Shown here: piece by piece, positions 1 through 64,000 of the stretch
How positions within the stretch are numbered: the first letter of the stretch is position 1
Layout of the letters: every line of letters starts with the position of its first letter
Source: Flectonema sp. DT1601
Taxonomy: Eukaryota
NCBI GenBank assembly: GCA_964019425.1
Contig: OZ025800.1
Coordinates: 930,001-994,000, forward strand
Direction: 5' to 3'
Length of the DNA stretch: 64,000 nucleotides
The notes under the pieces: generated by a model
What the model saw: only the letters and a program-made list of their open reading frames with translations
The model's database searches: none
Told to the model about the DNA's origin: nothing
Program-made: the position numbers and the translations under genes

Positions 1-359
1 ACTGTAAACTTGCTACACCAATTGGATAAACAAAAGAACTGTCGTGTAAGTCGACAATTGTAGTAAGCGAGCGGAGACAATAGTACGAGTGCGACGTCCA
101 CTCCCTTGAAACGAACGCGCAAAGAGAGAAACTGTTGGAGTGTTGCTGGCCAATGTAATCAACAGCTATTATTTTTTTTTTTAGATAATCGCAAACAGGC
201 AATTTAATTTTTTTTTTTTTTTTTTCCTTCTTCCTTTTTCGTGAGCCTGGCAAGCTTCCTCATTTTTTTTTTTTTTTTTCAAAATTCATTCAAATGCAAT
301 CGCATTGCCGAAATACTCTCGTGTGATAACAAGATTCTTTGCGTAAAGTTATGAGTTAT
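1..359. repeat. Direct repeat copy A: duplicated upstream region of the LRR gene
   Basis: 1-359 matches 2903-3326 almost exactly except for poly-T length and small indels (offset 2902). Implies another LRR copy just left of the window. Confidence 0.9.
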
Positions 360-1817
360 AATATGAGTTTATTATAAAAAAGTGCACTAAATTAAAATAT
401 AAAAAGAAGAAAAATTATAAAAACACATTGTTCTGCTGTTCCATAATACATATGTGGAATACGTAGTTTCAGGCCTTAATCTTATACTACTTGTCCCTCT
501 TAGGCCTTCATCAGTAAGTTCTAAGGGACTTCATTCTAGTTAATTAATAAATCGGATCCATCAATTGGTCTATTTCAAAAGAACTGATTTCTTAATGTCC
601 ATCGGAGCTCGCCAGGACGGGCTAGCATATATTTGCTTTTGATCAGCGTTCTATCTCTTCTACATCTGTTCGTTTTATTACGAGTGCGAGTTCTCCTTCA
701 TCGGAGCTGTAGTCGTCTTTCTTGCGATTTTCCTTAGTGTTGGTGAGGAGTAGAATTCCTTCATTCGAGGGCCATGGTACAGTCTGAAAAATAAGAATTA
801 CGCTGATAGAGGACGAGGACGAGTGGAACCAAAAGCCTTATCCATCAACCACTGTTAGCATCATCGGGTGCCAAAATCCCACAAGTTACTTGTGTTCCCT
901 TGATGAGCAAAAACTCCCCTCAACTAGTAAGCAACACTTATTAGTATTATATTTCATTAACAACTTTAGGTATTAAAAACAAAATCAATATCAAGTACTT
1001 GAAAAATTCTAAGAAAAATTACGTTTGGAAAAAACGAAAACACAAAAGGGAAAACTTATTGACCAGAAGATGTTGTCGAATCTGGTAATTCGGGGACCAC
1101 GTACTATTAAGTTGAGCGTCACATGCCCTGTAGTCCGTTACAACTTACACTTAAACAAATTTAAAAGAAAAATACAGTTCTTGTTATAGTTCGTAGCACA
1201 TTACTATGGGAGTGGGAGGATGTATGTTCGATTTTGCAAAATTCAACTGCGTTATCATAAAAACATAAAAGATAACTAATCATTAATTTTAGATACAGTG
1301 ACTAAGGGTGATGCGTAACTTAGCATAACAAAGTAACTACTATAGAGTGGGGGAGAACGTGAAAAAAAAAATTAAAAAAAAATCTTTTTATTCCATGTAC
1401 AGCATCTTTCTTTATAATACGACCATATGTGCCATAAAAATTGGGCAGCACAATGGCCATATCACTCAGCAAGAAATGAAAACAAAAAGATCAGAAAAGA
1501 TGAATTGTCAGTTTAAGGTCATAACGACGACGGACCAAACACTACAGAAAAACGACCGTGAAGAGGGAAAGGATAGTATCTTGTAAGAAAATGCGAGCGA
1601 TCAAGGATGAAACTGTAAACAGTTAGCGCTGACATTGCCTTATGTTTAGTCCAATACATTGCGTACTGAACATCGCTGATACAGCAAGAGTCGCTGAGAT
1701 TGATTTAACCAAAAGTAAGAAATTGATTTGATATAATTTTAGAGAGCGCAACCACAGGAAATCGTGAACTGTAAATATGAACAGAATTACTTCATTTCTT
1801 TGTTCTAAATGTTGTTT

Positions 1818-2816
1818 TCAAAGTGTTCTTTTTTTTAATATCTGCGAATCCATAGACTTGACCCTCTTCTTAGACTTAGATTTTATAAACTGAGTAATTT
1901 CAGGAACATCAAGCAAACCAGGACAATTACGGAGAAAGGAAGAATCAAGAAGTGAAACATTACTCAGAGAGGACAAGTCTATCTCCATGAGTCCAGTACT
2001 ACACATAAAGGAACCTCCAATTGAAGTTACCTTCGTTAAACAACTGATATCAATCGTCTGCAGAGATTCACAGCCGGCTAAGAAGGAATGTCCTATTTTA
2101 GTTATGTTCGATAAACCGCTGATATCAATGTTAGTTAGGGAAGTATTATCACAGAGGAATGCATCAGGTATTTCCGTCAGTTTACTAAATTTTGACAAAT
2201 CGATAGTTTTAAGTAAATAACATCCATGAAGAAAATCAGTGCCTATCGAAGTTACATTACAGAGGCTTGACATATCTAAGTGTGTAAGATTATCACAGTT
2301 TCTCAGAAATGAATCGTCGATTGTTGTGACGTAGCACAAACCAGTTAAATCTACTGAAGTCAGGCTCGTTTCGAATAAAAACGAATCTGCGGCGGATGTA
2401 ATTGAGGGTTTAGGATTACACCATACAATACTTTTAACATTTTCTGGCAACAGAAACCAATCCACATCAATACTTCCGTCAGTTGTGAATGTCGGGCTGT
2501 CTAAGTAGAGGATTTTGTTTGGTTCATCTTTAAATATTGGTTTTATTACCTTCGCCTTGACAGGATCCTTAAAATGGTCGAGTCTGAATATTTGAATCAA
2601 CGATGCGACTAATTGAGAATCAACTGACACACCGTGAGATACTATCTTAGAATTAGAAGGAAGTAAAGCTCCTCCATAATTGAGATCTATTCGACAACTA
2701 TCAACTCCCCATTCATCTGCTGCTGTGTTTGACGCTTCCTCCACTAAAGTATCTGTCGTTGTCGTAAAGTTGACGTCACAGAACTCTGTGTTAGGACATG
2801 TTATTGTGAGATTCAT
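1818..2816 (-). CDS. Leucine-rich repeat protein (BspA/TpLRR-like, ~24-aa repeats)
   Basis: Repeated LxxIDLSxLxxVTxIGxxFLxxC units. First ATG at 2816 follows the acceptor-like TATTTACAACAG at ~2846. Confidence 0.85.
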   Translation of the reverse strand: MNLTITCPNTEFCDVNFTTTTDTLVEEASNTAADEWGVDSCRIDLNYGGALLPSNSKIVSHGVSVDSQLVASLIQIFRLDHFKDPVKAKVIKPIFKDEPNKILYLDSPTFTTDGSIDVDWFLLPENVKSIVWCNPKPSITSAADSFLFETSLTSVDLTGLCYVTTIDDSFLRNCDNLTHLDMSSLCNVTSIGTDFLHGCYLLKTIDLSKFSKLTEIPDAFLCDNTSLTNIDISGLSNITKIGHSFLAGCESLQTIDISCLTKVTSIGGSFMCSTGLMEIDLSSLSNVSLLDSSFLRNCPGLLDVPEITQFIKSKSKKRVKSMDSQILKKRTL

Positions 2817-2902
2817 GGTTGATGACTTGTTGTTAAGATCTCGACCTGTTGTAAATAATTGAAATAGGTGTAAAATCTCTAACAACTATAAAAACTTTTC
2901 AC

Positions 2903-3326
2903 ACTGTAAACTTGCTACACCAATTGGATAAACAAAAGAACTGTCGTGTAAGTCGACAATTGTAGTAAGCGAGCGGAGACAATAGTACGAGTGCGACGTC
3001 CACTCCCTTGAAACGAACGCGCAAAGAGAGAAACTGTTGGAGTGTTGCTGGCCAATGTAATCAACAGCTATTTTTTTTTATTTTTTTATTACTTTTTTTT
3101 TTTTTTTTTTGTCATACCGAAAAAAAAAGTACACGATAATCGCAAACAGGCAATTTAATCTTTTTTTTTTTTTTTTTCCCTTCTTCCTTTTTCGTGAGCC
3201 TGGCAAGCTTCCTCATTTTTTTTTTTTTTTTTTTTTTCAAAATTTATTCACATTACGTCCATGCAATCGCATTGCCGAAATACTCTCGTGTGATAACAAG
3301 ATTCTTTGCATAAAGTTATGAGTTAT
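2903..3326. repeat. Direct repeat copy B (upstream of the LRR gene)
   Basis: Matches 1-359. Confidence 0.9.
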
Positions 3327-3448
3327 TTACTTATAACTTAAACCAATAGTAAGCCACAGTTCAGTATATCTTCCTTAAGGCTCTAACCCAGCCTTTCCTA
3401 GAGTGATAATCCTCTTGTGTAAAATAACTAGGTGGACATGAATTACCT

Positions 3449-3880
3449 TCAGCAGGTATTTTGCCGAGTGCACATCGATTCGGCGCATCGAACTTGTTTT
3501 GCTATTTTATGAAAATTTCCAGGGTGAGCTGCTGTCTTACCAAGACCGATGTTGACGAAATCGTGAACAAACTGTGTTCGTTTTATTTTTTTTGTTTGTT
3601 TTTTTATTTTTGTTCTTTTGGAAATTTTTTTTTTTTTTCTTTATAAAGAAATCATCAAAGTCGTGAGAATACAAACCTTCATAATTTCCCCTCCATGTTG
3701 TCGACATGGTCCACAAGGAATTTTATTAACCGCTGAATGTAGCTGTCCCCAAACAGCTTTTCCATCATAACCTGTATAGTTGAATCCACAGGGTTGCTTT
3801 TGAACTCGACAAACAGAATTTTGTGTGCATGACTGTGGGTGGTCTGTCACCCCTGCAGCAGCAGAGGCGCTGCTCGCCAT
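3449..3880 (-). CDS. Small Erv/ALR-like (FAD sulfhydryl oxidase-like) protein, 108 aa, 2 exons (3880-3677, 3571-3449)
   Basis: A GT-AG intron at 3676-3572 joins WGQLH..IPCGPCRQH in frame to FVHDFVNIGLGK, matching the Erv motifs WxxLH, CxxC-xxH and HNxVNxxLGK. Confidence 0.7.
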
Positions 3881-4745
3881 ATTGTCAACACTGAAAAAGA
3901 AATGTTACTTATTGAAGTGGGAAAACTAACCCTTGGAAGGCAACGGGAAATAAAAAGAGATCAGATAACGCACAGCCGCAAAACTCCCTCAGGCGATCCA
4001 CATGAAGTTTTTTTTTTTTTTTTTTTTTTTTCCCCATCTGTTAAAAAATAAATAAGCCTTGTTTCTGGAAAAAAAACACAACAATTTTGCCAGCGGGGGT
4101 GGCACGTTACGTTGCATGTCAGTCTCTTTTTTTTCTTTTTTTTTTAGTATTTCGTTGATTTTTTTTCTCAAAAAAAACAGTCATCTTCTGAGCCTTCCTT
4201 CTCAGTAGGGAGTACGCACAACGCAAACGCGAGTAAAAAAAAAACATCAGAAAGAAAGAAAAAAAGCAAGAGAGAGAGAAACTAATATTCACCATAATAG
4301 AGCTGGCAAATAGAAACTTTAGGTTCATGACTTTATAAAACAGAACACGGGACTAACGAAGTTTCGAAAAAATAATATTTTCTGGTATTAGTTTAACAGC
4401 GGTTTTTTTTTTTTTTTAGTTTTTTTTTTTTTTTTTTCTTGAGAGACACGACATGTGACATTCGAAAGAACAGGGGAAAACAAAAAACCAAAAGGGGAAC
4501 AAGTAAATAAAAAAGAAATACAAACAAGGTGGATGCAGTGGATACAAGGGGGGGGGGAAAGCAATCCATAATAACAAACAACAAGGGAGGTAGATTCCTC
4601 AAGGGTAAAAAACTTCTAGTAACTTGAAGAGTAAAGAAGTAAAACTAATAACAAACTACAATTAAAAACTCCATCTAAACAATGCACAGACGTATACGAA
4701 CAGCTTAACTTATCTCATAACAACATCACAATGGCGCCTAAGTTC

Positions 4746-6660
4746 TTAGTGGTGACGTGGAGGAGAGCTCCTTCCTGTTTCGTTGGAGAAATCTCTGTGG
4801 GCACTGTTTTTTTTTTTATTGTTATTTTATTATTCGGTAGGGGGTAGTTGTTTGAAATCAATATAAAAACATCGTTTGTAGCCCCCCCCCCCCCCCCCCC
4901 CCCCCCCTGCCAATCATTTCATACATTTTCTTATGGGAGTTACAACCATGAAAAAAAGAAGAAATGATTCAAAAAAACGAATACCTTCTGAGGTGTTCTT
5001 CCTTTCTCTCAACGGCTTCACGTTGTTCACGAAGACGAACTTCCATTTGAAGGAGGTCATTTTCTTTGCGCTGTTCTTCTGCACGACGAGCATCAGTTTC
5101 TGCCTCCCTACTTTCCATTCCTTCGAGTGCCTTGCGATGGTCATCGAGCTGTTTTTCAGCACGTTGTTCAGCAGTCTTACGCTGGCCGTCCTTCATCCTA
5201 GCTGTGGCTAAATCCTTCTCCAGTTGTTGCTTTTGCTGGTTGGACTGAGCGGTATTCCTTTGCGCAGTTCGGTGGTCTGCAGCGCGATCATTTTCTGCGT
5301 TTATACATTCTCTGAGGTCACCTTCGCATCTTTGAACTTCCTTTGCTGACATGTCGAGTTCACGTTCGGCATCAGCATCCTCAGCGTCCTCGGCCTTGCC
5401 ACGAGTGGTTTTCACCTCATCGGACGCCCTGTCGATGATTTCCTCCTGGCGCTTTATTTCCTTCTCTTTCTCTGCTACTTTTTTCTGAAGGGCTTCCAAT
5501 TCTTTCAGAAGTTTCTCTTTTTCGTTGACCTGCATTTGATGTTTCTTCTCAGCGGCTTCAGCAGAACGTTGAGCAGCTCTTTTAGCGGCTTCCTTTTTAC
5601 GGTTAGCTTCCTTGGTAGTGGCTTCGGCTGTTTTGGCATCGCGGAGAGCTGCGCGGGAGCGTTCGGAGTCGGCGTGGGCATCGTTCTTAGCACCCAAAGC
5701 CTTCTGTTCCTCATCTTTAGTGTCCTGACACTTGCCGTCAGCTTCATCCGCCTTCTGTTGCATGTCAAGTGTGCCGGACTCAGCATCGAGTACTGCCTGT
5801 CTGGCATCATCAAGTCGTCTCTCGTAGTCATCAGTCAACTCATGTTGAGCTTTAATTTTATCCTTTCGTAAGGTCTCGTGATGTAATTTTCTTGATCTGA
5901 AATACATAGAATCTAACAGTTTTGGGTACATCTCCGCAAAGTGCTGAAATTCAGGAAACGACAGAAGACCGTCTTCGTTACGGTCAGCTTTCTTTGTGAA
6001 CAAATCCTCGACTGTGGCGTCGGTGAGACCTTCTGAGGAGCCCGAAATTCTCAATTTCGAGAAAACCTCGAGCCAGTCGTCAAGGCGGACACTTCTGCTG
6101 TCCTTGCTGTCCAGTTCTTCATAAACCATTCTGACCTTGTCACTGTGAGTAGCAGTGTCATCACCTGATTGAGATTGAAAATCAAATCTACTTGGTGACG
6201 CTACTGATCCATAAGGAGAACCTGCACCAGCTCCTCTATAAGGACTACTTGAATCTCTCAAGTCTGCATATAAAGGAGCTGAGTAAGATTCATAATGAGG
6301 AGGTGAAGCACTTCTTCTGTACTGTGGACTACCAACTCCGACAGGTCTCTGCGGTGGAGGAATTCTTCCCGGGGTGTCCTTGTGCCAGGCGGTTTCCTTT
6401 TGAAAGATATAAACTTGACAATAGTCTTCAAGTTGACTAGATGCGACAAGGTCTACCCACATCTCCATTCTTTCATCAAATACTTGTGCTCTGTGCACAT
6501 GGAATGGACCTGCCTGAGGAGGACGTCTAATCGCAGCTTCAGCACTCAACACTTCATCAATACGATCTCTCAACTCAGTTACTGTTGGAATGGTGGGGAA
6601 AGTCAACTCGTAATTCTTCTTTCCAGCGAGATCGACAGCAGCCAAGACAGTGAAAACCAT
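4746..6660 (-). CDS. BILBO1-family protein (ubiquitin-like N-terminal domain, EF-hands, long coiled coil), 2 exons (6660-4985, 4803-4746)
   Basis: N-terminus AAVDLAGKKNYELTFP...WVDL..SSQLEDYCQVYIFQ resembles BILBO1_N. EF-hand DRNEDGLLSFPEF, then coiled coil. GT-AG intron 4984-4804 restores the C-terminus LRSAHRDFS...HH*. Confidence 0.8.
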
Positions 6661-7119
6661 TTTATTATTATAAAATTCGGTTTACCTAAAAAGATTAAAT
6701 GAATGTGTTAAACACAACTATCAACACCTTGTTCACATCAATTACCTGTGAATGTAATAAATTTAATAACACTTCAACAACAATAATAAAAGTGAGCAGG
6801 TAAAGGAAACGCTTAAGGCTTGAGAACCGTTAAGACTGAGATATTTCTGTTCATTTAATTTAACCAATTACGGAAAGAACGTTTGTTAAACACATTCTTT
6901 TCCATCAATCAGTTTGCAACTAATATAGAGAGGTAAGTGCTCAATACAGAAAGATCACTTCACCACCAATCAAGAACATCGATGAGTGAGGCGAGTACAG
7001 CAGAAAGCAAATAAAATATCAAAAAGGGAGGTATGGTTTCGGCTTCAGGGAGGGAGGCGGAGGAAAATAACGAATTATAGAACATACTACCTGAAATGAT
7101 TTCGAATCTTTTCATTCGA

Positions 7120-8019
7120 TCAGTTCGCTCTATCAAATGGAGAAGGACAGTTGCCGTTTCTGTAGCAGCTGGAACTTACACCTCCACCCCAATGAGGGCC
7201 AGGAGCCTTGGCACACCATGGAGCTGAAACACACCCTTCGAGACCAAACACAACAGCAATCTCATCGTGAGCACTGTGAAGGGTCTCGACGTAGGTTCCA
7301 GAGTTCGCGTTCACGTGCTTGTGAAACGAAATCGTTGTCCTGTCGTCATCGAAACAAGGAGAGCACATTCCCGAGTCCCATCCGCTTGACAGCAGATCCG
7401 TACGTAACCCATCCGGTCTCGGGCCCGTGCACTCCTTGCACACGTACATCGTCACCCAGAATTCGCATTCTTCACCACGGCAGCACGTCAGCTGCAGGCT
7501 TGACCCAGACGGGAGCGGGCGGGGAACGTCGTACACATTCAATCCACGGATACCTGATGGGAACTTGAAGTAGTTCGTGTGTCCCAGGTCAACGTTTCCA
7601 TCTGCGATAGGCCCATGTACAGTCAAGTGGCTCTCTACACCAGAAGGGTTGATGTAGTGTACTCCGGTATGGCAACCGTCAGGTTCGTGTGTGGTGATGA
7701 TGGTCTGCAGGAAGTGGTGGAACACAGTTCCGTACCAAATCTCATCAGCATGGCATTTGATCCAGTACGGTCTCTCTGAAGACAACGCATTCCCCGCCAC
7801 GTCGAAGTGGATCGGCGGCATGTTGTGCAACTCGTTCGTTGGACTCGATATGTGTACATTGTGAATCGAACTCCATGGATCGTCAAACTCCGATGGCGGG
7901 AATGGATACGCCGCACACCAGATGTCTGTGTACTGCCAGACGTGCGGCTCGTGCAGTTCCACCTGTACCTGTGCGCTGTTCGCTGTGATAAGAATGTCGA
8001 CTATGGCAACGATACCCAT
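7120..8019 (-). CDS. Hypothetical Cys/His/Trp-rich, beta-rich protein; possibly the 3' part of a larger surface-protein gene
   Basis: Open frame of ~300 codons from ATG 8019, visibly more GC-rich than its flanks. No family recognised. Confidence 0.6.
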   Translation of the reverse strand: MGIVAIVDILITANSAQVQVELHEPHVWQYTDIWCAAYPFPPSEFDDPWSSIHNVHISSPTNELHNMPPIHFDVAGNALSSERPYWIKCHADEIWYGTVFHHFLQTIITTHEPDGCHTGVHYINPSGVESHLTVHGPIADGNVDLGHTNYFKFPSGIRGLNVYDVPRPLPSGSSLQLTCCRGEECEFWVTMYVCKECTGPRPDGLRTDLLSSGWDSGMCSPCFDDDRTTISFHKHVNANSGTYVETLHSAHDEIAVVFGLEGCVSAPWCAKAPGPHWGGGVSSSCYRNGNCPSPFDRAN

Positions 8020-9025
8020 TTCAGTAGTTTGTTTGTGTAAATGAAGTAAAGACTGTAGAAGTAAATGTCGTGAGCTAAACCGACGCAAAACTCAATCCCT
8101 TCAACCACAGCCCTAATTGTAAACTGAAGAAATTAATACAAACATAAACACAATTCATAATACTGCAGACTTATCTGTGAGGCTGTGATGTGCAACTTAA
8201 CTCCAACGAATATCAAATCCATTCAAGAAGACGACAACTGTAAATAGAAATGAATTGCTGATGACGGGTCCTCGAACTCAAAGACTTAGCAAATGTCGTT
8301 AGTGCTGACAACATTCTTTGCTACAAATACTTGCTATATAATACGTGCAAACCGAAAAAAAAAAAAAAAAGAAAAAGAAACATCGGAAGAAAAAAAACTG
8401 GGAAAAAAAAGAAGAAAGCTAACGAAGTCAGGGTAAGGGAACACGAGGTGACTGTCAGCTTGTCTTTGATTGAAATTCTCTTTCTTTCTTTTTTTTAATT
8501 CCGGTAAGAACACATGCTAACAGTTATTTTGGTTTATTGTCAGCTGTAATTCTCTCTGAGAAAACTGGTAGTCTTTAAAAGTGTAAGCTGGATACAAGTT
8601 CTTGTCGTGGTCCTGTGGGTAGGTGAAAAAAACAACACCAAATCGAACCATCAGACACACTCTACTCCACACGACAGGAGCATTTCTTGTTTTAGTCACA
8701 GCATGCTATATTAGAAACAACATTTCATAAATAATCCGTTTCTTGTTATATCAAAAGTCTTTTACTTTTTCCGTCTTCGCACGTTGTCGTTTTCAGTCTT
8801 TAATGTAATCAATCCTTTCCGTCAGTTAGTTTGGAAGAGAAAGCGATAAAGATTACAAACACGTTGACTTTTTGTTAGCATCTCTGACTTCTGTTTGCCG
8901 AGCACGCGGCTTTTATATGGTCTCACAGTGACACTTAAAAGTTTCTTTTTCTTTTCTCTCTCCGACTTAAGCAACAAGTGATCAACTAATAAAAGACCTT
9001 ATGACACTAGTATACGTTGCATGTC

Positions 9026-9664
9026 TTAATAACAACCTCCACAAGTTGACTTTGGAGTTGTTTCTTGTGCCGGTGCAATGGTGAAGGGATCTAATTTTTT
9101 GAATTGCGTATCGCTGTCGGAAGCTGGATCAGTGATTGTCTCTTTCGTGGTTCCTGCAATCCTCATTTTAGCAGCTTCGGAGAAGACGGCAGCAACACCA
9201 GATCCACTTTTCGCTGAAGTTTCAAAAAAAGGAGCAGAAATCTGATTTGCATATGATAAGCCAACATCATACGGAACAACTCTATCAGCATCGGATATGT
9301 CAGTTTTGTTACCAACAATTACAACACGAGCTCCTTTTCGTTCAGCGTGTACGCTTTCAACCCAATGTTTAACATTATCGAAAGATTCGAAATTAGAAAT
9401 ATCGTACACAACAACAACCACTCTCGAATCTCTTATGTAAGAAGGGATCAGTGATTTATATCTCTCTTGTCCAGCTGTATCCCATATCTGTAGTCTAACA
9501 GTTGAGTCTCCGACGGTCACATTCTTTACTAAGAAGTCAATTCCAATGGTCGCTTGATAATTATTCCCAAATGAATCATACATGAATCTTGTTATAATAC
9601 TAGTCTTTCCTACACAAGAGTCACCGAGGAACACTACTTTGTGTTTCTCAAAGGGGGTTCTCAT
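9026..9664 (-). CDS. RAB6: Rab6-like small GTPase
   Basis: [47 protein letters not shown]-terminal cysteines. ATG at 9664. Confidence 0.9.
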
Positions 9665-10368
9665 TGTTATCCCCCACCCTATTCCTCGCTGGGTGAAAAA
9701 TGTAATTAGACTGTTTGCCAATATAACATATAAAAAAAAAATTAGTTTTTGTTTTTTTGTTTGTATGCATTAGGATTACTAACTTTAAAAAAAAAAAAAA
9801 AGAAATAAACAAATAAATAAATACAAAAAACTATGAACACATCACACGCTGCCGAATTATTTTTTTTTTTTTTCTTGCTGAATAAAAAGTGAAAATATTA
9901 TTATTATTATTATTATTTCTCGACATTTCATCAAAAAACTGGTACTTTTACAAAACACGATACAACAAACTGAAGTGGATACAGAAATATAATACGGAAA
10001 GAAAAAAAAAAAGAAAAGAAAATTGTTCCCAACGAAGAGACGTACCCACGTTAAGTCCTGTCATCAGAAGCAGACAGACATCTGAAGTAGATTTACAGTA
10101 ACCACAACATGTAACTTATAGGCTTTATATGTGACAAGGAAAATGAGAAACAAGAACAAAGAAATGGGGAGGTGGAAAATTTTTAAAATCCATACACAAT
10201 CGGGGGGGTTAACCGCTTGATTTATAAAATACAAACTGCATTGTATCACAACAACATAACTGTTAATAAGTACACGATGACTATGGTGATGCTCAACGTA
10301 ACCTTTTGAAGTAACTATTAGGTTTCATAATGGAGAGGAACAGCTAGAGCTCAATAAACAACAACTAC

Positions 10369-11892
10369 TTACCTCCTTCCAGATTGCTGAACAAGATGGT
10401 CAGCTAATTTCATAATGTTCCCATTCGGGAGTAGGAATGTTCCGTCAGGATTAGGTCTCCACTCCGGGTGACGGGGACTGAGAGCAGATTTCGTGCGGCT
10501 TTGATAAGAAAGTGTTTTGGGACAGGACAGAAGGGCGGTGTTCGCTCCAAGTTTTTGAAGCTTGCGGAGCCTAGCAATTGCTTCAATCGAATTCTCACTA
10601 CCGGGTTGTAATCTAGCTCTACTGTGAATTACTTTACTTTGATGAACACTTGGTTGAATTGGTGCTGCACGAACTGGAGAGTATCCTCTTTGTGGTGACC
10701 CAGACCTTCGAGGGCTCATTGACCTCTGAGCGCGGTTAATGGCTTCACTAGCGGCTGGTTTGACACCAAATACTTTTTCATACTTTCGTTCAGATTCAGT
10801 AGCGCGGAGACTGCTGACATCTTCAATTTCTCTCATTTTGAAGGTGGTCGCAAATCTCTTATTTGGATACTTCTCTCTTTCGTGATACTGCTTTAGACGT
10901 TCTCCCTGTTGAAGGGTAGTAATCTCATCGCGGACAGCAGCACGTTTTTCAAATGAAGTTTTCTTTTGATCCTTTTCGGATCGATTAATACTCTTCTCTC
11001 TAACTTCATCCTTAATACACTGATCCCAAAGACTCATTGCTGTCCTACGAATAGCATCTTCAATGCTGTAACCACCTTGATGATCTGGTACACTTCTATG
11101 TGGTATTGCAGCAGGGGGACTTGTAACTTCTGATTGCCGCATCACATTCCTCTTCTGAGGGGTGTGCTTTGGACTGTGCTTTGCAATAAACTGCTCGCTG
11201 TAATTTGCAGCTGGCGCAGAGCTTCTTTTCTTTTTAGGTGTAGATGCAGTCGGGGTAGGACTTTTTTTCATTGGTTTAGACACCTGTTGTGCTGTCACTG
11301 GTGAAGGCATTTCAACGGAAATGGTCTTCGCTGTATTTGCCAACAGCGTCGTGCCTAATGTTGACTGCTGTAGTGCTGGTTCATCAGGAGCATATAATGG
11401 ACCAGGTCTTAATGAATCAGATAACACATCAATAGTAACAGTGTTATGAAGTAGTGATAAAGGTGAATGTTTTTCGACACTAGGAGGAGGATCATAAAAA
11501 TTAACAGACGCTCCCGGAGCAGAATTCATATTCGAAGGACTTCTCTCTGAAACACTTTCACGAGCCTCAGCAATTGCTCTGTTCTCTTTACCAGTAGTAC
11601 TCATACTTATCTGGTCTATTGGAAGTTGTATATCGTCATCGTTGTAGGTAATTTCGATATTTTGAATTGACGATGTCTTTCTGCTAATTACTTCAGGTTG
11701 ATCATTTTCTAAACAAACTCTGCTGTCAGAAATCGATGGTGCCACAGGAGGAGGCATTTCTCTGATAATACTCGTAGCTTGACTAGCCTGACGAGATATC
11801 GGAGCTGACTGACCAGAGACTGATGGAGTTCTCGATTTTACAGAAAGTGGAACAGCTGTGGGATCTTCAGCTACAGTCTCTTCTTCACCTAT

Positions 11893-11927
<35 letters not shown>

Positions 11928-12243
11928 TTGGATACATAATACTGGAGTTTACCGTCTGTGGTGTTGTTGGTGGTTGGTAAGACGGAGATTTCTCGGAGTT
12001 AATTAAAACTTCCGTTTCTTGAACTTCTCTCTCATCACATTCGCTGTCTTCAATTTGATGAACAATTGAATTACCACTTGGGCATCCAACACTCTCTGGT
12101 GATGCAGAAAGAAGATCACCACCTCCTTCTACAGAAGCAATTGGTTGAAATGAGCAGGTGCTATCTTTGACTTGTGAACTGTTTGGATCTAAAGAAGCTG
12201 CAGTACGCTCCAAGGCATCCGATGCTTCGGACTTTGCGTCCAT
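10369..12243 (-). CDS. Hypothetical, largely disordered S/P-rich protein with a poly-Asp tract
   Basis: 624-aa ORF on the cluster strand. (GAT)n encodes the Asp run at ~11893-11925. Confidence 0.75.
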
Positions 12244-13223
12244 CGTATGGCACTGATGAAGGGATTTAAATTATGTTAACAAAAATAAAAGACATCATAA
12301 ACATTATCGTTATCAATTCTGAATAATAGTATCCGACTTTACAATAAGTCACAAAAGTATTAAAAATAACACTATTCAAAAGGGACTACAACTTGGTAGT
12401 CACGAAGGCGATACTTAGAAACTGTTTTTCAAACAAAATAATAAAAAGAATTGTAACAGAACATATAACACAGCGAGTCCTAAGGTGGTGGGCTACACTG
12501 CAGTTGGCGGACGTCGAAACTGAACAGCTGAAACAATTCAATTACGCAGGGAGACAGTACTGTCTCGAAAGAAGAACACACAACGTTCAGTATCTACCTG
12601 AAGAGTTGAGAACAAGCTCTCAATCTGTCAATCCTTCCCTTGTTGAGTGTTTGTGTCATTCACACAACGCTACTTATAACAACTTCAGGGGGGAAGCGGC
12701 TAGTTGACAGCAGGTCTCCAATTAAACAACGCACAAAGTCAACAAGAATAGAGAACTATGGAACAAAATGGATTTGGTAAAAAAAGAGAAAAGTATTTCC
12801 CCACACAACATACACAACACTCGCAACAGCAGGCAACAAGTTTTACTCAAAAAAGACACACGCTCTGTAATGGAACAATATTGTTTGATACACAAAGTGC
12901 CTCACTGACACCATCAAAATGAATTCGACCGGTTGTGAAGATAAAATACTCTTTTGAACTCTTGACTACAATACTCAGAGAGATGATCTTTGTTTAGACA
13001 ACTCTCTGAGAAAAGACAAACTTCCGAAAGTACAACACTCGCAACAGTCATAACTGATTAAAAGAAAGGGAAGAAAGTAATGCGACCGCATCTAATACTC
13101 GACTTGAGAAGGTTCATAAAATAATTGACTCTTGTCGTCTCATCTTCTAACACAGAAGTGGGAAAAAGGGTTTCGAGTTAATTATCATTGTCGAAGGCCT
13201 ACTTGCATAATTAGATTTTGTCA

Positions 13224-14746
13224 TTATTGTAAGTTTTTATTATAAGCCACAGCAGGGTCGAGGTAGACGTAAGCACTGGTTCCAAGTCCCTCTTGTGAGA
13301 TGAGTTCAAATTGACCTCCGAAGTAAGTCGCGATACATTTCGTTATTGGAAGTCCATAACCGTATCCAGCGAATGGAGATGCCGCACAAGGAACTGATGA
13401 GAGAGGTGGAGCAGTATGAGGAGATATTCCTAATTCGGTACTTTCCCAAGAACACTTAACTTCCAATGCTGAGTCGTCAGCATACGCAGGTCTCGCAGTG
13501 GTGTAGAGATATGATTGAGTGAGATCGATATTTGATCTGCGAATACCTCCACCCTTGTCATCAACTCTGATTGTTAATTTCTTATTCTCAGATACGCAAA
13601 CTGTCACGACTATGAGATCTGTTCCACTCTGTGCTTTAGTCCTCCCATGCTTTTCAATAACAGCTCTCATTGAATTCTTAAGTAATTCTGTACTCATCGT
13701 ATTCAAGTAAAGAGGAACGAATACAATTCCTTCTGAGCTCCCATGAGTGTTCAAGGTTACCTTTGGAGCTGTACCGTAAACAGCCTCAGCTTCTTTACTA
13801 ACTTGATCAATACTGTGTTCGACAACTCGAGAAGGATTCATATCTTTTAGGACTAGCCCGGTATAGTTCTCAATCTCATGACCGTAGGAACTGTATCTGA
13901 ATCCTTTATCAGCTGGTAGCCATCCATCTCTAGCTCCAACTTGAATAATTGTTTCCATTAAATGTGCAATTAGAAATCTAGTTCCTATGCGAGACTCATT
14001 AAAAGTATTTAAAAAGGTCTGCAGTCTTGGGAAACTAGAAAGCCACCATCCTCTATCACGAGCCCGAGTAATTCCAGATTGATGCTGTTGATGTTTTATT
14101 GTGTTGAAGGAAATCAAGTTGTTTATGTCACAATTATCTTTCGTATAAAACATGTTTTCAAGATGGGGGGGGTGGGAGGTGAAATAAAACATACGAATAA
14201 ATTAGGATTAATATCAGCCGTTGGCCTCAGTGCCTGTTTCAAATTGTAAATCCCACGAGCTACGTGTTCTAATGTTCGACCGTGACGAGCAAGAATCTCT
14301 CTCAAAACAGGAAGAAGGTTAACAAGATCTTCAGTTGAACTTGGGATTTGCAACTGTCTCATTGAACAGAATGACTTAAAGTATGATCTGTGTAATTCTA
14401 TAACCGGCTCCATGTGAGAGAGTCCATAAGGAAGTCTGTCTAAGTCTCTTCCTCTATGAGCGAGTCTGATTGGTATCTCATGGTAGACATATCTCGCTAA
14501 GTTTATTAAATGATCAGCTGAACATTCCTCTCCTTTAGGAAGAACTTGTGCTATTGATACGGGTGATTGATTTCTTCTAACGAAATACTCCCATTCACCA
14601 TATATTCTACTGTACTCTTGTGTAGACACATTAGGGCATATTCCATACATGGGTTGTAATGATGATAATCTCGACTCAAGCTCTGAAATCCTCTCTTCAG
14701 TTGACATCCATCTCCTCTGCGATGACAACAGCAACCGACGCATCAT
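13224..14746 (-). CDS. Mitochondrial pyruvate / branched-chain ketoacid dehydrogenase kinase (PDK/BCKDK family), 2 exons (14746-14195, 14084-13224)
   Basis: EIPIRLAHR, SRIGTRFLIAH, N-box ELLKNSMRA, G1 DKGGGI, G2 AGYGYGLP. Presequence-like MMRRLLLSS. A 110-nt GT-AG intron joins the two ORFs in frame. Confidence 0.9.
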
Positions 14747-14941
14747 TCTATTCGAAGTTTTAAATTGATATCAACCTGCAGAAGGAAATAAGAGGACAGT
14801 TTGTTATCTTTTCAGGAAATATATAAAAATGAAATGACATTCTACAGTCTAATTCATAATGTAGAAAAACAATAAAAAAGATTTCGATAGTCTTATGCAA
14901 TAATTCATAATGAAAGTAAATGACGTGCCTACCAGAGTTTA

Positions 14942-16174
14942 TTATTTGGATTTCTTGCGTTCGTAAAGTTCTTGTCGCAGAGATTCTATCTCTCGCTGAT
15001 GAGAAAGACTGGTGTCAATATCTGCTGTCTGTTGCTCTCTCGTTAAATGAAATTTATTTTCCATACCTGAAAAGAACGGGGTAGCTGAGCGTGACATTCT
15101 ACGACTAACATCAAATGGGAGTTTATGTTCGAATGACCATTCACGAGCAATGTACAACAATCGTAACAACGACAGGTTAAGCGGATCCGCAATAGACCAA
15201 CCCTTATGAGTAAACACTACACACGGACCTGGTTCTAAAGGAGCGTTTCCTCGCAAGACACAAGACTTTGAGCCGTAGTGTAATTCCATCGCTTTCCACA
15301 TTTGAACGTTATTCCTATCTCTGCTATTTAAATGAATACCAGTACATGATAACGGTGATAAACATGAATCAAGACAGGTATAAAATGATGAATTATTTAA
15401 CGATACGGGTGGTGTCCCGTCAACAAACATATCAACGATAGCGATGTCGTATGGCTGAGATATTCCATCTGATATGTCTTTTGATTTCTTAGATAAGAAC
15501 AGAGTTGCGTCTTGAACAGTTATTGTAGTAGTAGCTTCTTTGTTATTTCTGGGCTTGAATCCGAAATAGGTTATAGCGTGATTGACAACTTGTGGTTCTA
15601 ATTCGACTATGTCAATAGACATGTTTGGGTACAACTCCTGTAGTAATCCTGGAAAGGCACCACCACCCAGACCGACAACTAGTGCTCGAGAGGGTTTGTC
15701 TTTTTTCAGAAGACCCAAACACTTTTCTGCTATTACTAGAGGTTTGCACATATTACGAAGGTAAAATGGAAGGACGTGTCGGTAGTCAGGAATACACTGA
15801 TCGTGCATCCACCGATCATCGTCTTCTTCAACTTCATTTTTACACTTCATTAATGTTTGAAATGGAAGAACTGAAACACTACTATCATCAAAAAAAGTAA
15901 AATCCATCCTTCTATACAAACTTCCATTATCTCCGAATAGACTTGTCGTGTTGATAACTTGATTTTCATTAGTAGAAGCTAAGCTCTTTGCCGATACTTT
16001 TTCGATGAAATCCGTCGGAAGTGTAGCTGCCCTATGAATACCAAGAGGTCCACTGGCTATACCTCCGTCTATCTCCATGTACTCGCCTACTCTCAGTGAT
16101 TTTCGAAATCCATAAACCCCGGCTCCAACAGTGCTATACATTATTGCCTTTCGAATGTACTTTACTGCCGACAT
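14942..16174 (-). CDS. Class I SAM-dependent methyltransferase (spermidine synthase / METTL13 C-terminal-like)
   Basis: ALVVGLGGG, IDIVELEPQVV, VQDA, YDIAIVDMF motifs. Confidence 0.8.
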   Translation of the reverse strand: MSAVKYIRKAIMYSTVGAGVYGFRKSLRVGEYMEIDGGIASGPLGIHRAATLPTDFIEKVSAKSLASTNENQVINTTSLFGDNGSLYRRMDFTFFDDSSVSVLPFQTLMKCKNEVEEDDDRWMHDQCIPDYRHVLPFYLRNMCKPLVIAEKCLGLLKKDKPSRALVVGLGGGAFPGLLQELYPNMSIDIVELEPQVVNHAITYFGFKPRNNKEATTTITVQDATLFLSKKSKDISDGISQPYDIAIVDMFVDGTPPVSLNNSSFYTCLDSCLSPLSCTGIHLNSRDRNNVQMWKAMELHYGSKSCVLRGNAPLEPGPCVVFTHKGWSIADPLNLSLLRLLYIAREWSFEHKLPFDVSRRMSRSATPFFSGMENKFHLTREQQTADIDTSLSHQREIESLRQELYERKKSK

Positions 16175-16337
16175 TGTTATTAGTAGTCTGGTGGTTGAGG
16201 AATTCCCTTTTAATCGTATTGAATGATTTTTTCTTTAAATAAAATTACCAGAACATTGACATAGGTTAGAGAGGGTAGTGTAAATGAAGTTATTTATTTC
16301 AAAAAAGAAAAGAGCGCTTAAAGAATCTAATTACTAA

Positions 16338-18274
16338 CTAACTTACTGTCGTATCATACACATCTGAAAGGTTACTTTTTGGTGATTCACAAGTTGTGTC
16401 TCCGTGTGATTGCTGTGCGCTCTCTTCAAAAGTTTGTAGTAAAGTCTCCTGGTATGTCTTCAGGGACTCCAACTTGTCGATTTGATAAATCGCATTCTGT
16501 GAGAACAGAATTTGATTAGCACGAAGGCTGGTAAACACCTCTCCCGATTCAAGAAGAGCTACGTCACGAGTAAAACACGACAACTGTGACAACGAAGGTG
16601 ACGAAGAGGCATTCAAACAACAAACAGACAGCAACGCGATACCAGCAGCAGCACATGCGATACGAGACTTGTCAGAATATTCCATAGCTAAAAGTAATGG
16701 AGTTACCTCCTCAGGTTTTAAATTAGATTTCGAGTACTGCTGGTGAAGTTCTATTTCTTGAAGCTGGTCAGGAACTGATAAATTAACTTTCTGAAAAGAC
16801 TCATCTCGTTTCTCACGTAATTCAGACATACATCTCGCAGACATGGACCTTTTCCTTAAACTGTTTTCATCTGAAGAAGATGGAGGTCGAGGAACCCTCA
16901 TTGAACTCATCCTTCGAGGAGGTAAAGGAGGAGGATGATCCAATTGTTTTACAACAGCTGTACTGAGTGACAAAGGCTCAGGTGATGGATGGCTCGCAGT
17001 TTTAAGCAGCGGTATCGCAATGGGGCTTTTTTGCTGTTTTTGACCACCCTTTTGTCCCCGTGAACTTAACGAGCATATTTTAGTAACTTGCTCCACCACC
17101 TTTACGATAGTATCCGTAACAACAGACTGGAATGCCGTAACTTCATTTCGGATATGAGTGATGTTTGCCTTCGCTGTCGTAATAATTGGAGTGAAGAGAT
17201 CTTCGATGTGTCGATGCCATTTGGCGTCAGCCTGTCGAATTGTAAACAGACGACGTTGCTCATCGAGTTCACTATTGTCCTGATCTCCATTAGTAGTAGT
17301 TTGAGTATTAAGACTACTAGAGGTACCTGCTTCAATACTTCTAATTAATTTCATTAAAATATCAATCTCTGATGATGGTTTTCCAATTGAATGATTTGCA
17401 TTATCAGCCGCTCCTTTTCCTTTCAGAAGTCTGACGAACTTATCAGCAACTGCACCTGTCTCATCACCAAAGCGGTAGCTGTTTACGTTTATTTAAGGAA
17501 TGCAAAATAAAGAAATATAAACTTGGATTCTACGACATACTGTGGAGGTGGTGTCTGTGACATAAAGTGTTGACACCTCTTTATGAACGTGTCGGAATCA
17601 TCAGTCTTTCGATTTGGTCGAGTTTGTGAAGCCTTCCATTGATAACGCTCTTTCATAATGTACGCGAGGTATGATAAAGTTTCAGTATAAACCTCTTGTG
17701 ATTTATCAAGAGTGATTGAGATCTTTCGATGTGATTCGATCCACAATTGCATCTCATCCGCCATAAATGAATTTCGTAGCTCAAGTAGCTCCGCACGTCG
17801 ATTGTGGACTTGCTCCTTAGCAAAGTGAGCAGATGACGCCTCCCCCACCATTTGTATTAAATTCTTAAAATCTGATATAGTTTTTGATACGACTTCGAAT
17901 ACCATTTCAGGAGAATCTGCGAAATGCTGAACAGGCTTCCCCTCCGTGATCATTGTTGATCGAAGTATCTTTATTTTATTAACAGATCGTACAGCTCGAT
18001 GAACAGCTGTTTGTAATGTACTTTCAATTAAAGTTGTTGATTTCTTCGCCAGGATTACTGTTTCTTCTCTTATTTCTTTTTGTGTAGTGATTGTCTGCTT
18101 ACGGATTTCATCTAATTTTCGAAGTGCGTTTAATTCGTAAGGTGGTATAAACTGACTTCCTTCTCGTTCCCTAAGTTCTCCACTTCCAGCAGGTAGCTCT
18201 GATAGTTGTCTACCCTTTGCAGCCTGTTTATATTTGTATGCTTGGAATTTCTGTTCCAAAGCAGCGCTCGTCAT
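16338..18274 (-). CDS. Hypothetical coiled-coil protein, 2 exons (18274-17523, 17478-16338)
   Basis: A 44-nt GT-AG intron (17522-17479) fuses ORFs 17489-18274 and 16338-17354 in frame (VVESN-YRFGDE...DILMKLI). Confidence 0.75.
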
Positions 18275-18530
18275 ATTATCTGACTGTGAAAGGGGGAAAA
18301 TAGTTTTTTATTTATGGTTATTTTTTTTTTTTTTTTTTTTTTTGTCCTCCTTTCCTTTTGACGTTAAAAAAAAAAAAACTATTGAAAAGAAACTGAAGCT
18401 CAAGATAACATCAAAAAAAAAAAAACAATAATAATAATAAATAATAAAAACTACATAACAAAAAACAAACAAAAACTAAAAATAAAAATAAAACAAAAAA
18501 AAATAAAACCATTAATATAATTATTGTTAC

Positions 18531-19536
18531 CTATCCATTATCAGGAGCATTCTCAGACGTTGATGCCACTGCTAAAACTGGATCTCTGCAAACTGGACAT
18601 GAAGGTGGGTCAGCTCTTAATAACCATGTCATAATGCATTGTCTATGAAAAACATGACTACACTCCAATGAGACCCAGGCATCTGTAACTGAACTTTGAG
18701 GATCATCTTCATCCTCAGGAACCGATTCTAAACAAATGCTGCAAACAACTTCCGGAGCAGGATTCGCCACCACCGGTAAATTGTTTATTATCCTTTGAAT
18801 GTTATCAGCTGCTTTTATTTGTTTTCTTTTACTAATTAGAATACACATAAATACACAAAGTAGTGTACCAATATGAACACCTAAAACAACTATTGAAGCC
18901 TCACTAAGTATTTCATCATTACTAACATGACTAAGTGTATATGAACGTGGAACTAAGCAAGAGTATAACAAACATCGTTTTAGTACTGTGCGAGTGCTGC
19001 TGCAAGCTGAATTTCCACAGTTACAGACGACAAGTGTAGCTTGCCAATTAGCACACCCCGAAGGAGAAGGACTGAGGTTGATAAAGGTATCAAATTTCCT
19101 TTCAGAAGTAGCATCAAAATCAAACGTCATAATCGCATTTCCAGTTAGCTGAAGTGATTTATTAACCAAATGATAGTTTCCTTTTCCCACCTCTATCATT
19201 CCAGACGTCATGCTGTCTCTTATGCGAACACCCGGAATTGAACTGGACACCATATTTCGACTGGCCTGTTTTCCAACAAATTCTATTGTGGTGTTGGTAC
19301 GCAGCTCAATAGTCACTTCCAGTTCCTCTATGAGAGACGTAAAATCTGTTATGTCGATTTCAATTCGATTTCCTTCCTGTTGTTGTTTTGATGAGGAAGT
19401 GTGTGTTCTCACAAGTAAACTAAATAATTAATAATTGACATACGGGCACACTAATCTGACCGTCTATCTCACCCCTGGTAGTTGAGACAAATAGCAGTAG
19501 CAGCAGCAGCTGGGTAGCTAGTAACGACGACCACAT
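18531..19536 (-). CDS. Type I membrane RING-H2 E3 ligase, 2 exons (19536-19444, 19376-18531)
   Basis: Exon 1 encodes signal peptide MWSSLLATQLLLLLLFVSTTRG. 67-nt GT-AG intron. TM helix IVVLGVHIGTLLCVFMCILI. RING-H2 CSIC...CSHVFHRQC..W...CPVC. Confidence 0.85.
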
Positions 19537-20541
19537 TTAATCGTACACCCCTTCCCCTCCCCCTGAGAATATTATTATTATTAAGTAAGCTCGTCAGCAA
19601 ATCGATTTGATTAAAAGTAGATTACTGCGCATAGCCCACTCCCCCTGTTTTGAATAATGAAATGCTCACGTTCTGCACATATGATTAACTAAAACAATAA
19701 CGTCCTTCTTGTAGTTCACATACAGTAAGAAGAAAGAGAAATACTCAGAAGGCACACTAGAGGAAGGGGAATCTTTGTATTATTATTATTCTGCTTTAAT
19801 TTTTCTCGTATTATCTCTCTCCTTTTTTTAAAATAAAAAAAAAGGATCTTTTTTTTTTTTTTTCTTTGTACCAACTAGATCAGAGAAGAAAACTATTTCA
19901 GATTAAGAAGCTATATTTGTTTATTATGGTATTTGTTCTCTATTTCTCCCCCCCCCACGTGTGTTCGGTATGACTGCTTTCGCTTAACAAAATACGAGAC
20001 TTTATCTGAAGATTTACTTGTTTCCTTGGCTTTGGGATAGGGAACACATCATTCTTTTTTTTTTTTTAATTTAATAGTTTTTTTGCTTGGCGGAGTTTTA
20101 ATCTCTTTATTTATTTTTTATTTATTTTTTTTCTTTTTGTAAATAAAACGTGAAAACTTATAACACAAAAGGCCACACCCTTAATACTTTTTTAAAGTCC
20201 TATGTTGTAAGAAAAGAAGATAAACCTGTCGGAGTAAACCTCCTTTCAGGTATAGCGATGCAATGAATACGTATGATGACTACAAAAAAAAAAGAATAGA
20301 GCGACCTGTAAAATAAAACAATACTACCCAACTATGATGTGTTGAAAGGTTCTATACTTTTATATAGTAGTATTTTATGGTAGTTTTTTTTTTTCACTTC
20401 GGACGCCATACCGTCAAACGATGTCGTCTTCAATAATGTTATTAAATTGGAGTAGTTGTTCATAAGTTAGCCGTTAGGGTGGATAACATACTACTGATCA
20501 ATAATGTTGTTTTTATTTTTATTTTATTATTTTTTTTTTTT

Positions 20542-22425
20542 TTAATTCATTGCGAGTAATAATCCCATAGCCTGATCAACATCACCTCCACACGATGCGA
20601 GGACGTCTGTAATAATTTCTGTTGAGATATTTTGACAAATGCTACACAGCATCGCAACCTTTTCAGGATCAGCTACAGCTGCAACAGGAGGTACCGGAAC
20701 TGGAGAAGAGTCTTCTGCTGGAGGGCGCTCCTCTGCACGAAGTTGTCGTCGTACTTTTTGTTGTTCGGTTGCAGTAGCCCAAGCGTCTTCTAATTTATCA
20801 GTACCCATCCTAGGTAACGTTGATGTTATCTCGTAATCTGGTATTAATTTTGGAGCTTCCGCCAATGCTGCCACTTCATCAGGAATCCATTCAGGTGACG
20901 TCTTCGAAACCATCAGACGTTGTCGATGATGATCAGATTTTGTTATTTTATCTGTATGCAACCATTTCTTAGGAGGCATAGTAGTCCTAAACTCTATATT
21001 TGTCATTAATGTGTAATTATCTTCAGACCAACTGCTATTTAGTATTACGAATGAAGCGACGTTGGCGAAGGTAACACCTTCTTTAAACTTCCCGTCAAGG
21101 ATTTGACCATTAGGTAGGTTGATTTTAATTGATATTTCACCATTTTTACCAATATTTGGTGTTTGGTCTTCATAACGTAATTTCTCCATAGTGATGAGGG
21201 TCATTAGCATTTCTTGTTGTGCAGCAGCAAGTTTTTGATCAGCGACTTGCTGTTTAACACTCGCTTCCATTGTACGTTTCGCGATAGCAGTTTCTCTTGC
21301 TGTCTGGTCTTCCTGATCTTCATAATCAGGTGCTGGAACAAATTCAACTTTGAAAGCAATTTCCCACTGAGTATCAGTACTAATTAATCTAACAGCTCCT
21401 GGTGGATGAGTATCCAGAACTTCAAGACTGTGATCAACTGCTCCTTCTGGTTTAGGTAATTTAATTCTAATGGTACTGTGAACAGTTAAAGCTGTTAAGT
21501 AGGAATCCTTCATAGCGATATTTAATATTGTTTCTGTACTTCCTAAATGTTTACAAGATTCCATATCATCGTAAAAAGTTTTACTTCTTGGTTGTAAAAG
21601 GATTCGTTCAGCTGCTTTTAATTCAACACATCTGAGATTTAAAGACATCGAAGGATGTGGTACGTTTAAATTTTGAAGAACCCATGTTGGAACAACAACT
21701 TCATCATCTTTCAAAACTTCCATAAATGGTTGATCACTACTAATACCCATGTGATGAACCCGACCTTCTTGAGTCTTCAATTCGAATATTAACGGAAGTT
21801 TCGTGTTCGGTTGATACAAAGTATGCATCGCTGAAATAGGTAATGAGATTCTGTCTGACAACTCTCTCGCTGGACAATCCGTGACGGGTAAGACTCGAAC
21901 TGTTTTTTCGAAATTATTAGTAGTTGGGAATGCAGATGTCCTGACGCTAACAGCCTCCTGAGTAGCAGGTTTGATTGGATAACTTCTTACTGTGTGTTGT
22001 GCATTATGAACTTGACAGTTTGAATCGAGTAATCTAAGTTTGAAATCAGTAATGAAATCAATTACTTTTAATTTAGAACTCCAATCATGTCCCAGTAATA
22101 TGGTTTTGACGACACCACCTCCGAAGGTAAAGAGTGGATTTGGGATCATGACTGGTTCAAAAATTCTTACTTCTGGAGGGCTCAAAGGATAATCAGAAGG
22201 AAAATATAACCTCAATTCCATACAGTTCTTCTTCGGATCCGCCATTCTTTTTGCATAGGCATTGAGCCCTTGTTGTAGTTCTGTATTTTCTAAGAATTTC
22301 AATCGAATCGCCCACTTTGTCAGATCCTCATCAACAAGTGAGATGCCGGAATATACACTTGGTACTTTCATCTCTGCCTCTTTGTATTCAGTTATTAGTT
22401 GTTGACGGCATAGAGTAGAAGCCAT
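20542..22425 (-). CDS. Multidomain ubiquitin-system protein: UBC-like (UEV) + UFD1-like + UBX + CUE
   Basis: FPSDYPLSPPEVRI (UBC fold). DRISLPISAM..LPLIFEL..VVVPTWVLQNL (UFD1 N-domain). IKINLPNGQILDGKF..FRTTMPPK (UBX). ISTEIITDVLASCGGDVDQAMGLLLAM (CUE). Confidence 0.75.
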   Translation of the reverse strand: MASTLCRQQLITEYKEAEMKVPSVYSGISLVDEDLTKWAIRLKFLENTELQQGLNAYAKRMADPKKNCMELRLYFPSDYPLSPPEVRIFEPVMIPNPLFTFGGGVVKTILLGHDWSSKLKVIDFITDFKLRLLDSNCQVHNAQHTVRSYPIKPATQEAVSVRTSAFPTTNNFEKTVRVLPVTDCPARELSDRISLPISAMHTLYQPNTKLPLIFELKTQEGRVHHMGISSDQPFMEVLKDDEVVVPTWVLQNLNVPHPSMSLNLRCVELKAAERILLQPRSKTFYDDMESCKHLGSTETILNIAMKDSYLTALTVHSTIRIKLPKPEGAVDHSLEVLDTHPPGAVRLISTDTQWEIAFKVEFVPAPDYEDQEDQTARETAIAKRTMEASVKQQVADQKLAAAQQEMLMTLITMEKLRYEDQTPNIGKNGEISIKINLPNGQILDGKFKEGVTFANVASFVILNSSWSEDNYTLMTNIEFRTTMPPKKWLHTDKITKSDHHRQRLMVSKTSPEWIPDEVAALAEAPKLIPDYEITSTLPRMGTDKLEDAWATATEQQKVRRQLRAEERPPAEDSSPVPVPPVAAVADPEKVAMLCSICQNISTEIITDVLASCGGDVDQAMGLLLAMN

Positions 22426-23025
22426 TAATCCTTTCTTTTTCTTTTTATGGTTTCACCTATTAAGAAATACTTATCATAATAAAATCAAACACTTATCTCA
22501 TTCAATCAACAGCTCAGGAAATCTAGTGAGCTAACAATCAATGAGAAGCTCTAACAACAATCTAATTAGGAGGTGGGGGGAGACAACAGAGTTTTAGAAA
22601 ATGAAATTAAAAAAAAAAAGAGAAAGGAAAAAAAAAATGTGTGTGTGTTGTTAAAAAAAGAATAAAATTATTTATTTTTATATTTTTTTTTTATTTTTTT
22701 TTTTTTTTTTGTACAAAAAATATTAATCACAGACGTATTATCAAAACGATGAGGATTAGAGTAAAAGAATATTTCAGATTCAATAATGTCAGCTGTGGTG
22801 TCTTCATAGTTTGAATTACTTTCACAACGTCTTCCACCCAACATTACTTTAAATTGAAGACTCCTTGACAATGCAATAAATAGCATTGCAACATTCCCAG
22901 GGGGGTTCTCATCACTACTATAGAAAACAAGAAGAAGAGAAAAAGAATTTTACTTGTGCAGAAATCAGTAGTTTGTCTTTGTAGTATTTATCTCCATCAA
23001 TCGTTTATATTATCTTCAAACTCTT

Positions 23026-24561
23026 CTAAAGATCATTAACAGGTTGTCTTGGGGGTGGTAAAGTAGATCTACTTGGAGCATTACTATCGTGATTTAAAAT
23101 TGATGGAAGGCTGGCTGTGACGACACCACCTAAAAATGCTAAATCTTCAACTTGTGAGTCAACTGTTGAGGCTGGAGGGAGGTCGTTATCATCTTCATCA
23201 CTTCTGTTTGATTCAACCTCTATAGCTTCCCTCGGGATATCAGTCATGGTGTCATCGAGGTTTAGAATTCTTGCAGTCGATTGATAACTCGTCTCAAAAT
23301 CACAAAGATGAGCAGATGGCTTTTCCTCCTTTTCGTAATGTTGCTGTTGCTGTTGTTGTTGCTGCTGCTGTTGTTGCTGTTGTTGTTGCTGGTTTTGTTG
23401 CTGTCTAAGGTGCTCTTTCTGCATTGTTTCTATCTTTTCAGCTAAGCTAGCCTGCTGGTCTCTAATATCTTGACTCAGGGATAGTAGTCTGCTCTCGTCA
23501 CTTTTCAGTTCGCTGTTTTTCTTGACGTACTCTGTTTCCACTAATTCTAATTCCCGTGACCAGTGAGCTAAGGATACTTCGCGCTGCTCGAGTTGCGATA
23601 TTTTTGAGTTTAGCATTATCGTCATCTGAGAAACGTGAGCTCGCTTTTCGGAGAGCTCCGTCTCCTTGACCTGCACAAGACATTCTCGACGGCGCAAGTC
23701 TGCTGTCTTTTGGCTGCTCTCCTCCGTGAAAGTTTCCATTTTCTTTGTCAGAATAGATTCTCTCTTTTGAATGTCTTCACTTGCGCGATTCAAAGAGCGC
23801 TCCTTAAAGGCTAGCTCGTGGGACTTCGCATCGAGTGAGGATGTTTTCCACGAGATAGTAGTTTCTGCGCGAGTTACTTCCGTGAGCTTTTGTAAGTACT
23901 CCGATTCCTTTTCACGAATTTCCCGTTCTAGGGATTCCAGTGAGTTGGCCCACGCCCTCAGTTCTGGCTCAGTGTCAGGTCGACAGTTGCGAACTGATGC
24001 TGATGATGATGCCGGTGCCGGTGCCGATGATGTTGCCGCAGTTTTAAAAGATTGCGTTGTAGGTAAAGCATTTGAATTTAACGCACTGTTAATTTGTTGA
24101 AAAGACGGTGATGACTGCGGTAAATCTGTTGCCGGGGTTCGAAGTGTCTGAGGACTGAGTACTTTGCTAACGGTAACATTTACGTCAGCAGTAGTACTAT
24201 TTTGAGAAATATCATTTTTACTAACTGAAGCAGATACTGCAACAGGCTTCACTGTTCCCCAACCGCCGATCTCATCATTGAAGCTAGTTAGAGGAGATGA
24301 CTCTACAGCTTCTGCATCACTAGGTTGTTCAGAACACTGCATGTCACCAACCAGCTCAGTTATTTCATCATCAGCTGACTGCGTAGTGATGTTAGTTTTG
24401 AGTGGAAAAACTCCCTCGGCAGCTGCCGCTGATGTTCGCTCTCTCGGGACCTGACCAAACTCCGGAGACATGATTACCCTCGACCTCCATCTCTCAGCTG
24501 CTAACCCGTAATCATACGCCGGCAGCCGCTGAGGAACTTCTGCAGACAGCGATCGAGGCAT
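23026..24561 (-). CDS. Hypothetical coiled-coil protein with polyQ
   Basis: 511-aa ORF with a heptad-rich centre and a CAA/CAG run at ~23341-23403. Confidence 0.75.
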   Translation of the reverse strand: MPRSLSAEVPQRLPAYDYGLAAERWRSRVIMSPEFGQVPRERTSAAAAEGVFPLKTNITTQSADDEITELVGDMQCSEQPSDAEAVESSPLTSFNDEIGGWGTVKPVAVSASVSKNDISQNSTTADVNVTVSKVLSPQTLRTPATDLPQSSPSFQQINSALNSNALPTTQSFKTAATSSAPAPASSSASVRNCRPDTEPELRAWANSLESLEREIREKESEYLQKLTEVTRAETTISWKTSSLDAKSHELAFKERSLNRASEDIQKRESILTKKMETFTEESSQKTADLRRRECLVQVKETELSEKRAHVSQMTIMLNSKISQLEQREVSLAHWSRELELVETEYVKKNSELKSDESRLLSLSQDIRDQQASLAEKIETMQKEHLRQQQNQQQQQQQQQQQQQQQQQHYEKEEKPSAHLCDFETSYQSTARILNLDDTMTDIPREAIEVESNRSDEDDNDLPPASTVDSQVEDLAFLGGVVTASLPSILNHDSNAPSRSTLPPPRQPVNDL

Positions 24562-25797
24562 CGTTACCGACCTGTTGAAAAGTAATTTTGTAAAAATAAG
24601 TATCTCAGTCCAAAAAGTACAATATCGTCATTTCACTCGAAGCAATTTCGCTTTGGAATACCTGAAGAATCAAATATTATATTCAACCACAATAATCTTA
24701 AAGTAATACACTGCATACCAAATGCTAAAATTATAAGACGAAAACTAACCTATAACCGATGCCCTATTTTTACTTTGCTTTCGTTTTTTTGAGATTTTTT
24801 TCGGCGGTTATGTTTTGCAGTTTTTCTTCTTCTTTTTTTCCTTTCCTATCGTTTTTTTTTTTTTTTTTTGCTTCTTTTTTTTTTTTTTTTTCTTCCCCTC
24901 CGAGCTACAGTACCTCACAGTAAACAGAACAAATGGACGGTCTGAGGGAATCACGTACAGAAAAAATAAATGAATAATAAAAATTAAAAAAAGAGAAAAA
25001 AAGAAAAAAAGAAAAAAAAATTCAACCACCTTAATGTACAGAGACGAATTAATTCCACGCGGAAAGCGTCGGGGGAGAAGTAACTTGATACTGTAATTAC
25101 ACACAAAGCAACTGGAAACCGGCTAAAACTAAAATAAGGTTCGGCCAAACATAGTTGCCATGCAAAAAAAAAAAAAAAGACTAACAGTTGGTATCGATAA
25201 AATCCCTGTGCTCTCAAAAATGGGAAGGGGGGTTGAAATAAAAACACATGGGGAACACAATTTTGATACAACATGCCCTGATAATAACTTGTTAGCTACT
25301 AAAAGTATACATTCGATAATAATACAACAAAGACAATACACTGACTGGAGTAACTTGATACTGCAATTAAATATAAAGCAACTTGACGGGAGTGCGGGAA
25401 CAACTTAAACATAACGTAAAACAACAGACTGACCCTCAGAAAAATTCTGCAACTTACTAGGAGTGTTTTTTCAACTGCATACCGAGGTGTGAGCAATTTC
25501 AGTTGCAGCTCTAAAGACAAAAATTGCGCTGAACACGCCTCTCTTTAGATAATCTGACACTGAGTAGCTGGTGACAAATATGTCTTTACGGTAGAAAAAT
25601 AAATTTGACAAAAGAATAAATGGCACAATTCGCACTATCGTGAGACACGCACAAACTCGGTTTAAACAAATGTCAGATAAAACTGATCACATTTTAGAAT
25701 AATGTTATCAGCTTCCGCAACAATCTGATTAGGATCATCACTGAGCATCAACGTCAGTTTTAAACTAACGGCGAAACCTTTGTAATATTAATAAATA

Positions 25798-27627
25798 CTA
25801 TGTTGGCACACTCTTATCACAAAGACCTTCCGAAAGATTTGACGAAGGTACTGGTGAAGTCGGAGAAAGCGGTACTGCCAGCTGTAAATTAAGAGAGGCT
25901 CCACTCTTGTCTGAGTTATTTGCATCCCCCGTTGTGATAGCTGCGGGAAAGTGACACTCACAGCCCAAGCAAATTCTAACAGGTGTATTATATCCTAAAA
26001 ACGGAATAAGGGTTTTTAATGGAGAGCAAGAAGAGCAAATCACCTGACCACAGGCACGGCAGTGGTGGCGGCGACGAAACCATTTAAACTCTTTTAAACA
26101 AACATTACATTCAATAGCATCAATGTCGGGTATTTGAATAGGACGATTCTTAATAAATTCATCATCCTCAACTGCTGATAAGTCAACTGCATCCGGTTGA
26201 GGAGCACCCTCAGGACTTTCAATACCGAAGTCTTCGTTAGTGTCGTCGTTAGATGGAAGTGGTGGGTTCTCGAGAGCAAGAGATACTCGTGAGGGATAAG
26301 ACTTGGAAATACCATTTTCAGAGCCACTATCTCCGCAGTCTTCCTCTTCTAACATTTCTACTGCAGTTCTGAATCTATCACTGAAATCACCTTCCTGAAG
26401 CAGCACCAGCGACAGCAGGATTTCTCTGAAAGGGATCACGCCATTATTTCCCCAATTAAAAACCTTCGCAAACCCTGAATTGATCTCCGCGGCTTTCATC
26501 AGCTCTCCCAACTCGTCTCTTGACACTGGACCGTCGAGGCTTCCTTTCCATCTGGAGCGGATTTCTTCTATCAATTCTCTTGTTATTTCAGATCTTTTTA
26601 TAAATTCTAATCGATCATCTACTTTGTCACGCTTCGCGCTTCTGCTGCTGCCGCTGCTGCCACTGCTGTTACTTCCTCTTGCCATCATCCTGGATTGAAT
26701 TCGACGAGTTCTTTTGATCCAATCATCAGTTAAGATTTCCTTAGTCATATTAGCAACTTCAACAAGACCAGAAGGATCATAAAGCGAAGCAGTTCCATGT
26801 AAGAAACTACTCACGGCATCATCAACTGTTTCCGCACTAAGCAATTCCGCTTTAAGGAGCATTACTAACGAAGCAGTAAGCCTCAACAGTACTATCCTTG
26901 GATTTTCTGCGTTAAACATAGCCTTCCACAACTGCAAGACTGCTTCCGCCGGTGTACCCCTAGCAAATAAACAGACCAAATATTGAGTAAATACCGCCGA
27001 ACAAGAAAACCCCAAGGTGCTAAGATGGACCCACAACTTTGGTTCCAACTCTTGCAACATAAGCTCTAGAACTGCTAAATCAACAATAACACCTTTGAGG
27101 CCTTTGTAGTAGTCAGGAACAATCTGCTCAACGATATTTGATAGAAGCCAAAAGGCTTCTTCTTCAGAAGCAATTCTACCCAGTAGCGCTGTGATGTAGT
27201 TCATACCTTGGCAGTAACCAACTTCGCGATTTCGAAGAACATACGCGTGAAGAATTTTTTCGCAGTTGCGCTTAATTGAAGATTCAGAAACGTGGCCTGG
27301 GCATGTTCGAGGTATGTCTCGCTCTACTTCTCTATAAGCAGATTCAACTTCTTCATACGCACGTACAACCGCTGGATGTTGTTTGTCAAGAACGCCGCTT
27401 TGCCGAGTTGCCCACTTCAAATTCTTGTAATATCCTTCTTCATTATACCAAATTAACTTCTCAATTGATCTCGTTGGCCACAACCACCGCCCCCATCCCC
27501 CTTTCTCAGCTACTTCTTCGTGAAGCGCGCTTTGTTGTGCTGATCCTGACCACCTCACATGCGATACATCATTAGCAACTACATATCCGAATACATCACG
27601 TTTGTTACCATCGTCGGTTTCGTTCAT
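25798..27627 (-). CDS. TBC-domain Rab-GAP with a C-terminal FYVE finger
   Basis: R-finger ERDIPRT and Q-finger GYCQGMNY are intact. FYVE CNVC..FKWFRRRHHCRACGQVICSSCS..VRICLGC. First plausible ATG at 27627. Confidence 0.88.
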   Translation of the reverse strand: MNETDDGNKRDVFGYVVANDVSHVRWSGSAQQSALHEEVAEKGGWGRWLWPTRSIEKLIWYNEEGYYKNLKWATRQSGVLDKQHPAVVRAYEEVESAYREVERDIPRTCPGHVSESSIKRNCEKILHAYVLRNREVGYCQGMNYITALLGRIASEEEAFWLLSNIVEQIVPDYYKGLKGVIVDLAVLELMLQELEPKLWVHLSTLGFSCSAVFTQYLVCLFARGTPAEAVLQLWKAMFNAENPRIVLLRLTASLVMLLKAELLSAETVDDAVSSFLHGTASLYDPSGLVEVANMTKEILTDDWIKRTRRIQSRMMARGSNSSGSSGSSRSAKRDKVDDRLEFIKRSEITRELIEEIRSRWKGSLDGPVSRDELGELMKAAEINSGFAKVFNWGNNGVIPFREILLSLVLLQEGDFSDRFRTAVEMLEEEDCGDSGSENGISKSYPSRVSLALENPPLPSNDDTNEDFGIESPEGAPQPDAVDLSAVEDDEFIKNRPIQIPDIDAIECNVCLKEFKWFRRRHHCRACGQVICSSCSPLKTLIPFLGYNTPVRICLGCECHFPAAITTGDANNSDKSGASLNLQLAVPLSPTSPVPSSNLSEGLCDKSVPT

Positions 27628-27840
27628 GTTACTATTGGGAATACATATATCATTTATTGATTTTACTCTGATTCTCTTTGACAGCGAACCACCTGCAGAT
27701 GAAAGAATCAACTTTAAGGAGAATTCGTAAAAATAATAGTTAACACACAACAGAAACCAAGTATCCTTAAGTGGCTGTTACTTGAATTATAGATGCTTTG
27801 CCACAATGCTGTTAAGGGGAAATATAAGTGATGGTGGGTT

Positions 27841-28630
27841 TCAAGTACACAATTTGCATGATTTTATAACTAACAACTTTGCTTCAGCAACAGGAATAAG
27901 GGACTGGACACTTTCTGAATTCGCTATCTTCCCCCTTATCTCCACGATCCAATCTGGAACTTGGACAAACTCTTCTGACAATCTCTTATTGTGGAACTGT
28001 CCTTGTGTCCTTGTTAACTCCACTACCTCCAACATCCATCTGCTCCCCCTCCCTCTACTAACAGGACTTGTTTTCCTCATTACATCAGACTCTAGTCCAC
28101 GCGTTACACTCATAAAGTAATTTAGCTTGTCAAGTTCATCAATCATATCTTGCGAGTTTCTTATATTTATAATATTCTCAAGTTGACTGATAAGTTGATT
28201 AAACTCAGACTCTGTTATCTCATTTGTGAATATATCAAGGCGTTGTTAGGAATTTATTTATTCGTTCGGTCTTCCTGTTGAGTACTAAATCTTTCACAAG
28301 GGTATGATTGTGCACCATCTCCTTTAGTGATTTCGATGACTGTCGATGTTGCATCTGTTGGAATTGCGAATGAATCTGCCGTTGCATCCCTATCCTCCTC
28401 GACATGAAATTGTTTTCAGAGTTGATCTGTATTGCGCTTCTCCCTCTCATCCATCAAGGCATTGGATACCCTTGTACATCAATCTAGGCTCAGAGGTCAG
28501 TTTTTTGAGCCTCGCACTTTCCCTATTATCGACATCAGCCAGCCTCCAGCCTCACCTTGAGTCTCTCCATCTGTTTCAGAGGTTTGATTCTGTCGTTCGT
28601 GTTTTCTATTTTACCGTGATTAACCTCCAG
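27841..28630 (-). pseudogene. Broken ORF fragments downstream of the viral-type ATPase; probably decayed genes of the same element
   Basis: Several short, same-strand, coding-like frames (27841-28146, 28235-28450) with stops and frameshifts. No host-like poly-A/T spacers. Confidence 0.35.
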
Positions 28631-29297
28631 TAGGGTGTCCAACCCCTTCCTGAATCTCATATCCATGTCTGGAGGTTGTTATCGATGTTGATGAAACCGC
28701 ATCTCCAACCCTCGAAACCACGACTTGAAAGGGTCGCGGTTCACCCCTGACTCTACTCGATTGTGAATAGTAGTTACCTTGTGATCGTTCATCCTATAAA
28801 GTATGTAGCAACTCACGTTGTCTCGAATTAGCTTTGGCATATTGAAGAACGATTGACTGATGTAGATGGTTGAGATGTTGAGGTGTCGTCCACGAGAGAA
28901 GAGCTCAATGGATTTCTTCTGATCACATTCAAGTATGATGTCGTCCAATACTATCAGATTCCACAACTCCCGATTCAGGGTGTCGATGTCGAAAGTATCA
29001 ATTGAGTCATGGGCTTCGAAGATGGTTGGACAATCCTGAGCCTTCTTGTATAACTTTTCTTGCTTCTCTCCGAATATTTGGATGAGGTTGATACTTAGGT
29101 TAGTACAGAGAGGTTGAGATTATTGCGAGGGTGTCATAACAGGGTAGATTCTTGTCGAGTAACAGACTCATTACCACATTCGTCTTCCTACATCCCGAAG
29201 GTCCGGCAACCAGCATTCTGAACAGCCATTGCGGTGTTATGAGTGAGTTGTTTCTATACTGATGTGAGGCAGCCTGATCATAGTTCTTGATATTCAT
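28630..29297 (-). pseudogene. A32/FtsK-HerA-type DNA packaging ATPase of a Polinton/adintovirus/PLV-like element (inactivated)
   Basis: RMLVAGPSGCRKT (Walker A with G to R), SLY*PKY (in-frame TAA at 29100-29102 where Q is typical), LIVLDD (Walker B), LFSRGRHLNISTIYISQSFF..PKLIRDN. Frameshifted C-terminus GFINID...RFRKGLD. Confidence 0.8.
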
Positions 29298-29321
29298 CTC
29301 TTTTTAGATCCATAAGCTAAT

Positions 29322-29451
29322 AAACTTTGTGTGGAGCTGGCTGTATTTTTAAAACTTTGTGCGTGGAGCTGGCTGTTTTTTTGAAACTTTGTGCGTGGAG
29401 CTGGCTATTTTTTAAAACTTTGTGTGTGGAGCTGGCTGTTTTTTAAAACTT
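29322..29451. repeat. Left stub of the 32-bp satellite (~4 units)
   Basis: AAACTTTGTGYGTGGAGCTGGCTRTTTTTT units, cut off from the main array by the TIR element. Confidence 0.95.
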
Positions 29452-29511
29452 GGGAAAACCTCTAATCCAGACACAAAAGTTTCCGAAACCGCCAACTCTA
29501 TACAAAAAAAG

Positions 29512-29588
29512 TGCCTTGTGGCCTGTGGTTAAAAAATCCGCCACCCGGAATCGAACTTGCCGAATTTAAGGCAGACTTTTTTTTTTTT
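29512..29588 (+). promoter_or_regulatory. tRNA-like / Pol III-like cassette inside the left TIR
   Basis: 7-bp acceptor-like stem TGCCTTG/TAAGGCA, A-box-like TGGCCTGTGG at position 8, B-box-like GGAATCGAACT (AGTTCGATTCC on the minus strand), then T12. Confidence 0.45.
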
Positions 29589-30300
29589 CTGAAAAATGCG
29601 TTGAGTAATTTTAAATCTCCTCACAATTTTTTCTAAACAAACATGCCTGCTTCTGATGGGAGACACTTTTGGGACGCGTGACAAGTTCACAAAGAGTTTT
29701 TCTCAGATTATTTTGGACGTTCTTGCACCACGTCCGCCTGCCAATGTTTAGCTTGTACTAACATCATTGCCTCAAACCACCAGCACATCGTTTAAGGTGG
29801 TCTCTATGGAGGTGGGTGTTACAGTGGCACCAACTGCCCTTACATTGGCAACAGCTGTACAAGCACCCACTGAAGGGATGTAAGCACCTTGTTGACAAAG
29901 GCCCAAACGAAGATGCATCGATCATTGTATGCAAAAATGACTTCCAGGGATGAAGCCGACGGAAGACACAGAGGGGATGGATATATGGGGCAGACACTCT
30001 GGAACGTTGGTCAGACGCTTAATTGGCCCAAAGACGTACCCTGACCGAACGAATGTGGTGTGATTCAAAGGAGGGCTTGTTGTTTATGATCGGAAAATCA
30101 ATCTTCGTGTGCCAAAGAGCCATCGGGGCGCAGGATTGTAACTCCACCGCCTTTGCCAGGATAACCTTCGCCACAGCAACAGTCCGTACCTGACGGCACA
30201 AAACCTCGTATTCAAGTTATCAACAAGTTCCTCAAGTTATCAAGTACAGTTAGTCAGTACAGTTAGTCACTCAACATTGTGTTGACATTTTGAGGCAAAC

Positions 30301-30385
30301 AAAAAAAAAGGTTTGCAGCCGGGTTCGAACCCGCGAATTGCACCTCAGAAGACCGCGGTAACACCCACTGGGCCACCGTGTCAGC
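30301..30385 (-). promoter_or_regulatory. tRNA-derived Pol III-like cassette (A box, B box, oligo-T) originally next to the right TIR
   Basis: A-box TGGCCCAGTGG (30375-30365), B-box GGTTCGAACCC (30331-30321), T9 terminator. No complete cloverleaf. Confidence 0.55.
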
Positions 30386-30890
30386 AACAAAAAATAAATT
30401 TTTTTTTTTTTTTTTTGGTTACACTCGTCTGTGCTACCAAACTCTTTGTTTTTGTTCTTTTCACTTCTATGTTTTGTCTTTCTTTTATACTTTCTTTTTA
30501 ACTTAAGTCTGACAAATTGGAAAACACGGGAAACATAGGTAGGCTCCGCCTGAGGACGTAAGAAGAGCGGCAACGGAAAAATAAATGGTCACGCGTCCTT
30601 GAAATTGGACACATGAAGCTAATTCGGTTGCCATTCCTACCATCGATAAGGAAAAACAAAGAATCGAGCATATAACTAGAGCGGTGGTCAAAGACCACTT
30701 GAACAGCCCGAAGGCCTGCCCTCAAGAGAAATTTATAAGGAGAATAGGAGAAGAAGGAGACAGGAGTGTTGGATGAGACACTGCGACAACACCGAAGGTG
30801 ATGTGCAGTTACCCAACCAGGAGATGATTGATAATGATGAAAATACTAAAATAATAACAAATTGATATTGGCGACTACATGTCACCTACT

Positions 30891-33800
30891 TTACTTCCAA
30901 AGTCTAAGGTTAGATGTTTGTTCCATCCACCTTATGATCAACGCGAGTGATGGAAGCCACGCCAAAGTGAAGAGAGCTTCAAGGTTAGGAATTTCGTTGG
31001 CAATAATAAGTTCTCGATCGCGATCCCACTTGCCGGTCAGTGTTGAGAAGCCCAGGATTTTGAACCTGGCAGAGTCGAGTTTGGGAGATTGACATCCCTG
31101 CAGCAGGTGAACCTGTGAGGACGGTTCGCCACAAAATGGGCAGTCGATCGTCTTGCGCCAGTTCTGAATTAGCGGGTGACATCCTGTCCGGAAGTTCGCT
31201 ATCCGTATCTCGTCGGCTCTTTCCATCCCAGGAGGGTATTTAACGGAACGGCCTCTGATGAGGTGTTTGTAGCAGGTGTAACCACTCACGTTAAGCAGAT
31301 CCTTTTTGATGCAGCGCTTCACATGTGATGATCGCGAGAAGTACGTGCCTTTGACTAGCACAGGTCGGATGTTCTTGTTGTGCGCTGCTTCCTTTGCAAG
31401 CGCGTCAACTTCATCGTGAAACTCGATTCCAATGTGCGAGGGGATGAATTGCAAATGCACTTTCATCTCACACATGCGCAGGTATTCCAGTATCTTGAGG
31501 GACTCGGTATTCCTCTGTCTGCACCTTCCACCCAGCAGTTCATCCAGAAGGGATTTTGAGTCCGTGAATATCCTCACAGATTTCATTGAACGATCTTTGC
31601 TAAACACTGTTCTCAGATGTCTAGCCGCGTTCTTCAGAGCATGTTGTTCAGCCCTGTAGCTGCAGTCAGCTTGATAAAGCCTAGACGCGTAAGCAGATCG
31701 AAGGCCGCTACGTGACTTGGCAATATGAGCCGCACCGGCCGCGCCGGAAGCAGAGTAGGAGCCATCGCAGTTGATTACCATGTCGACAGGAGGCAACGTT
31801 CCAATGTACGACATGAACTTTTCTTTGTCCACCGCAGGGTTCGCGGACTTCGGAAATCCGCAGCTGTTGCTAATCCTAAGGTTCGTCGGAGATACCCAGG
31901 GTTCCATCGAGTCAGGCTGCACAAGGCACTGGCTTTCACGCTGACTATCAGTGCCAGGGATTAGGCCAGCCCAGTAGCTTTGTGTTGAGGCGAGTCTGTT
32001 TGTATTAGGTATCCAAGTCATGGCTTTATACCGGTAGTACGCAATTTTTGTCTGCTTTTCAATCTGACGTTTAAAAGGATACATGTCAGACTCCCACAAC
32101 AGTAACTCTCTTGGCGTACACTTGCTGCATCCAGTAACCAGTCTGGCGACCTTCCTCAGTTCGAAGTCGATGCTGTCAACGCTGCTGCTTATCAGCCAAC
32201 CAAAACTGTCAAGCGCATACGAGATTCTCGCGGTTACATAAAGGTTCTTAACCATGTTAAGAGTCTTGTAGTCCAGTTCGTACGGCTGGAGGCACTGCAG
32301 AAGTGATATCCCCCTCTTTAATTCTTCGTGAATCTTGCCTACTTGTTTGTGGAAGGTGAGCCTGTCGTCGATGTGAACCCCGAGGTATTTTACTGAGTCG
32401 ACTATCGGTAACAGAAAGGCAGTTTTGAATATTGTTCTCACAACCATAATGCTGTCCTCACGAACGACGTATTGCAGCATCAAGTTGTCGAGTTCTTCTT
32501 GTGTCTTGATTGGGATTCCTCCAATTTCAAGAATAGTTTCGCCACTTTGAAGCATGGGTCTGGGTGATTTGAGATTGATATGCTTCTCGATGTCACCATA
32601 GTCAAGTTTAAGCATGCGTTCCTCAACAGATCTAGAGAAAAGCAGTTCGCGATTACACGTATCGTTTAGTACTATGCCCTTCGAGCGAACATTCATCTTA
32701 AGCGCACAGGTTTTGGAGACTGATAAGGCCATGTCGTTTTCAAAACACCATTGATCCACTTTGTCGAGTACTAACTGAGCATTCGAAAGAGCTTCTTCCA
32801 TGTTTGATCCTGACACCACACATGCTGTGTCATCCGCATACAGAGCAGACGTCGTTGTTTCCTTCTCCAGTTCCAAAATCTTGCAGAGGTCATCAACGTA
32901 GATAAGATAGAGAAGAGGACCCAGGATCGATCCCTGGGGAACCCCCTTAGCCAGAGTACGGAATTCGCTAAAATACCCATTCGCTTCAACTCTAACCTTC
33001 CTGTTTGTAAGAAAGTCTGTGATCCATCTGATAATAACATTCGGAACACCCATCTTTACTAATTTTAATAAAAGTATCTTATGGTTGATCCTGTCAAACG
33101 CAGCAGTAAAGTCGAATGACAAGAACACTGATCTCTTTTCTTCCATGTGGCTCCTTACGATAGCATCTACTAGAACGGTGATCTGCTCGCAGGTATTTCT
33201 CCCCTTTCTGAATCCAGCCTGTAGTGGGCTGAGCGACGAATGTTTTGTGAGCCAGTGCATGAGTCGGTCATACACGAGCCTCTCCGCAAGTTTCCCAACA
33301 ACCGAGGTGAGCGTTATTGGTCTGAAACTCTTTAGTTCATTACGAGGTTTCCCTGCCTTGAACATGGGCTTGATTAGTCCCTGTTTCCATTGGTACGGTA
33401 CTTTTGAAGTCTTCCAGGAAGTGTTAATAATTCTCAAGAGGTATTCCACTGTTGCCGGAGTGAAGTTTTTGATCATCTCATTGTGAACTCCATCAGGTCC
33501 TGCAGCCTTGCGGGTCTTCAGGTTCTTAATCGCAGCTTTAATTTCAGCCATTGTGAAATCACAGCAAATATCTATTTCATTATCACCTTCTGAGAGTGCG
33601 GGGGCCTCTAGCGATAATATTTCCGATTTCGAGACAAACAGGTCCAAGAATGCTGATGGTAGATCGCAGTCAGAGATGTTGTTGACACTGATATCTTTAC
33701 CAGCATCTTGCTGCAGTTCTTTGATCTTCTTAAACGCAAAGGCAAAGTTGTTACCCTTGTCAAGTTGATCACGTAGGTGGACACCCTTCGATTTGGTAGA

Positions 33801-34802
33801 ATCTGGAGTTGACGTCTTCCACTTTCGTCTCCGTTTCCCTTTGAAAAGGAGACGTCGACGAATGAATTTAGCCGCCACTTCATGCAGTATGTTGTTAAAG
33901 AGCTTGGCATTCGCAGTTGCATCATCGGAGAGTCTTGATTTTCTAATTCTCTTTTCGAGCATGGTCCCAAAGCAGTTCCAGTCCGTAGACTTGAAGTCCC
34001 ATACAACGCGTTTCTTCGAACCTATCGTGGCCCGTGCAAGTTGGCACATGGGATCCAGTACGGTGTAGAGAGGTCGATGATCTGACCCATGTTTATTATC
34101 TTCTTCAATTGCACTAAATTCTTCAAGAACCATCGAGTTTGAAAAGAATACTACATCTGGCGAGGTACCACCCCCCGGGACGTCAGGAAAAGGCCTTGTG
34201 ATTGACCCCATCTTGTTAGCAACCAGTAGATCATTTTGAGCTGCCCATGCATGTAGAGTTGAACCTGCTCTCGTCGATTTAAGTGACCACACCGGATGAT
34301 GGGCATTAAAGTCACCCGCGACGATTGCTTTCGTTGAGACTGGAAGATCTGACTCTCTGATCATGCATCCCGGGGGAGCATAAACATTGATGATGTCAAT
34401 CTTTCCACCTATGTTGACCTTCACGACCTCGACATCATTAAAGTGTGGCGGAAGCTCCATGTTCAAACGCTGCTGAGTGTGGCATTTTTTCACCATAGAA
34501 ATAACCCCTCCACCTCGTGTTGCCCTATCATTCCGATAGGTGAAATAGTCCGTGTGCGAAATTACATCATTCGTCCAAGTCTCCTGTAGGCACAGTACGT
34601 CAGGCGCATAGGCATTAAGCAGCTTGTGAATATAAGCGCCTTTGTTCCCCATCGATCGACAGTTCCAGCTCAGTAGAGATATGAGAGAGTTGTCAGGGCC
34701 AGGGTTGCGTTCGACGTCGCCTGCCTTTAGCAGCAGTTCACGAGCCGTATCCTTTTCCACAAGTGAGTTGGTCGGACTGAGTTCATCCTCATCGTCATCT
34801 AG
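30891..34802 (-). CDS. LINE ORF2: 2A peptide, apurinic-like endonuclease, reverse transcriptase, RNase H, zinc finger
   Basis: LLLKAGDVERNPGP. APE motifs SWNCR, LQET, GDFNAH, SDH. RT motifs QAGFR, DFTAAFD, GVPQGS, YADD, KYLGV. RNase H motifs CDGS, AE, TDS, PSH. CPFC..HLL..C. No internal stops. Confidence 0.92.
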   Translation of the reverse strand, partial: LDDDEDELSPTNSLVEKDTARELLLKAGDVERNPGPDNSLISLLSWNCRSMGNKGAYIHKLLNAYAPDVLCLQETWTNDVISHTDYFTYRNDRATRGGGVISMVKKCHTQQRLNMELPPHFNDVEVVKVNIGGKIDIINVYAPPGCMIRESDLPVSTKAIVAGDFNAHHPVWSLKSTRAGSTLHAWAAQNDLLVANKMGSITRPFPDVPGGGTSPDVVFFSNSMVLEEFSAIEEDNKHGSDHRPLYTVLDPMCQLARATIGSKKRVVWDFKSTDWNCFGTMLEKRIRKSRLSDDATANAKLFNNILHEVAAKFIRRRLLFKGKRRRKWKTSTPDSTKSKGVHLRDQLDKGNNFAFAFKKIKELQQDAGKDISVNNISDCDLPSAFLDLFVSKSEILSLEAPALSEGDNEIDICCDFTMAEIKAAIKNLKTRKAAGPDGVHNEMIKNFTPATVEYLLRIINTSWKTSKVPYQWKQGLIKPMFKAGKPRNELKSFRPITLTSVVGKLAERLVYDRLMHWLTKHSSLSPLQAGFRKGRNTCEQITVLVDAIVRSHMEEKRSVFLSFDFTAAFDRINHKILLLKLVKMGVPNVIIRWITDFLTNRKVRVEANGYFSEFRTLAKGVPQGSILGPLLYLIYVDDLCKILELEKETTTSALYADDTACVVSGSNMEEALSNAQLVLDKVDQWCFENDMALSVSKTCALKMNVRSKGIVLNDTCNRELLFSRSVEERMLKLDYGDIEKHINLKSPRPMLQSGETILEIGGIPIKTQEELDNLMLQYVVREDSIMVVRTIFKTAFLLPIVDSVKYLGVHIDDRLTFHKQVGKIHEELKRGISLLQCLQPYELDYKTLNMVKNLYVTARISYALDSFGWLISSSVDSIDFELRKVARLVTGCSKCTPRELLLWESDMYPFKRQIEKQTKIAYYRYKAMTWIPNTNRLASTQSYWAGLIPGTDSQRESQCLVQPDSMEPWVSPTNLRISNSCGFPKSANPAVDKEKFMSYIGTLPPVDMVINCDGSYSASGAAGAAHIAKSRSGLRSAYASRLYQADCSYRAEQHALKNAARHLRTVFSKDRSMKSVRIFTDSKSLLDELLGGRCRQRNTESLKILEYLRMCEMKVHLQFIPSHIGIEFHDEVDALAKEAAHNKNIRPVLVKGTYFSRSSHVKRCIKKDLLNVSGYTCYKHLIRGRSVKYPPGMERADEIRIANFRTGCHPLIQNWRKTIDCPFCGEPSSQVHLLQGCQSPKLDSARFKILGFSTLTGKWDRDRELIIANEIPNLEALFTLAWLPSLALIIRWMEQTSNLRLWK

Positions 34803-36455
34803 TCAGTTGAGATCAAAGTCCGAATCGTTACTTTCCATTTCTACGTCACGGTTTTTATCACTATCCTGCTTAGCAGCAGATTCGGTGGGCGGTGTTGTTG
34901 TTTGTGCTGTTGCTGGTGCTGGCGTTGGTGCTGATGGTGCTGGCGCTGGTGTTGGTGCTGATGTCGGCTGCTGAGTTGGCTGTTGTGGTTGAGGAGTTGT
35001 TTTTTGTCTCTTCAGGGTTCCCGTTAGTTTTTGAGCCGCGTCGCCTGGGTTGTAGGTTGGGCCTAGCGGTTTTCTGTCAGTTCGTTTAACTTCTTTGTTT
35101 ATCACAAGGTATTCATTAGTACCTATGCTTACGAAGTTGGGCGGTTGAGATTTCGCAATTGCAACAATTGTAGTACTCCCTCCTTTATGGAAAGAAGCAA
35201 CAACTGTGTGTTCCCAGTTGTGTGAGGACTTCAAGAAGTCGCTGATCTGCGCTGTTGAGTACTTACGAATCGCCATCGAATTTATAACAAACCTGTCGCC
35301 CGAGGGCAGTGCAGGCTTGATTGCCGCGTTGAGCTTAATGCTGACCCTGATATTACAGTCAGGGTGGACTCGGAGTCCAAAACAGCTTTTAAACCTGCAC
35401 ATGTAGAATTTTCCTTTGAATTCATCAAGTGCAGAAGTCTTGGACTTCGCTGCCAGGAAGCCAAGGTCGTTTTTGAATTGCAACGTTGGCCAAACGTCAC
35501 TTCCGTTCGACCAACTCGGGTTTCTGAAAAAGACATTCTTGGGTTTGTCAGTTTCGGGTTCGCTGTTGTTGTATTCCAGAACCTCGTGTACTTGGTTTCT
35601 GGGGACTCTGAAAGCCATCGAGGTGTGGGACTCGTTCTTTCTGTAGCTAAAGGGGTCCGCCTTTATCTTCAATTTCTTTAGAATATCGGTCGTTTTGACG
35701 GTCAATTCTTTCTCAGCTGATTTTCCCCAGTCTTGGATGAATAGAACTGGGTTGGGAGTTGGAATCTGGTGGCTAGTTGCTGCTTTAGAAAAGTCGTCAC
35801 CAAATACGTGCGTGTAAAATACGCGCCTGATCTCGCAGACGCCACCCTTTTTTATCACCGGTAATGCTACTGGAACGGTGCTCTTTGTGAGCGGGATTTT
35901 GCTGATAGCAGCCCAACGGCCGCTCTTCTTTGTTTGGCGGAGTGCTTCTAAGTCTAGCTTCGAACGAACTAAAACAAGACCAGAGGTAAGGTTGTTTGTA
36001 GCATTAGCTGCTACGTCGTAACTGATGGTGGCCACAGCGCCTGCCCACGCACCGTGAATGTGCCACTCCGGGTAGCTTGCTTTTGCCTTTCCCTTCGTGG
36101 TTTGATTGTCCTTCATTGCTGTCGGTATCGGCAATGAGAACGGCTTCGTACTCGTTTGTTGATTAGAAGCTGTAGATGCTCCTGTAGTTGGTTGGTTGAC
36201 ACCTGTGGTTGAGGGTGTCGTCGCTTCTGCTGCCGTCGTCGCGGTCGCTTCCGTCCCACCACTCCCATCGAGTGTGTCCGGTGTCCTCCTCTTCATCTCC
36301 GGGTTCCCACCTTCTGACCCAGCTACGAATTGAACGATCTCCATTAGGAGATTTGCCACCCTTCTTTCCTTCTCTTGCTCCGGGATCCCGTCTTCTCCCA
36401 CTATCTTCAGGAGGTTTATTGCCTCCGATACCAACCTCTTCAGGTTGTCTCTCAT
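34803..36455 (-). CDS. LINE ORF1 (550 aa, basic, no recognisable CCHC knuckle)
   Basis: ATG 36455 to TGA 34805-34803. Lies between the element 5' end and ORF2, in the same frame as ORF2. Confidence 0.85.
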   Translation of the reverse strand: MRDNLKRLVSEAINLLKIVGEDGIPEQEKERRVANLLMEIVQFVAGSEGGNPEMKRRTPDTLDGSGGTEATATTAAEATTPSTTGVNQPTTGASTASNQQTSTKPFSLPIPTAMKDNQTTKGKAKASYPEWHIHGAWAGAVATISYDVAANATNNLTSGLVLVRSKLDLEALRQTKKSGRWAAISKIPLTKSTVPVALPVIKKGGVCEIRRVFYTHVFGDDFSKAATSHQIPTPNPVLFIQDWGKSAEKELTVKTTDILKKLKIKADPFSYRKNESHTSMAFRVPRNQVHEVLEYNNSEPETDKPKNVFFRNPSWSNGSDVWPTLQFKNDLGFLAAKSKTSALDEFKGKFYMCRFKSCFGLRVHPDCNIRVSIKLNAAIKPALPSGDRFVINSMAIRKYSTAQISDFLKSSHNWEHTVVASFHKGGSTTIVAIAKSQPPNFVSIGTNEYLVINKEVKRTDRKPLGPTYNPGDAAQKLTGTLKRQKTTPQPQQPTQQPTSAPTPAPAPSAPTPAPATAQTTTPPTESAAKQDSDKNRDVEMESNDSDFDLN

Positions 36456-36615
36456 AATTGCTTTTTCCAATAAAGTACAGAAACTGTAGCTTTAGAATCG
36501 TTGGAATAAATTTTATAATTCTTTCATTGGGGGATTGTTACTCCCGTGACAAAATTTTTTTTTGTATAGAGTTGGCGGTTTCGGAAACTTTTGTGTTCGG
36601 ATTAGGGGTTTTCCC

Positions 36616-39600
36616 TTAAAACTTTGTGCGTGGAGCTGGCAGTTTTTTTGAAACTTTGTGCGTGGAGCCGGCTGTTTTTTTGAAACTTTGTGTGTGGAGC
36701 TTGCTATTTTTTAAAACTTTGTGTGTGGAGCTGGCTGTTTTTTTGAAACTTTGTGGAGCTGGCTATTTTTTAAAACTTTGTGTGTGGTGCTGGCAGTTTT
36801 TTTGAAATTTTGTGCGTGGAGCTGGCTGTTTTTTTGAAACTTTGTGCGTGGAGCCGGCTGTTTTTTTGAAACTTTGTGTGTGGAGCTGGCTATTTTTTAG
36901 AACTTTGTATGGAGCTGGCTGTTTATTAAAACTTTGTGTCTGGAGCTGGCATTTTTTTGAAACTTTGTGTGGAGCTAGCAGTTTTTTTGAAACTTTGTGC
37001 GTGGAGCCGGCTGTTTTTTTGAAACTTTGTGTGTGGAGCTGGCAGTTTTTTTGAAACTTTGTGCGTGGAGTTGGCTGTTTTTTTGAAACTTTGTGCGTGG
37101 AGCCGGCTATTTTTTAAAACTTTGTGTGTGGAGCTGGCAGTTTTTTTGAAACTTTGTGCGTGGAGCTGGCTGTTTTATTGAAACTTTGTGTGTGGAGCTG
37201 GCTATTTTTTAAAACTTTGTGTGTGGAGCTGGCAGTTTTTTTGAAACTTTGTGCGTGGAGCTGGCTGTTTTATTGAAACTTTGTGTGTGGAGCTGGCTGT
37301 ATTTTTGAAACTTTGTGCGTGGAGCCGGCTGTTTTTTTGAAACTTTGCGTGGAGCTGGCTGTATTTTTGAAACTTTGTGCGTGGAGCCGGCTGTTTTTTT
37401 GAAACTTTGTGCGTGGAGCTGGCTGTTTTTTTGAAACTTTGTGCGTGGAGCTGGCTGTATTTTTGAAACTTTGTGCGTGGAGCCGGCTGTTTTATTGAAA
37501 CTTTGGGTGTGGAGCTGGCTGTTTTTTTGAAACTTTGTGCGTGGAGCTGGCTGTATTTTTGAAACTTTGTGCGTGGAGCCGGCTGTTTTTTTGAAACTTT
37601 GTGCGTGGAGCTGGCTGTTTTTTTGAAACTTTGTGCGTGGAGCTGGCTGTATTTTTGAAACTTTGTGCGTGGAGCCGGCTGTTTTATTGAAACTTTGGGT
37701 GTGGAGCTGGCTGTTTTTTTGAAACTTTGTGCGTGGAGCTGGCTGTATTTTTGAAACTTTGTGCGTGGAGCCGGCTGTTTTTTTGAAACTTTGTGCGTGG
37801 AGCTGGCTGTTTTTTTGAAACTTTGTGTGGAGCTAGCTGTTTTTTAAAACTTTGTGTGTTGAGCTGGCTATATTTTTGAAACTTTGTGTGTGGAGCTGGC
37901 TGTATTTTTGAAACTTTGTGTGTGGAGCCGTCTGTTTATTCGAAACTTTGTGTGTGGAGCTGGCTGTTTTTTTGAAACTTTGTGCGGAGCTGGCTGTTTT
38001 TTCAAAAATTTGTGCGTGGAGCTGGCTGTTTTTTTGCAACTTTGTGTAGCAGGCTATTTTTTAAAACTTTGTGTGTGGAGCTGGCTGTTTTTTTGAAACT
38101 TTGTGCGTGGAGCCGGCTGTTTTTTTGAAACTTTGTGCGTGGAGCTGGCTGTTTTTTTGAAACTTTGTGTGGAGCTAGCTGTTTTTTAAAACTTTGTGTG
38201 TTGAGCTGGCTATATTTTTGAAACTTTGTGTGTGGAGCTGGCTGTATTTTTGAAACTTTGTGCGTGGAGCTGGCTGTTTTATTGAAACTTTGTGTGTGGA
38301 GCTGGCTGTATTTTTGAAACTTTGTGCGTGGAGCCGGCTGTTTTTTTGAAACTTTGCGTGGAGCTGGCTGTATTTTTGAAACTTTGTGCGTGGAGCCGGC
38401 TGTTTTTTTGAAACTTTGTGCGTGGAGCTGGCTGTTTTTTTGAAACTTTGTGCGTGGAGCTGGCTGTATTTTTGAAACTTTGTGCGTGGAGCCGGCTGTT
38501 TTATTGAAACTTTGGGTGTGGAGCTGGCTGTTTTTTTGAAACTTTGTGCGTGGAGCTGGCTGTATTTTTGAAACTTTGTGCGTGGAGCCGGCTGTTTTTT
38601 TGAAACTTTGTGCGTGGAGCTGGCTGTTTTTTTGAAACTTTGTGCGTGGAGCTGGCTGTATTTTTGAAACTTTGTGCGTGGAGCCGGCTGTTTTATTGAA
38701 ACTTTGGGTGTGGAGCTGGCTGTTTTTTTGAAACTTTGTGCGTGGAGCTGGCTGTATTTTTGAAACTTTGTGCGTGGAGCCGGCTGTTTTTTTGAAACTT
38801 TGTGCGTGGAGCTGGCTGTTTTTTTGAAACTTTGTGTGGAGCTAGCTGTTTTTTAAAACTTTGTGTGTTGAGCTGGCTATATTTTTGAAACTTTGTGTGT
38901 GGAGCTGGCTGTATTTTTGAAACTTTGTGTGTGGAGCCGTCTGTTTATTCGAAACTTTGTGTGTGGAGCTGGCTGTTTTTTTGAAACTTTGTGCGGAGCT
39001 GGCTGTTTTTTCAAAAATTTGTGCGTGGAGCTGGCTGTTTTTTTGCAACTTTGTGTAGCAGGCTATTTTTTAAAACTTTGTGTGTGGAGCTGGCTGTTTT
39101 TTTGAAAATTTGTGCGTGGAGCTGGCAGTTTTTTTGAAACTTTGTGTGTGGAGCTGGCAGTTTTTTGAAACTTTGCGTGGAGCTGGCTGTATTTTTGAAA
39201 CTTTGTGCGTGGAGCCGGCTGTTTTTTTGAAACTTTGTGCGTGGAGCCGGCTGTTTTATTGAAACTTTGTGCGTGGAGCTGGCAGTTTTTTGAAACTTTG
39301 TGCGTGGAGCTGGCTGTATTTTTGAAACTTTGTGCGTGGAGCCGGCTGTTTTTTTGAAACTTTGCGTGGAGCTGGCTGTATTTTTGAAACTTTGTGCGTG
39401 GAGCCGGCTGTTTTTTTGAAACTTTGTGCGTGGAGCTGGCTGTTTTTTTGAAACTTTGTGTGTGGAGCTGGCTGTTTTTTTGCAACTTTGTGCGTGGAGC
39501 TGGCTGTTTTTTTGAAACTTTGTGTGGAGCTAGCTGTTTTTTAAAACTTTGTGTGTTGAGCTGGCTATATTTTTGAAACTTTGTGTGTGGAGCTGGCTGT

Positions 39601-42600
39601 TTTTTTGAAACTTTGTGTGGAGCTAGCTGTTTTTTAAAACTTTGTGTGTTGAGCTGGCTGTATTTTTGAAACTTTGTGTGTGGAGCCGTCTGTTTATTCG
39701 AAACTTTGTGTGTGGAGCTGGCTGTTTTTTTGAAACTTTGTGCGGAGCTGGCTGTTTTTTTAAAACTGTGTGCGTGGAGCTGGCTGTTTTTTTGCAACTT
39801 TGTGGAGCAGGCTATTTTTTAAAACTTTGTGTGTGGAGCTGGCTGTTTTTTTGAAAATTTGTGTGTGGAGCTGGCTATTTTTTAAACCTTTGTGTGTGGA
39901 GCTGGCAGTTTTTTTGAAACTTTGTGCGTGGAGCTGGCAGTTTTTTTGAAACTTTGTGTGTGGAACTAGCAGTTTTTTGAAACTTTGTGTGTGGAGCTGG
40001 CTGTTTTTTTGAAACTTTTTACGTTGAGCCAGCTGTTTTTTCGAAACTTTGTGTGTGGAGCTGGCTGTTTTTTTGAAACTTTGTGCGGAGCTGGCTGTTT
40101 TTTTAAAACTTTGTGCGTGGAGCTGGCTGTTTTTTTGCAACTTTGTGGAGCAGGCTATTTTTTAAAACTTTGTGTGTGGAGCTGGCTATTTTTTAAACCT
40201 TTGTGTGTGGAGCTGGCAGTTTTTTTGAAACTTTGTGCGTGGAGCTGGCAGTTTTTTTGAAACTTTGTGTGTGGAGCTGGCAGTTTTTTGAAACTTTGTG
40301 CGTGGAGCTGGCTGTTTTTTTGAAACTTTTTGCGTGGAGCCGGCTGTTTTTTCGAAACTTTGTGTGTGGAGCTGGCTGTTTTTTTGAAACTTTGTGCGTG
40401 GAGCTGGCTGTTTTTTTGAAAATTTTTGTGTGGAGCTGGCTATTTTTTAAACCTTTGTGTGTGGAGCTGGCAGTTTTTTTGAAACTTTGTGCGTGGAGCT
40501 GGCAGTTTTTTTGAAACTTTGTGTGTGGAGCTGGCAGTTTTTTGAAACTTTGTGCGTGGAGCTGGCTGTTTTTTTGAAACTTTTTGCGTGGAGCCGGCTG
40601 TTTTTTTGAAACTTTGTGTGTGGAGCTGGCTGTTTTTTTGAAACTTTGTGCGTGGAGCTGGCTGTTTTTTTGAAAATTTTTGTGTGGAGCTGGCTATTTT
40701 TTAAAACTTTGTGTGTAGAACTGGCAGTTTTTTTAAAACTTTGTGCGTGGAGCTGGCTGTTTTTTTGAAAATTTGTTTGTGGAGCTGGCTATTTTTTAAA
40801 ACTTTGTGTGTGGAGCTGGCTGTTTCTTTGAAACTTTTTGCGTGGAGCCGGCTGTTTTTTTGAAACTTTGTGTGTGGAGCTGGCTGTTTTTTTGAAACTT
40901 TATGTGTGGAGCTGGCTGTTTTTTTGAAACTTTGTGTGGAGCTAGCTGTTTTTTAAAACTTTGTGTGTTGAGCTGGCTGTATTTTTGAAACTTTGTGTGT
41001 GGAGCCGTCTGTTTTTTCGAAACTTTGTGTGTGGAGCTGGCTGTTTTTTTGAAACTTTGTGCGTGGAGCTGGCTGTTTTTTTGAAAATTTTTGTGTGGAG
41101 CTGGCTGTTTCTTAAAACTTTGTGTGTGGAGCTGGCTGTTTTTTTGAAACTTTGTGCGTGGAGCTGGCTGTTTTTTTGAAAATTTTTGTGTGGAACTAGC
41201 TGTTTTTTAAAACTTTGTGTGTGGAGCTGGCTGTTTTTTTGAAACTTTGTGTGTGGAGCTGGCTGTTTTTTTGAAACTTTGTGCGTGGAGCTGGCTGTTT
41301 TTTTGAAAATTTTTGTGTGGAGCTGGCTGTTTTTTAAAACTTTGTGTGTGGAGCTGGCTGTTTTTTTGAAACTTTGTGTGGAGCTAGCTGTTTTTTAAAA
41401 CTTTGTGTGTTGAGCTGGCTGTATTTTTGAAACTTTGTGTGTGGAGCCGTCTGTTTTTTCGAAACTTTGTGTGTGGAGCTTGCTGTTTTTTTGAAACTTT
41501 GTGTGTGGAGCTGGCTGTTTTTTTGAAACTTTGTGCGGAGCTGGCTGTTTTTTTAAAACTTTGTGCGTGGAGCTGGCTGTTTTTTTGATAATTTGTGTGT
41601 GGAGCTGGCTGTTTTTTTGAAAATTTGTGTGTGGAGCTGGCTATTTTTTAAACCTTTGTGTGTGGAGCTGGCAGTTTTTTTGAAACTTTGTGCGTGGAGC
41701 TGGCAGTTTTTTTGAAACTTTGTGTGTGGAGCTGGCAGTTTTTTGAAACTTTGTGCGTGGAGCTGGCTGTTTTTTTGAAACTTTTTGCGTGGAGCCGGCT
41801 GTTTTTTCGAAACTTTGTGTGTGGAGCTGGCTGTATTTTTGAAACTTTGTGTGTGGAGCCGTCTGTTTTTTCGAAACTTTGTGTGTGGAGCTTGCTGTTT
41901 TTTTGAAACTTTGTGTGTGGAGCTGGCTGTTTTTTTGAAACTTTGTGCGGAGCTGGCTGTTTTTTTAAAACTTTGTGCGTGGAGCTGGCTGTTTTTTTGC
42001 AACTTTGTGGAGCAGGCTATTTTTTAAAACTTTGTGTGTGGAGCTGGCTATTTTTTAAACCTTTGTGTGTGGAGCTGGCAGTTTTTTTGAAACTTTGTGC
42101 GTGGAGCTGGCAGTTTTTTTGAAACTTTGTGTGTGGAGCTGGCAGTTTTTTGAAACTTTGTGCGTGGAGCTGGCTGTTTTTTTGAAACTTTTTGCGTGGA
42201 GCCGGCTGTTTTTTCGAAACTTTGTGTGTGGAGCTTGCTGTTTTTTTGAAACTTTGTGTGTGGAGCTGGCTGTTTTTTTGAAACTTTGTGTGTGGAGCTG
42301 GCTGTTTTTTTGAAAATTTTTGTGTGGAGCTGGCTATTTTTTAAAACTTTGTGTGTAGAACTGGCAGTTTTTTTAAAACTTTGTGCGTGGAGCTGGCTGT
42401 TTTTTTGAAAATTTGTTTGTGGAGCTGGCTATTTTTTAAAACTTTGTGTGTGGAGCTGGCTGTTTCTTTGAAACTTTTTGCGTGGAGCCGGCTGTTTTTT
42501 TGAAACTTTGTGTGTGGAGCTGGCTGTTTTTTTGAAACTTTGTGTGTGGAGCTGGCTGTTTTTTTGAAACTTTGTGTGGAGCTAGCTGTTTTTTAAAACT

Positions 42601-45600
42601 TTGTGTGTTGAGCTGGCTGTATTTTTGAAACTTTGTGTGTGGAGCCGTCTGTTTTTTCGAAACTTTGTGTGTGGAGCTGGCTGTTTTTTTGAAACTTTGT
42701 GCGTGGAGCTGGCTGTTTTTTTGAAAATTTTTGTGTGGAGCTGGCTGTTTTTTAAAACTTTGTGTGTGGAGCTTGCTGTTTTTTTGAAACTTTGTGTGTG
42801 GAGCTGGCTGTTTTTTTGAAACTTTGTGCGTGGAGCTGGCTGTTTTTTTGAAAATTTTTGTGTGGAGCTGGCTGTTTTTTAAAACTTTGTGTGTGGAGCT
42901 GGCTGTTTTTTTGAAACTTTGTGCGTGGAGCTGGCTGTTTTTTAAAAACTTTGTGCGTGGAGCTGGCTGTTTTTTTGAAAATTTGTGTGGAGCTGGCTAT
43001 TTTTTAAAACTTTGTGTGTGGAGCAGGCTATTTTTTAAAACTTTGTGTGTGGAGCTGGCTGTTTTTTTGAAACTTTGTGCGGAGCTGGCTGTTTTTTTAA
43101 AACTTTGTGCGTGGAGCTGGCTGTTTTTTTGATAATTTGTGTGTGGAGCTGGCTGTTTTTTTGATAATTTGTGTGTGGAGCTGGCTATTTTTTAAAACTT
43201 TGTGTGTGGAGCAGGCAGTTTTTTAGAAACTTTGTGCGGAGCTAGCTGTTTTTTTAAAACTTTGTGCGTGGAGCTGGCTGTTTTTTTGAAACTTTGTGCG
43301 TGGAGCTGGTAGTTTTTTTGAAACTTTGTGCGTGGAGTTGGCTGTTTTTTTTAAACTTTGTGCGTGGAGCTGGCTGTTTTTTTGAAACTTTGTGTGGAGC
43401 TAGCTGTTTTTTAAAACTTTGTGTGTTGAGCTGGCTGTATTTTTGAAACTTTGTGTGTGGAGCTGGCTGTATTTTTGAAACTTTTTATGTGGAGCCGTCT
43501 GTTTTTTAAAAACTTTGTGTGTGGAGCTGGCTGTTTTTTTGAAACTTTGTGCGGAGCTGGCTGTTTTTTTAAAACTTTGTGCGTGGAGCTGGCTGTTTTT
43601 TTGATAATTTGTGTGTGGAGCTGGCTGTTTTTTTGAAAATTTGTGTGGAGCTGGCTATTTTTTAAAACTTTGTGTGTGGAGCAGGCTATTTTTTAAAACT
43701 TTGTGTGTGGAGCTGGCTGTTTTTTTGAAACTTTGTGCGGAGCTGGCTATTTTTTTAAAACTTTGTGCGTGGAGCTGGCTGTTTTTTTGATAATTTGTGT
43801 GTGGAGCTGGCTGTTTTTTTGATAATTTGTGTGTGGAGCTGGCTATTTTTTAAAACTTTGTGTGTGGAGCAGGCAGTTTTTTAGAAACTTTGTGCGGAGC
43901 TGGCTGTTTTTTTAAAACTTTGTGCGTGGAGCTGGCTGTTTTTTTGATAATTTGTGTGTGGAGCTGGCTGTTTTTTTGAAAATTTGTGCGTGGAGCTGGC
44001 TATTTTTTAAAACTTTGTGTGTGGAGCAGGCAGTTTTTTAGAAACTTTGTGCGTGGAGCTGGCAGTTTTTTTGAAACTTTGTGTGTGGAGCTGGCCGTTT
44101 TTTGAAACTTTGTGCGTGGAGTTGGCTGCTTTTTTGAAACCTTGTGTGGAGCTAGCTGTTTTTTAAAACTTTGTGTGTTGAGCTGGCTGTATCTTTGAAA
44201 CTTTGTGTGCGGGGCTGTTTTATTGAAAATTTTTGTGTGGAGCTGGCTATTTTTTAAAAACTTTGTGCGTGGAGCTGGCTGTTTTTTTGAAACTTTGTGC
44301 GTGGAGCTGGCTGTTTTTTTGAAAATTTGTGTGGAGCTGGCTATTTTTTAAAACTTTGTGTGTGGAGCAGGCTATTTTTTAAAACTTTGTGTGTGGAGCT
44401 GGCTGCTTTTTTGAAACTTTGTGCGGAGCTGGCTGTTTTTTTAAAACTTTGTGCGTGGAGCTGGCTGTTTTTTTGATAATTTGTGTGTGGAGCTGGCTGT
44501 TTTTTTGATAATTTGTGTGTGGAGCTGGCTATTTTTTAAAACTTTGTGTGTGGAGCAGGCAGTTTTTTAGAAACTTTGTGCGTGGAGCTGGCAGTTTTTT
44601 TGAAACTTTGTGTGTGGAGCTGGCCGTTTTTTGAAACTTTGTGCGTGGAGTTGGCTGTTTTTTTGAAACCTTGTGTGGAGCTAGCTGTTTTTTAAAACTT
44701 TGTGTGTTGAGCTGGTTGTATTTTTGAAACTTTGTGTGTGGAGCTGGCAGTTTTTTGAAACTTTGTGCGTGGAGCTGGCTGTTTTTTTGAAACTTTTTGC
44801 GTGGAGCCGGCTGTTTTTTTGAAACTTTGTGTGTGGAGCTGGCTGTTTTTTTGAAACTTTGTGCGTGGAGCTGGCTGTTTTTTTGAAAATTTTTGTGTGG
44901 AGCTGGCTATTTTTTAAAACTTTGTGTGTAGAACTGGCAGTTTTTTTAAAACTTTGTGCGTGGAGCTGGCTGTTTTTTTGAAAATTTGTTTGTGGAGCTG
45001 GCTATTTTTTAAAACTTTGTGTGTGGAGCTGGCTGTTTCTTTGAAACTTTTTGCGTGGAGCCGGCTGTTTTTTTGAAACTTTGTGTGTGGAGCTGGCTGT
45101 TTTTTTGAAACTTTATGTGTGGAGCTGGCTGTTTTTTTGAAACTTTGTGTGGAGCTAGCTGTTTTTTAAAACTTTGTGTGTTGAGCTGGCTGTATTTTTG
45201 AAACTTTGTGTGTGGAGCCGTCTGTTTTTTCGAAACTTTGTGTGTGGAGCTGGCTGTTTTTTTGAAACTTTGTGCGTGGAGCTGGCTGTTTTTTTGAAAA
45301 TTTTTGTGTGGAGCTGGCTGTTTCTTAAAACTTTGTGTGTGGAGCTGGCTGTTTTTTTGAAACTTTGTGCGTGGAGCTGGCTGTTTTTTTGAAAATTTTT
45401 GTGTGGAACTAGCTGTTTTTTAAAACTTTGTGTGTGGAGCTGGCTGTTTTTTTGAAACTTTGTGTGTGGAGCTGGCTGTTTTTTTGAAACTTTGTGCGTG
45501 GAGCTGGCTGTTTTTTTGAAAATTTTTGTGTGGAGCTGGCTGTTTTTTAAAACTTTGTGTGTGGAGCTGGCTGTTTTTTTGAAACTTTGTGTGGAGCTAG

Positions 45601-48600
45601 CTGTTTTTTAAAACTTTGTGTGTTGAGCTGGCTGTATTTTTGAAACTTTGTGTGTGGAGCCGTCTGTTTTTTCGAAACTTTGTGTGTGGAGCTTGCTGTT
45701 TTTTTGAAACTTTGTGTGTGGAGCTGGCTGTTTTTTTGAAACTTTGTGCGGAGCTGGCTGTTTTTTTAAAACTTTGTGCGTGGAGCTGGCTGTTTTTTTG
45801 CAACTTTGTGGAGCAGGCTATTTTTTAAAACTTTGTGTGTGGAGCTGGCTATTTTTTAAACCTTTGTGTGTGGAGCTGGCAGTTTTTTTGAAACTTTGTG
45901 CGTGGAGCTGGCAGTTTTTTTGAAACTTTGTGTGTGGAGCTGGCAGTTTTTTGAAACTTTGTGCGTGGAGCTGGCTGTTTTTTTGAAACTTTTTGCGTGG
46001 AGCCGGCTGTTTTTTCGAAACTTTGTGTGTGGAGCTTGCTGTTTTTTTGAAACTTTGTGTGTGGAGCTGGCTGTTTTTTTGAAACTTTGTGTGTGGAGCT
46101 GGCTGTTTTTTTGAAAATTTTTGTGTGGAGCTGGCTATTTTTTAAAACTTTGTGTGTAGAACTGGCAGTTTTTTTAAAACTTTGTGCGTGGAGCTGGCTG
46201 TTTTTTTGAAAATTTGTTTGTGGAGCTGGCTATTTTTTAAAACTTTGTGTGTGGAGCTGGCTGTTTCTTTGAAACTTTTTGCGTGGAGCCGGCTGTTTTT
46301 TTGAAACTTTGTGTGTGGAGCTGGCTGTTTTTTTGAAACTTTGTGTGTGGAGCTGGCTGTTTTTTTGAAACTTTGTGTGGAGCTAGCTGTTTTTTAAAAC
46401 TTTGTGTGTTGAGCTGGCTGTATTTTTGAAACTTTGTGTGTGGAGCCGTCTGTTTTTTCGAAACTTTGTGTGTGGAGCTGGCTGTTTTTTTGAAACTTTG
46501 TGCGTGGAGCTGGCTGTTTTTTTGAAAATTTTTGTGTGGAGCTGGCTGTTTTTTAAAACTTTGTGTGTGGAGCTTGCTGTTTTTTTGAAACTTTGTGTGT
46601 GGAGCTGGCTGTTTTTTTGAAACTTTGTGCGTGGAGCTGGCTGTTTTTTTGAAAATTTTTGTGTGGAGCTGGCTGTTTTTTAAAACTTTGTGTGTGGAGC
46701 TGGCTGTTTTTTTGAAACTTTGTGCGTGGAGCTGGCTGTTTTTTAAAAACTTTGTGCGTGGAGCTGGCTGTTTTTTTGAAAATTTGTGTGGAGCTGGCTA
46801 TTTTTTAAAACTTTGTGTGTGGAGCAGGCTATTTTTTAAAACTTTGTGTGTGGAGCTGGCTGTTTTTTTGAAACTTTGTGCGGAGCTGGCTGTTTTTTTA
46901 AAACTTTGTGCGTGGAGCTGGCTGTTTTTTTGATAATTTGTGTGTGGAGCTGGCTGTTTTTTTGATAATTTGTGTGTGGAGCTGGCTATTTTTTAAAACT
47001 TTGTGTGTGGAGCAGGCAGTTTTTTAGAAACTTTGTGCGGAGCTAGCTGTTTTTTTAAAACTTTGTGCGTGGAGCTGGCTGTTTTTTTGAAACTTTGTGC
47101 GTGGAGCTGGTAGTTTTTTTGAAACTTTGTGCGTGGAGTTGGCTGTTTTTTTTAAACTTTGTGCGTGGAGCTGGCTGTTTTTTTGAAACTTTGTGTGGAG
47201 CTAGCTGTTTTTTAAAACTTTGTGTGTTGAGCTGGCTGTATTTTTGAAACTTTGTGTGTGGAGCTGGCTGTATTTTTGAAACTTTTTATGTGGAGCCGTC
47301 TGTTTTTTAAAAACTTTGTGTGTGGAGCTGGCTGTTTTTTTGAAACTTTGTGCGGAGCTGGCTGTTTTTTTAAAACTTTGTGCGTGGAGCTGGCTGTTTT
47401 TTTGATAATTTGTGTGTGGAGCTGGCTGTTTTTTTGAAAATTTGTGTGGAGCTGGCTATTTTTTAAAACTTTGTGTGTGGAGCAGGCTATTTTTTAAAAC
47501 TTTGTGTGTGGAGCTGGCTGTTTTTTTGAAACTTTGTGCGGAGCTGGCTGTTTTTTTAAAACTTTGTGCGTGGAGCTGGCTGTTTTTTTGATAATTTGTG
47601 TGTGGAGCTGGCTGTTTTTTTGATAATTTGTGTGTGGAGCTGGCTATTTTTTAAAACTTTGTGTGTGGAGCAGGCAGTTTTTTAGAAACTTTGTGCGGAG
47701 CTGGCTGTTTTTTTAAAACTTTGTGCGTGGAGCTGGCTGTTTTTTTGATAATTTGTGTGTGGAGCTGGCTGTTTTTTTGAAAATTTGTGCGTGGAGCTGG
47801 CTATTTTTTAAAACTTTGTGTGTGGAGCAGGCAGTTTTTTAGAAACTTTGTGCGTGGAGCTGGCAGTTTTTTTGAAACTTTGTGTGTGGAGCTGGCCGTT
47901 TTTTGAAACTTTGTGCGTGGAGTTGGCTGCTTTTTTGAAACCTTGTGTGGAGCTAGCTGTTTTTTAAAACTTTGTGTGTTGAGCTGGCTGTATCTTTGAA
48001 ACTTTGTGTGCGGGGCTGTTTTATTGAAAATTTTTGTGTGGAGCTGGCTATTTTTTAAAAACTTTGTGCGTGGAGCTGGCTGTTTTTTTGAAACTTTGTG
48101 CGTGGAGCTGGCTGTTTTTTTGAAAATTTGTGTGGAGCTGGCTATTTTTTAAAACTTTGTGTGTGGAGCAGGCTATTTTTTAAAACTTTGTGTGTGGAGC
48201 TGGCTGCTTTTTTGAAACTTTGTGCGGAGCTGGCTGTTTTTTTAAAACTTTGTGCGTGGAGCTGGCTGTTTTTTTGATAATTTGTGTGTGGAGCTGGCTG
48301 TTTTTTTGATAATTTGTGTGTGGAGCTGGCTATTTTTTAAAACTTTGTGTGTGGAGCAGGCAGTTTTTTAGAAACTTTGTGCGTGGAGCTGGCAGTTTTT
48401 TTGAAACTTTGTGTGTGGAGCTGGCCGTTTTTTGAAACTTTGTGCGTGGAGTTGGCTGTTTTTTTGAAACCTTGTGTGGAGCTAGCTGTTTTTTAAAACT
48501 TTGTGTGTTGAGCTGGTTGTATTTTTGAAACTTTGTGTGTGGGGCTGTTTTATTGAAAATTTTTGTGTGGAGCTGGCTATTTTTTAAAAACTTTGTGCGT

Positions 48601-51600
48601 GGAGCTGGCTGTTTTTTTGAAACTTTGTGCGTGGAGCTATTTTTTAAAACTTTGTGTGTGGAACTGGCAGTTTTTTTTAAAACTTTGTGCGTGGAGCTGG
48701 CTGTTTTTTTGAAACTTTGTGCGTGGAGCTGGCAGTTTTTTTGAAACTTTGTGCGTGGAGCCGGCTGTTTTTTTAAAACTTTGTGTGTGGAGCTGGCTGT
48801 TTTTTTGAAACTTTGTGCGTGGAGCTGGCAGTTTTTTTGAAACTTTGTGCGTGGAGTTGGCTGTTTTTTTGAAACTTTGTGTGTGGAGCAGGCTATTTTT
48901 TAAAACTTTGTGTGTGGAGCTGGCTGTTTTTTTGAAACTTTGTGCGTGGAGCTATTTTTTAAAACTTTGTGTGTGGAACTGGCAGTTTTTTTTAAAACTT
49001 TGTGCGTGGAGCTGGCTGTTTTTTTGAAACTTTGTGTGTGGAGCTGGCTGTTTTTTTGAAACTTTGTGCGTGGAGCTGGCAGTTTTTTTGAAACTTTGTG
49101 CGTGGAGTTGGCTGTTTTTTTGAAACTTTGTGTGTGGAGCAGGCTATTTTTTAAAACTTTGTGTGTGGAGCTGGCTGTTTTTTTAAAACTTTGTGTGTGG
49201 AGCTGGCTGTTTTTTTGAAACTTTGTGCGTGGAGCTGGCAGTTTTTTTGAAACTTTGTGCGTGGAGTTGGCTGTTTTTTTGAAACTTTGTGTGTGGAGCA
49301 GGCTATTTTTTTGAAACTTTGTGTGTGGAGCTGGCTGTTTTTTTAAAACTTTGTGCGTGGAGCTGGCTGTTTTTTTGCAACTTTGTGGAGCAGGCTATTT
49401 TTTAAAACTTTGTGTGTGGAGCTGGCTATTTTTTAAACCTTTGTGTGTGGAGCTGGCAGTTTTTTTGAAACTTTGTGCGTGGAGCTGGCAGTTTTTTTGA
49501 AACTTTGTGTGTGGAGCTGGCAGTTTTTTGAAACTTTGTGCGTGGAGCTGGCTGTTTTTTTGAAACTTTTTGCGTGGAGCCGGCTGTTTTTTCGAAACTT
49601 TGTGTGTGGAGCTTGCTGTTTTTTTGAAACTTTGTGTGTGGAGCTGGCTGTTTTTTTGAAACTTTGTGTGTGGAGCTGGCTGTTTTTTTGAAAATTTTTG
49701 TGTGGAGCTGGCTATTTTTTAAAACTTTGTGTGTAGAACTGGCAGTTTTTTTAAAACTTTGTGCGTGGAGCTGGCTGTTTTTTTGAAACTTTGTGCGTGG
49801 AGCTGGCTGTTTTTTTGAAACTTTGTGCGTGGAGCTGGCTGTTTTTTTAAAACTTTGTGTGTGGAGCTGGCTGTTTTTTTAAAACTTTGTGTGTGGAGCT
49901 GGCTGTTTTTTTGAAACTTTGTGCGTGGAGCTGGCAGTTTTTTTGAAACTTTGTGCGTGGAGTTGGCTGTTTTTTTGAAACTTTGTGTGTGGAGCAGGCT
50001 ATTTTTTAAAACTTTGTGTGTGGAGCTGGCTGTTTTTTTGAAACTTTGTGCGGAGCTGGCTGTTTTTTTAAAACTTTGTGCGTGGAGCTGGCTGTTTTTT
50101 TGATAATTTGTGTGTGGAGCTGGCTGTTTTTTTGAAAATTTGTGTGGAGCTGGCTATTTTTTAAAACTTTGTGTGTGGAGCAGGCTATTTTTTAAAACTT
50201 TGTGTGTGGAGCTGGCTGCTTTTTTGAAACTTTGTGCGGAGCTGGCTGTTTTTTTAAAACTTTGTGCGTGGAGCTGGCTGTTTTTTTGATAATTTGTGTG
50301 TGGAGCTGGCTGTTTTTTTGAAAATTTGTGCGTGGAGCTGGCTATTTTTTAAAACTTTGTGTGTGGAGCAGGCAGTTTTTTAGAAACTTTGTGCGTGGAG
50401 CTGGCAGTTTTTTTGAAACTTTGTGTGTGGAACTGGCCGTTTTTTGAAACTTTGTGCGTGGAGTTGGCTGTTTTTTTGAAACTTTGTGTGTGGAGCTGGC
50501 TGTTTATTAAAACTTTGTGTGGAGCTAGCTGTTTTTTAAAACTTTGTGTGTTGAGCTGGCTGTATCTTTGAAACTTTGTGTGTGGGGCTGTTTTATTGAA
50601 AATTTTTGTGTGGAGCTGGCTATTTTTTAAAAATTTGTGTGTGGAGCTGGCTGTTTTTTAAAAACTTTGTGCGTGGAGCTGGCTGTTTTTTTGAAACTTT
50701 GTGCGTGGAGCTGGCTGTTTTTTTGAAAATTTGTGTGGAGCTGGCTATTTTTTAAAACTTTGTGTGTGGAGCAGGCTATTTTTTAAAACTTTGTGTGTGG
50801 AGCTGGCTGTTTTTTTGAAACTTTGTGCGGAGCTGGCTGTTTTTTTAAAACTTTGTGCGTGGAGCTGGCTGTTTTTTTGATAATTTGTGTGTGGAGCTGG
50901 CTGTTTTTTTGATAATTTGTGTGTGGAGCTGGCTATTTTTTAAAACTTTGTGTGTGGAGCAGGCAGTTTTTTAGAAACTTTGTGCGTGGAGCTGGCTGTT
51001 TTTTTGATAATTTGTGTGTGGAGCTGGCTGTTTTTTTGAAAATTTGTGCGTGGAGCTGGCTATTTTTTAAAACTTTGTGTGTGGAGCAGGCAGTTTTTTA
51101 GAAACTTTGTGCGTGGAGCTGGCAGTTTTTTTGAAACTTTGTGTGTGGAGCTGGCCGTTTTTTGAAACTTTGTGCGTGGAGTTGGCTGTTTTTTTGAAAC
51201 CTTGTGTGGAGCTAGCTGTTTTTTAAAACTTTGTGTGTTGAGCTGGCTGTATCTTTGAAACTTTGTGTGTGGGGCTGTTTTATTGAAAATTTTTGTGTGG
51301 AGCTGGCTATTTTTTGAAAACTTTGTGCGTGGAGCTGGCTGTTTTTTTGAAAATTTGTGTGGAGCTGGCTATTTTTTAAAACTTTGTGTGTGGAGCAGGC
51401 TATTTTTTAAAACTTTGTGTGTGGAGCTGGCTGCTTTTTTGAAACTTTGTGCGGAGCTGGCTGTTTTTTTAAAACTTTGTGCGTGGAGCTGGCTGTTTTT
51501 TTGATAATTTGTGTGTGGAGCTGGCTGTTTTTTTGATAATTTGTGTGTGGAGCTGGCTATTTTTTAAAACTTTGTGTGTGGAGCAGGCAGTTTTTTAGAA

Positions 51601-52404
51601 ACTTTGTGTGTGGAGCTGGCAGTTTTTTTGAAACTTTGTGTGTGGAGCTGGCCGTTTTTTGAAACTTTGTGCGTGGAGTTGGCTGTTTTTTTGAAACCTT
51701 GTGTGGAGCTAGCTGTTTTTTAAAACTTTGTGTGTTGAGCTGGCTGTATCTTTGAAACTTTGTGTGTGGGGCTGTTTTATTGAAAATTTTTGTGTGGAGC
51801 TGGCTATTTTTTAAAAACTTTGTGCGTGGAGCTGGCTGTTTTTTTGAAACTTTGTGCGTGGAGCTGGCTGTTTTTTTGAAAATTTGTGTGGAGCTGGCTA
51901 TTTTTTAAAAATTTGTGTGTGGAGCTGGCTGTTTTTTAAAAACTTTGTGCGTGGAGCTGGCTGTTTTTTTGAAACTTTGTGCGTGGAGCTGGCTGTTTTT
52001 TTGAAAATTTGTGTGGAGCTGGCTATTTTTTAAAACTTTGTGTGTGGAGCAGGCTATTTTTTAAAACTTTGTGTGTGGAGCTGGCTGTTTTTTTGAAACT
52101 TTGTGCGGAGCTGGCTGTTTTTTTAAAACTTTGTGCGTGGAGCTGGCTGTTTTTTTGATAATTTGTGTGTGGAGCTGGCTGTTTTTTTGAAAATTTGTGT
52201 GGAGCTGGCTATTTTTTAAAACTTTGTGTGTGGAGCTGGCTGTTTTTTTGAAACTTTGTGCGGAGCTGGCTGTTTTTTTAAAACTTTGTGCGTGGAGCTG
52301 GCTGTTTTTTTGAAAATTTGTGTGTGGAGCTGGCTATTTTTTAAAACTTTGTGTGTGGAGCAGGCAGTTTTTTAGAAACTTTGTGCGTGGAGCTGGCAGT
52401 TTTT
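36616..52404. repeat. Main satellite array, 30-32 bp unit GAAACTTTGTGYGTGGAGCTGGCTGTTTTTTT, roughly 500 units
   Basis: Continuous head-to-tail units with recurring variants. Identical ORF translations recur at offsets 1009, 3801 and 4213. Confidence 0.98.
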
Positions 52405-53215
52405 GTTTTTTTTTCAAAATTAATAAAAAAGAATATAAAAAAAAAACAAAAAAAAAAAAGAATAAACAATGTTATCATTGTTTTTTTTTATCGTTCGACT
52501 TTGTCGACTAATTTTTATTTTCCGTTTTTTTTCTTAAAAATAAATAATAAGAATTTAAAAAAAAAAAAAAGAATAAACAATGTTATCATTGTTTTTTTAT
52601 CGATCGACTATGTCGATCACTTTCTATTTTCCGTCCTGGTCAAGACGCTAAACTGATTGTTTTTTCTTTAAAATAATTAAAAGGATTTAAAAAAAAAGAA
52701 AAAAAAAAAAAAAAAAAGAATAAACAATGTTATCATTGTTTTTTTTTCTATCGATCGACTATGTCGATTAATTTCTATTTTCCGTCCCGATCGAGACGCT
52801 AAACTGATTGTTTCCTTTTTTTTAAATAATAAATAAAAAAAAAAAAAAAAAAAAGAGCATCTCCCTGCTATCCTCATATCCCCACAATAATATTATACCT
52901 TTTCATTTTCTCTTTCCTTTTCTGGTCTTTTTTTTTTTTTCTTCTTTTTTTTCCTTTTTATTTATATTTTATTTTTTTTTTTATTTTTTTCATGTTTGAT
53001 TATTTCCTCTTCATATTTTTTTTTTTTTTCTCTGCCTCTCTCTTAATTCTGTTCGTTTCTTTGAAACGAAAATTCATTTGAATATTATTCCTTGGTCAGC
53101 AACAGTCGTTGTCGCCCTCTGGGCCTGTTAAAAAAAAAAAAATAAAAAGAAAGTTTACATCGGGAATAGGGCAGGAGCCAAAAGCTCCCAGTCCGTTACT
53201 TCCCACTCTATCGAA
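52405..53215. repeat. Partial copy of the foldback-like element (hairpin units + block X + block Y)
   Basis: Same ~115-145 bp units as 53676-54990. GAGCATCTCCCTGC block (52855-52927) as at 54991. CATGTTTGATT...CCCAC block (52991-53213) as at 56946-57197. Confidence 0.85.
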
Positions 53216-53221
53216 TTCTTT

Positions 53222-53674
53222 TGAAACTTTGTGTGTGGAGCTAGCTATTTTTTAAAACTTTGTGTGTTGAGCTGGCTGTATCTTTGAAACTTTGTGTGTG
53301 GGGCTGTTTTATTGAAAATTTTTGTGTGGAGCTGGCTATTTTTTAAAAATTTGTGTGTGGAGCTGGCTGTTTTTTAAAAACTTTGTGCGTGGAGCTGGCT
53401 GTTTTTTTGAAACTTTGTGTGTGGAGCTGGCAGTTTTTTTGAAACTTTGTGCGGAGCTGGCTGTTTTATTGAAAATTTTTGTGTGGAGCTGGCTATTTTT
53501 TAAAACTTTGTGTGTGGAGCTGGCAGTTTTTTTGAAACTTTGTGTGTGGAGCCGTCTGTTTTTTCGAAACTTTGTGTGTGGAGCTGGCTGTTTTTTTGAA
53601 ACTTTGTGCGGAGCTGGCTGTTTTTTTAAAACTTTGTGCGTGGAGCTGGCTGTTTTTTTGCAACTTTGTGGAGC
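53222..53674. repeat. Satellite island (32-bp unit)
   Basis: Same unit and orientation as the main array. Confidence 0.95.
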
Positions 53675-54817
53675 ATAAACGGCTATGTCGATCACTTTCT
53701 ATTTTCCGTCCTGGTCAAGACGCTAAACTGATTGTTTTTTTTCTTCAAAATTAATAAAAAAGAATATAAAAAAATACAAAAAAAAGAATGAACAATGTTA
53801 TCATTGTTTTTTTTATCGATCGACTATGTCGATTACTTTCTATTTTCCGTCCTGGTCAAGACGCTAAACTGATTGTTTTTTTTTTCAAAATAAAAAAAAT
53901 ATTAAAAAAAAAAAAATAAAAAAAAAGAATAAACAATGTTATCATTGTTTTTTTTTATCGTTCGACTTTGTTGACTAATTTCTATTTTCCGTTTTTTTTT
54001 CTTTAAAAAATAAATAAAAAGAATTTAAAATAAAAAAAAAAAAGAATAAACAATGTTATCATTGTTTTTTTTATCGATCGACTATGTCGATCACTTTCTA
54101 TTTTCCGTCCTGGTCAAGACGCTAAACTGATTGTTTTTTTTTTCAAAATAAAAAAAATATTAAAAAAAAAAAAATAAAAAAAAAGAATAAACAATGTTAT
54201 CATTGTTTTTTTTTATCGTTCGACTTTGTTGACTAATTTCTATTTTCCGTTTTTTTTTCTTTAAAAAATAAATAAAAAGAATTTAAAATAAAAAAAAAAA
54301 AGAATAAACAATGTTATCATTGTTTTTTTTATCGATCGACTATGTCGATCACTTTCTATTTTCCGTCCTGGTCAAGACGCTAAACTGATTGTTTTTTTTT
54401 CAAAATTAATAAAAAAGAATATAAAAAAAATAAAAAAAAAAAGAATAAACAATGTTATCATTGTTTTTTTTTATCGTTCGACTTTGTTGACTAATTTCTA
54501 TTTTCCATTTTTTTTCTTTTAAAAATAAATAAAAAGAATTAAAATAAAAAAAAAAAAAAGAATAAACAATGTTATCATTGTTTTTTTTATCGATCGACTA
54601 TGTCGATTACTTTCTATTTTCCGTCCTGGTCAGGACGCTAAACTGATTGTTTTTTTTTTTTCTTTAAAAATAAATAAAAAGATTAAAAAAAAAAAAAAAA
54701 GGAATAAACAATGTTATCATTGTTTTTTTTTTATCGATCGACTATGTCGATTACTTACTATTTTCCGTCCTGGTCAAGACGCTAAACTGATTGTTTTTTC
54801 TTTAAAATAATTAAAAA

Positions 54818-54850
<33 letters not shown>

Positions 54851-55116
54851 AATAAACAATGTTATCATTGTTTTTTTTTCTATCGATCAACTATGTCGAT
54901 TAATTTCTATTTTCCGTCCTGATCGAGACGCTAAACTGATTGTTTCCTTTTTTTAAATAATAAATAAGAAAAAAAAAAAAAAAAAAAAAAGAGCATCTCC
55001 CTGCTATCCCTCATATCCCCACAATAATATTATACCTTTTCATTTTCTCTTTCCTTTTCTGGTCTTTTTTTTTTTCTTTTTTTTCCTTTTTCATACAACG
55101 TTTTTTATTTATATAT

Positions 55117-56918
55117 GAGAGGATGCCAAAAGTAGGGTACAATTTTGGGCCACGGGTATCTGACAGTCCCTAAGTGTGAATCCGACCACTTTTCACAAGA
55201 TATTTTATACTCAAAAAATGCAATTCCGTGTCTGGGAAGTGATTTTACTCACCGCTAGTTTCAAAATTCCATATTTCCTTCACTAAAGACCCCTCTTTGT
55301 AGGCTAACAGGCCTTTGTCCTGTATGAACCATTTTTGCTGCCTTTTTAAATCATGTCGTTTATTTATCTGAAACCAGTTAAATTCCTACAACATCCAGAA
55401 ACATGCAAGAAAAAGTTGTTATCTCGCGGTTCAAAGAGCTAATGACAGAAATGGGTGAGCAGCTCCAATAGGGGGAGCGAAACAGTGCTAGTGGGTCGAC
55501 AAAGAGACAGGTGAGATTAGCAAAACAGCTGCTTGAGTGCCTTTCAGGAGGCGATGTTGACAGCATGCTCAGGGATGTTATTGGCATATCAAGTCTGTGG
55601 AAATGTGTTGTTCCCCCTTGTGTAGGTGAGATGATAAGTAGTTTAGAAGTTGGAAGGAGGAGGAGAGTTTTTAAAACACTTGACAGCAACGGGTGGAAGT
55701 TTTAACACTTTGCAGAAGCCGGTATTAAGATCGGAAGGAAGGCATGGGGTGAGAGAAACAGTGAGGCTCAGATGCTAGGACGGCCAAGAAAAACCAATGA
55801 GGAGATGGCAGAAGTTGTCGACAGCGAGCACAGGGCAGCATCGGCGGAAACCTCTATCACACTGAAGAGGCTGTCGAAGGTGCGAGACTCAACTGTCACC
55901 ATCCAGAATGTCTTGCCAACTTTCCGGAGCATCTATGAGAGCAGCTCTCTCAGAGATAAGATTTCAATGACAACCTTTCGTAGGATGAGAAAAGAAGAAT
56001 TCCGCAAACTGGCCCGCCGAACTGATGTTTGTAACTACTGCCTGGCAGGCCAGTCAATCAGGAAGAAACTGGGGAAGCTCGTTAAAAGTGCTAAAGGGAA
56101 GTCCGGTTACTCGATGAGTGTCTGGAATGTCTCTCGCTCAAGTGGTCTTATTCTCCAGTGCATGCTCAATTCTCCTGGAAGTGTACCCCAAAATATTAAA
56201 CTTCAGGCTGCAGAATACATTCAGCAACTCGTAGAGATTGATCTTCACACTGAGGAATTCCGACGCCAGAACGCGATTTACGCTGAAAAAACACAAGACC
56301 CAGGTGACAGTCTGGTGATCACCCTAGACTACAAAGAAAAGGGCACATTGCCACAGGTTCCGCAGGAAGGCAATAGCCATTTCTACAAGCAGGGGAAATA
56401 CAGTTGCTTGGGGGAAAAGGGACACAGATACCCAAAAGGAAAAGAAAGCAGCGTCAGTGTAAGGGGTGCGGTGGGGTTGACCACGACTTGCGCAACTGCC
56501 CTAGATCAGAATTTGAAAGCAGCACCAGTAGCATCATTACCAGTAGTGACAGTATGTGTACCAGTATCAGTAGTACCTGTGCTAGTAGCAGTACTTCCAG
56601 CACTCCCAGTGACGTGTAGCAATTAAGAACTTCAGCAAAATCAATGATTTTTATAAAAAAGAAAGCACATCATTGTATTATCAGTACTGCCTATTAAGCA
56701 CCTGGTCGAACTTAGTATCACTACCATTCTCCTTATACTACAGGTAAGCTCTTAGGGAAAATATGGAATTTTCAAACTAGCGGTGAGTAAAATCACTTCC
56801 CAGACACGGAATTGCATTTTTTGAGTACAAAATATCTTGTGAAAAGTGGTCGGATTCACACTTAGGGACCGTCAGATACCCGTGGCCCAAAATTGTACCC
56901 TACTTTTGGCACGTTCTC
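55117..56918 (+). mobile_element. Sola-like DNA transposon (internally deleted), nested in the foldback core
   Basis: ~160-bp TIRs (55117-55278, 56755-56918) with GAG..CTC termini. 4-bp ATAT TSD (55113-55116, 56919-56922). Confidence 0.8.
55403..56626 (+). pseudogene. Truncated Sola-type transposase
   Basis: One frame from ATG 55403 with premature TAG (~55469) and TAA (55703). Motifs RRTDVCNYC and LVITLDYKEK..LP...SHFYK (first catalytic Asp). The frame then jumps, frameshifted, to a C-terminal knuckle CKGCGGVDHDLRNC. Confidence 0.7.
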
Positions 56919-56977
56919 ATATATATATTTTTTTTTTTTTTTTTTCATGTTTGATTATTTCCTCTTCATTTTTTTTT

Positions 56978-57011
<34 letters not shown>

Positions 57012-58173
57012 TCTGCCTCTCTCTTAATTCTGTTCGTTTCTTTGAAACGAAAATTCATTTGAATATTATTCCTTGGTCAGCAACCATCATTGTCGCCCTT
57101 TGGGCCTGTTAAAAAAAATAAAAATAAAAAGAAAGTTTACATCGGGAATAGGGCAGGAGCCAAAAGCTCCCAGTCCGTTACTTCCCACTTTATCGAAATT
57201 CAAGGGAAAAAAAAAATAAAGACCAGAAAAGGAAAGAGAAAATGAAAAGGTATAATATTATTGTGGGGATATGAGGGATAGCAGGGAGATGCTCTTTTTT
57301 TTTTTTTTTTTTTTATTTATTATTTAAAAAAAAAGGAAACAATCAGTTTAGCGTCTCGATCAGGACGGAAAATAGAAATTAATCGACATAGTCGATCGAT
57401 AGAAAAAAAAACAATGATAACATTGTTTATTCTTTTTTTTTTTTTTTTTTTTTTTTTAAATCCTTTTAATTATTTTAAAGAAAAAACTTCCGTTTAGCGT
57501 CTTGACCAGGACAGAAAATAGAAAGTAATCGACATAGTCGATCGATAAAAAAAAAAAACAATGATAACATTGTTTATTCCTTTTTTTTTTTTTTTTTTAA
57601 CTTTTTATTTATTTCTTAAAGAAAAAACAATCAGTTTAGCGTCCTGACCAGGACGGAAAATAGAAAGTAATCGACATAGTCGATCGATAAAAAAAACAAT
57701 GATAACATTGTTTATTCCTTTTTTTTTTTTTTTTTTTTTTTATCTTTTTATTTATTTTTTAAAGAAAAAACAATCAGTTTAGCGTCCTGACCAGGACGGA
57801 AAATAGAAAGTAATCGACATAGTCGATCGATAAAAAAAACAATGATAACATTGTTTATTCCTTTTTTTTTTTTTTTTTTTTTTATCTTTTTATTTATTTT
57901 TTAAAGAAAAAACAATCAGTTTAGCGTCCTGACCAGGACGGAAAATAGGAATTAGTCGACAAAGTTGATCGATAAGAAACAATGATAACATTGTTTATTC
58001 ATTTTTTTTTTTTTTTTTTTTATATTCTTTTTATTTATTTTTAAAAAAAAAAAAAACAATCAGTTTAGCGTCTTGACCAGGACGGAAAGTAGACAGTAAT
58101 CGACAAAGTCGATCGATAAAAAAAAACAATGATAACATTGTTTATTTCTTTTTTTTTTTTTTTTTTTTTATAT

Positions 58174-60018
58174 CTTTGTGCTTTAGCTGTTTTTTTAAAA
58201 CTTTGTGGAGCTGGCTATTTTTTAAAACTTTGTGTGTGGAGCTGGCTATTTTTTAAAACTTTGTGCGTGGAGCTGGCTGTTTTTTTGAAACTTTGTGCAT
58301 GGAGCTGGCAGTTTTTTTGAAACTTTGTGCGTGGAGCTGGCTGTTTTTTTGAAACTTTGTGCGTGGAGCCGGCTGTTTTTTTGAAACTTTGTGTGTGGAG
58401 CTGGCTGTTTTTTTGAAAATTTTTGTGTGGAGCTGGCTATTTTTTAAAACTTTGTGTGTAGAACTGGCAGTTTTTTTAAAACTTTGTGCGTGGAGCTGGC
58501 TGTTTTTTTGAAAATTTGTTTGTGGAGCTGGCTATTTTTTAAAACTTTGTGTGTGGAGCTGGCTGTTTCTTTGAAACTTTTTGCGTGGAGCCGGCTGTTT
58601 TTTTGAAACTTTGTGTGTGGAGCTGGCTGTTTTTTTGAAACTTTGTGTGTGGAGCTGGCTGTTTTTTTGAAACTTTGTGTGGAGCTAGCTGTTTTTTAAA
58701 ACTTTGTGTGTTGAGCTGGCTGTATTTTTGAAACTTTGTGTGTGGAGCCGTCTGTTTTTTCGAAACTTTGTGTGTGGAGCTGGCTATTTTTTAAAACTTT
58801 GTGCGTGGAGCTGGCTGTTTTTTTGAAACTTTGTGCATGGAGCTGGCAGTTTTTTTGAAACTTTGTGCGTGGAGCTGGCTGTTTTTTTGAAACTTTGTGC
58901 GTGGAGCTGGCAGTTTTTTTGAAACTTTGTGTGTGGAGCTGGCTGTTTTTTTGAAAATTTTTGTGTGGAGCTGGCTATTTTTTAAAACTCTGTGTGTGGA
59001 GCTGGCTGTATTTTTGAAACTTTGTGCGTGGAGCTGGCTGTTTTTTTGAAACTTTGTGTGTGGAGCTGGCTGTTTTTTTGAAACTTTGTGCGTGGAGCTG
59101 GCTGTTTTTTTGAAACTTTGTGTGTGGAGCTGGCTGTTTTTTTGAAAATTTTTGTGTGGAGCTGGCTATTTTTTAAAACTCTGTGTGTGGAGCTGGCTGT
59201 ATTTTTGAAACTTTGTGCGTGGAGCTGGCTGTTTTTTTGAAACTTTGTGTGTGGAGCTGGCTGTTTTTTTGAAACTTTGTGTGTGGAGCTGGCTATTTTT
59301 TAAAACTCTGTGTGGAGCTGGCTGTTTATTAAAACTTTGTGTGGAGCTGGCTGTATTTTTGAAACTTTGTGCGTGGAGCTGGCTATTTTTTTGAAAATTT
59401 GTGTGGAGCTGGCTGTTTATTAAAACTTTGTGTGTGGAGCTGGTTGTTTTTTAAAACTTTGTGTGTGGAGCTGGTTGTTTTTTTGAAACTTTGTGTGTGG
59501 AGCTGGCTGTTTTTGAAAATTTGTGTGGAGCTGGCTGTTTATTAAAACTTTGTGTGGAGCTGGCTGTTTTTGAAAATTTGTGCGTGGAGCTGGCTATTTT
59601 TTTGAAAATTTGTGTGGAGCTGGCTGTTTATTAAAACTTTGTGTGTGGAGCTGGTTGTTTTTTAAAACTTTGTGTGTGGAGCTGGTTGTTTTTTTGAAAC
59701 TTTGTGTGTGGAGCTGGCTGTTTTTGAAAATTTGTGTGGAGCTGGCTGTTTATTAAAACTTTGTGTGGAGCTGGCTGTTTTTGAAAATTTGTGCGTGGAG
59801 CTGGCTATTTTTTTGAAAATTTGTGTGGAGCTGGCTGTTTATTAAAACTTTGTGTGGAGCTGGTTGTTTTTTGAAACTTTGTGAGTGGAGCCGGCTGTTT
59901 TTTCGAAACTTTGTGTGGAGCTGGTTGTTTTTTAGAATTTTGTGTGTGGAGCTGGCTGTTTTTTTGAAACTTTGTGTGTGGAGCTGGCTATTTTTTTTGA
60001 AAATTTGTGTGTGGAGAG
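58174..60018. repeat. Right satellite block (32-bp unit, more diverged at the edge)
   Basis: Same unit and orientation. Variants such as GGTTG and TTTATTAAAAC become frequent after ~59300. Confidence 0.95.
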
Positions 60019-60080
60019 AAGATGTGTTTGGCTAACATTCATAAAGTCTTACTGTGGGACTTGTCTTGTTGTTGTTAATT

Positions 60081-60768
60081 TGAGGCGATCGGCAGGGGTG
60101 GAGGTTTCACGAATTTTCACGTCACGAGTTGTCACTACCTATCACGAAAATTCACGAAAATTCACTGCCAAAAACATGGTGAAAAATTGTGAATTTTCGT
60201 GAATTTTGATATTGAGATTTGTGGTTTGGTAAAAAAAACTACTCAGGGGGGGCCCGAACTGCATTGCTTCGTAGTTGTCATCGGTGCTTGTTAATCCTAT
60301 CGTTCTCTACAGTTTATTGTGGTAATGCATTCACATGGCTCTCGTAAGAGTAACAGTGCAACTTCGCGATTCCTTGCCAGCAGAGATCTTGCTGTATGTG
60401 ACTAGCAGATCAAAGCTGTTAGATGTATTGGGTGGTATGGGACTAGAAGTTGAAGATGACTTGGAGGTTAGGGCTAGTGTTGCTGGCATGGAGCTGGGCA
60501 CAAGCGATGCCCATTTAGTTGTCAAAGTGACATGTATGGCAAACTGAACAGGTTTGACATCGCACAGCACACCAGCACCAACGGTACCATCTGGATATCA
60601 CTCACTTTTTTCACTAGAATTCACACATTTTCACACATTTTCACGGGATTTCACTACCAGAGAGCAGCAAAAAATTAAGTGAAAAATCGTGAAAAATTGT
60701 GAAAAATCGTGAATTTTTGTGTAGCAAAGTGAAAAATCGTGAACACCTCCACCCTGCCGATCGCCTCA
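60081..60768. mobile_element. 688-bp MITE with TG..CA termini and a 5-bp TSD
   Basis: TIR TGAGGCGATCGGCAGGG(G)TGGAGGT / ACCTCCACCCTGCCGATCGCCTCA. TSD TAATT at 60076-60080 and 60769-60773. Subterminal TTCAC/GTGAA repeats. Confidence 0.85.
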
Positions 60769-60862
60769 TAATTTCCCATCCGCCTGAGGGAATCCATAAA
60801 CCGCGGTCTTTACACTGTTGCCAGTGTGTTTATGGCCTTCGTCGCTGTTGGAAGTCCCCTCA

Positions 60863-60894
60863 CCGCTCTATGGCATCAACATGCCATAGAGCGG
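60863..60894. other. Perfect 14-bp stem-loop
   Basis: CCGCTCTATGGCAT-CAAC-ATGCCATAGAGCGG, ~65 nt 3' of the minus-strand ORF stop at 60960. Confidence 0.9.
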
Positions 60895-60959
60895 CAAGTG
60901 ATTAATGGACCATAGCTGAGCCTTGGGAACTCAGATTTGGGTTTAGACTAAAAAAGAAA

Positions 60960-62114
60960 TTATCGCCATGGCTTTCTTGTAGGAGCTGGCATCAAGCCTG
61001 ATTTCTGTGGCGTTTGCATCTTGTAGCGCTTTCGGGGCGTCGGTGTTGCTGTAACCCTCCGAAGCTTCTCCTTCTGCAACTTTCGAGGGAGCAACATTGT
61101 CTTTTCTGTCTTTTCCCTTGACTGTTTGGTGTCATCGGGGGTCATCTGTTGATGTAATGGGGTCTGCAGTTGTTCGTGCGACTCTGAAGGTGTGTCTGCT
61201 TGACGTTTTGGAGTGTCAAACAGGCATCTTCTGTTTACATCGTTTGTCTCTTCATCTGGTATTGCCGTGCGCTTCCCGTTCTCATTTGGAAAGTCTGCTG
61301 GGTGACTTGTGATACCTGATCCAAGATCATCTAATAACACCGGTGAAACTCGCGAAGGAGGGAAGATTACTACTTTCTTACTACTTTCTAATGGTGTTTC
61401 ATTCCCAAAAATCGCTCCGATGTCAAAACCATCTTGTTGAATTGTTTCAGTTGTAATGTACAAAGTTGGTGGGGTTGGTGGATGCAAAAGTGTCAGTTCC
61501 ATCGACGCGCACAGGACTGGTTTACTTGCCTGTCGTTGGCAGCTCACATTTGACATTACAAATAACCTCGGTGGAGTCGGTTGGAGTTGTTGGTATGACT
61601 GTGACGTAACACGCAACCTTTGCTGATGTTGAGGCTGGCTTGTCACTGTAATATATTCAAAGAGAGGTTGTCTCGTGGTTTGCGAGAAGGCATCGAGAAC
61701 CTGACTCACAAACTTAAATTGCTGTGTTGTTTGACTTGTAACAGACAATGTTGGCAGAGATGGTCGGGCTTGTTTTGTTAGTTCAGTTGTGACAAATAGT
61801 TCTGACAAACTCCGATAAGTTTGAGACGATGCATGCCACTTTTGTGATTGTGGTTGCGTTGTCATTAAAATATACTCATAAAGACGCTGTCCTGATGTCT
61901 GTGAGAACACATCATGAACCTGTCTGGTGGAGCATACAGTCCCTGCTGATCTACTTCGTGGCTTATGTATCCACTTTATCGAAGTAGACTCAGAAAGTTC
62001 AGCGTTGTAGAATTTTCTACTGAACTCTGCCTCTCTCTTTGCATCGAGTCTGTGGATCTCCGTCTGTGTCACAGCACTCAAGCATTGTGGTACAGATTGC
62101 GTTTCTGTTTCCAC
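60960..62114 (-). CDS. Disordered T/S/Q-rich protein with repeated TQT/SQT-like motifs; 5' end disrupted (possible pseudogene)
   Basis: Long open frame with VTQT, FSQT (x2), SSQT, TSQT and an internal duplication (DxFSQT..QxLxEYI.xTxQPQ). No in-frame ATG at the start; the nearest upstream ATG is out of frame. Confidence 0.55.
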   Translation of the reverse strand: METETQSVPQCLSAVTQTEIHRLDAKREAEFSRKFYNAELSESTSIKWIHKPRSRSAGTVCSTRQVHDVFSQTSGQRLYEYILMTTQPQSQKWHASSQTYRSLSELFVTTELTKQARPSLPTLSVTSQTTQQFKFVSQVLDAFSQTTRQPLFEYITVTSQPQHQQRLRVTSQSYQQLQPTPPRLFVMSNVSCQRQASKPVLCASMELTLLHPPTPPTLYITTETIQQDGFDIGAIFGNETPLESSKKVVIFPPSRVSPVLLDDLGSGITSHPADFPNENGKRTAIPDEETNDVNRRCLFDTPKRQADTPSESHEQLQTPLHQQMTPDDTKQSREKTEKTMLLPRKLQKEKLRRVTATPTPRKRYKMQTPQKSGLMPAPTRKPWR

Positions 62115-62293
62115 ATAAGTCTTAGCCTTTGCCTGTTGAGCAGCAAGCCTAAGCCAACCTGACTCAGTCTTTTCTTCAATTAGCGATTGCTTTCACATCT
62201 TTCACAGATTTCATTGATTGGTCGTTGAACAAAATTATTTCGGTTTTAAAAACTTTACTTTTCTGTTTTTCAGGATATTCTTACATCCCACAA

Positions 62294-63196
62294 ATGCCAA
62301 AACGAATTGGTAAATACGAGTTAGGAGTTGTCCTAGGAGAAGGCAATTTTAGTAAAGTTAGAGAAGGAGTTGATATTGAGTCTAAGAGACAGTATGCAAT
62401 TAAAATAGTAGACAAGGGACTTCTGGAGAAGGGGCATATGGAACAGCAATTAAAGAGAGAAATAGCTATAATGAAACTTTTAGATCACGAGAATGTCTTA
62501 CAGATGAGAGATGTGTTGCAAACAAGCAAAAATATATACTTAATTCTCGACTTGCTTACTGGAGATCTCTTTTACAAGCTGAATGACGCAAAGTGGTTCG
62601 ATGAAAAAACAGCTCTCTGTTATTTCCAGCAGTTGATTGCTGGTCTTAATTACCTTCATGGACAAGGTATCGCTCACAGGGATTTGAAACCTGAAAATTT
62701 GCTTCTTACGGATGACGGTCAGTTAAAAATTGCGGATTTCGGTTTCAGTCGATTGCTTCATAATAAGCAAATGTTGCTTACAGTTTGTGGAACTCCTAAT
62801 TACATGGCTCCTGAAGTTCTTAAAGAAAGTGGGTACGATGGTAAAATAGCTGATATATGGTCTTGTGGAGTGATCCTGTATGCTATGCTTGCTGGCTATC
62901 TTCCCTTCGATGATGAGAAAATTTCAAACTTGTGTAAGAGTATTTCAGTGGGTTCTTATCGCGTCTCAAGAAAGTTCTCTCCTAACGCTGTTTCGATAAT
63001 TAAAGGAACACTGACTGTGAATCCTAATAATAGAATTACGATAACAGAAATAATCAACCACCAATTCTTTAGACCGGGTTGTAATGATGAAAAATTTGCA
63101 AAAAAGCGGCAGGTGCACCCCACCGAAACGCAAGTAAACAGCGCTTTCACAAACGCACATCTTGTAAACAGTCCTCCTCCTGTGGCATGTGCTTGA
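62294..63196 (+). CDS. Ser/Thr protein kinase, CAMK group (SNF1/CIPK-like), C-terminally short
   Basis: GEGNFSKV, YAIK, HRDLKPEN, DFG, CGTPNYMAPE, DIWSCGV. ATG at 62294 after the acceptor-like TTCTGTTTTTCAG (62273). Confidence 0.9.
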   Translation: MPKRIGKYELGVVLGEGNFSKVREGVDIESKRQYAIKIVDKGLLEKGHMEQQLKREIAIMKLLDHENVLQMRDVLQTSKNIYLILDLLTGDLFYKLNDAKWFDEKTALCYFQQLIAGLNYLHGQGIAHRDLKPENLLLTDDGQLKIADFGFSRLLHNKQMLLTVCGTPNYMAPEVLKESGYDGKIADIWSCGVILYAMLAGYLPFDDEKISNLCKSISVGSYRVSRKFSPNAVSIIKGTLTVNPNNRITITEIINHQFFRPGCNDEKFAKKRQVHPTETQVNSAFTNAHLVNSPPPVACA

Positions 63197-64000
63197 ATGT
63201 ACCTCGTAAGTTGGATTTTAAAAATAGACACTTTGTCTGTTGGTGTTTTCAATTTGGATTGAGGCTGCCAATTATTTTAGTTGTCATACTCACATGAAAT
63301 TATGTGAATGGTGTTTTGTTAAATTACAACATCTATTTAGAAGGGTAATTAAGTTCTACTTTCTCCTTCTTCACTTTGCCGTGTAATAGTTACCGTAGCT
63401 TTTTCTTAAAAAAAAAACTGCTAACTTGCTGAAATCACGGATTTTATGTTTATTTTCCCCCAATACCTAATGTACTTTTGTACATTAATTTATTTCTAAT
63501 TAATATTTTGTTTAATAAAACTCACATTTTTCATCGCAACTTGTTGTATTTTCTTTTTCAGGCTGTCATTTTGTCTTTTTTTCCACTTTGGTTAGTAATT
63601 TCAGAGATTAATATTTTTTAATGAGATCAGGTTCAGTGTTTGCTATTTAATGAAGTCACTTGGAATATTATCGCGCGGCGCTGATATTCCAGAAATCTGA
63701 GCAAAATAAAGCCAGTAACAAACTCTTTGCAAGAGAAGTATCATTCGTGCGGAAAAAAAAAAAAAAAACCTGCGCTATTTTTTTTCTGCACGTTATTAAT
63801 TAAGCATGCCAAGTTCAGTACTATGTTACTTGCTTGGGTATTACTGCATTTTTTTTTTCCCTTCTTTTTTTGATCCTTTTTTTTTTTTTACCTGAATGTT
63901 ATTATTATAAATAAAGATTGTTGCGACGAAGCCGCTTGTTGTCCTTTCACAACCCTCCCATATCCTTTATTTTTCTTTGTCATAAAGCAGTAGTTTTTAG

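What the first reader, a model, noticed from the sequence alone, without database searches (positions are those of the whole stretch)
27780..62270. Candidate centromere: satellite and retroelement block at a divergent strand-switch region
Seen: all host genes to the left are on the minus strand and the first host gene to the right is on the plus strand. Between them lie ~34 kb without host genes, holding ~18 kb of one satellite plus nested transposons. Known: Trypanosoma brucei centromeres are tandem-repeat arrays with neighbouring ingi-type retroelements between directional gene clusters. Inference: this could be the equivalent locus in a diplonemid-like genome, where centromeric DNA is poorly characterised. 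Only one plus-strand gene is visible, so the switch is weakly sampled.
Basis: inference. Interest (0 to 1): 0.7.

Follow-up and report, generated by a model that had tools for sequence, protein, structure and literature searches.

The report
Candidate diplonemid centromere with recoding retrotransposon
In a marine diplonemid protist, a 35-kb stretch with no ordinary genes holds 18 kb of one 32-base repeat and nested transposons, looks like a trypanosome centromere and is a plausible but untested centromere; the retrotransposon inside it likely makes its copying enzyme by reading through a stop codon and then skipping a peptide bond.

Summary
The block is real. The host is a diplonemid close to Flectonema neradi. 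About 580 same-strand 32-bp monomers (18.2 kb) and nested elements fill a 34.7-kb gap; other gene gaps are at most 2.2 kb. Unit size, A+T content, array size and an ingi-like retroelement match T. brucei centromeres.

Centromere function is untested: no genome was held, and every attempt to map the repeat elsewhere failed. The strand switch rests on one plus-strand kinase. A multicopy minus-strand ORF lies right of the array, so the switch may be beside it, not across it. Odds of a centromere: about 0.45.

Better supported is a side finding. The intact LINE has ORF1 and ORF2 in one frame, joined by UGA-CUAG, an acidic linker and a 2A-type motif, with no in-frame AUG before the endonuclease. 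13 of 15 listed ORF1 copies stop at this place. One 82%-identical copy keeps the stop context and changes mostly third positions. This points to readthrough followed by 2A skipping, a combination my searches did not find in print. The scan had not noted either feature elsewhere.

The parts
25798..27627 (-). Last host gene on the left: RabGAP-TBC + FYVE protein (context)
   Evidence: Pfam PF00566 E 1.7e-33, PF01363; cluster of one, on a 482,785-bp contig
27841..29303 (-). Decayed viral-type remnant: frameshifted A32-type packaging ATPase (P-loop piece 29100-29303, rest 28679-29119) and short ORFs; ends at the satellite edge
   Evidence: Pfam Pox_A32 E 2.4e-6, above cut-off; ORF list; no relative found in viral contigs or phages
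29322..29451 (+). Four 32-bp monomers cut off from the main array by the TIR element
29452..36615 (.). Non-autonomous TIR element, Mutator-like (label recalled from 9-bp TSD): 59-bp TIRs 95% alike, 9-bp target duplication at 29443-29451 and 36616-36624, inserted in the satellite
   Evidence: a 948-bp contig of run X5 holds both ends without the LINE (record 27)
30403..36504 (-). Full-length LINE with poly(A) tail and 10-bp target duplication (30393-30402, 36505-36514), inserted in the TIR element
   Evidence: the 10-mer occurs only at these two places in the window
34803..36455 (-). LINE ORF1, 550 aa; predicted N-terminal helices and tandem RRM/ACT-like domains
   Evidence: no Pfam hit; model pLDDT 70-90 over most of residues 235-455; best VIA Z 7.1 to tandem-RRM proteins, middling
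34799..34805 (-). ORF1 stop in UGA-CUA-G context, in frame with ORF2: predicted readthrough site
   Evidence: unchanged in an 82%-identical copy; type II motif per PMC3542737
34695..34751 (-). 2A-type peptide ending in the D-V-E-x-N-P-G-P motif, 36 codons after the stop and just before the endonuclease
   Evidence: motif as defined in PMC5972666 passage
30891..34802 (-). LINE ORF2, 1303 codons open: APE endonuclease, reverse transcriptase, RNase H-like region, C-terminal zinc knuckle; first in-frame ATG at codon 51, inside the endonuclease
   Evidence: Pfam RVT_1 E 1e-32, Exo_endo_phos; RNase H family hit only in relatives P0034/P0035; ATG position
36616..52404 (+). Main 32-bp satellite array, ~503 copies, 88 distinct monomers, internal duplications up to ~2.9 kb at 3,801-bp offset with one mismatch
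52405..53218 (+). Partial duplicate of the foldback-like element (three ~142-bp units, tail, 270-bp core)
53219..53670 (+). Short satellite stretch, ~14 monomers
53680..58162 (.). Foldback-like element: inverted arms of ~142-bp hairpin-rich units (9 on +, 6 on -), arms ~87% alike
   Evidence: unit folds better than 199 of 200 shuffles, z -3.07
55107..56928 (+). DNA transposon with 170-bp TIRs (96%) and a broken transposase-like ORF (in-frame stop, internal loss); Sola-like label is recalled, not from a call
   Evidence: no Pfam or PHROG hit
58163..60016 (+). Right satellite array, ~59 monomers; 15 of its 32 variants shared with the main array
60081..60768 (.). MITE with 40-bp TIRs, 10-bp subterminal repeats and a 5-bp target duplication
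60960..62192 (-). 5'-truncated multicopy ORF with seven [TS]Q[TS] repeats and host-like codon use; function unknown
   Evidence: 5 members on 4 contigs, 94-98% identical; codon score 0.04, hosts -0.10 to 0.13, elements -0.04 to -0.08; no family
62294..63196 (+). First plus-strand host gene: Ser/Thr protein kinase with upstream pyrimidine tract and AG
   Evidence: Pfam Pkinase E 4e-73; clusters with an F. neradi protein; upstream sequence

Best explanation
This is a satellite-cored repeat island between host genes of a Flectonema-like diplonemid, and it is most plausibly, though untested, the regional centromere of a small chromosome, laid out like those of Trypanosoma brucei. Shown: a single-orientation 32-bp array grew by unequal duplication and was invaded in order (TIR element into the satellite, LINE into the TIR element; foldback element into the satellite, a second transposon into the foldback). 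Inferred: the block is a silent zone where insertions are tolerated, the neighbouring gene clusters are transcribed away from it, and the unknown diplonemid kinetochore assembles on it. The LINE inside likely expresses ORF2 by low-level readthrough of UGA-CUAG at the end of ORF1, after which the 2A peptide would release the endonuclease-reverse transcriptase from the ORF1 fusion (inferred, about 0.65 on its own).
For: Gap of 34.7 kb against at most 2.2 kb elsewhere in the window. 18.2 kb homogeneous array with recent multi-kb duplications. T. brucei centromeres: one array per chromosome between directional gene clusters, ~30-bp or ~147-bp units, 59-75% A+T, with INGI/DIRE, 20-120 kb; T. cruzi kinetochore peaks are enriched in L1Tc and near strand switches. 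The LINE groups with RNase H- and 2A-bearing elements (SH-aLRT 93, quick tree). The contig is 482,785 bp, near the mean chromosome size of D. japonicum, 118 chromosomes in 62.3 Mb. No telomere dimers in the window. Satellite-like and LINE pieces lie in contigs of runs X1-X3, three studies, so the repeat is not private to this assembly. Readthrough: same frame, UGA-CUAG, first in-frame ATG at codon 51; 13 of 15 listed ORF1 members end at the same residue; none of 15 listed ORF2 members and none of the 6 diplonemid hits among 120 listed is fused to ORF1; the X3 copy has no listed change over 17 bases around the stop, 10 of 16 listed changes at third positions (p 0.016), and loses the GTG that gene callers use.
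Against: No functional or genome-wide evidence. Only one plus-strand gene. A minus-strand ORF with host-like codons lies right of the array. The satellite is 40% G+C, no lower than the gene arm. No helical-phase excess of AA/TT steps (p 0.19) and no unusual folding of the monomers (z -0.42 and 0.45). LINE family members are spread over at least 26 contig sizes among 30 listed proteins, with no clear co-clustering between subfamilies. D. papillatum has many dispersed tandem repeats, and its gene clusters can be as short as five genes, so switches and arrays need not be rare. P. papillatum mitosis is unusual and its CENP-A candidate is absent from mitotic chromosomes. Against readthrough: no stable 3' structure (z +0.67); the diverged copy is one 151-bp contig of depth 2, with 9 of its 25 differences unlisted; sister subfamilies are called from a Met before the 2A (P0033, P0035, P0181) or lack it (P0034).
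Confidence: 0.45

Rival explanations
1. The block is a non-centromeric heterochromatic island: a satellite that expanded inside a dead viral insertion or at a cluster boundary and then collected transposons because insertions there are harmless.
For: The array starts exactly at the 5' end of a decayed A32-type ATPase gene. All element types are generic and the LINE family is dispersed. No centromere-type sequence feature was found. Repeat arrays are common in D. papillatum.
Against: The size, single orientation and ongoing homogenisation of the array in an otherwise compact arm, and the close match to the T. brucei layout.
Confidence: 0.35
2. The block is subtelomeric, or the scar of an end-to-end fusion or translocation; the strand change is a rearrangement breakpoint near 62.2 kb.
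For: A truncated multicopy ORF shared with three other contigs abuts the kinase. Viral remnants and mixed transposons are typical of chromosome ends (general knowledge). The window's place in the contig is unknown.
Against: No telomeric dimers; apparently single-copy host genes on both sides.
Confidence: 0.12
3. The satellite is real, but the assembly joins two different loci through it, so the strand switch and the array length are artefacts.
For: A ~2.9-kb stretch is repeated with one mismatch inside the array. No read or contig spanning the block was available.
Against: 88 distinct monomers give long reads enough unique signal; flanking insertions have clean target duplications.
Confidence: 0.08

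Closest known systems
Trypanosoma brucei megabase-chromosome centromeres (PMC1868937, PMC3292466)
   Same: Tandem array of ~30-bp units at ~60% A+T, tens of kb, next to an APE-RT retroelement with a 2A motif, near a change in gene direction
   Different: No sequence comparison made. The array here is not A+T-richer than its flanks and is invaded by several DNA transposons. Single-copy-per-chromosome status and function are unknown. Diplonemids lack structural KKT proteins.
Trypanosoma cruzi KKT2/KKT3-mapped centromeres (PMC13508446)
   Same: Gene-poor, retroelement-bearing, close to strand switches
   Different: T. cruzi sites are G+C-rich, ~10 kb and lack tandem repeats
Ingi/L1Tc-type LINEs with N-terminal 2A peptides (PMC3708506, PMC3894237)
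   Same: 2A-type motif directly before APE, then RT and an RNase H-like region
   Different: Ingi-clade elements are described as having no ORF1. This one has a 550-aa ORF1 in the same frame, closed by UGA-CUAG, and no AUG before the 2A.
Paramecium Group 3 non-LTR elements (PMC5405496)
   Same: ORF1 and ORF2 in one frame; readthrough of the ORF1 stop suggested from consensus sequences
   Different: A different clade in a ciliate; no 2A mentioned in the passages seen
Alphavirus type II readthrough, UGA-CUA (PMC3542737)
   Same: Same stop context, used to make the polymerase at a set low ratio
   Different: Viral cases usually have a 3' stem-loop, not detected here

Membership tests
T. brucei-type regional centromere | Array of short tandem repeats, several to >100 kb | tested here: met
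   18.2 kb, ~580 monomers of ~32 bp
T. brucei-type regional centromere | Repeats A+T-rich | tested here: inconclusive
   60% A+T is inside the T. brucei range of 59-75% but equal to the flanking gene arm
T. brucei-type regional centromere | Lies between directional gene clusters | tested here: inconclusive
   14 minus ORFs on the left, one plus gene on the right, and a minus multicopy ORF right of the array
T. brucei-type regional centromere | Adjacent INGI/DIRE-type retroelement | tested here: inconclusive
   Intact LINE with ingi-like architecture; no labelled ingi or L1Tc row in the tree
T. brucei-type regional centromere | Array restricted to one site per chromosome | not testable with these tools
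   No genome held; indirect mapping gave nothing
T. brucei-type regional centromere | Topoisomerase II cleavage or kinetochore binding at the site; mitotic stability | not testable with these tools
   Needs bench work; no diplonemid kinetochore marker exists
Ingi-clade LINE | APE, RT and RNase H in the long ORF | tested here: met
   APE and RT by Pfam; RNase H by Pfam in 44-50% identical relatives and by visible motifs, not by a hit on this copy
Ingi-clade LINE | 2A-type peptide immediately before APE | tested here: met
   Motif at codons 29-36 of ORF2; skipping activity not tested
Ingi-clade LINE | Single long ORF, no ORF1 (PMC3708506) | tested here: not met
   550-aa ORF1, 20 cluster members, homologues in F. 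neradi transcripts
Ingi-clade LINE | RT phylogeny inside the Ingi clade | tested here: inconclusive
   119-row quick tree without labelled references; 7 diplonemid rows form a clade (100) inside a 2A/RNase H-rich group (93)
Type II programmed stop readthrough | UGA followed by CUA or CGG, downstream ORF in frame | tested here: met
   motif definition
Type II programmed stop readthrough | Stop and context conserved while flanks evolve as coding sequence | tested here: met
   One diverged copy only; stop position kept in 13 of 15 listed ORF1 proteins
Type II programmed stop readthrough | 3' stem-loop starting about 8 nt after the stop (common, not universal) | tested here: not met
   146 nt fold no better than shuffles, z +0.67; longer-range pairing not tested
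Type II programmed stop readthrough | Measured extension product | not testable with these tools
   Needs a reporter or ribosome profiling

The most novel reading that the evidence does not exclude
This is the first centromeric DNA of a diplonemid: a 32-bp satellite present once per small chromosome, showing that the repeat-plus-retroelement layout at a strand switch is shared with trypanosomes although the kinetochores differ. It carries an active ingi-related LINE that chains two recoding events, UGA readthrough and 2A skipping, to make a free ORF2 protein without any start codon. The LINE part alone has a probability of about 0.6.
Probability: 0.3. Interest if true: 0.8.

Novelty: new variant of a known kind. 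Interest (0 to 1): 0.55.

Why it matters
Diplonemids have neither canonical nor kinetoplastid structural kinetochore proteins, and the position of their kinetochores is unknown. A centromeric repeat would give a FISH probe and a bait for locus-directed proteomics, a route to a possible third kinetochore system. The first test is cheap for anyone holding the assembly. The LINE matters separately: 2A peptides in LINEs were proposed to replace ORF1-dependent control of ORF2 (PMC3894237). An element with ORF1, a leaky stop and a 2A would show a further way to set the ORF1:ORF2 ratio, and would imply that diplonemid ribosomes support both recoding events.

Tried and rejected
Genome-wide mapping of the 32-mer: no genome held. 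Exact patterns found 0 matches in viral, metagenome and prokaryote contigs. A satellite-derived peptide found no protein among 596 candidates, and 0 of 2 satellite ORFs were in the protein collection. These blanks say nothing about copy number.

DNA of other LINE copies: ORF1 and ORF2 alignments found no relative in metagenome, viral or prokaryote contigs. Sequencing runs: 5 holders with word shares of 0.05-0.12, no RNA holder listed; 4 of the 5 were laid in each; none covered the host genes beyond short low-complexity matches, and depths were not used as copy numbers.

tRNA-like pieces seen by eye at 29515-29590 and 30300-30385: ARAGORN found 0 genes and Rfam nothing credible, so not accepted. 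Helical phasing and hairpin potential of the satellite: no excess. An out-of-frame AUG plus frameshift into ORF2: rejected by hand, because the listed X3 changes put a stop in that frame after six codons. GTG at codon 15 as start: lost in the X3 copy. A chance nonsense mutation in one long ORF: rejected, since 13 of 15 listed ORF1 copies stop there and no fusion was listed. The splice-acceptor strand count was swamped by T-runs and not used. The protein Atlas gave no result; the PDB sequence search and Foldseek found nothing significant for ORF1. The RT tree is the quick version; the careful search did not finish. Eight look-ups of earlier scan findings gave nothing relevant.
Full report
HOST AND SETTING. 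A BILBO1-like protein of the left arm is 92% identical to a Flectonema neradi transcript protein and 59% to Diplonema papillatum. The plus-strand kinase shares a 90% cluster with an F. neradi protein. The host is therefore a diplonemid near Flectonema. The window's proteins are listed on a contig of 482,785 bp; the window's place in it is unknown, and no genome was held. D. japonicum has 118 chromosomes in 62.3 Mb (PMC13598402 passages), so this contig may be near chromosome size (inference).

The 32-bp repeat forms four stretches totalling 18,225 bp and 577 delimited monomers, all on one strand, 91-92% like a reference monomer, at 40% G+C. The main array has 88 distinct monomers and near-exact internal duplications, the longest ~2.9 kb at a 3,801-bp offset, which fits growth by unequal exchange. 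The gene gap is 34,666 bp, against 163-2,152 bp for 11 gaps in the left arm. All 14 left ORFs of 200 aa or more are on the minus strand. Contigs of runs X1-X3 from three studies hold satellite-like and LINE pieces, so these repeats exist outside this assembly; those runs do not cover the host genes.

ANATOMY AND ORDER OF EVENTS. At the left edge the array abuts the start of a frameshifted A32-type packaging ATPase, a viral-type remnant. Four monomers in, a TIR element (29452-36615) has inserted with a 9-bp target duplication. A LINE (30403-36504) sits inside it with a 10-bp duplication that occurs nowhere else in the window; a 948-bp contig of run X5 holds both ends of the TIR element without the LINE. 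On the right, a foldback-like element with inverted arms of ~142-bp hairpin-rich units (53680-58162) interrupts the array. It is partly duplicated at 52405-53218 and carries a broken transposon with 170-bp TIRs. A MITE and a truncated multicopy ORF follow. The labels Mutator-like, Sola-like and foldback-like are recalled from end structures and come from no call.

IS IT A CENTROMERE? In favour is the likeness to T. brucei, where each chromosome has one array between directional gene clusters, with ~30-bp or ~147-bp units at 59-75% A+T and an INGI/DIRE element (PMC1868937 passages), 20-120 kb long (PMC3292466 abstract). T. cruzi kinetochore peaks are likewise near strand switches and rich in L1Tc (PMC13508446 passages). 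Against: the switch rests on one gene, and a minus-strand ORF with host-like codon use lies right of the array, so the direction change may be at ~62.2 kb. The satellite is not A+T-richer than the gene arm, not helically phased and not hairpin-prone. D. papillatum has abundant dispersed repeats and clusters of 5-120 genes (PMC10161547 passages; a term search of its 7 held supplementary files found no 'centromer', 'satellite' or 'strand switch'). P. papillatum mitosis is unusual, its CENP-A candidate is not on mitotic chromosomes, and kinetochore position is unknown (PMC12324889 passages and Discussion; bioRxiv 2024.08.06.606595 passages and Discussion). All routes to map the repeat elsewhere failed. 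I put a centromere at 0.45, a non-centromeric island at 0.35, a subtelomere or fusion scar at 0.12 and a mis-join at 0.08. It looks like a T. brucei centromere; it cannot be filed as one. Searches listed no paper describing diplonemid centromeric DNA; bioRxiv supplements and subscription papers were not visible.

THE LINE. ORF1 (550 aa) is predicted to hold tandem RRM/ACT-like domains (best Z 7.1, middling), as expected of a LINE RNA-binding protein. ORF2 (1303 codons; APE, RT, RNase H-like region) follows in the same frame after one UGA in the context UGA-CUA-G. An acidic run continues across the stop, a 2A-type motif ends at codon 36, and the first in-frame ATG is codon 51, past the first endonuclease motif. 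The stop is a family trait. Of 20 ORF1 cluster members 15 were listed, and 13 end at the same residue; the other 2 are truncated. Of 101 ORF2 members 15 were listed, none longer than 1289 aa. A search covering 716-2281 aa listed 120 of 266 hits, and its 6 diplonemid hits are unfused. One X3 contig, 82% identical over 140 bases without gaps, spans the junction. It has no listed change from 34795 to 34811 (chance about 0.007 from flanking rates). 10 of its 16 listed changes are at third positions (p 0.016). Between stop and 2A the changed codons are 2 synonymous, 3 Asp/Glu swaps, one Ser-Asn, and the loss of the GTG used by gene callers. It is a single contig of depth 2, and 9 of its 25 differences were not listed. 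Five of 6 ORF1 lineages that reach the C-terminus end in Asn (the frameshifted fragment P0214 was left out), hinting at a shared signal at the stop.

UGA-CUA is the type II readthrough motif, usually with a 3' stem-loop (PMC3542737 passages); no such structure was found. Sister subfamilies are called from a Met before the 2A, or lack it, so non-AUG reinitiation or another route remains possible. I put readthrough plus 2A skipping at about 0.65. In print, ingi-clade elements have a 2A but no ORF1 (PMC3708506 passages; PMC3894237 first third of the text); SART1 and L1 use reinitiation (PMC5972666 passages); readthrough was suggested for Paramecium Group 3 elements (PMC5405496 passages); two ORF1-2A-ORF2 fusions are noted in a pseudoscorpion (PMC13405545 passages). 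Searches listed no LINE with both a leaky stop and a 2A. In a quick RT tree of 119 rows the 7 diplonemid rows form a clade inside a group rich in 2A and RNase H elements, without labelled references, so clade membership is open. PMC11703244 (passages) proved irrelevant; PMC12171722 was seen only as a search listing.

VERDICT. The best-supported novelty is the LINE's likely double recoding. Novelty: new variant of a known kind. Interest 0.55.

Noticed in passing
window 34695-34805 (-): ORF1 stop in UGA-CUAG context, in frame with an AUG-less linker and 2A motif: likely readthrough followed by 2A skipping. Deserves its own follow-up with the DNA of the other ~20 full-length copies.
   Followed up: yes
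P0212, P0213, P0215, P0216, P0218 (ORF1 homologues): Five of six ORF1 lineages end in Asn although their C-termini are otherwise unalignable, suggesting a conserved nucleotide signal just before the stop.
   Followed up: partly
window 27841-29303 (-): Decayed viral-type remnant with a frameshifted A32-type packaging ATPase; Polinton-like or giant-virus origin not determined.
   Followed up: partly
window 60960-62192 (-): Truncated multicopy ORF with seven spaced [TS]Q[TS] motifs, recalling dynein light chain LC8-binding TQT repeats (recalled, untested); copies on three other contigs.
   Followed up: partly
window 52405-58162: Foldback-like element whose inverted arms are tandem ~142-bp hairpin-rich units; the unit length is close to the 147-bp T. 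brucei centromeric unit, probably by coincidence.
   Followed up: partly
window 29515-29590 and 30300-30385 (-): Two stretches inside the TIR element with box-B-like motifs and T-runs, tRNA-like by eye; ARAGORN and Rfam do not call them.
   Followed up: partly
window 13224-14770 (-) and 16338-18307 (-): Two host genes are each split over two overlapping frames (a BCKD/pyruvate dehydrogenase kinase-like gene, and an unknown one): short introns, frameshifts or sequence errors.
   Followed up: no
window 1-359 and 2903-3326: A ~400-bp sequence occurs twice at 83% identity around the LRR gene.
   Followed up: no
window 7120-8091 (-): A 300-aa gene with no Pfam hit and atypical codon use (GC3 0.60 against 0.27-0.41 for neighbours), possibly foreign.
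   Followed up: no

What the first reader, a model, noticed from the sequence alone, without database searches (positions are those of the whole stretch)
29443..36624. Retrotransposon bounded by DNA-transposon TIRs and a 9-bp TSD: nested insertion or composite mobile unit
Seen: 59-bp TIRs and a perfect TTAAAACTT TSD enclose 7.16 kb whose only intact genes are LINE ORF1 and ORF2. The LINE 5' end abuts the right TIR, and its own poly(A) and probable TSD sit in the A/T tract at the inner TIR edge. Known: G-starting TIRs with 9-bp TSDs are typical of Mutator-like elements. Inference: most simply, a LINE inserted into a ~1 kb non-autonomous MULE that had inserted in the satellite. Both TIRs remain intact, so the composite could be moved by cut-and-paste, and the TIR may act as the LINE promoter.
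Basis: partly seen in the sequence, partly recalled or inferred. Interest (0 to 1): 0.72.

Follow-up and report, generated by a model that had tools for sequence, protein, structure and literature searches.

The report
Spliced-leader-capped LINE inside a DNA transposon
A retrotransposon in a marine-type protist genome (likely a diplonemid) sits inside a small DNA transposon, most likely by an ordinary one-off jump, but the copy begins with the host's spliced-leader mRNA tag and has its two genes in one frame around a single stop codon, so it was likely copied from a trans-spliced mRNA and is predicted to make its enzyme by reading through that stop.

Summary
The 59-bp TIRs (56/59) and the 9-bp TSD are real. 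A public-run contig joins the ~1-kb body to the right TIR without the 6.1-kb LINE, and the LINE's own 10-bp TSD lies at 30393-30402 / 36505-36514, 52 bp inside the TIR. This is most likely a one-off nesting in a non-autonomous Mutator- or Merlin-type element; copies could not be counted (no genome). The interesting part is the LINE. Its 5' end (36504-36468) is 37 of the 39 nt of the euglenozoan spliced leader, fused to a 12-nt UTR and ORF1. One sister copy clearly, and two probably, show the same tag. Trypanosome LINEs avoid trans-splicing. ORF1 and ORF2 are in frame, split by one TGA followed by CTAG (a known readthrough context); the AUG-free linker holds a 2A ribosome-skip motif and the first endonuclease strand. 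ORF1 ends in Asn in 7 of 8 divergent relatives. Best model: host read-through transcription, trans-splicing, stop readthrough plus 2A release of ORF2p, then TPRT. Expression is untested.

The parts
29443..29451 (.). Left copy of the 9-bp TSD of the TIR element (part of a satellite unit)
29452..29510 (+). Left TIR, 59 nt, begins GGG; its inner part resembles about 1.5 satellite units
29511..30392 (.). Body of the non-autonomous TIR element, left part; no intact ORF, no Pfam family at cut-off
   Evidence: 99% match to X5 record 24 over 29579-30384
30310..30382 (-). tRNA-like A box and B box followed by a T9 run; the only strict B box in the window; not called a tRNA
   Evidence: ARAGORN 0 genes; no Rfam tRNA match
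30393..30402 (.). Left copy of the LINE's 10-bp TSD (AATAAATTTT)
   Evidence: (D10)
30403..30416 (-). LINE poly(A) tail (T run 30399-30416 on +, the first four T shared with the TSD)
30417..30890 (-). LINE 3' UTR, 474 nt
   Evidence: matched by contigs of X1, X2, X3
30891..34802 (-). ORF2 frame, open from the codon after the ORF1 stop: 50-codon linker, APE, RT (YADD 32840-32829), RNase H (four acidic residues, 31769-31401), CCHC knuckle (31142-31092). First ATG at 34652 lies after the APE 'WN' strand
34695..34721 (-). 2A ribosome-skip motif GDVERNPGP
   Evidence: motif definition PMC3708506
34799..34805 (-). ORF1 stop TGA plus CTAG, predicted readthrough site
   Evidence: context described in PMC13517186
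34803..36455 (-). ORF1, 550 aa, no Pfam; core predicted as three small alpha/beta domains, the first RRM/ACT-like
36456..36467 (-). 12-nt 5' UTR of the LINE
36468..36504 (-). Spliced-leader exon, nt 3-39, forming the 5' end of the LINE copy
36505..36514 (.). Right copy of the LINE's 10-bp TSD
36515..36556 (.). Body of the TIR element, right part (42 nt)
   Evidence: X5 record 24, letters 1-82
36557..36615 (-). Right TIR, 59 nt
36616..36624 (.). Right copy of the 9-bp TSD
29322..29451 (+). Four units of the 32-bp satellite left of the insertion
36619..52404 (+). Main 32-bp satellite array, about 503 units

Best explanation
This is likely a one-off nested insertion: a full-length LINE copy that begins with the host's spliced leader lies, between 10-bp duplications, inside a ~1.05-kb gene-less TIR element that itself lies, between 9-bp duplications, in a 32-bp satellite. 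Steps. (1, inferred) The TIR element was placed by a Mutator- or Merlin-type transposase supplied in trans. (2, inferred from the fused leader) A parent LINE was transcribed within a longer host transcript and trans-spliced 12 nt before ORF1. (3, predicted) Most ribosomes stop at the ORF1 UGA; a few read through UGA-CUAG, translate the linker and skip at the 2A motif, releasing ORF2p with its endonuclease N-terminus whole. (4, inferred from poly(A), TSD and a TTTT/A junction) ORF2p nicked the AT-rich body and copied the mRNA to within 2 nt of its capped end. (5, untested) The new copy has no promoter of its own; it faces the same way as the host gene cluster to its left and would need read-through and a new splice acceptor to be expressed. 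The TIRs do not take part in the LINE's cycle.
For: Nesting order: X5 record 24 (948 nt) has letters 1-82 on 36586-36505 and letters 138-948 on 30384-29579, i.e. it bridges the LINE's place (table 8). LINE moves alone: ORF2 cluster 101 members, ORF1 cluster 20 members on many contigs; this LINE's 3' UTR (with poly(A) in two of them) is joined to other LINE copies, not to the TIR body, in P0191, P0220 and P0176. Leader: 35 of 37 letters equal nt 3-39 of row 'Euglenozoa 14' in PMC3795323 (compared by eye); 1 copy in the window, 0 of 100 shuffles; in 4 of 5 runs (3 samples) the same letters sit without a mismatch in another shared context, with GT after it where flanks are listed and AA before it in the 3 runs whose upstream flank is listed, as in a leader gene. 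Other copies: P0191 has FCTLL, the leader's 3' half in the same frame as here, right before its 5' UTR; P0184 and P0185 start at the position of the leader's last codon. Diplonemid mRNAs essentially all carry the leader (PMC10161547); nearest named relatives are Flectonema neradi transcripts. Recoding: one stop in 1854 codons from ORF1 start to ORF2 end, no in-frame ATG in the linker; this is the only TGACTA among 87 stops that end frames of 100 codons or more in the window; UGACUA(G) supports readthrough in viruses and human genes (PMC13517186); ORF1 ends in Asn in 7 of 8 relatives of 25-74% identity whose tails otherwise differ; linker and 2A are kept in the P0002 family and a Flectonema element. 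All 13 host ORFs that I checked left of the element are on the LINE's strand.
Against: No genome, so empty elements, free LINEs and composites were not counted. Leader tags in other copies are read from protein letters only; 3 chance five-residue hits occurred elsewhere among the stored proteins, and 1 of the 4 N-terminal extensions seen (P0247) has no leader peptide. Readthrough context is shown at DNA level for this one copy. Several relatives have a Met before the 2A or just before the WN strand (P0005, P0003, P0010, P0200), so re-initiation may serve those families; the most distant ORF1 (P0232) does not end in Asn. Readthrough of UGA-CUAG has not been shown in diplonemids in what I read.
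Confidence: 0.66

Rival explanations
1. The composite is a mobile unit: the intact TIRs carry the LINE by cut-and-paste, and it has been amplified as such.
For: Both TIRs are intact (56/59) and the 9-bp TSD is perfect, so excision is chemically possible if a transposase exists. D. papillatum has MULE-like ORFs (PMC10161547).
Against: A LINE-free form exists as DNA; the LINE's own TSD and tail are intact, as expected for a later TPRT event; other copies of the LINE 3' end have other neighbours. No second composite was seen.
Confidence: 0.07
2. Nesting as above, but the leader-capped copy is a dead-end processed copy: master elements have their own promoter or 5' signature (as L1Tc/ingi do), and trans-spliced RNAs are copied only now and then.
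For: Trans-splicing removes everything upstream of the acceptor, and trypanosomatid LINE RNAs are unspliced for that reason (PMC1874656). The 5' UTR of P0191/P0184/P0185 (57 nt) is longer than the one here (12 nt); P0247 shows 40 upstream codons without leader.
Against: Two subfamilies (ORF1 74% identical) carry the leader at the 5' end, and the longer UTR is itself leader-capped; this copy is 99% identical to other intact copies and has an AG 5 nt before the ATG, after the T-rich leader end, that could be reused.
Confidence: 0.3
3. ORF2 is not made by readthrough but by re-initiation or a non-AUG start in the linker (GTG/CTG), or from a second trans-spliced mRNA; the TGA-CTAG is incidental.
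For: Gene callers start P0121/P0130 at the linker GTG; a Flectonema relative has a Met before its 2A; a short +1-frame ORF starts 4 nt after the stop. Re-initiation is known for SART1 (PMC3894237).
Against: In-frame order, the exact heptamer, the conserved last Asn of ORF1 and a 2A that would free ORF2p from an upstream product all fit readthrough together.
Confidence: 0.25
4. The LINE chose this site because of the Pol III-type A/B boxes 11-20 nt downstream, as dictyostelid elements target tRNA genes.
For: The only strict B box in 64 kb lies beside the insertion; RNase H-bearing NLTR-A/B elements insert 2-6 or ~50 bp upstream of tRNA genes (PMC5006619).
Against: One site; the motif is not a tRNA; other copies sit next to LINE sequence; the TTTT/A junction explains the site on its own.
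Confidence: 0.08
5. The leader-LINE junction is an assembly chimera.
For: Such a doubt was raised for leader-bearing elements in Schistosoma (PMC5832876).
Against: The junction ends exactly at the leader's splice donor, is bounded by a TSD whose partner lies 6.1 kb away, and recurs at another acceptor in P0191.
Confidence: 0.03

Closest known systems
Trypanosomatid L1Tc / ingi (Ingi clade)
   Same: APE-RT-RNase H, poly(A), TSD, 2A motif directly before APE, euglenozoan host (PMC12278014; PMC3708506).
   Different: They have no ORF1, begin with the Pr77 promoter/ribozyme and make unspliced RNAs. This element has a 550-aa ORF1 in frame before the 2A and begins with the spliced leader.
2A-bearing LINEs that keep ORF1 (CR1-26_BF, CR1-53_BF, CR1-1_LG)
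   Same: ORF1 plus a 2A in the N-terminal region of ORF2 (PMC3708506, PMC3894237).
   Different: The passages read do not describe an in-frame stop with a readthrough context; here RNase H is present and the RT groups with RNase H-bearing hits.
Dinoflagellate retrogenes with relict spliced leaders
   Same: mRNA copied to DNA with its leader; possible re-use of an AG for the next round (PMC5585692).
   Different: There the passengers are host genes; here it is the autonomous LINE itself, with tail and TSD.
Leader-fused elements in Schistosoma mansoni
   Same: Six genomic leader exons merged to transposable elements, proposed as trans-spliced retrocopies (PMC5832876).
   Different: Left open there as possible chimeric assembly; in the passages read no junction, TSD or family analysis.
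SLACS / CZAR / CRE
   Same: Euglenozoan non-LTR elements found next to leader sequence.
   Different: They insert into leader genes and use a restriction-like endonuclease. Here the leader is on the 5' side only, lacks its intron and upstream flank, and the endonuclease is APE.
Non-autonomous Mutator-like or Merlin elements
   Same: G-starting TIRs, 9-bp TSD, no transposase. Merlin: GG ends, 8- or 9-bp TSD, present in Euglena and kinetoplastids. MULE 9-bp TSD: recalled.
   Different: No transposase found, so the superfamily is open; the TIR resembles the host satellite unit.
Alphavirus and human UGA-CUA(G) readthrough
   Same: Same heptamer (PMC13517186).
   Different: Here followed by a 2A motif in a LINE; activity untested.

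Membership tests
APE-type non-LTR retrotransposon (LINE) | APE and RT domains with catalytic motifs | tested here: met
   Pfam RVT_1 E 9.5e-33, Exo_endo_phos_2 E 1.7e-13; motifs placed
APE-type non-LTR retrotransposon (LINE) | 3' poly(A) and TSD, no LTR | tested here: met
Ingi clade | RNase H after RT | tested here: met
   Four acidic residues conserved in alignment A2; Pfam RNase_H precomputed for P0003, P0005, P0008; direct PDB match only weak, E 0.26
Ingi clade | 2A motif directly before APE | tested here: met
Ingi clade | Single ORF, no ORF1 | tested here: not met
   550-aa ORF1, separated by a stop; definition from PMC3708506
Ingi clade | 5' Pr77 promoter/ribozyme signature | tested here: not met
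   The copy's 5' end is 37 nt of leader plus 12 nt; an unspliced master copy cannot be excluded
Ingi clade | RT groups with ingi/L1Tc | not testable with these tools
   No labelled ingi or L1Tc sequence was obtained; the tree of the top 60 hits shows a 10-row clade (100/99) inside a mostly RNase H-bearing group
CRE / SLACS | Restriction-like endonuclease; insertion into leader genes | tested here: not met
   APE present; leader on one side only, without intron
Mutator-like (MULE) | TIR starting with G, 9-bp TSD (recalled) | tested here: met
   one insertion only
Mutator-like (MULE) | MULE DDE transposase in the element or in an autonomous partner with the same TIR | tested here: inconclusive
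   No Pfam hit in 6 frames of the body; no partner reachable
Merlin | Terminal GG, TIR 24-462 bp, 8- or 9-bp TSD | tested here: met
Merlin | DDE_Tnp_IS1595 transposase | tested here: inconclusive
Composite mobile unit | Same internal junctions at several loci with different outer TSDs | not testable with these tools
   No genome held
Euglenozoan spliced-leader exon | 39-nt leader sequence; GT donor after it in the gene | tested here: met
Programmed stop-codon readthrough | In-frame UGA with CUA(G) context and conserved coding downstream | tested here: met
   (DNA context for this copy only)
Programmed stop-codon readthrough | Measured readthrough | not testable with these tools
   needs a reporter or ribosome profiling

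The most novel reading that the evidence does not exclude
A diplonemid LINE clade has given up its own promoter: it spreads through leader-trans-spliced mRNAs cut from host polycistronic transcripts, each generation re-using a downstream AG (5' UTR 57 nt in one subfamily, 12 nt here), and it sets its ORF1:ORF2 ratio by a two-step code, UGA-CUAG readthrough followed by 2A skipping.
Probability: 0.38. Interest if true: 0.8.

Novelty: new variant of a known kind. Interest (0 to 1): 0.6.

Why it matters
The nesting itself is ordinary. The LINE bears on two open points. First, trypanosomatid LINEs are held to stay autonomous by escaping trans-splicing (PMC1874656); a sister lineage with intact, recent copies made from trans-spliced RNA would show the opposite solution, and the leader gives a built-in marker of full-length copying and of each generation's splice site. 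Second, how ORF2 of two-ORF LINEs is translated is called an open question in PMC3894237; an in-frame leaky stop plus a 2A is a concrete, cheaply testable answer for one clade. My four searches on these two points listed no paper that describes either feature for a diplonemid LINE, judged from listings and the passages read; the library lacks most subscription journals and Repbase.

Tried and rejected
TIR pattern scans: 0 hits in metagenome, viral and prokaryote contigs; leader-UTR junction: 0 hits in viral contigs; ORF1 and ORF2 relatives: none confirmed among 116 and 16 pattern matches. These collections are not expected to hold this genome. Run search listed 5 holders with shares 0.06-0.15 and no RNA holder; this says nothing on expression. 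X1-X3 gave no cover of the TIR or body, and X5 none of the LINE beyond short repeat matches; holes in contigs prove nothing and are not used. One search was meant to show the 55 unseen letters of X5 record 24; X5 laid 0 records. The 38-letter match in X1-X4 was first read as a sister LINE's UTR, then rejected for the leader gene. The 12-bp A/T TSD at the TIR edge was rejected. UGA as a sense codon was rejected: TGA ends 4 of 14 host ORFs checked and Trp is TGG. Search for a fused ORF1-ORF2 protein: none among 7984 candidates, weak. tRNA and Rfam scans of the body: nothing credible. TIR-satellite likeness: a gapped test was equalled by the best of 1000 shuffles; the ungapped test was not reached by 300. 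ORF1: no Pfam, no Foldseek match at E 0.001, best VIA Z 7.0 to RRMs, tied with ACT and other small folds; the Atlas gave no result. Earlier findings of this scan: 4 look-ups, nothing. Supplement 1 of PMC10161547, which covers leader and repeats, was too large to read and may bear on novelty.


Full report
Host. No genome is held. A BILBO1_N match, one-strand gene clustering and Flectonema neradi as the nearest named relative of both LINE proteins point to a diplonemid. TGA is a normal stop here (4 of 14 host ORFs checked).

Outer element. The arms 29452-29510 and 36557-36615 match at 56 of 59 and are flanked by TTAAAACTT inside a 32-bp satellite. The body has no ORF and no Pfam family at cut-off in 6 of 6 frames. 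G-starting TIRs with a 9-bp TSD fit Mutator (recalled) and Merlin (PMC8101967, passages) alike; without a transposase the superfamily stays open. The TIR aligns without gaps to the satellite (scores 23 and 25; 300 dinucleotide shuffles gave 10.8 +/- 1.6, best 17), though a looser gapped test was equalled once by the best of 1000 shuffles. The satellite may descend from such TIRs, or attract the transposase; neither was tested.

Order of events. Five public runs hold a small share of the stretch; four were laid and four. X5 record 24 (948 nt, depth 2) lies with letters 1-82 on 36586-36505 and letters 138-948 on 30384-29579 (8 other letters, 7 gaps). It bridges the LINE's place, so a form without the 6.1-kb LINE exists as DNA. 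The contig also shows that 36505-36556 belongs to the TIR element, so the LINE does not abut the TIR. The 10-mer AATAAATTTT at 30393-30402 and 36505-36514 bounds the LINE exactly, and the empty site would read TTTT/A at the nick, as TPRT on a poly(A) needs (established knowledge, recalled). The empty element would be 1052 nt. The LINE is a family in its own right: 101 ORF2 and 20 ORF1 cluster members (40 and 20 read, 15 each listed), many at 99% identity, with sister clusters of 37, 26, 74 and 42. In P0191, P0220 and P0176 this LINE's 3' UTR is joined to other LINE copies. Nothing supports movement of the composite.

The 5' end. Window 36504-36468 (minus) equals nt 3-39 of the 39-nt leader 'Euglenozoa 14' at 35 of 37 (PMC3795323, one table passage; that this row is the Diplonema leader is recalled). 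It occurs once in the window. In X1-X4 (3 samples) the same letters, without mismatch, lie in another shared context, with GT after them and, in the three runs whose upstream flank is listed, AA before them: the leader gene. In the window the leader is followed by 12 nt and the ORF1 ATG, not by the intron, and it is on the 5' side only, unlike SLACS/CRE insertions into leader genes (PMC12278014, passages). So the copy was made from a trans-spliced RNA; the two missing letters may reflect the methylated cap (recalled, untested). Of 4 ORF1 proteins with called N-terminal extensions, P0191 shows the leader's 3' half in the same frame as here, P0184 and P0185 start where the leader's last codon would be, and P0247 shows no leader peptide. 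Their UTR is 57 nt and ends in letters compatible with the acceptor used here. Trypanosomatid L1Tc and ingi RNAs are unspliced, which the authors link to autonomy (PMC1874656, passages). Precedents: dinoflagellate retrogenes (PMC5585692, passages) and six unverified leader-element fusions in Schistosoma (PMC5832876, passages).

The coding arrangement. ORF1 and ORF2 are one frame with a single stop, TGA at 34805-34803, followed by CTAG. The 50-codon linker has no in-frame ATG, holds GDVERNPGP, and holds the APE 'WN' strand, which the first ATG (34652) would miss. This is the only TGACTA among 87 long-frame stops in the window. UGACUA(G) is a readthrough context in alphaviruses and human genes (PMC13517186, passages). 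ORF1 ends in Asn in 7 of 8 relatives of 25-74% identity with unlike tails, which suggests constraint on the codon before the stop. The linker and 2A are kept in the P0002 family and in a Flectonema element. Against: DNA context is seen for this copy only, and P0005, P0003, P0010 and P0200 have a Met that could start ORF2. In print, 2A goes with loss of ORF1, with three named exceptions, and Ingi elements lack ORF1 (PMC3708506, passages; PMC3894237, parts 1 and 2 of 3). PMC5009743 (passages) names frameshifting and unknown initiation for non-LTR elements, not readthrough, in the four places found.

Proteins. ORF2 has intact APE, RT, RNase H and CCHC motifs. In an RT tree of the window and the top 60 of 2427 hits, ten rows, all Flectonema transcripts or unnamed ENA contigs plus the window, form a clade (100/99) among mostly RNase H-bearing hits; no labelled Ingi reference was available. 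ORF1 has 6 relatives among 1.84 billion representatives; its core folds at pLDDT 81, and the first domain is RRM/ACT-like at Z up to 7.0, a common score.

Verdict. The LINE is a new variant of a known kind: leader-capped (shown for this copy, about 0.95) and predicted to use readthrough plus 2A (about 0.7). Interest 0.6. Other papers opened: PMC10161547 (passages, list of supplements, search of 7 supplements with no hit; file 1 unreadable), PMC12153298 (passages), PMC5006619 (passages).

Noticed in passing
window 28400-29320, minus strand: Frameshifted packaging-ATPase remnant (Pfam Pox_A32, E 1.2e-5; Walker A in another frame), like those of Polintons and virophages, directly left of the satellite.
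   Followed up: partly
window 52400-58177: A second foldback-type element in the satellite: inverted arrays of ~142-bp units, 170-nt inner inverted arms (55107-55276 / 56759-56928, 96%), and a 284-aa ORF (55772-56626) that looks by eye like a truncated transposase; no Pfam hit. Part of its left arm is duplicated around a satellite piece (53219-53670).
   Followed up: partly
window 36557-36615 against 36619-52404: The TIR resembles about 1.5 units of the satellite in which it sits (0 of 300 shuffles reach the ungapped score); shared origin or target attraction.
   Followed up: partly
window 30310-30382 and 29545-29560, minus strand: Pol III-type A/B boxes with a T run near one end of the TIR element and a looser B box near the other.
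   Followed up: partly
proteins P0191, P0220, P0203, P0176: Head-to-tail junctions in which a LINE 3' end or poly(A) stands directly before a full or 5'-truncated copy, sometimes of another subfamily; template jumping or insertion at LINE 5' ends.
   Followed up: no
window 27628-62293: The satellite and TE block separates a minus-strand gene cluster from a plus-strand kinase gene (62294-63196), like a divergent strand-switch region.
   Followed up: no
window 1818-2816, minus strand: BspA-type leucine-rich-repeat gene.
   Followed up: no

What the first reader, a model, noticed from the sequence alone, without database searches (positions are those of the whole stretch)
32400..32700. PDZ-like module inserted inside the LINE reverse transcriptase
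Seen: between KTCAL and KYLGVHID there are ~100 residues, where non-LTR RTs usually have about 25-35. The extra sequence includes LQSGETILEIGGIPIKTQEELDNLMLQY..SIMVVR. Known: this fits the PDZ signature L..GD.Il.InG..v.s..dl...l....v.l.v.R. Inference: a captured protein-interaction module in the RT palm/thumb junction, possibly tethering the RNP to a host partner or target chromatin.
Basis: partly seen in the sequence, partly recalled or inferred. Interest (0 to 1): 0.78.

Follow-up and report, generated by a model that had tools for sequence, protein, structure and literature searches.

The report
PDZ-derived domain inside LINE reverse transcriptase
A family of jumping genes from marine flagellates carries about 70 extra amino acids inside its reverse transcriptase that match a cut-down PDZ protein-binding domain; it is predicted to have lost the usual peptide-gripping site, changes fast, and likely serves as a contact surface for a host protein.

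Summary
ORF2 (30891-34802, minus strand; endonuclease-RT-RNase H) has 103 residues between KTCAL and KYLGVHID. All 10 related families found carry the insert, including four transcript-derived proteins from the diplonemid Flectonema neradi. They form one clade on the RT core, sister to a trypanosome ingi-like protein. It is not an intron: this copy carries a spliced leader, poly(A) and a target-site duplication, and still holds it. PDZ origin is well supported: the insert profile hits solved PDZ domains (E to 5e-8), all 11 non-family hits among 1.84 billion proteins are PDZ proteins, and the AlphaFold model matches only PDZ folds (50 of 50 rows, Z up to 7.6, individually middling). The module is reduced: no conserved GLGF loop, and a predicted helix where the peptide-binding strand should be. 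It is the fastest-changing part of ORF2 (28 of 81 differences between sister subfamilies). Function is untested; a host-facing contact surface is my best reading. No paper found; an earlier AI note of this scan reports a PDZ in a Copia element of another genome (unchecked). Verdict: real, new variant of ingi-like LINE.

The parts
32424..32636 (-). PDZ-derived insert core, ORF2 residues 723-793 (predicted betaA, helix, betaD-betaE, alphaB, betaF)
32514..32552 (-). L..GE.I..I.G motif (PDZ GD turn and betaD-betaE); Gly invariant in 10 of 10 families, Glu in 9 of 10
32472..32501 (-). alphaB-like helix, Leu conserved in 9 of 10
32580..32600 (-). predicted short helix standing where PDZ domains have the GLGF loop and betaB-betaC
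   Evidence: model; N-cap-like pattern seen in alignment (my reading)
32637..32645 (-). L-x-F strand, inferred first strand of the RT's own hairpin (Phe invariant)
32379..32390 (-). KYLG motif of the RT (primer-grip region; label from established knowledge)
30891..34802 (-). ORF2 frame, 1303 codons: 2A-like peptide, AP endonuclease, RT, RNase H, C-terminal CxxC
32703..33560 (-). RT core (YADD at 32829-32840)
   Evidence: (RVT_1 E 1e-32)
34068..34676 (-). AP endonuclease domain
   Evidence: (PF14529, PF03372)
31374..31781 (-). RNase H domain
   Evidence: Pfam RNase_H in relatives P0004, P0005, P0046 (below cut-off) and PF00075 precomputed for P0081-P0083; aligned
34695..34721 (-). 2A-like motif GDVERNPGP just before the endonuclease
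   Evidence: motif GD(V/I)ExNPGP in PMC3708506
34799..34805 (-). single TGA between in-frame ORF1 and ORF2, followed by CTAG (readthrough-type context; motif recalled)
34803..36455 (-). ORF1, 550 residues, no family found
36468..36504 (-). spliced-leader exon at the element's 5' end, lacking the first two bases
   Evidence: 35 of 37 bases match the 'Euglenozoa 14' leader printed in PMC3795323
30403..30416 (-). poly(A) tail
30393..30402 (+). target-site duplication, left copy (10 bp)
36505..36514 (+). target-site duplication, right copy (10 bp)

Best explanation
The reverse transcriptase of this LINE clade carries a 66-72 residue PDZ-related module just before its KYLG motif, likely captured once at the turn of a palm beta-hairpin, predicted to lack the GLGF loop and betaB strand, and likely acting as an outward-facing contact surface for a host protein. 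Shown: the insert, its presence in all 10 families, one clade, its sequence match to PDZ, its fast change. Predicted: the fold, with the first and last strands extending the RT's two hairpin strands, which would leave the polymerase core intact and hang the module off the palm. Inferred: one ancient capture from a PDZ gene; binding by a non-canonical surface, not a C-terminal peptide groove; a host partner that helps the particle localise or insert, or that restricts it and drives the surface to change.
For: Insert in 10 of 10 families and 49 of 49 stored members that span the site. One clade on the RT core without the insert columns, SH-aLRT 100, the two hosts interleaved. Ten-row profile vs PDB: top rows RseP-homologue PDZ tandem E 4.6e-8 (two domains summed), LIMK2 PDZ E 1.7e-4 over profile 4-78; of the 60 rows shown all but four (convicilin, two FlgD, pyruvate kinase) are PDZ-bearing proteins by name or my knowledge. 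Six-row profile vs 1.84 billion proteins: 18 hits, 7 family members or fragments, 11 multi-PDZ proteins. Model pLDDT 81-89 over residues 31-100; 50 of 50 rows PDZ against 48,161 chains, Z 5.5-7.1; best Z 7.6. With the hairpin columns left out, PDZ flank positions still score above 98 of 98 ordinary RTs. 28 of 81 differences between sister subfamilies fall in 103 of 1253 residues, Fisher p 1.6e-12, while minimum dN is 0.15-0.21 against dS about 0.5-1.8 next door: constrained but fast. Net charge is near neutral, which does not suggest nucleic-acid binding.
Against: No partner is known or tested. Fast change fits relaxed constraint as well as conflict; dS inside the insert could not be measured. 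The window's own insert has no Pfam match and no member reaches Pfam's cut-off (4 of 10 weak PDZ_6, best E 0.0013). No Foldseek row reached E 0.001 and no VIA row Z 8. On a native-hairpin score the PDZ betaD-betaE window fits better than the L-x-F window in 9 of 10 families. L-x-F lies 32-36 residues before the GE, like the phi-G-phi to GD spacing of permuted PDZs (30-34 in 22 of 27). I saw secondary structure and match ranges only, not coordinates.
Confidence: 0.5

Rival explanations
1. Tolerated passenger: a PDZ fragment landed in a permissive loop, became needed only for folding of the hairpin, and drifts with no binding role.
For: Lowest identity of any ORF2 region (mean 28% vs 62% for the RT core); binding loop lost; many changes are conservative.
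Against: Kept in 10 of 10 families across two hosts and at least three deep lineages, length held at 66-72 residues, no clean loss among 49 spanning members.
Confidence: 0.23
2. A working, circularly permuted (HtrA/RseP-type) PDZ in which L-x-F is the carboxylate loop, binding C-terminal tails in the usual way.
For: RLGF in 3 of 10 families; spacing to the GE fits; the best sequence hits are bacterial-type PDZs; hhalign probability 96.6% to them, and its global mode puts L-x-F on their LGV.
Against: The Gly is absent in 7 of 10. The model has one long strand then a helix and matches canonical-order PDZs end to end, while permuted PDZs fit badly (rmsd 11.6-14.5). ORF2 C-termini share no PDZ-binding motif.
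Confidence: 0.1
3. The module works inside the particle: it contacts ORF1p, another ORF2p domain or the primer-template duplex and raises processivity.
For: It sits next to the primer grip and thumb, which hold the primer in L1 ORF2p (PMC10830420). This clade also has an ORF1 that trypanosome ingi lacks.
Against: No conserved basic excess (K+R 6-13 vs D+E 9-13). Fast change between subfamilies whose other domains are 89-100% identical is not what a fixed internal interface predicts.
Confidence: 0.11
4. Chance mimicry: the betaD-betaE look-alike is the RT's own hairpin, and two separate loop expansions around it happen to resemble PDZ.
For: Ordinary LINE hairpins read like PDZ betaD-betaE; MAFFT aligns them there; native-hairpin score favours that window; 1 of 98 ordinary RTs scores 12.8 bits on a PDZ profile, above four family members.
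Against: Needs two insertions and leaves the invariant L-x-F unexplained. Non-hairpin PDZ positions: 0 of 107,524 random windows reach the scores of P0001-P0003, at most 1.9% reach the weakest family, 0 of 98 ordinary RTs reach the family minimum (the PDZ set was itself retrieved with the six-row profile, so partly circular). The whole module folds as PDZ.
Confidence: 0.06

Closest known systems
Ingi/L1Tc clade non-LTR retrotransposons of trypanosomatids
   Same: AP endonuclease-RT-RNase H, poly(A), target-site duplication (PMC12278014 passages); 2A-like peptide before the endonuclease (PMC3708506 passages); RT sister to a Trypanosoma congolense protein with this layout (P0100) and P0136, SH-aLRT 96.
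   Different: PDZ-derived insert, absent from P0100 and P0136; a 550-residue ORF1; a spliced leader at the 5' end with no room for the 77-nt Pr77 signature in this copy.
PDZ domains (canonical Shank/MAGI/NHERF type by fold; RseP/HtrA type by sequence)
   Same: L..G[DE].I..[VI].G motif, alphaB, betaF, predicted betaA-to-betaF order.
   Different: About 66-72 residues against 82-95 for the shortest single-domain chains matched; no conserved GLGF; predicted helix in place of betaB-betaC-alphaA; inserted inside an enzyme domain.
Retrotransposons that captured host domains (DNMT-carrying elements of dinoflagellates and charophytes, PMC5890265, abstract only; chromodomain integrases, recalled)
   Same: Host-type domain fixed in a retroelement's coding region.
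   Different: Here the domain is inside the RT fold and is a protein-interaction fold, not an enzyme or a terminal add-on.
T7 DNA polymerase thioredoxin-binding insertion (recalled, no call)
   Same: A roughly 70-80 residue insertion near the thumb of a right-hand polymerase that docks a host protein: a working analogy.
   Different: Unrelated fold, polymerase family and host; no such partner is shown here.

Membership tests
PDZ domain | GD turn with betaD-betaE hairpin | tested here: met
   Gly invariant, acidic residue Glu in 9 of 10; hairpin scores 12.9-21.7 bits on a PDZ matrix
PDZ domain | alphaB helix and betaF strand | tested here: met
   Model helix 69-78 and strand 86-100; alphaB positions score above all 98 ordinary RTs
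PDZ domain | Overall PDZ fold | tested here: met
   50 of 50 listed rows PDZ, Z 5.5-7.1, e.g. 3bpu Z 6.9, rmsd 2.8, 71 aligned; predicted model, Z under 8
PDZ domain | Conserved G-phi-G-phi carboxylate-binding loop | tested here: not met
   No such motif after the first strand; RLGF upstream in 3 of 10 only, none in the window's copy
PDZ domain | betaB-betaC hairpin forming the peptide groove with alphaB | tested here: not met
   Model has a helix and two 2-residue bridges in the 21 residues between the first strand and betaD; a prediction, coordinates not seen
PDZ domain | Pfam curated cut-off | tested here: not met
   4 of 10 match PDZ_6 weakly, best E 0.0013; 14.6 bits vs cut-off 27 in P0046
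PDZ domain | Binds C-terminal or internal peptides | not testable with these tools
   No candidate ligand
Ingi clade LINE | AP endonuclease-RT-RNase H in one frame | tested here: met
Ingi clade LINE | 2A-like peptide before the endonuclease | tested here: met
   P0001, P0003 and a variant in P0081; activity not tested
Ingi clade LINE | RT groups with ingi | tested here: inconclusive
   Sister to P0100 + P0136, SH-aLRT 96, 40 rows, quick tree, no named reference elements; that P0100 is ingi is my inference from its host and layout
Ingi clade LINE | 77-nt Pr77 signature at the 5' end | tested here: not met
   The 5' end is a spliced leader followed by 12 bases and the ORF1 ATG
Ingi clade LINE | Single ORF, no ORF1 | tested here: not met
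   550-residue ORF1 upstream, same frame, one stop between
Ingi clade LINE | Poly(A) tail and target-site duplication | tested here: met

The most novel reading that the evidence does not exclude
A LINE lineage has grafted a remodelled PDZ onto the palm of its reverse transcriptase as a dedicated, rapidly evolving host-docking module that steers or protects target-primed reverse transcription, and expresses the enzyme from a trans-spliced RNA by stop-codon readthrough followed by 2A release.
Probability: 0.35. Interest if true: 0.82.

Novelty: new variant of a known kind. Interest (0 to 1): 0.66.

Why it matters
LINE proteins need host partners, but the contact surfaces are mostly unknown. Here a recognisable interaction fold sits in a fixed place inside the polymerase and can be deleted, swapped or used as bait. 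It also marks a site in the non-LTR RT palm that has carried a 70-residue folded domain in mobile elements for a long time, which bears on RT evolution and on fusing targeting domains to such enzymes. It shows a PDZ reduced to a core without its usual binding loop. Diplonemid transposons are barely described (PMC10161547 passages say rigorous identification is still to be done).

Tried and rejected
Single-sequence AlphaFold failed (pLDDT 31.6). phmmer of the single insert against PDB gave only one weak non-PDZ row (E 1.6). Pfam and NCBIfam gave nothing for the window's insert. Intron reading rejected: 8 frame-preserving GT..AG pairs exist in the insert, but the copy is a retro-copy of a processed RNA and four transcript-derived proteins keep it. 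Homodimer prediction gave no verdict (score 0.00, alignment not used, fold uncertain): no evidence either way. The ESM Atlas did not complete. No whole genome is held, so copy number, target preference and dN/dS inside the insert could not be computed. The metagenome scan returned one unrelated locus at 22% identity. No RNA holder listed; no contig in the five runs covers the insert core. hhalign to a canonical-type PDZ set rested on two domains only and was uninformative (probability 20%). No Diplonema papillatum protein is named among the best 120 of 305 hits; this does not show absence. ORF1 has no Pfam or PDB match. ARAGORN found no tRNA and Rfam nothing near its cut-offs. Literature: searches (listings only) showed no paper on a PDZ in a retroelement RT; no description of diplonemid ingi-like elements. 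Supplements of PMC10161547 were not read and may bear on this; subscription papers and Repbase are not searched.

Full report
The element. The finding lies in a 1303-codon frame on the minus strand, 30891-34802, with AP endonuclease and RT by Pfam and an RNase H region that aligns with relatives scoring RNase_H. The copy is complete: a spliced-leader exon at 36468-36504, 12 bases, ORF1 (550 residues), ORF2, a 3' UTR, poly(A) at 30403-30416, and an exact 10-bp duplication at 30393-30402 and 36505-36514. The leader matches 35 of 37 bases of a published euglenozoan leader (PMC3795323, one passage), and contigs from three runs match it and diverge on both sides, as a leader gene would. A BILBO1_N gene nearby (E 1.6e-5, just under cut-off) also points to Euglenozoa. 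That the host is a diplonemid is inferred from its relatives in Flectonema neradi and from my recall of the diplonemid leader.

The observation. There are 103 residues between KTCAL and KYLGVHID. YADD-to-YLG spacing is 131-147 in this family and 65-100 in 98 of the 102 measurable ordinary RTs among 111 (four longer values, three apparently mis-anchored).

Distribution. The insert region found five related families in ENA records, which share contig lengths and so look like one assembly. Of 76 stored proteins, 49 span the site and all 49 have the insert (the pattern only counted inserts of 40-140 residues, the other 27 did not match it and are mostly fragments). An RT search added four families from Trinity assemblies of Flectonema neradi, 49-56% identical over the RT region. 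On 284 RT columns without the insert, the 10 families form one clade (SH-aLRT 100) among 40 rows, 30 of them picked by me from the 111 outside hits. The two hosts interleave, so the insert predates their split. The sister group is a Trypanosoma congolense protein and P0136 (96), both without the insert. An intron is excluded: a retro-copy of a leader-bearing, polyadenylated RNA keeps it, and so do the transcript-derived proteins.

PDZ relationship. The window's insert alone gives no Pfam or PDB signal. Profiles do. Six rows gave PDZ structures at E 3e-4. Ten rows gave E 4.6e-8 for the RseP-homologue tandem, 9e-5 for an HtrA and 1.7e-4 for LIMK2 PDZ; all but four of 60 rows shown are PDZ-bearing. 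Against 1.84 billion proteins the six-row profile found 18: seven family members or fragments and 11 multi-PDZ proteins. AlphaFold with ten rows gave mean pLDDT 75, 81-89 over the core. Foldseek listed only PDZ-containing entries but none at E 0.001. VIA-align listed 50 PDZ entries of 50 against 48,161 chains, Z 5.5-7.1, and up to 7.6 on the second look. These Z values are middling one by one; the weight is in their uniformity and in agreement with sequence.

A trap, tested. Ordinary LINE RTs have a hairpin here that reads like PDZ betaD-betaE, and MAFFT aligns it there. On a matrix of that native hairpin, the PDZ-like window outscores the L-x-F window in 9 of 10 families. So I scored the PDZ positions outside the hairpin: no ordinary RT of 98 reaches the family minimum, and none of 107,524 random windows reaches P0001-P0003; the weakest family is reached by 1.9%. 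The PDZ set came, so this is partly circular for P0001-P0006. The simplest history is one insertion at the hairpin turn: L-x-F lies 14-23 residues after the conserved Lys (native range 14-35), and the residues before YLG keep the native pattern at the inward positions; only the turn residues differ. The core is then 66-72 residues, 723-794 in ORF2.

It is a reduced PDZ. The model reads long strand, helix, betaD-betaE, alphaB, long strand and aligns to canonical PDZs from their first to last strand. Only 21 residues lie between the first strand and betaD, filled by a helix. No GLGF-type loop is conserved; RLGF occurs in 3 of 10 families, upstream. Its spacing to the GE fits a permuted PDZ, which I keep as a rival, but permuted PDZs fit the model badly. 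By established PDZ biology, betaB and the loop make the peptide site, so ordinary C-terminal binding is unlikely.

Evolution. The insert is the least conserved region of ORF2 (28% mean identity vs 62% for the RT core). Between two sister subfamilies, 28 of 81 differences fall in it (p 1.6e-12). Minimum dN is 0.15-0.21. Three short low-depth contigs that match the sister subfamily give dS of about 0.5, 1.7 and 1.8 just downstream. If dS is similar inside, the ratio is about 0.1-0.4: purifying overall, several times looser than the RT core. Positive selection is neither shown nor excluded.

How it likely works. Shown: presence, conservation, PDZ match, fast change. Predicted: fold and placement at the hairpin tip beside the primer grip, which in L1 ORF2p holds the primer ahead of the thumb (PMC10830420, passages and section 19). 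Inferred: a kept fold with a turning-over, near-neutral surface and no peptide loop best fits a host-facing contact, for recruitment or evasion (0.5). Passenger (0.23), internal particle role (0.11), working permuted PDZ (0.10) and mimicry (0.06) remain.

Novelty. Five paper searches (listings only) showed no PDZ in a retroelement RT. Capture of host domains by retrotransposons is known (PMC5890265, abstract). This scan has no look-alike sequence on record but holds an unchecked AI note on a PDZ between integrase and RT of a Copia element in another genome; if true it is an independent capture at a different position. I class this as a new variant of an ingi-like LINE and score it 0.66.

Noticed in passing
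window 34695-34805 (minus): ORF1 and ORF2 are in one frame, split by a single TGA followed by CTAG (a known readthrough context, recalled), then a 2A-like peptide. The first ATG of ORF2 lies past the endonuclease's first motif, so readthrough plus 2A release would explain ORF2 expression. One diverged contig (82% identical, depth 2) lists no difference at 34795-34811, but the table was cut. P0003 and P0081 begin with their own Met before the 2A.
   Followed up: partly
window 36468-36504 (minus): The LINE's 5' end is a trans-spliced leader exon, unlike the unspliced Pr77 start of trypanosome ingi/L1Tc; the element's RNA appears to be trans-spliced before reverse transcription. An AG follows 5 bases downstream and could serve as the next acceptor (inference).
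   Followed up: partly
window 29452-36615: The LINE sits inside a roughly 1-kb non-coding element with 59-bp terminal inverted repeats (95%) and a 9-bp target duplication, MULE-like by these features, itself inserted in a 32-bp satellite.
   Followed up: partly
window 36619-52404: About 503 copies of a 32-bp satellite with strong strand skew; further arrays at 53219-53670 and 58186-60016, with 140-150 bp repeats between.
   Followed up: no
window 34803-36455 (minus): ORF1 of 550 residues with no Pfam or PDB match; published ingi elements are said to lack ORF1. Its C-terminal half looks RRM-like by eye.
   Followed up: partly
window 30891-31790 (minus): Sister subfamilies P0001 and P0002 differ by 1 residue in the last 298 but are synonymously far apart upstream, which suggests a recent 3' recombination or template switch.
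   Followed up: partly
window 29520-29590 and 30310-30380: Two tRNA-like stretches by eye inside the inverted-repeat element, one right beside the LINE insertion site; ARAGORN and Rfam do not call them.
   Followed up: partly
window 20542-22425 (minus): Host gene joining a ubiquitin-conjugating-like domain, UFD1 N-terminal domain and UBX domain.
   Followed up: no
protein P0178: An unrelated LINE RT with a different insert of about 50 extra residues at the same site, a hint that this loop tolerates insertions.
   Followed up: no

Follow-up and report, generated by a model that had tools for sequence, protein, structure and literature searches.

Introduction

Among non-LTR retrotransposons with an APE-type endonuclease, L1Tc/Ingi and other 2A-bearing elements place the 2A directly before the APE domain in an APE-RT(-RNase H) order, and the 2A has been argued to replace ORF1 in such elements (PMC3708506, PMC3894237). 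The LINE described here, found in the window (the whole 64,000-nt stretch of DNA that was analyzed), shares this order and a euglenozoan host with L1Tc/Ingi. However, the Ingi clade is described as single-ORF (PMC3708506), while our LINE keeps a full ORF1, in frame and separated by a single stop. In the part of the literature covered, transcripts of L1Tc are said to be unspliced, whereas the copy here carries a spliced leader (SL). ORF1, 2A and ORF2 also occur in one element in CR1-26_BF, CR1-53_BF, CR1-1_LG and proteins from Cordylochernes (PMC13405545), but the sections of those sources covered here describe no in-frame leaky stop and interpret the elements as ORF1-loss intermediates or single frames.

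How ORF2 is translated from a two-ORF LINE mRNA has been called an open question in reviews (PMC3894237), with stop-start coupling, reinitiation and IRES-like entry as the described routes. Viruses offer other models. Gammaretroviral gag-UAG-pol and alphaviral UGA-CUA, the latter a type II readthrough context, set an abundant structural protein and a rare polymerase on either side of one in-frame stop (PMC3542737, PMC5009743), as seems to be the case in this LINE. These viruses use a pseudoknot or stem-loop, whereas none was detected in the LINE. They also release the polymerase by a protease, not by StopGo. Two recoding events on one RNA are found in cardioviruses, where StopGo precedes a -1 frameshift (so the order is reversed and the second event is another one), and in Providence virus, where the 2As lie in p130 and the capsid precursor and not directly past the readthrough stop. 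The UGA-CUAG core is shared by human AQP4, MAPK10, OPRK1 and OPRL1, with 0.5-6.4% readthrough in reporters; as far as the material covered goes, these genes differ in having short C-terminal extensions, no 2A and no second protein.

Results

The element lies on the minus strand and is a full-length, multi-copy APE-type LINE of two ORFs, with APE, RT and RNase H in ORF2, a poly(A) tail, a target-site duplication and many dispersed copies (Table 1). The window holds a single copy, so copies were compared through protein clusters; that of ORF2 has 101 members spread over many contigs. A CxxC-H-C knuckle lies close to the ORF2p C-terminus. Two Ingi traits, a 2A before APE and an RNase H domain, are present. 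In a quick RT tree the LINE family forms its own 8-row clade (SH-aLRT 100), with no named Ingi or L1Tc sequence among the hits. A Pr77 or HDV-like ribozyme is absent from the 5' end, where the SL and 12 nt stand instead, with no Rfam ribozyme match. ORF1 has zero Pfam matches; its structure model (pLDDT 63.4) ties RRM and ACT domains at Z ~7 and had no Foldseek match at E 0.001. Matches in the ESM Atlas (0.93-0.94) were to unnamed clusters only. A stretch 3' of the element that resembles a tRNA was called by neither ARAGORN nor Rfam.

Table 1. Features of the LINE and its insertion site, in window coordinates.
Feature	Position	Strand	Basis or description
5' target-site duplication	36505..36514	-	10 bp, AAAATTTATT; identical 10-mer at 3' end; 11-mer mismatches
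Exon of the spliced leader (nt 3-39), 5' end of the element	36468..36504	-	Contig matches, published SL
12-nt 5' UTR	36456..36467	-	Sequence
ORF1, 550 aa	34806..36455	-	Helices at the N-terminus; predicted alpha-beta domains resembling RRM/ACT; acidic, disordered tail with DFDLN as its last residues
UGA stop after Asn codon, putative readthrough site	34803..34805	-	Sequence
CUAG 3' context, also YAG splice-acceptor-like	34799..34802	-	Sequence; same in X2 record 10
28-codon in-frame linker without in-frame AUG, holding the upstream half of the 2A	34719..34802	-	
2A/StopGo motif TARELLLKAGDVERNPG|P	34695..34748	-	Sequence; counterparts in P0002, P0004
APE endonuclease domain	34077..34673	-	Pfam PF03372 E 1.2e-12, PF14529 E 1.7e-13
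Reverse transcriptase domain	32685..33344	-	Pfam PF00078 E 1e-32
RNase H domain	31383..31784	-	Pfam PF00075 E 1.6e-7, excised segment searched
Predicted free ORF2p, 1268 aa, from putative Pro start; TAA stop	30891..34697	-	
3' UTR	30417..30890	-	Sequence; contigs of X1 and X3 span region
Poly(A) tail	30393..30416	-	Runs into 3' target-site duplication (30402-30393)

The stretch 36467-36504 is matched without any difference by X1 and X3 contigs, and X2 shows loose ends at both of its boundaries. On the minus strand the X1 and X3 contigs read AA before and GT after the matched stretch, as expected of an SL RNA gene, and two differences separate the element's SL exon from "Euglenozoa 14", a published SL of euglenozoans. 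Since an SL exon at the 5' end and a poly(A) tail stand between 10-bp duplications, the two-ORF mRNA itself was retroposed. The host is likely a diplonemid. Elements of the SLACS/CRE type insert in the SL RNA gene and have a restriction-like endonuclease; such an element is ruled out here by the APE endonuclease and by duplication flanks that are AT-rich and not SL intron or promoter.

At the junction, ORF1 ends with AAC (34808-34806), TGA and CTAG, and the frame past TGA is open from 34802 to 30894 (1303 aa, starting LDDDEDELSPTNSLVEKDTARELLLKAGDVERNPGP), running through the linker, GDVERNPGP, APE, RT and RNase H in that order. The core D of the 2A is at 34718 and the last Pro at 34697-34695. 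The earliest in-frame ATG after the stop, at 34652, lies within the endonuclease, past SWN. These readings bear out what the earlier note had claimed of the ORF1 end, the continuing frame and the first in-frame Met. Its further claim that no AUG separates the stop from the 2A stands for the ORF2 frame; in the +1 frame there are three (34798, 34792 and 34786), the first abutting CTAG, and they open a 22-codon ORF. In-frame near-cognate codons after the stop are GTG 34760, ACG 34748, and CTG 34736 and 34733. Outside the satellite part of the window, 5 of 1708 TGA triplets stand in TGACTAG. No 3' stimulatory stem-loop was found in four local folds compared with shuffles (z -0.43 to +1.09). Viral UGA-CUA sites generally have one (PMC3542737), while the human UGA-CUAG cases, in the portions of the sources covered, are described without. 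In human reporters, the -1 codon was the top upstream determinant of UGA-CUAG readthrough and the context that generalizes was the -3 to +4 window; Asn is not named as a favorable -1 residue in the part of that report covered (10.64898/2026.07.14.738498).

The position of the stop is kept well beyond this copy. In three ORF1 clusters, the same Asn is the last residue of 36 of the 43 listed members, 7 are broken before it and 0 continue past it, 8 further cluster members standing outside the listing; two Flectonema transcript proteins also terminate there. The 550-aa ORF1 is kept across families, six of the seven (two from the diplonemid Flectonema) having a terminal Asn even though their tails are unalignable and positions -2 to -7 vary; P0213 has Gln last. 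An Asn-last state in at least five of the six other families corresponds to p ~4-7e-7 under an assumption of independence, which these families do not have. This count left out P0212 (a 93-aa fragment) and P0215 (E 9.5e-4), and P0211 and P0214 each consist of one partial record.

The stop context was read as DNA in two copies only, the other families being known from protein ends. In the second copy, X2 record 10 (one 151-nt contig, depth 2), TGA-CTAG is retained and the frame stays open, with 25 differences in 140 nt; 0 of 16 listed differences fall within 34795-34811, and the near-cognate GTG reads ACA. By hand calculation, seven unchanged letters at this divergence have a chance of about 1 in 5. 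The junction lies outside the coverage of the X1, X3 and X4 contigs. A length-free HMM search across 1.84 billion representatives gave 7 hits, none of them a fused ORF1-ORF2 protein, and no such fusion was seen among 7985 longer candidates either (a weak test). Relatives' DNA was absent from the genome contig and viral contig collections searched. A metagenome scan with a narrow pattern, a 2A followed by a W-N-type motif, returned 58 loci, of which 0 belonged to this LINE family and 0 had TGA-CTAG in frame after a long ORF, a result that tells little about other lineages; in viral contigs, TGACTA occurred upstream of a 2A at 9 loci, 0 of them in frame.

Three families carry the 2A motif: the window's, P0002 (68%), where the core is kept, and P0004 (44%), where it reads NVEVNPGP, the core D being replaced by N. 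The window's motif is fully canonical: it follows the class A 2A/StopGo pattern GD(V/I)ExNPGP and has an appropriate tract upstream, where LLxxAG resembles P2A and F2A. GDVERNPGP is listed in two viruses and is absent from the portion of a 2A efficiency table covered. The called start lies 27 codons upstream of the 2A core in P0002, and Flectonema P0004 has a Met 24 codons ahead of it; P0003 and P0166 have called starts directly at the endonuclease. The P0002 spacing is exactly what would be expected if its called start were the GTG of TGA-CTA-GTG. The Met that follows SWN lacks conservation and thus cannot serve as the family's start.

A copy-specific nonsense mutation, which the earlier note had named as a refuting outcome, does not account for the stop: in further copies and families the ORF ends at this position, and the searches found no fused protein. 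On the joint conservation of TGA-CTAG and the 2A, which it had proposed to check, TGA-CTAG stands in both DNA copies (the other families offering protein ends only), and the 2A is seen in three families. The SL, the splicing of the host and the YAG acceptor within CTAG go beyond what that note observed. Its proposal that ORF2 starts without an AUG agrees with this subfamily but may not hold family-wide, given the called starts before the 2A in P0002 and P0004.

Discussion

The stop is kept at the same place in many copies with a 2A just after it, which makes synthesis of the polymerase by leaking and then skipping likely. We consider it the best explanation, and one somewhat more probable than not, that ORF2 polymerase is made by UGA-CUAG readthrough followed by StopGo; the argument is one from sequence. 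Most ribosomes on the SL-capped mRNA would stop at UGA and yield the 550-aa ORF1p, while a few percent would insert an amino acid there and produce a 586-aa ORF1 extension ending NPG. The 2A, 28 codons past the stop, would then skip the bond and give a free 1268-aa ORF2p starting at Pro, its N-terminus eight residues ahead of the endonuclease SWN strand. Readthrough would set a low ORF2:ORF1 ratio, and the 2A would strip ORF1p off the endonuclease. More tentatively, and with slightly less confidence than doubt, we suggest that the lineage has kept an Asn-UGA-CUAG readthrough signal and a 2A over ~50% protein divergence, as a natural readthrough-then-StopGo cassette on an SL-capped, retroposed mRNA.

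Readthrough and 2A are each known separately; like the earlier note, to which the two-step combination was unfamiliar from LINEs, we did not find the pairing in a LINE in the literature searched. If true, a leaky stop with StopGo would be a further ORF2 route, joining retroviral ratio-setting to picornaviral cutting: a non-LTR retrotransposon would use programmed stop-codon readthrough and obtain free ORF2p with neither start codon nor protease. The kept ORF1 beside a 2A runs counter to the view that the 2A replaces ORF1. The conserved Asn just ahead of the stop offers a natural lead into how the P site controls readthrough. We located no published report of CUAG-stimulated readthrough in euglenozoans, and within the literature searched this junction would be its first test in Euglenozoa.

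The alternative that fares best, though we think it unlikely, is termination at UGA and nearby AUG-independent reinitiation, with the 2A trimming the resulting N-terminus. Reinitiation of this kind has been proposed for mammalian L1, where Alisch reportedly found it in 2006 to be AUG-independent. Termination-reinitiation is a described route for SART1 and L1, caliciviral reinitiation accepts non-AUG and non-cognate codons, and in CASQ2 coupling is driven by an Asp-rich C-terminus (PMC5972666), the LINE ORF1 tails being likewise acidic. The called starts ahead of the 2A in P0002 and P0004 fit this route as well. However, reinitiation needs neither an in-frame ORF2, nor CUAG, nor a fixed last residue; the near-cognate codons are not conserved, GTG being lost in the X2 copy, and UGGGA (TURBS motif 1) does not occur within 95 nt upstream of the stop.

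CTAG could also be a splice acceptor, which we regard as improbable. Cis-splicing from a phase-1 donor in ORF1 would drop the stop, or SL trans-splicing would give an ORF2-only mRNA. The product of the cis-splicing variant would be a shortened ORF1 fused to linker-2A-ORF2. The element is SL-capped, host genes with GT-AG intron-like breaks indicate that the host splices, GTAAGT at 35266 is a phase-1 donor close to consensus, and CTGAC right before AG resembles a branch site. Against this, trans-splicing at CTAG would leave only +1-frame AUGs ahead of the 2A, and the 60 nt ahead of AG contain 40% pyrimidine and lack the T/C runs that precede the AGs lying upstream of most host ORFs. The nearest phase-1 GT (34831) is gone in the X2 copy, and P0210 has Lys in place of the Arg behind the donor at 35266. 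L1 shows cis preference; if this holds here, spliced copies would be expected to have been retroposed, yet the searches found no fused protein.

Equally improbable, in our estimate, is genuine readthrough into a 2A that skips inefficiently or chiefly makes ribosomes drop off, leaving ORF2p partly as an ORF1-ORF2 fusion or doubly dampened. Most retroelement 2As are mid-range or protein-reducing: only 43 of 580 were highly active in one screen, and most retrotransposon 2As decreased protein output in another. Luke et al. argue for ORF2 downregulation by 2A (PMC3894237), and P0004 has N at the core D. The window's motif, however, is fully canonical, has LLxxAG upstream and immediately precedes the endonuclease.

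Another alternative, largely refuted and very improbable, is that a single-ORF ORF1-2A-ORF2 element has acquired a nonsense mutation here, or that the stop is a sequencing error. Single frames of the ORF1p-2A-ORF2p type are reported from Cordylochernes (PMC13405545), and many ENA copies may derive from one assembly, but the 36 of 43 listed members and the two transcript proteins end at Asn, TGA is kept in an independent contig and the fused form was not found. A redefinition of UGA in the host, by reassignment or as selenocysteine, is hardly credible: a search of 27000-37000 for SECIS and tRNA-Sec gave nothing up to E 1, and host ORFs, including a Pfam-complete kinase, terminate in TGA, a normal host terminator that ends 5 of 19 long ORFs, the LINE ORF1 counted among them.

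Structure of the element

The conserved stop and 2A are genuine features of a LINE family that looks active. As the earlier note had read it, the frame of ORF1 stays open after AAC-TGA-CTAG; the open stretch is 1303 codons long and holds a 28-codon linker, the 2A core DVERNPGP, and APE, RT and RNase H domains. The first in-frame Met does lie inside the endonuclease, as had been proposed; starting there would remove the SWN strand, and this Met is also not conserved. The claim that no AUG stands between stop and 2A holds in frame, but the linker carries three +1-frame AUGs, the first immediately 3' of CTAG.

Features of the LINE and its surroundings
Feature	Position	Strand	Remarks
Whole LINE copy	36504-30393	minus	10-bp duplication at each end, poly(A) tail
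Spliced-leader (SL) exon	36504-36468	minus	first 37 nt of element; nearly complete exon
ORF1	36455-34806	minus	550 aa, last codon AAC
Stop TGA	34805-34803	minus	CTAG directly 3'
First in-frame ATG after stop	34652	minus	3' of SWN motif
tRNA-like stretch	30385-30310	minus	A-box and B-box-like motifs, T run; begins ~10 nt beyond 3' duplication
Pox_A32-type packaging ATPase fragment	28682-29119	minus	Pfam E 2.4e-6
32-bp satellite	36619-52404, 53219-53670, 58186-60016, 29322-29451		flanks LINE; ~500 copies in longest array
141-151-bp repeats	52535-54992, 57295-58177		

Over 36467-36504, contigs of X1 and X3 are identical to the element and X2 has loose ends at the same two places; contigs matching this stretch continue into GT at one end and AA at the other, as expected of an SL RNA gene. 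The copied RNA is a mature SL-capped, polyadenylated mRNA with both ORFs. We take SLs resembling 'Euglenozoa 14' to be diplonemid. The element's SL differs at two positions from that sequence (PMC3795323).

Proteins P0198 and P0205 of a sister subfamily suggest that a longer 5' UTR follows the SL there; acceptor sites may thus vary from one subfamily to another. The N-terminal extensions of ENA proteins P0193 and P0205 are translated 3' UTR and poly(A) of the element, right before the next copy's 5' end, a pattern that points to probable tandem or nested insertions. The sister-subfamily cluster P0001 is nearly identical to the window ORF2 in its C-terminal part and differs in ORF1 and N-terminal ORF2, suggesting recombination between LINE subfamilies.

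Conservation of the stop and the 2A

The main threat to the readthrough model was that the stop might be a nonsense mutation of this copy. Of the 20, 13 and 18 members of three ORF1 clusters, 15, 13 and 15 were listed; 13, 8 and 15 of these stop at the same Asn, 2, 5 and 0 break off earlier, and none extends past it. The model survives this main test, and the ENA ORF1 records exclude a copy-specific origin, although many may stem from one assembly and are not independent lineages. The only further DNA copy of the junction, X2 record 10, is 151 nt long at depth 2 and shows 25 differences over 140 nt; none of the 16 that are listed lies within 34795-34811, and the copy keeps the frame open, with the GTG at 34760 changed to ACA. 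Alone it is weak, as seven letters would stay unchanged by chance about one time in five (hand calculation).

Across seven ORF1 families, the last residue is N in the window copy, P0182, P0183, P0210, P0211 and P0214, and Q in P0213. Of the six other families, two are Flectonema proteins at ~50% identity and another two consist of one partial record each. Residues -2 to -7 differ between families, and the tails have 0-5 of 20 residues in common. Such constancy of the last codon, where the rest of the tail varies freely, points to selection on the context of termination. In human reporters, of all upstream determinants the -1 codon modulates UGA-CUAG readthrough most strongly, though the section consulted does not single out Asn (10.64898/2026.07.14.738498). 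Each of the tails of P0180, P0182, P0183, P0210, P0211 and P0214 also carries a Met among its final 15 residues, in acidic context (e.g., DVEM).

On the ORF2 side, the 2A is retained in P0002, whose contigs match those of P0210 in length and which likely forms one element with it, and in P0004 with N in place of D. The called start of P0002 lies 27 codons before its 2A core, compared with the 28-codon linker of the window copy, and would fit the GTG of TGA-CTA-GTG, since the same gene calls take GTG as start in the window subfamily (P0121); it may instead be a true ATG. A Met precedes the 2A of P0004; P0003 and P0166 have their called starts right at the endonuclease. In a quick tree of 64 rows, the family's eight ORF2 rows group as a single clade with SH-aLRT 100. 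Among the close relatives, only those of the diplonemid Flectonema neradi are named.

Expression of ORF2

In the most probable reading, the SL-capped mRNA would yield mainly the 550-aa ORF1p, with RRM/ACT-like domains weakly placed by structure prediction. A few percent of ribosomes would pass UGA-CUAG and translate the linker; at the 2A, a 586-aa ORF1 extension would be let go at NPG, and the same ribosomes would proceed from Pro to a 1268-aa ORF2p. We consider readthrough probable and, given readthrough, efficient skipping quite probable. For the 2A to be retained, ribosomes must translate it in frame, and in this subfamily pair no conserved start lies before it. Counted against the model are the fact that the stop's DNA context comes from only two copies, the relatives with called starts before the 2A or at the endonuclease, the absence of a stem-loop 3' of the stop in local folds, and the modest activity of many retroelement 2As in published screens.

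AUG-independent reinitiation after termination at UGA is an unlikely alternative route to ORF2. Splicing at CTAG is less probable still: the host splices and a phase-1 GTAAGT lies at 35266, but the acceptor has no pyrimidine run and protein searches found no spliced or fused product (no ORF1-ORF2 fusion among 7985 longer candidates, a weak search, or in a length-free HMM search with 7 matches). Leaky termination followed by the 2A gains family-level support as a model, with both steps still predicted.

Each part is known separately. L1Tc, Ingi and other elements are established carriers of a 2A where ORF2 begins, and most of them, unlike the window LINE, have no ORF1; three two-ORF exceptions have been interpreted as intermediates (PMC3894237, PMC3708506). 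Pseudoscorpion ORF1p-2A-ORF2p proteins are reported in a 2026 preprint (PMC13405545). Gammaretroviruses and alphaviruses obtain their polymerase via readthrough (PMC3542737, PMC5009743), and cardioviruses are described as using StopGo and then a frameshift. Tca2 has a similar gag-stop-pol layout, yet no readthrough was seen in reporters, a caution for inferring readthrough from layout. In agreement with the earlier note, no leaky stop followed by a 2A in a LINE was described in the literature on non-LTR readthrough, diplonemid elements or the motif, covered without most subscription papers and Repbase.

Two metagenome contigs, L064 and L103, apparently carry the same 2A-bearing element. One has an in-frame TGA, without CTAG, 28 codons before the 2A core and after 238 open codons; the other has no stop. 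The difference is probably a copy-specific change.

Genomic surroundings

TGA is an ordinary host stop (5 of 19 long ORFs), and host genes include one with a BILBO1 N-terminal domain. GT-AG intron-like breaks occur in a pyruvate dehydrogenase kinase-like gene (14194-14019, minus) and its neighbour (~17540-17475, minus); most other genes in the window seem to lack introns and share one strand. Together with the SL and the Flectonema neradi relatives, these host genes make a diplonemid host likely. The tRNA-like stretch, which neither ARAGORN nor Rfam called, could represent a SINE, a Pol III promoter or a sign of insertion preference. The Pox_A32-type fragment is possibly a Polinton or virophage remnant.
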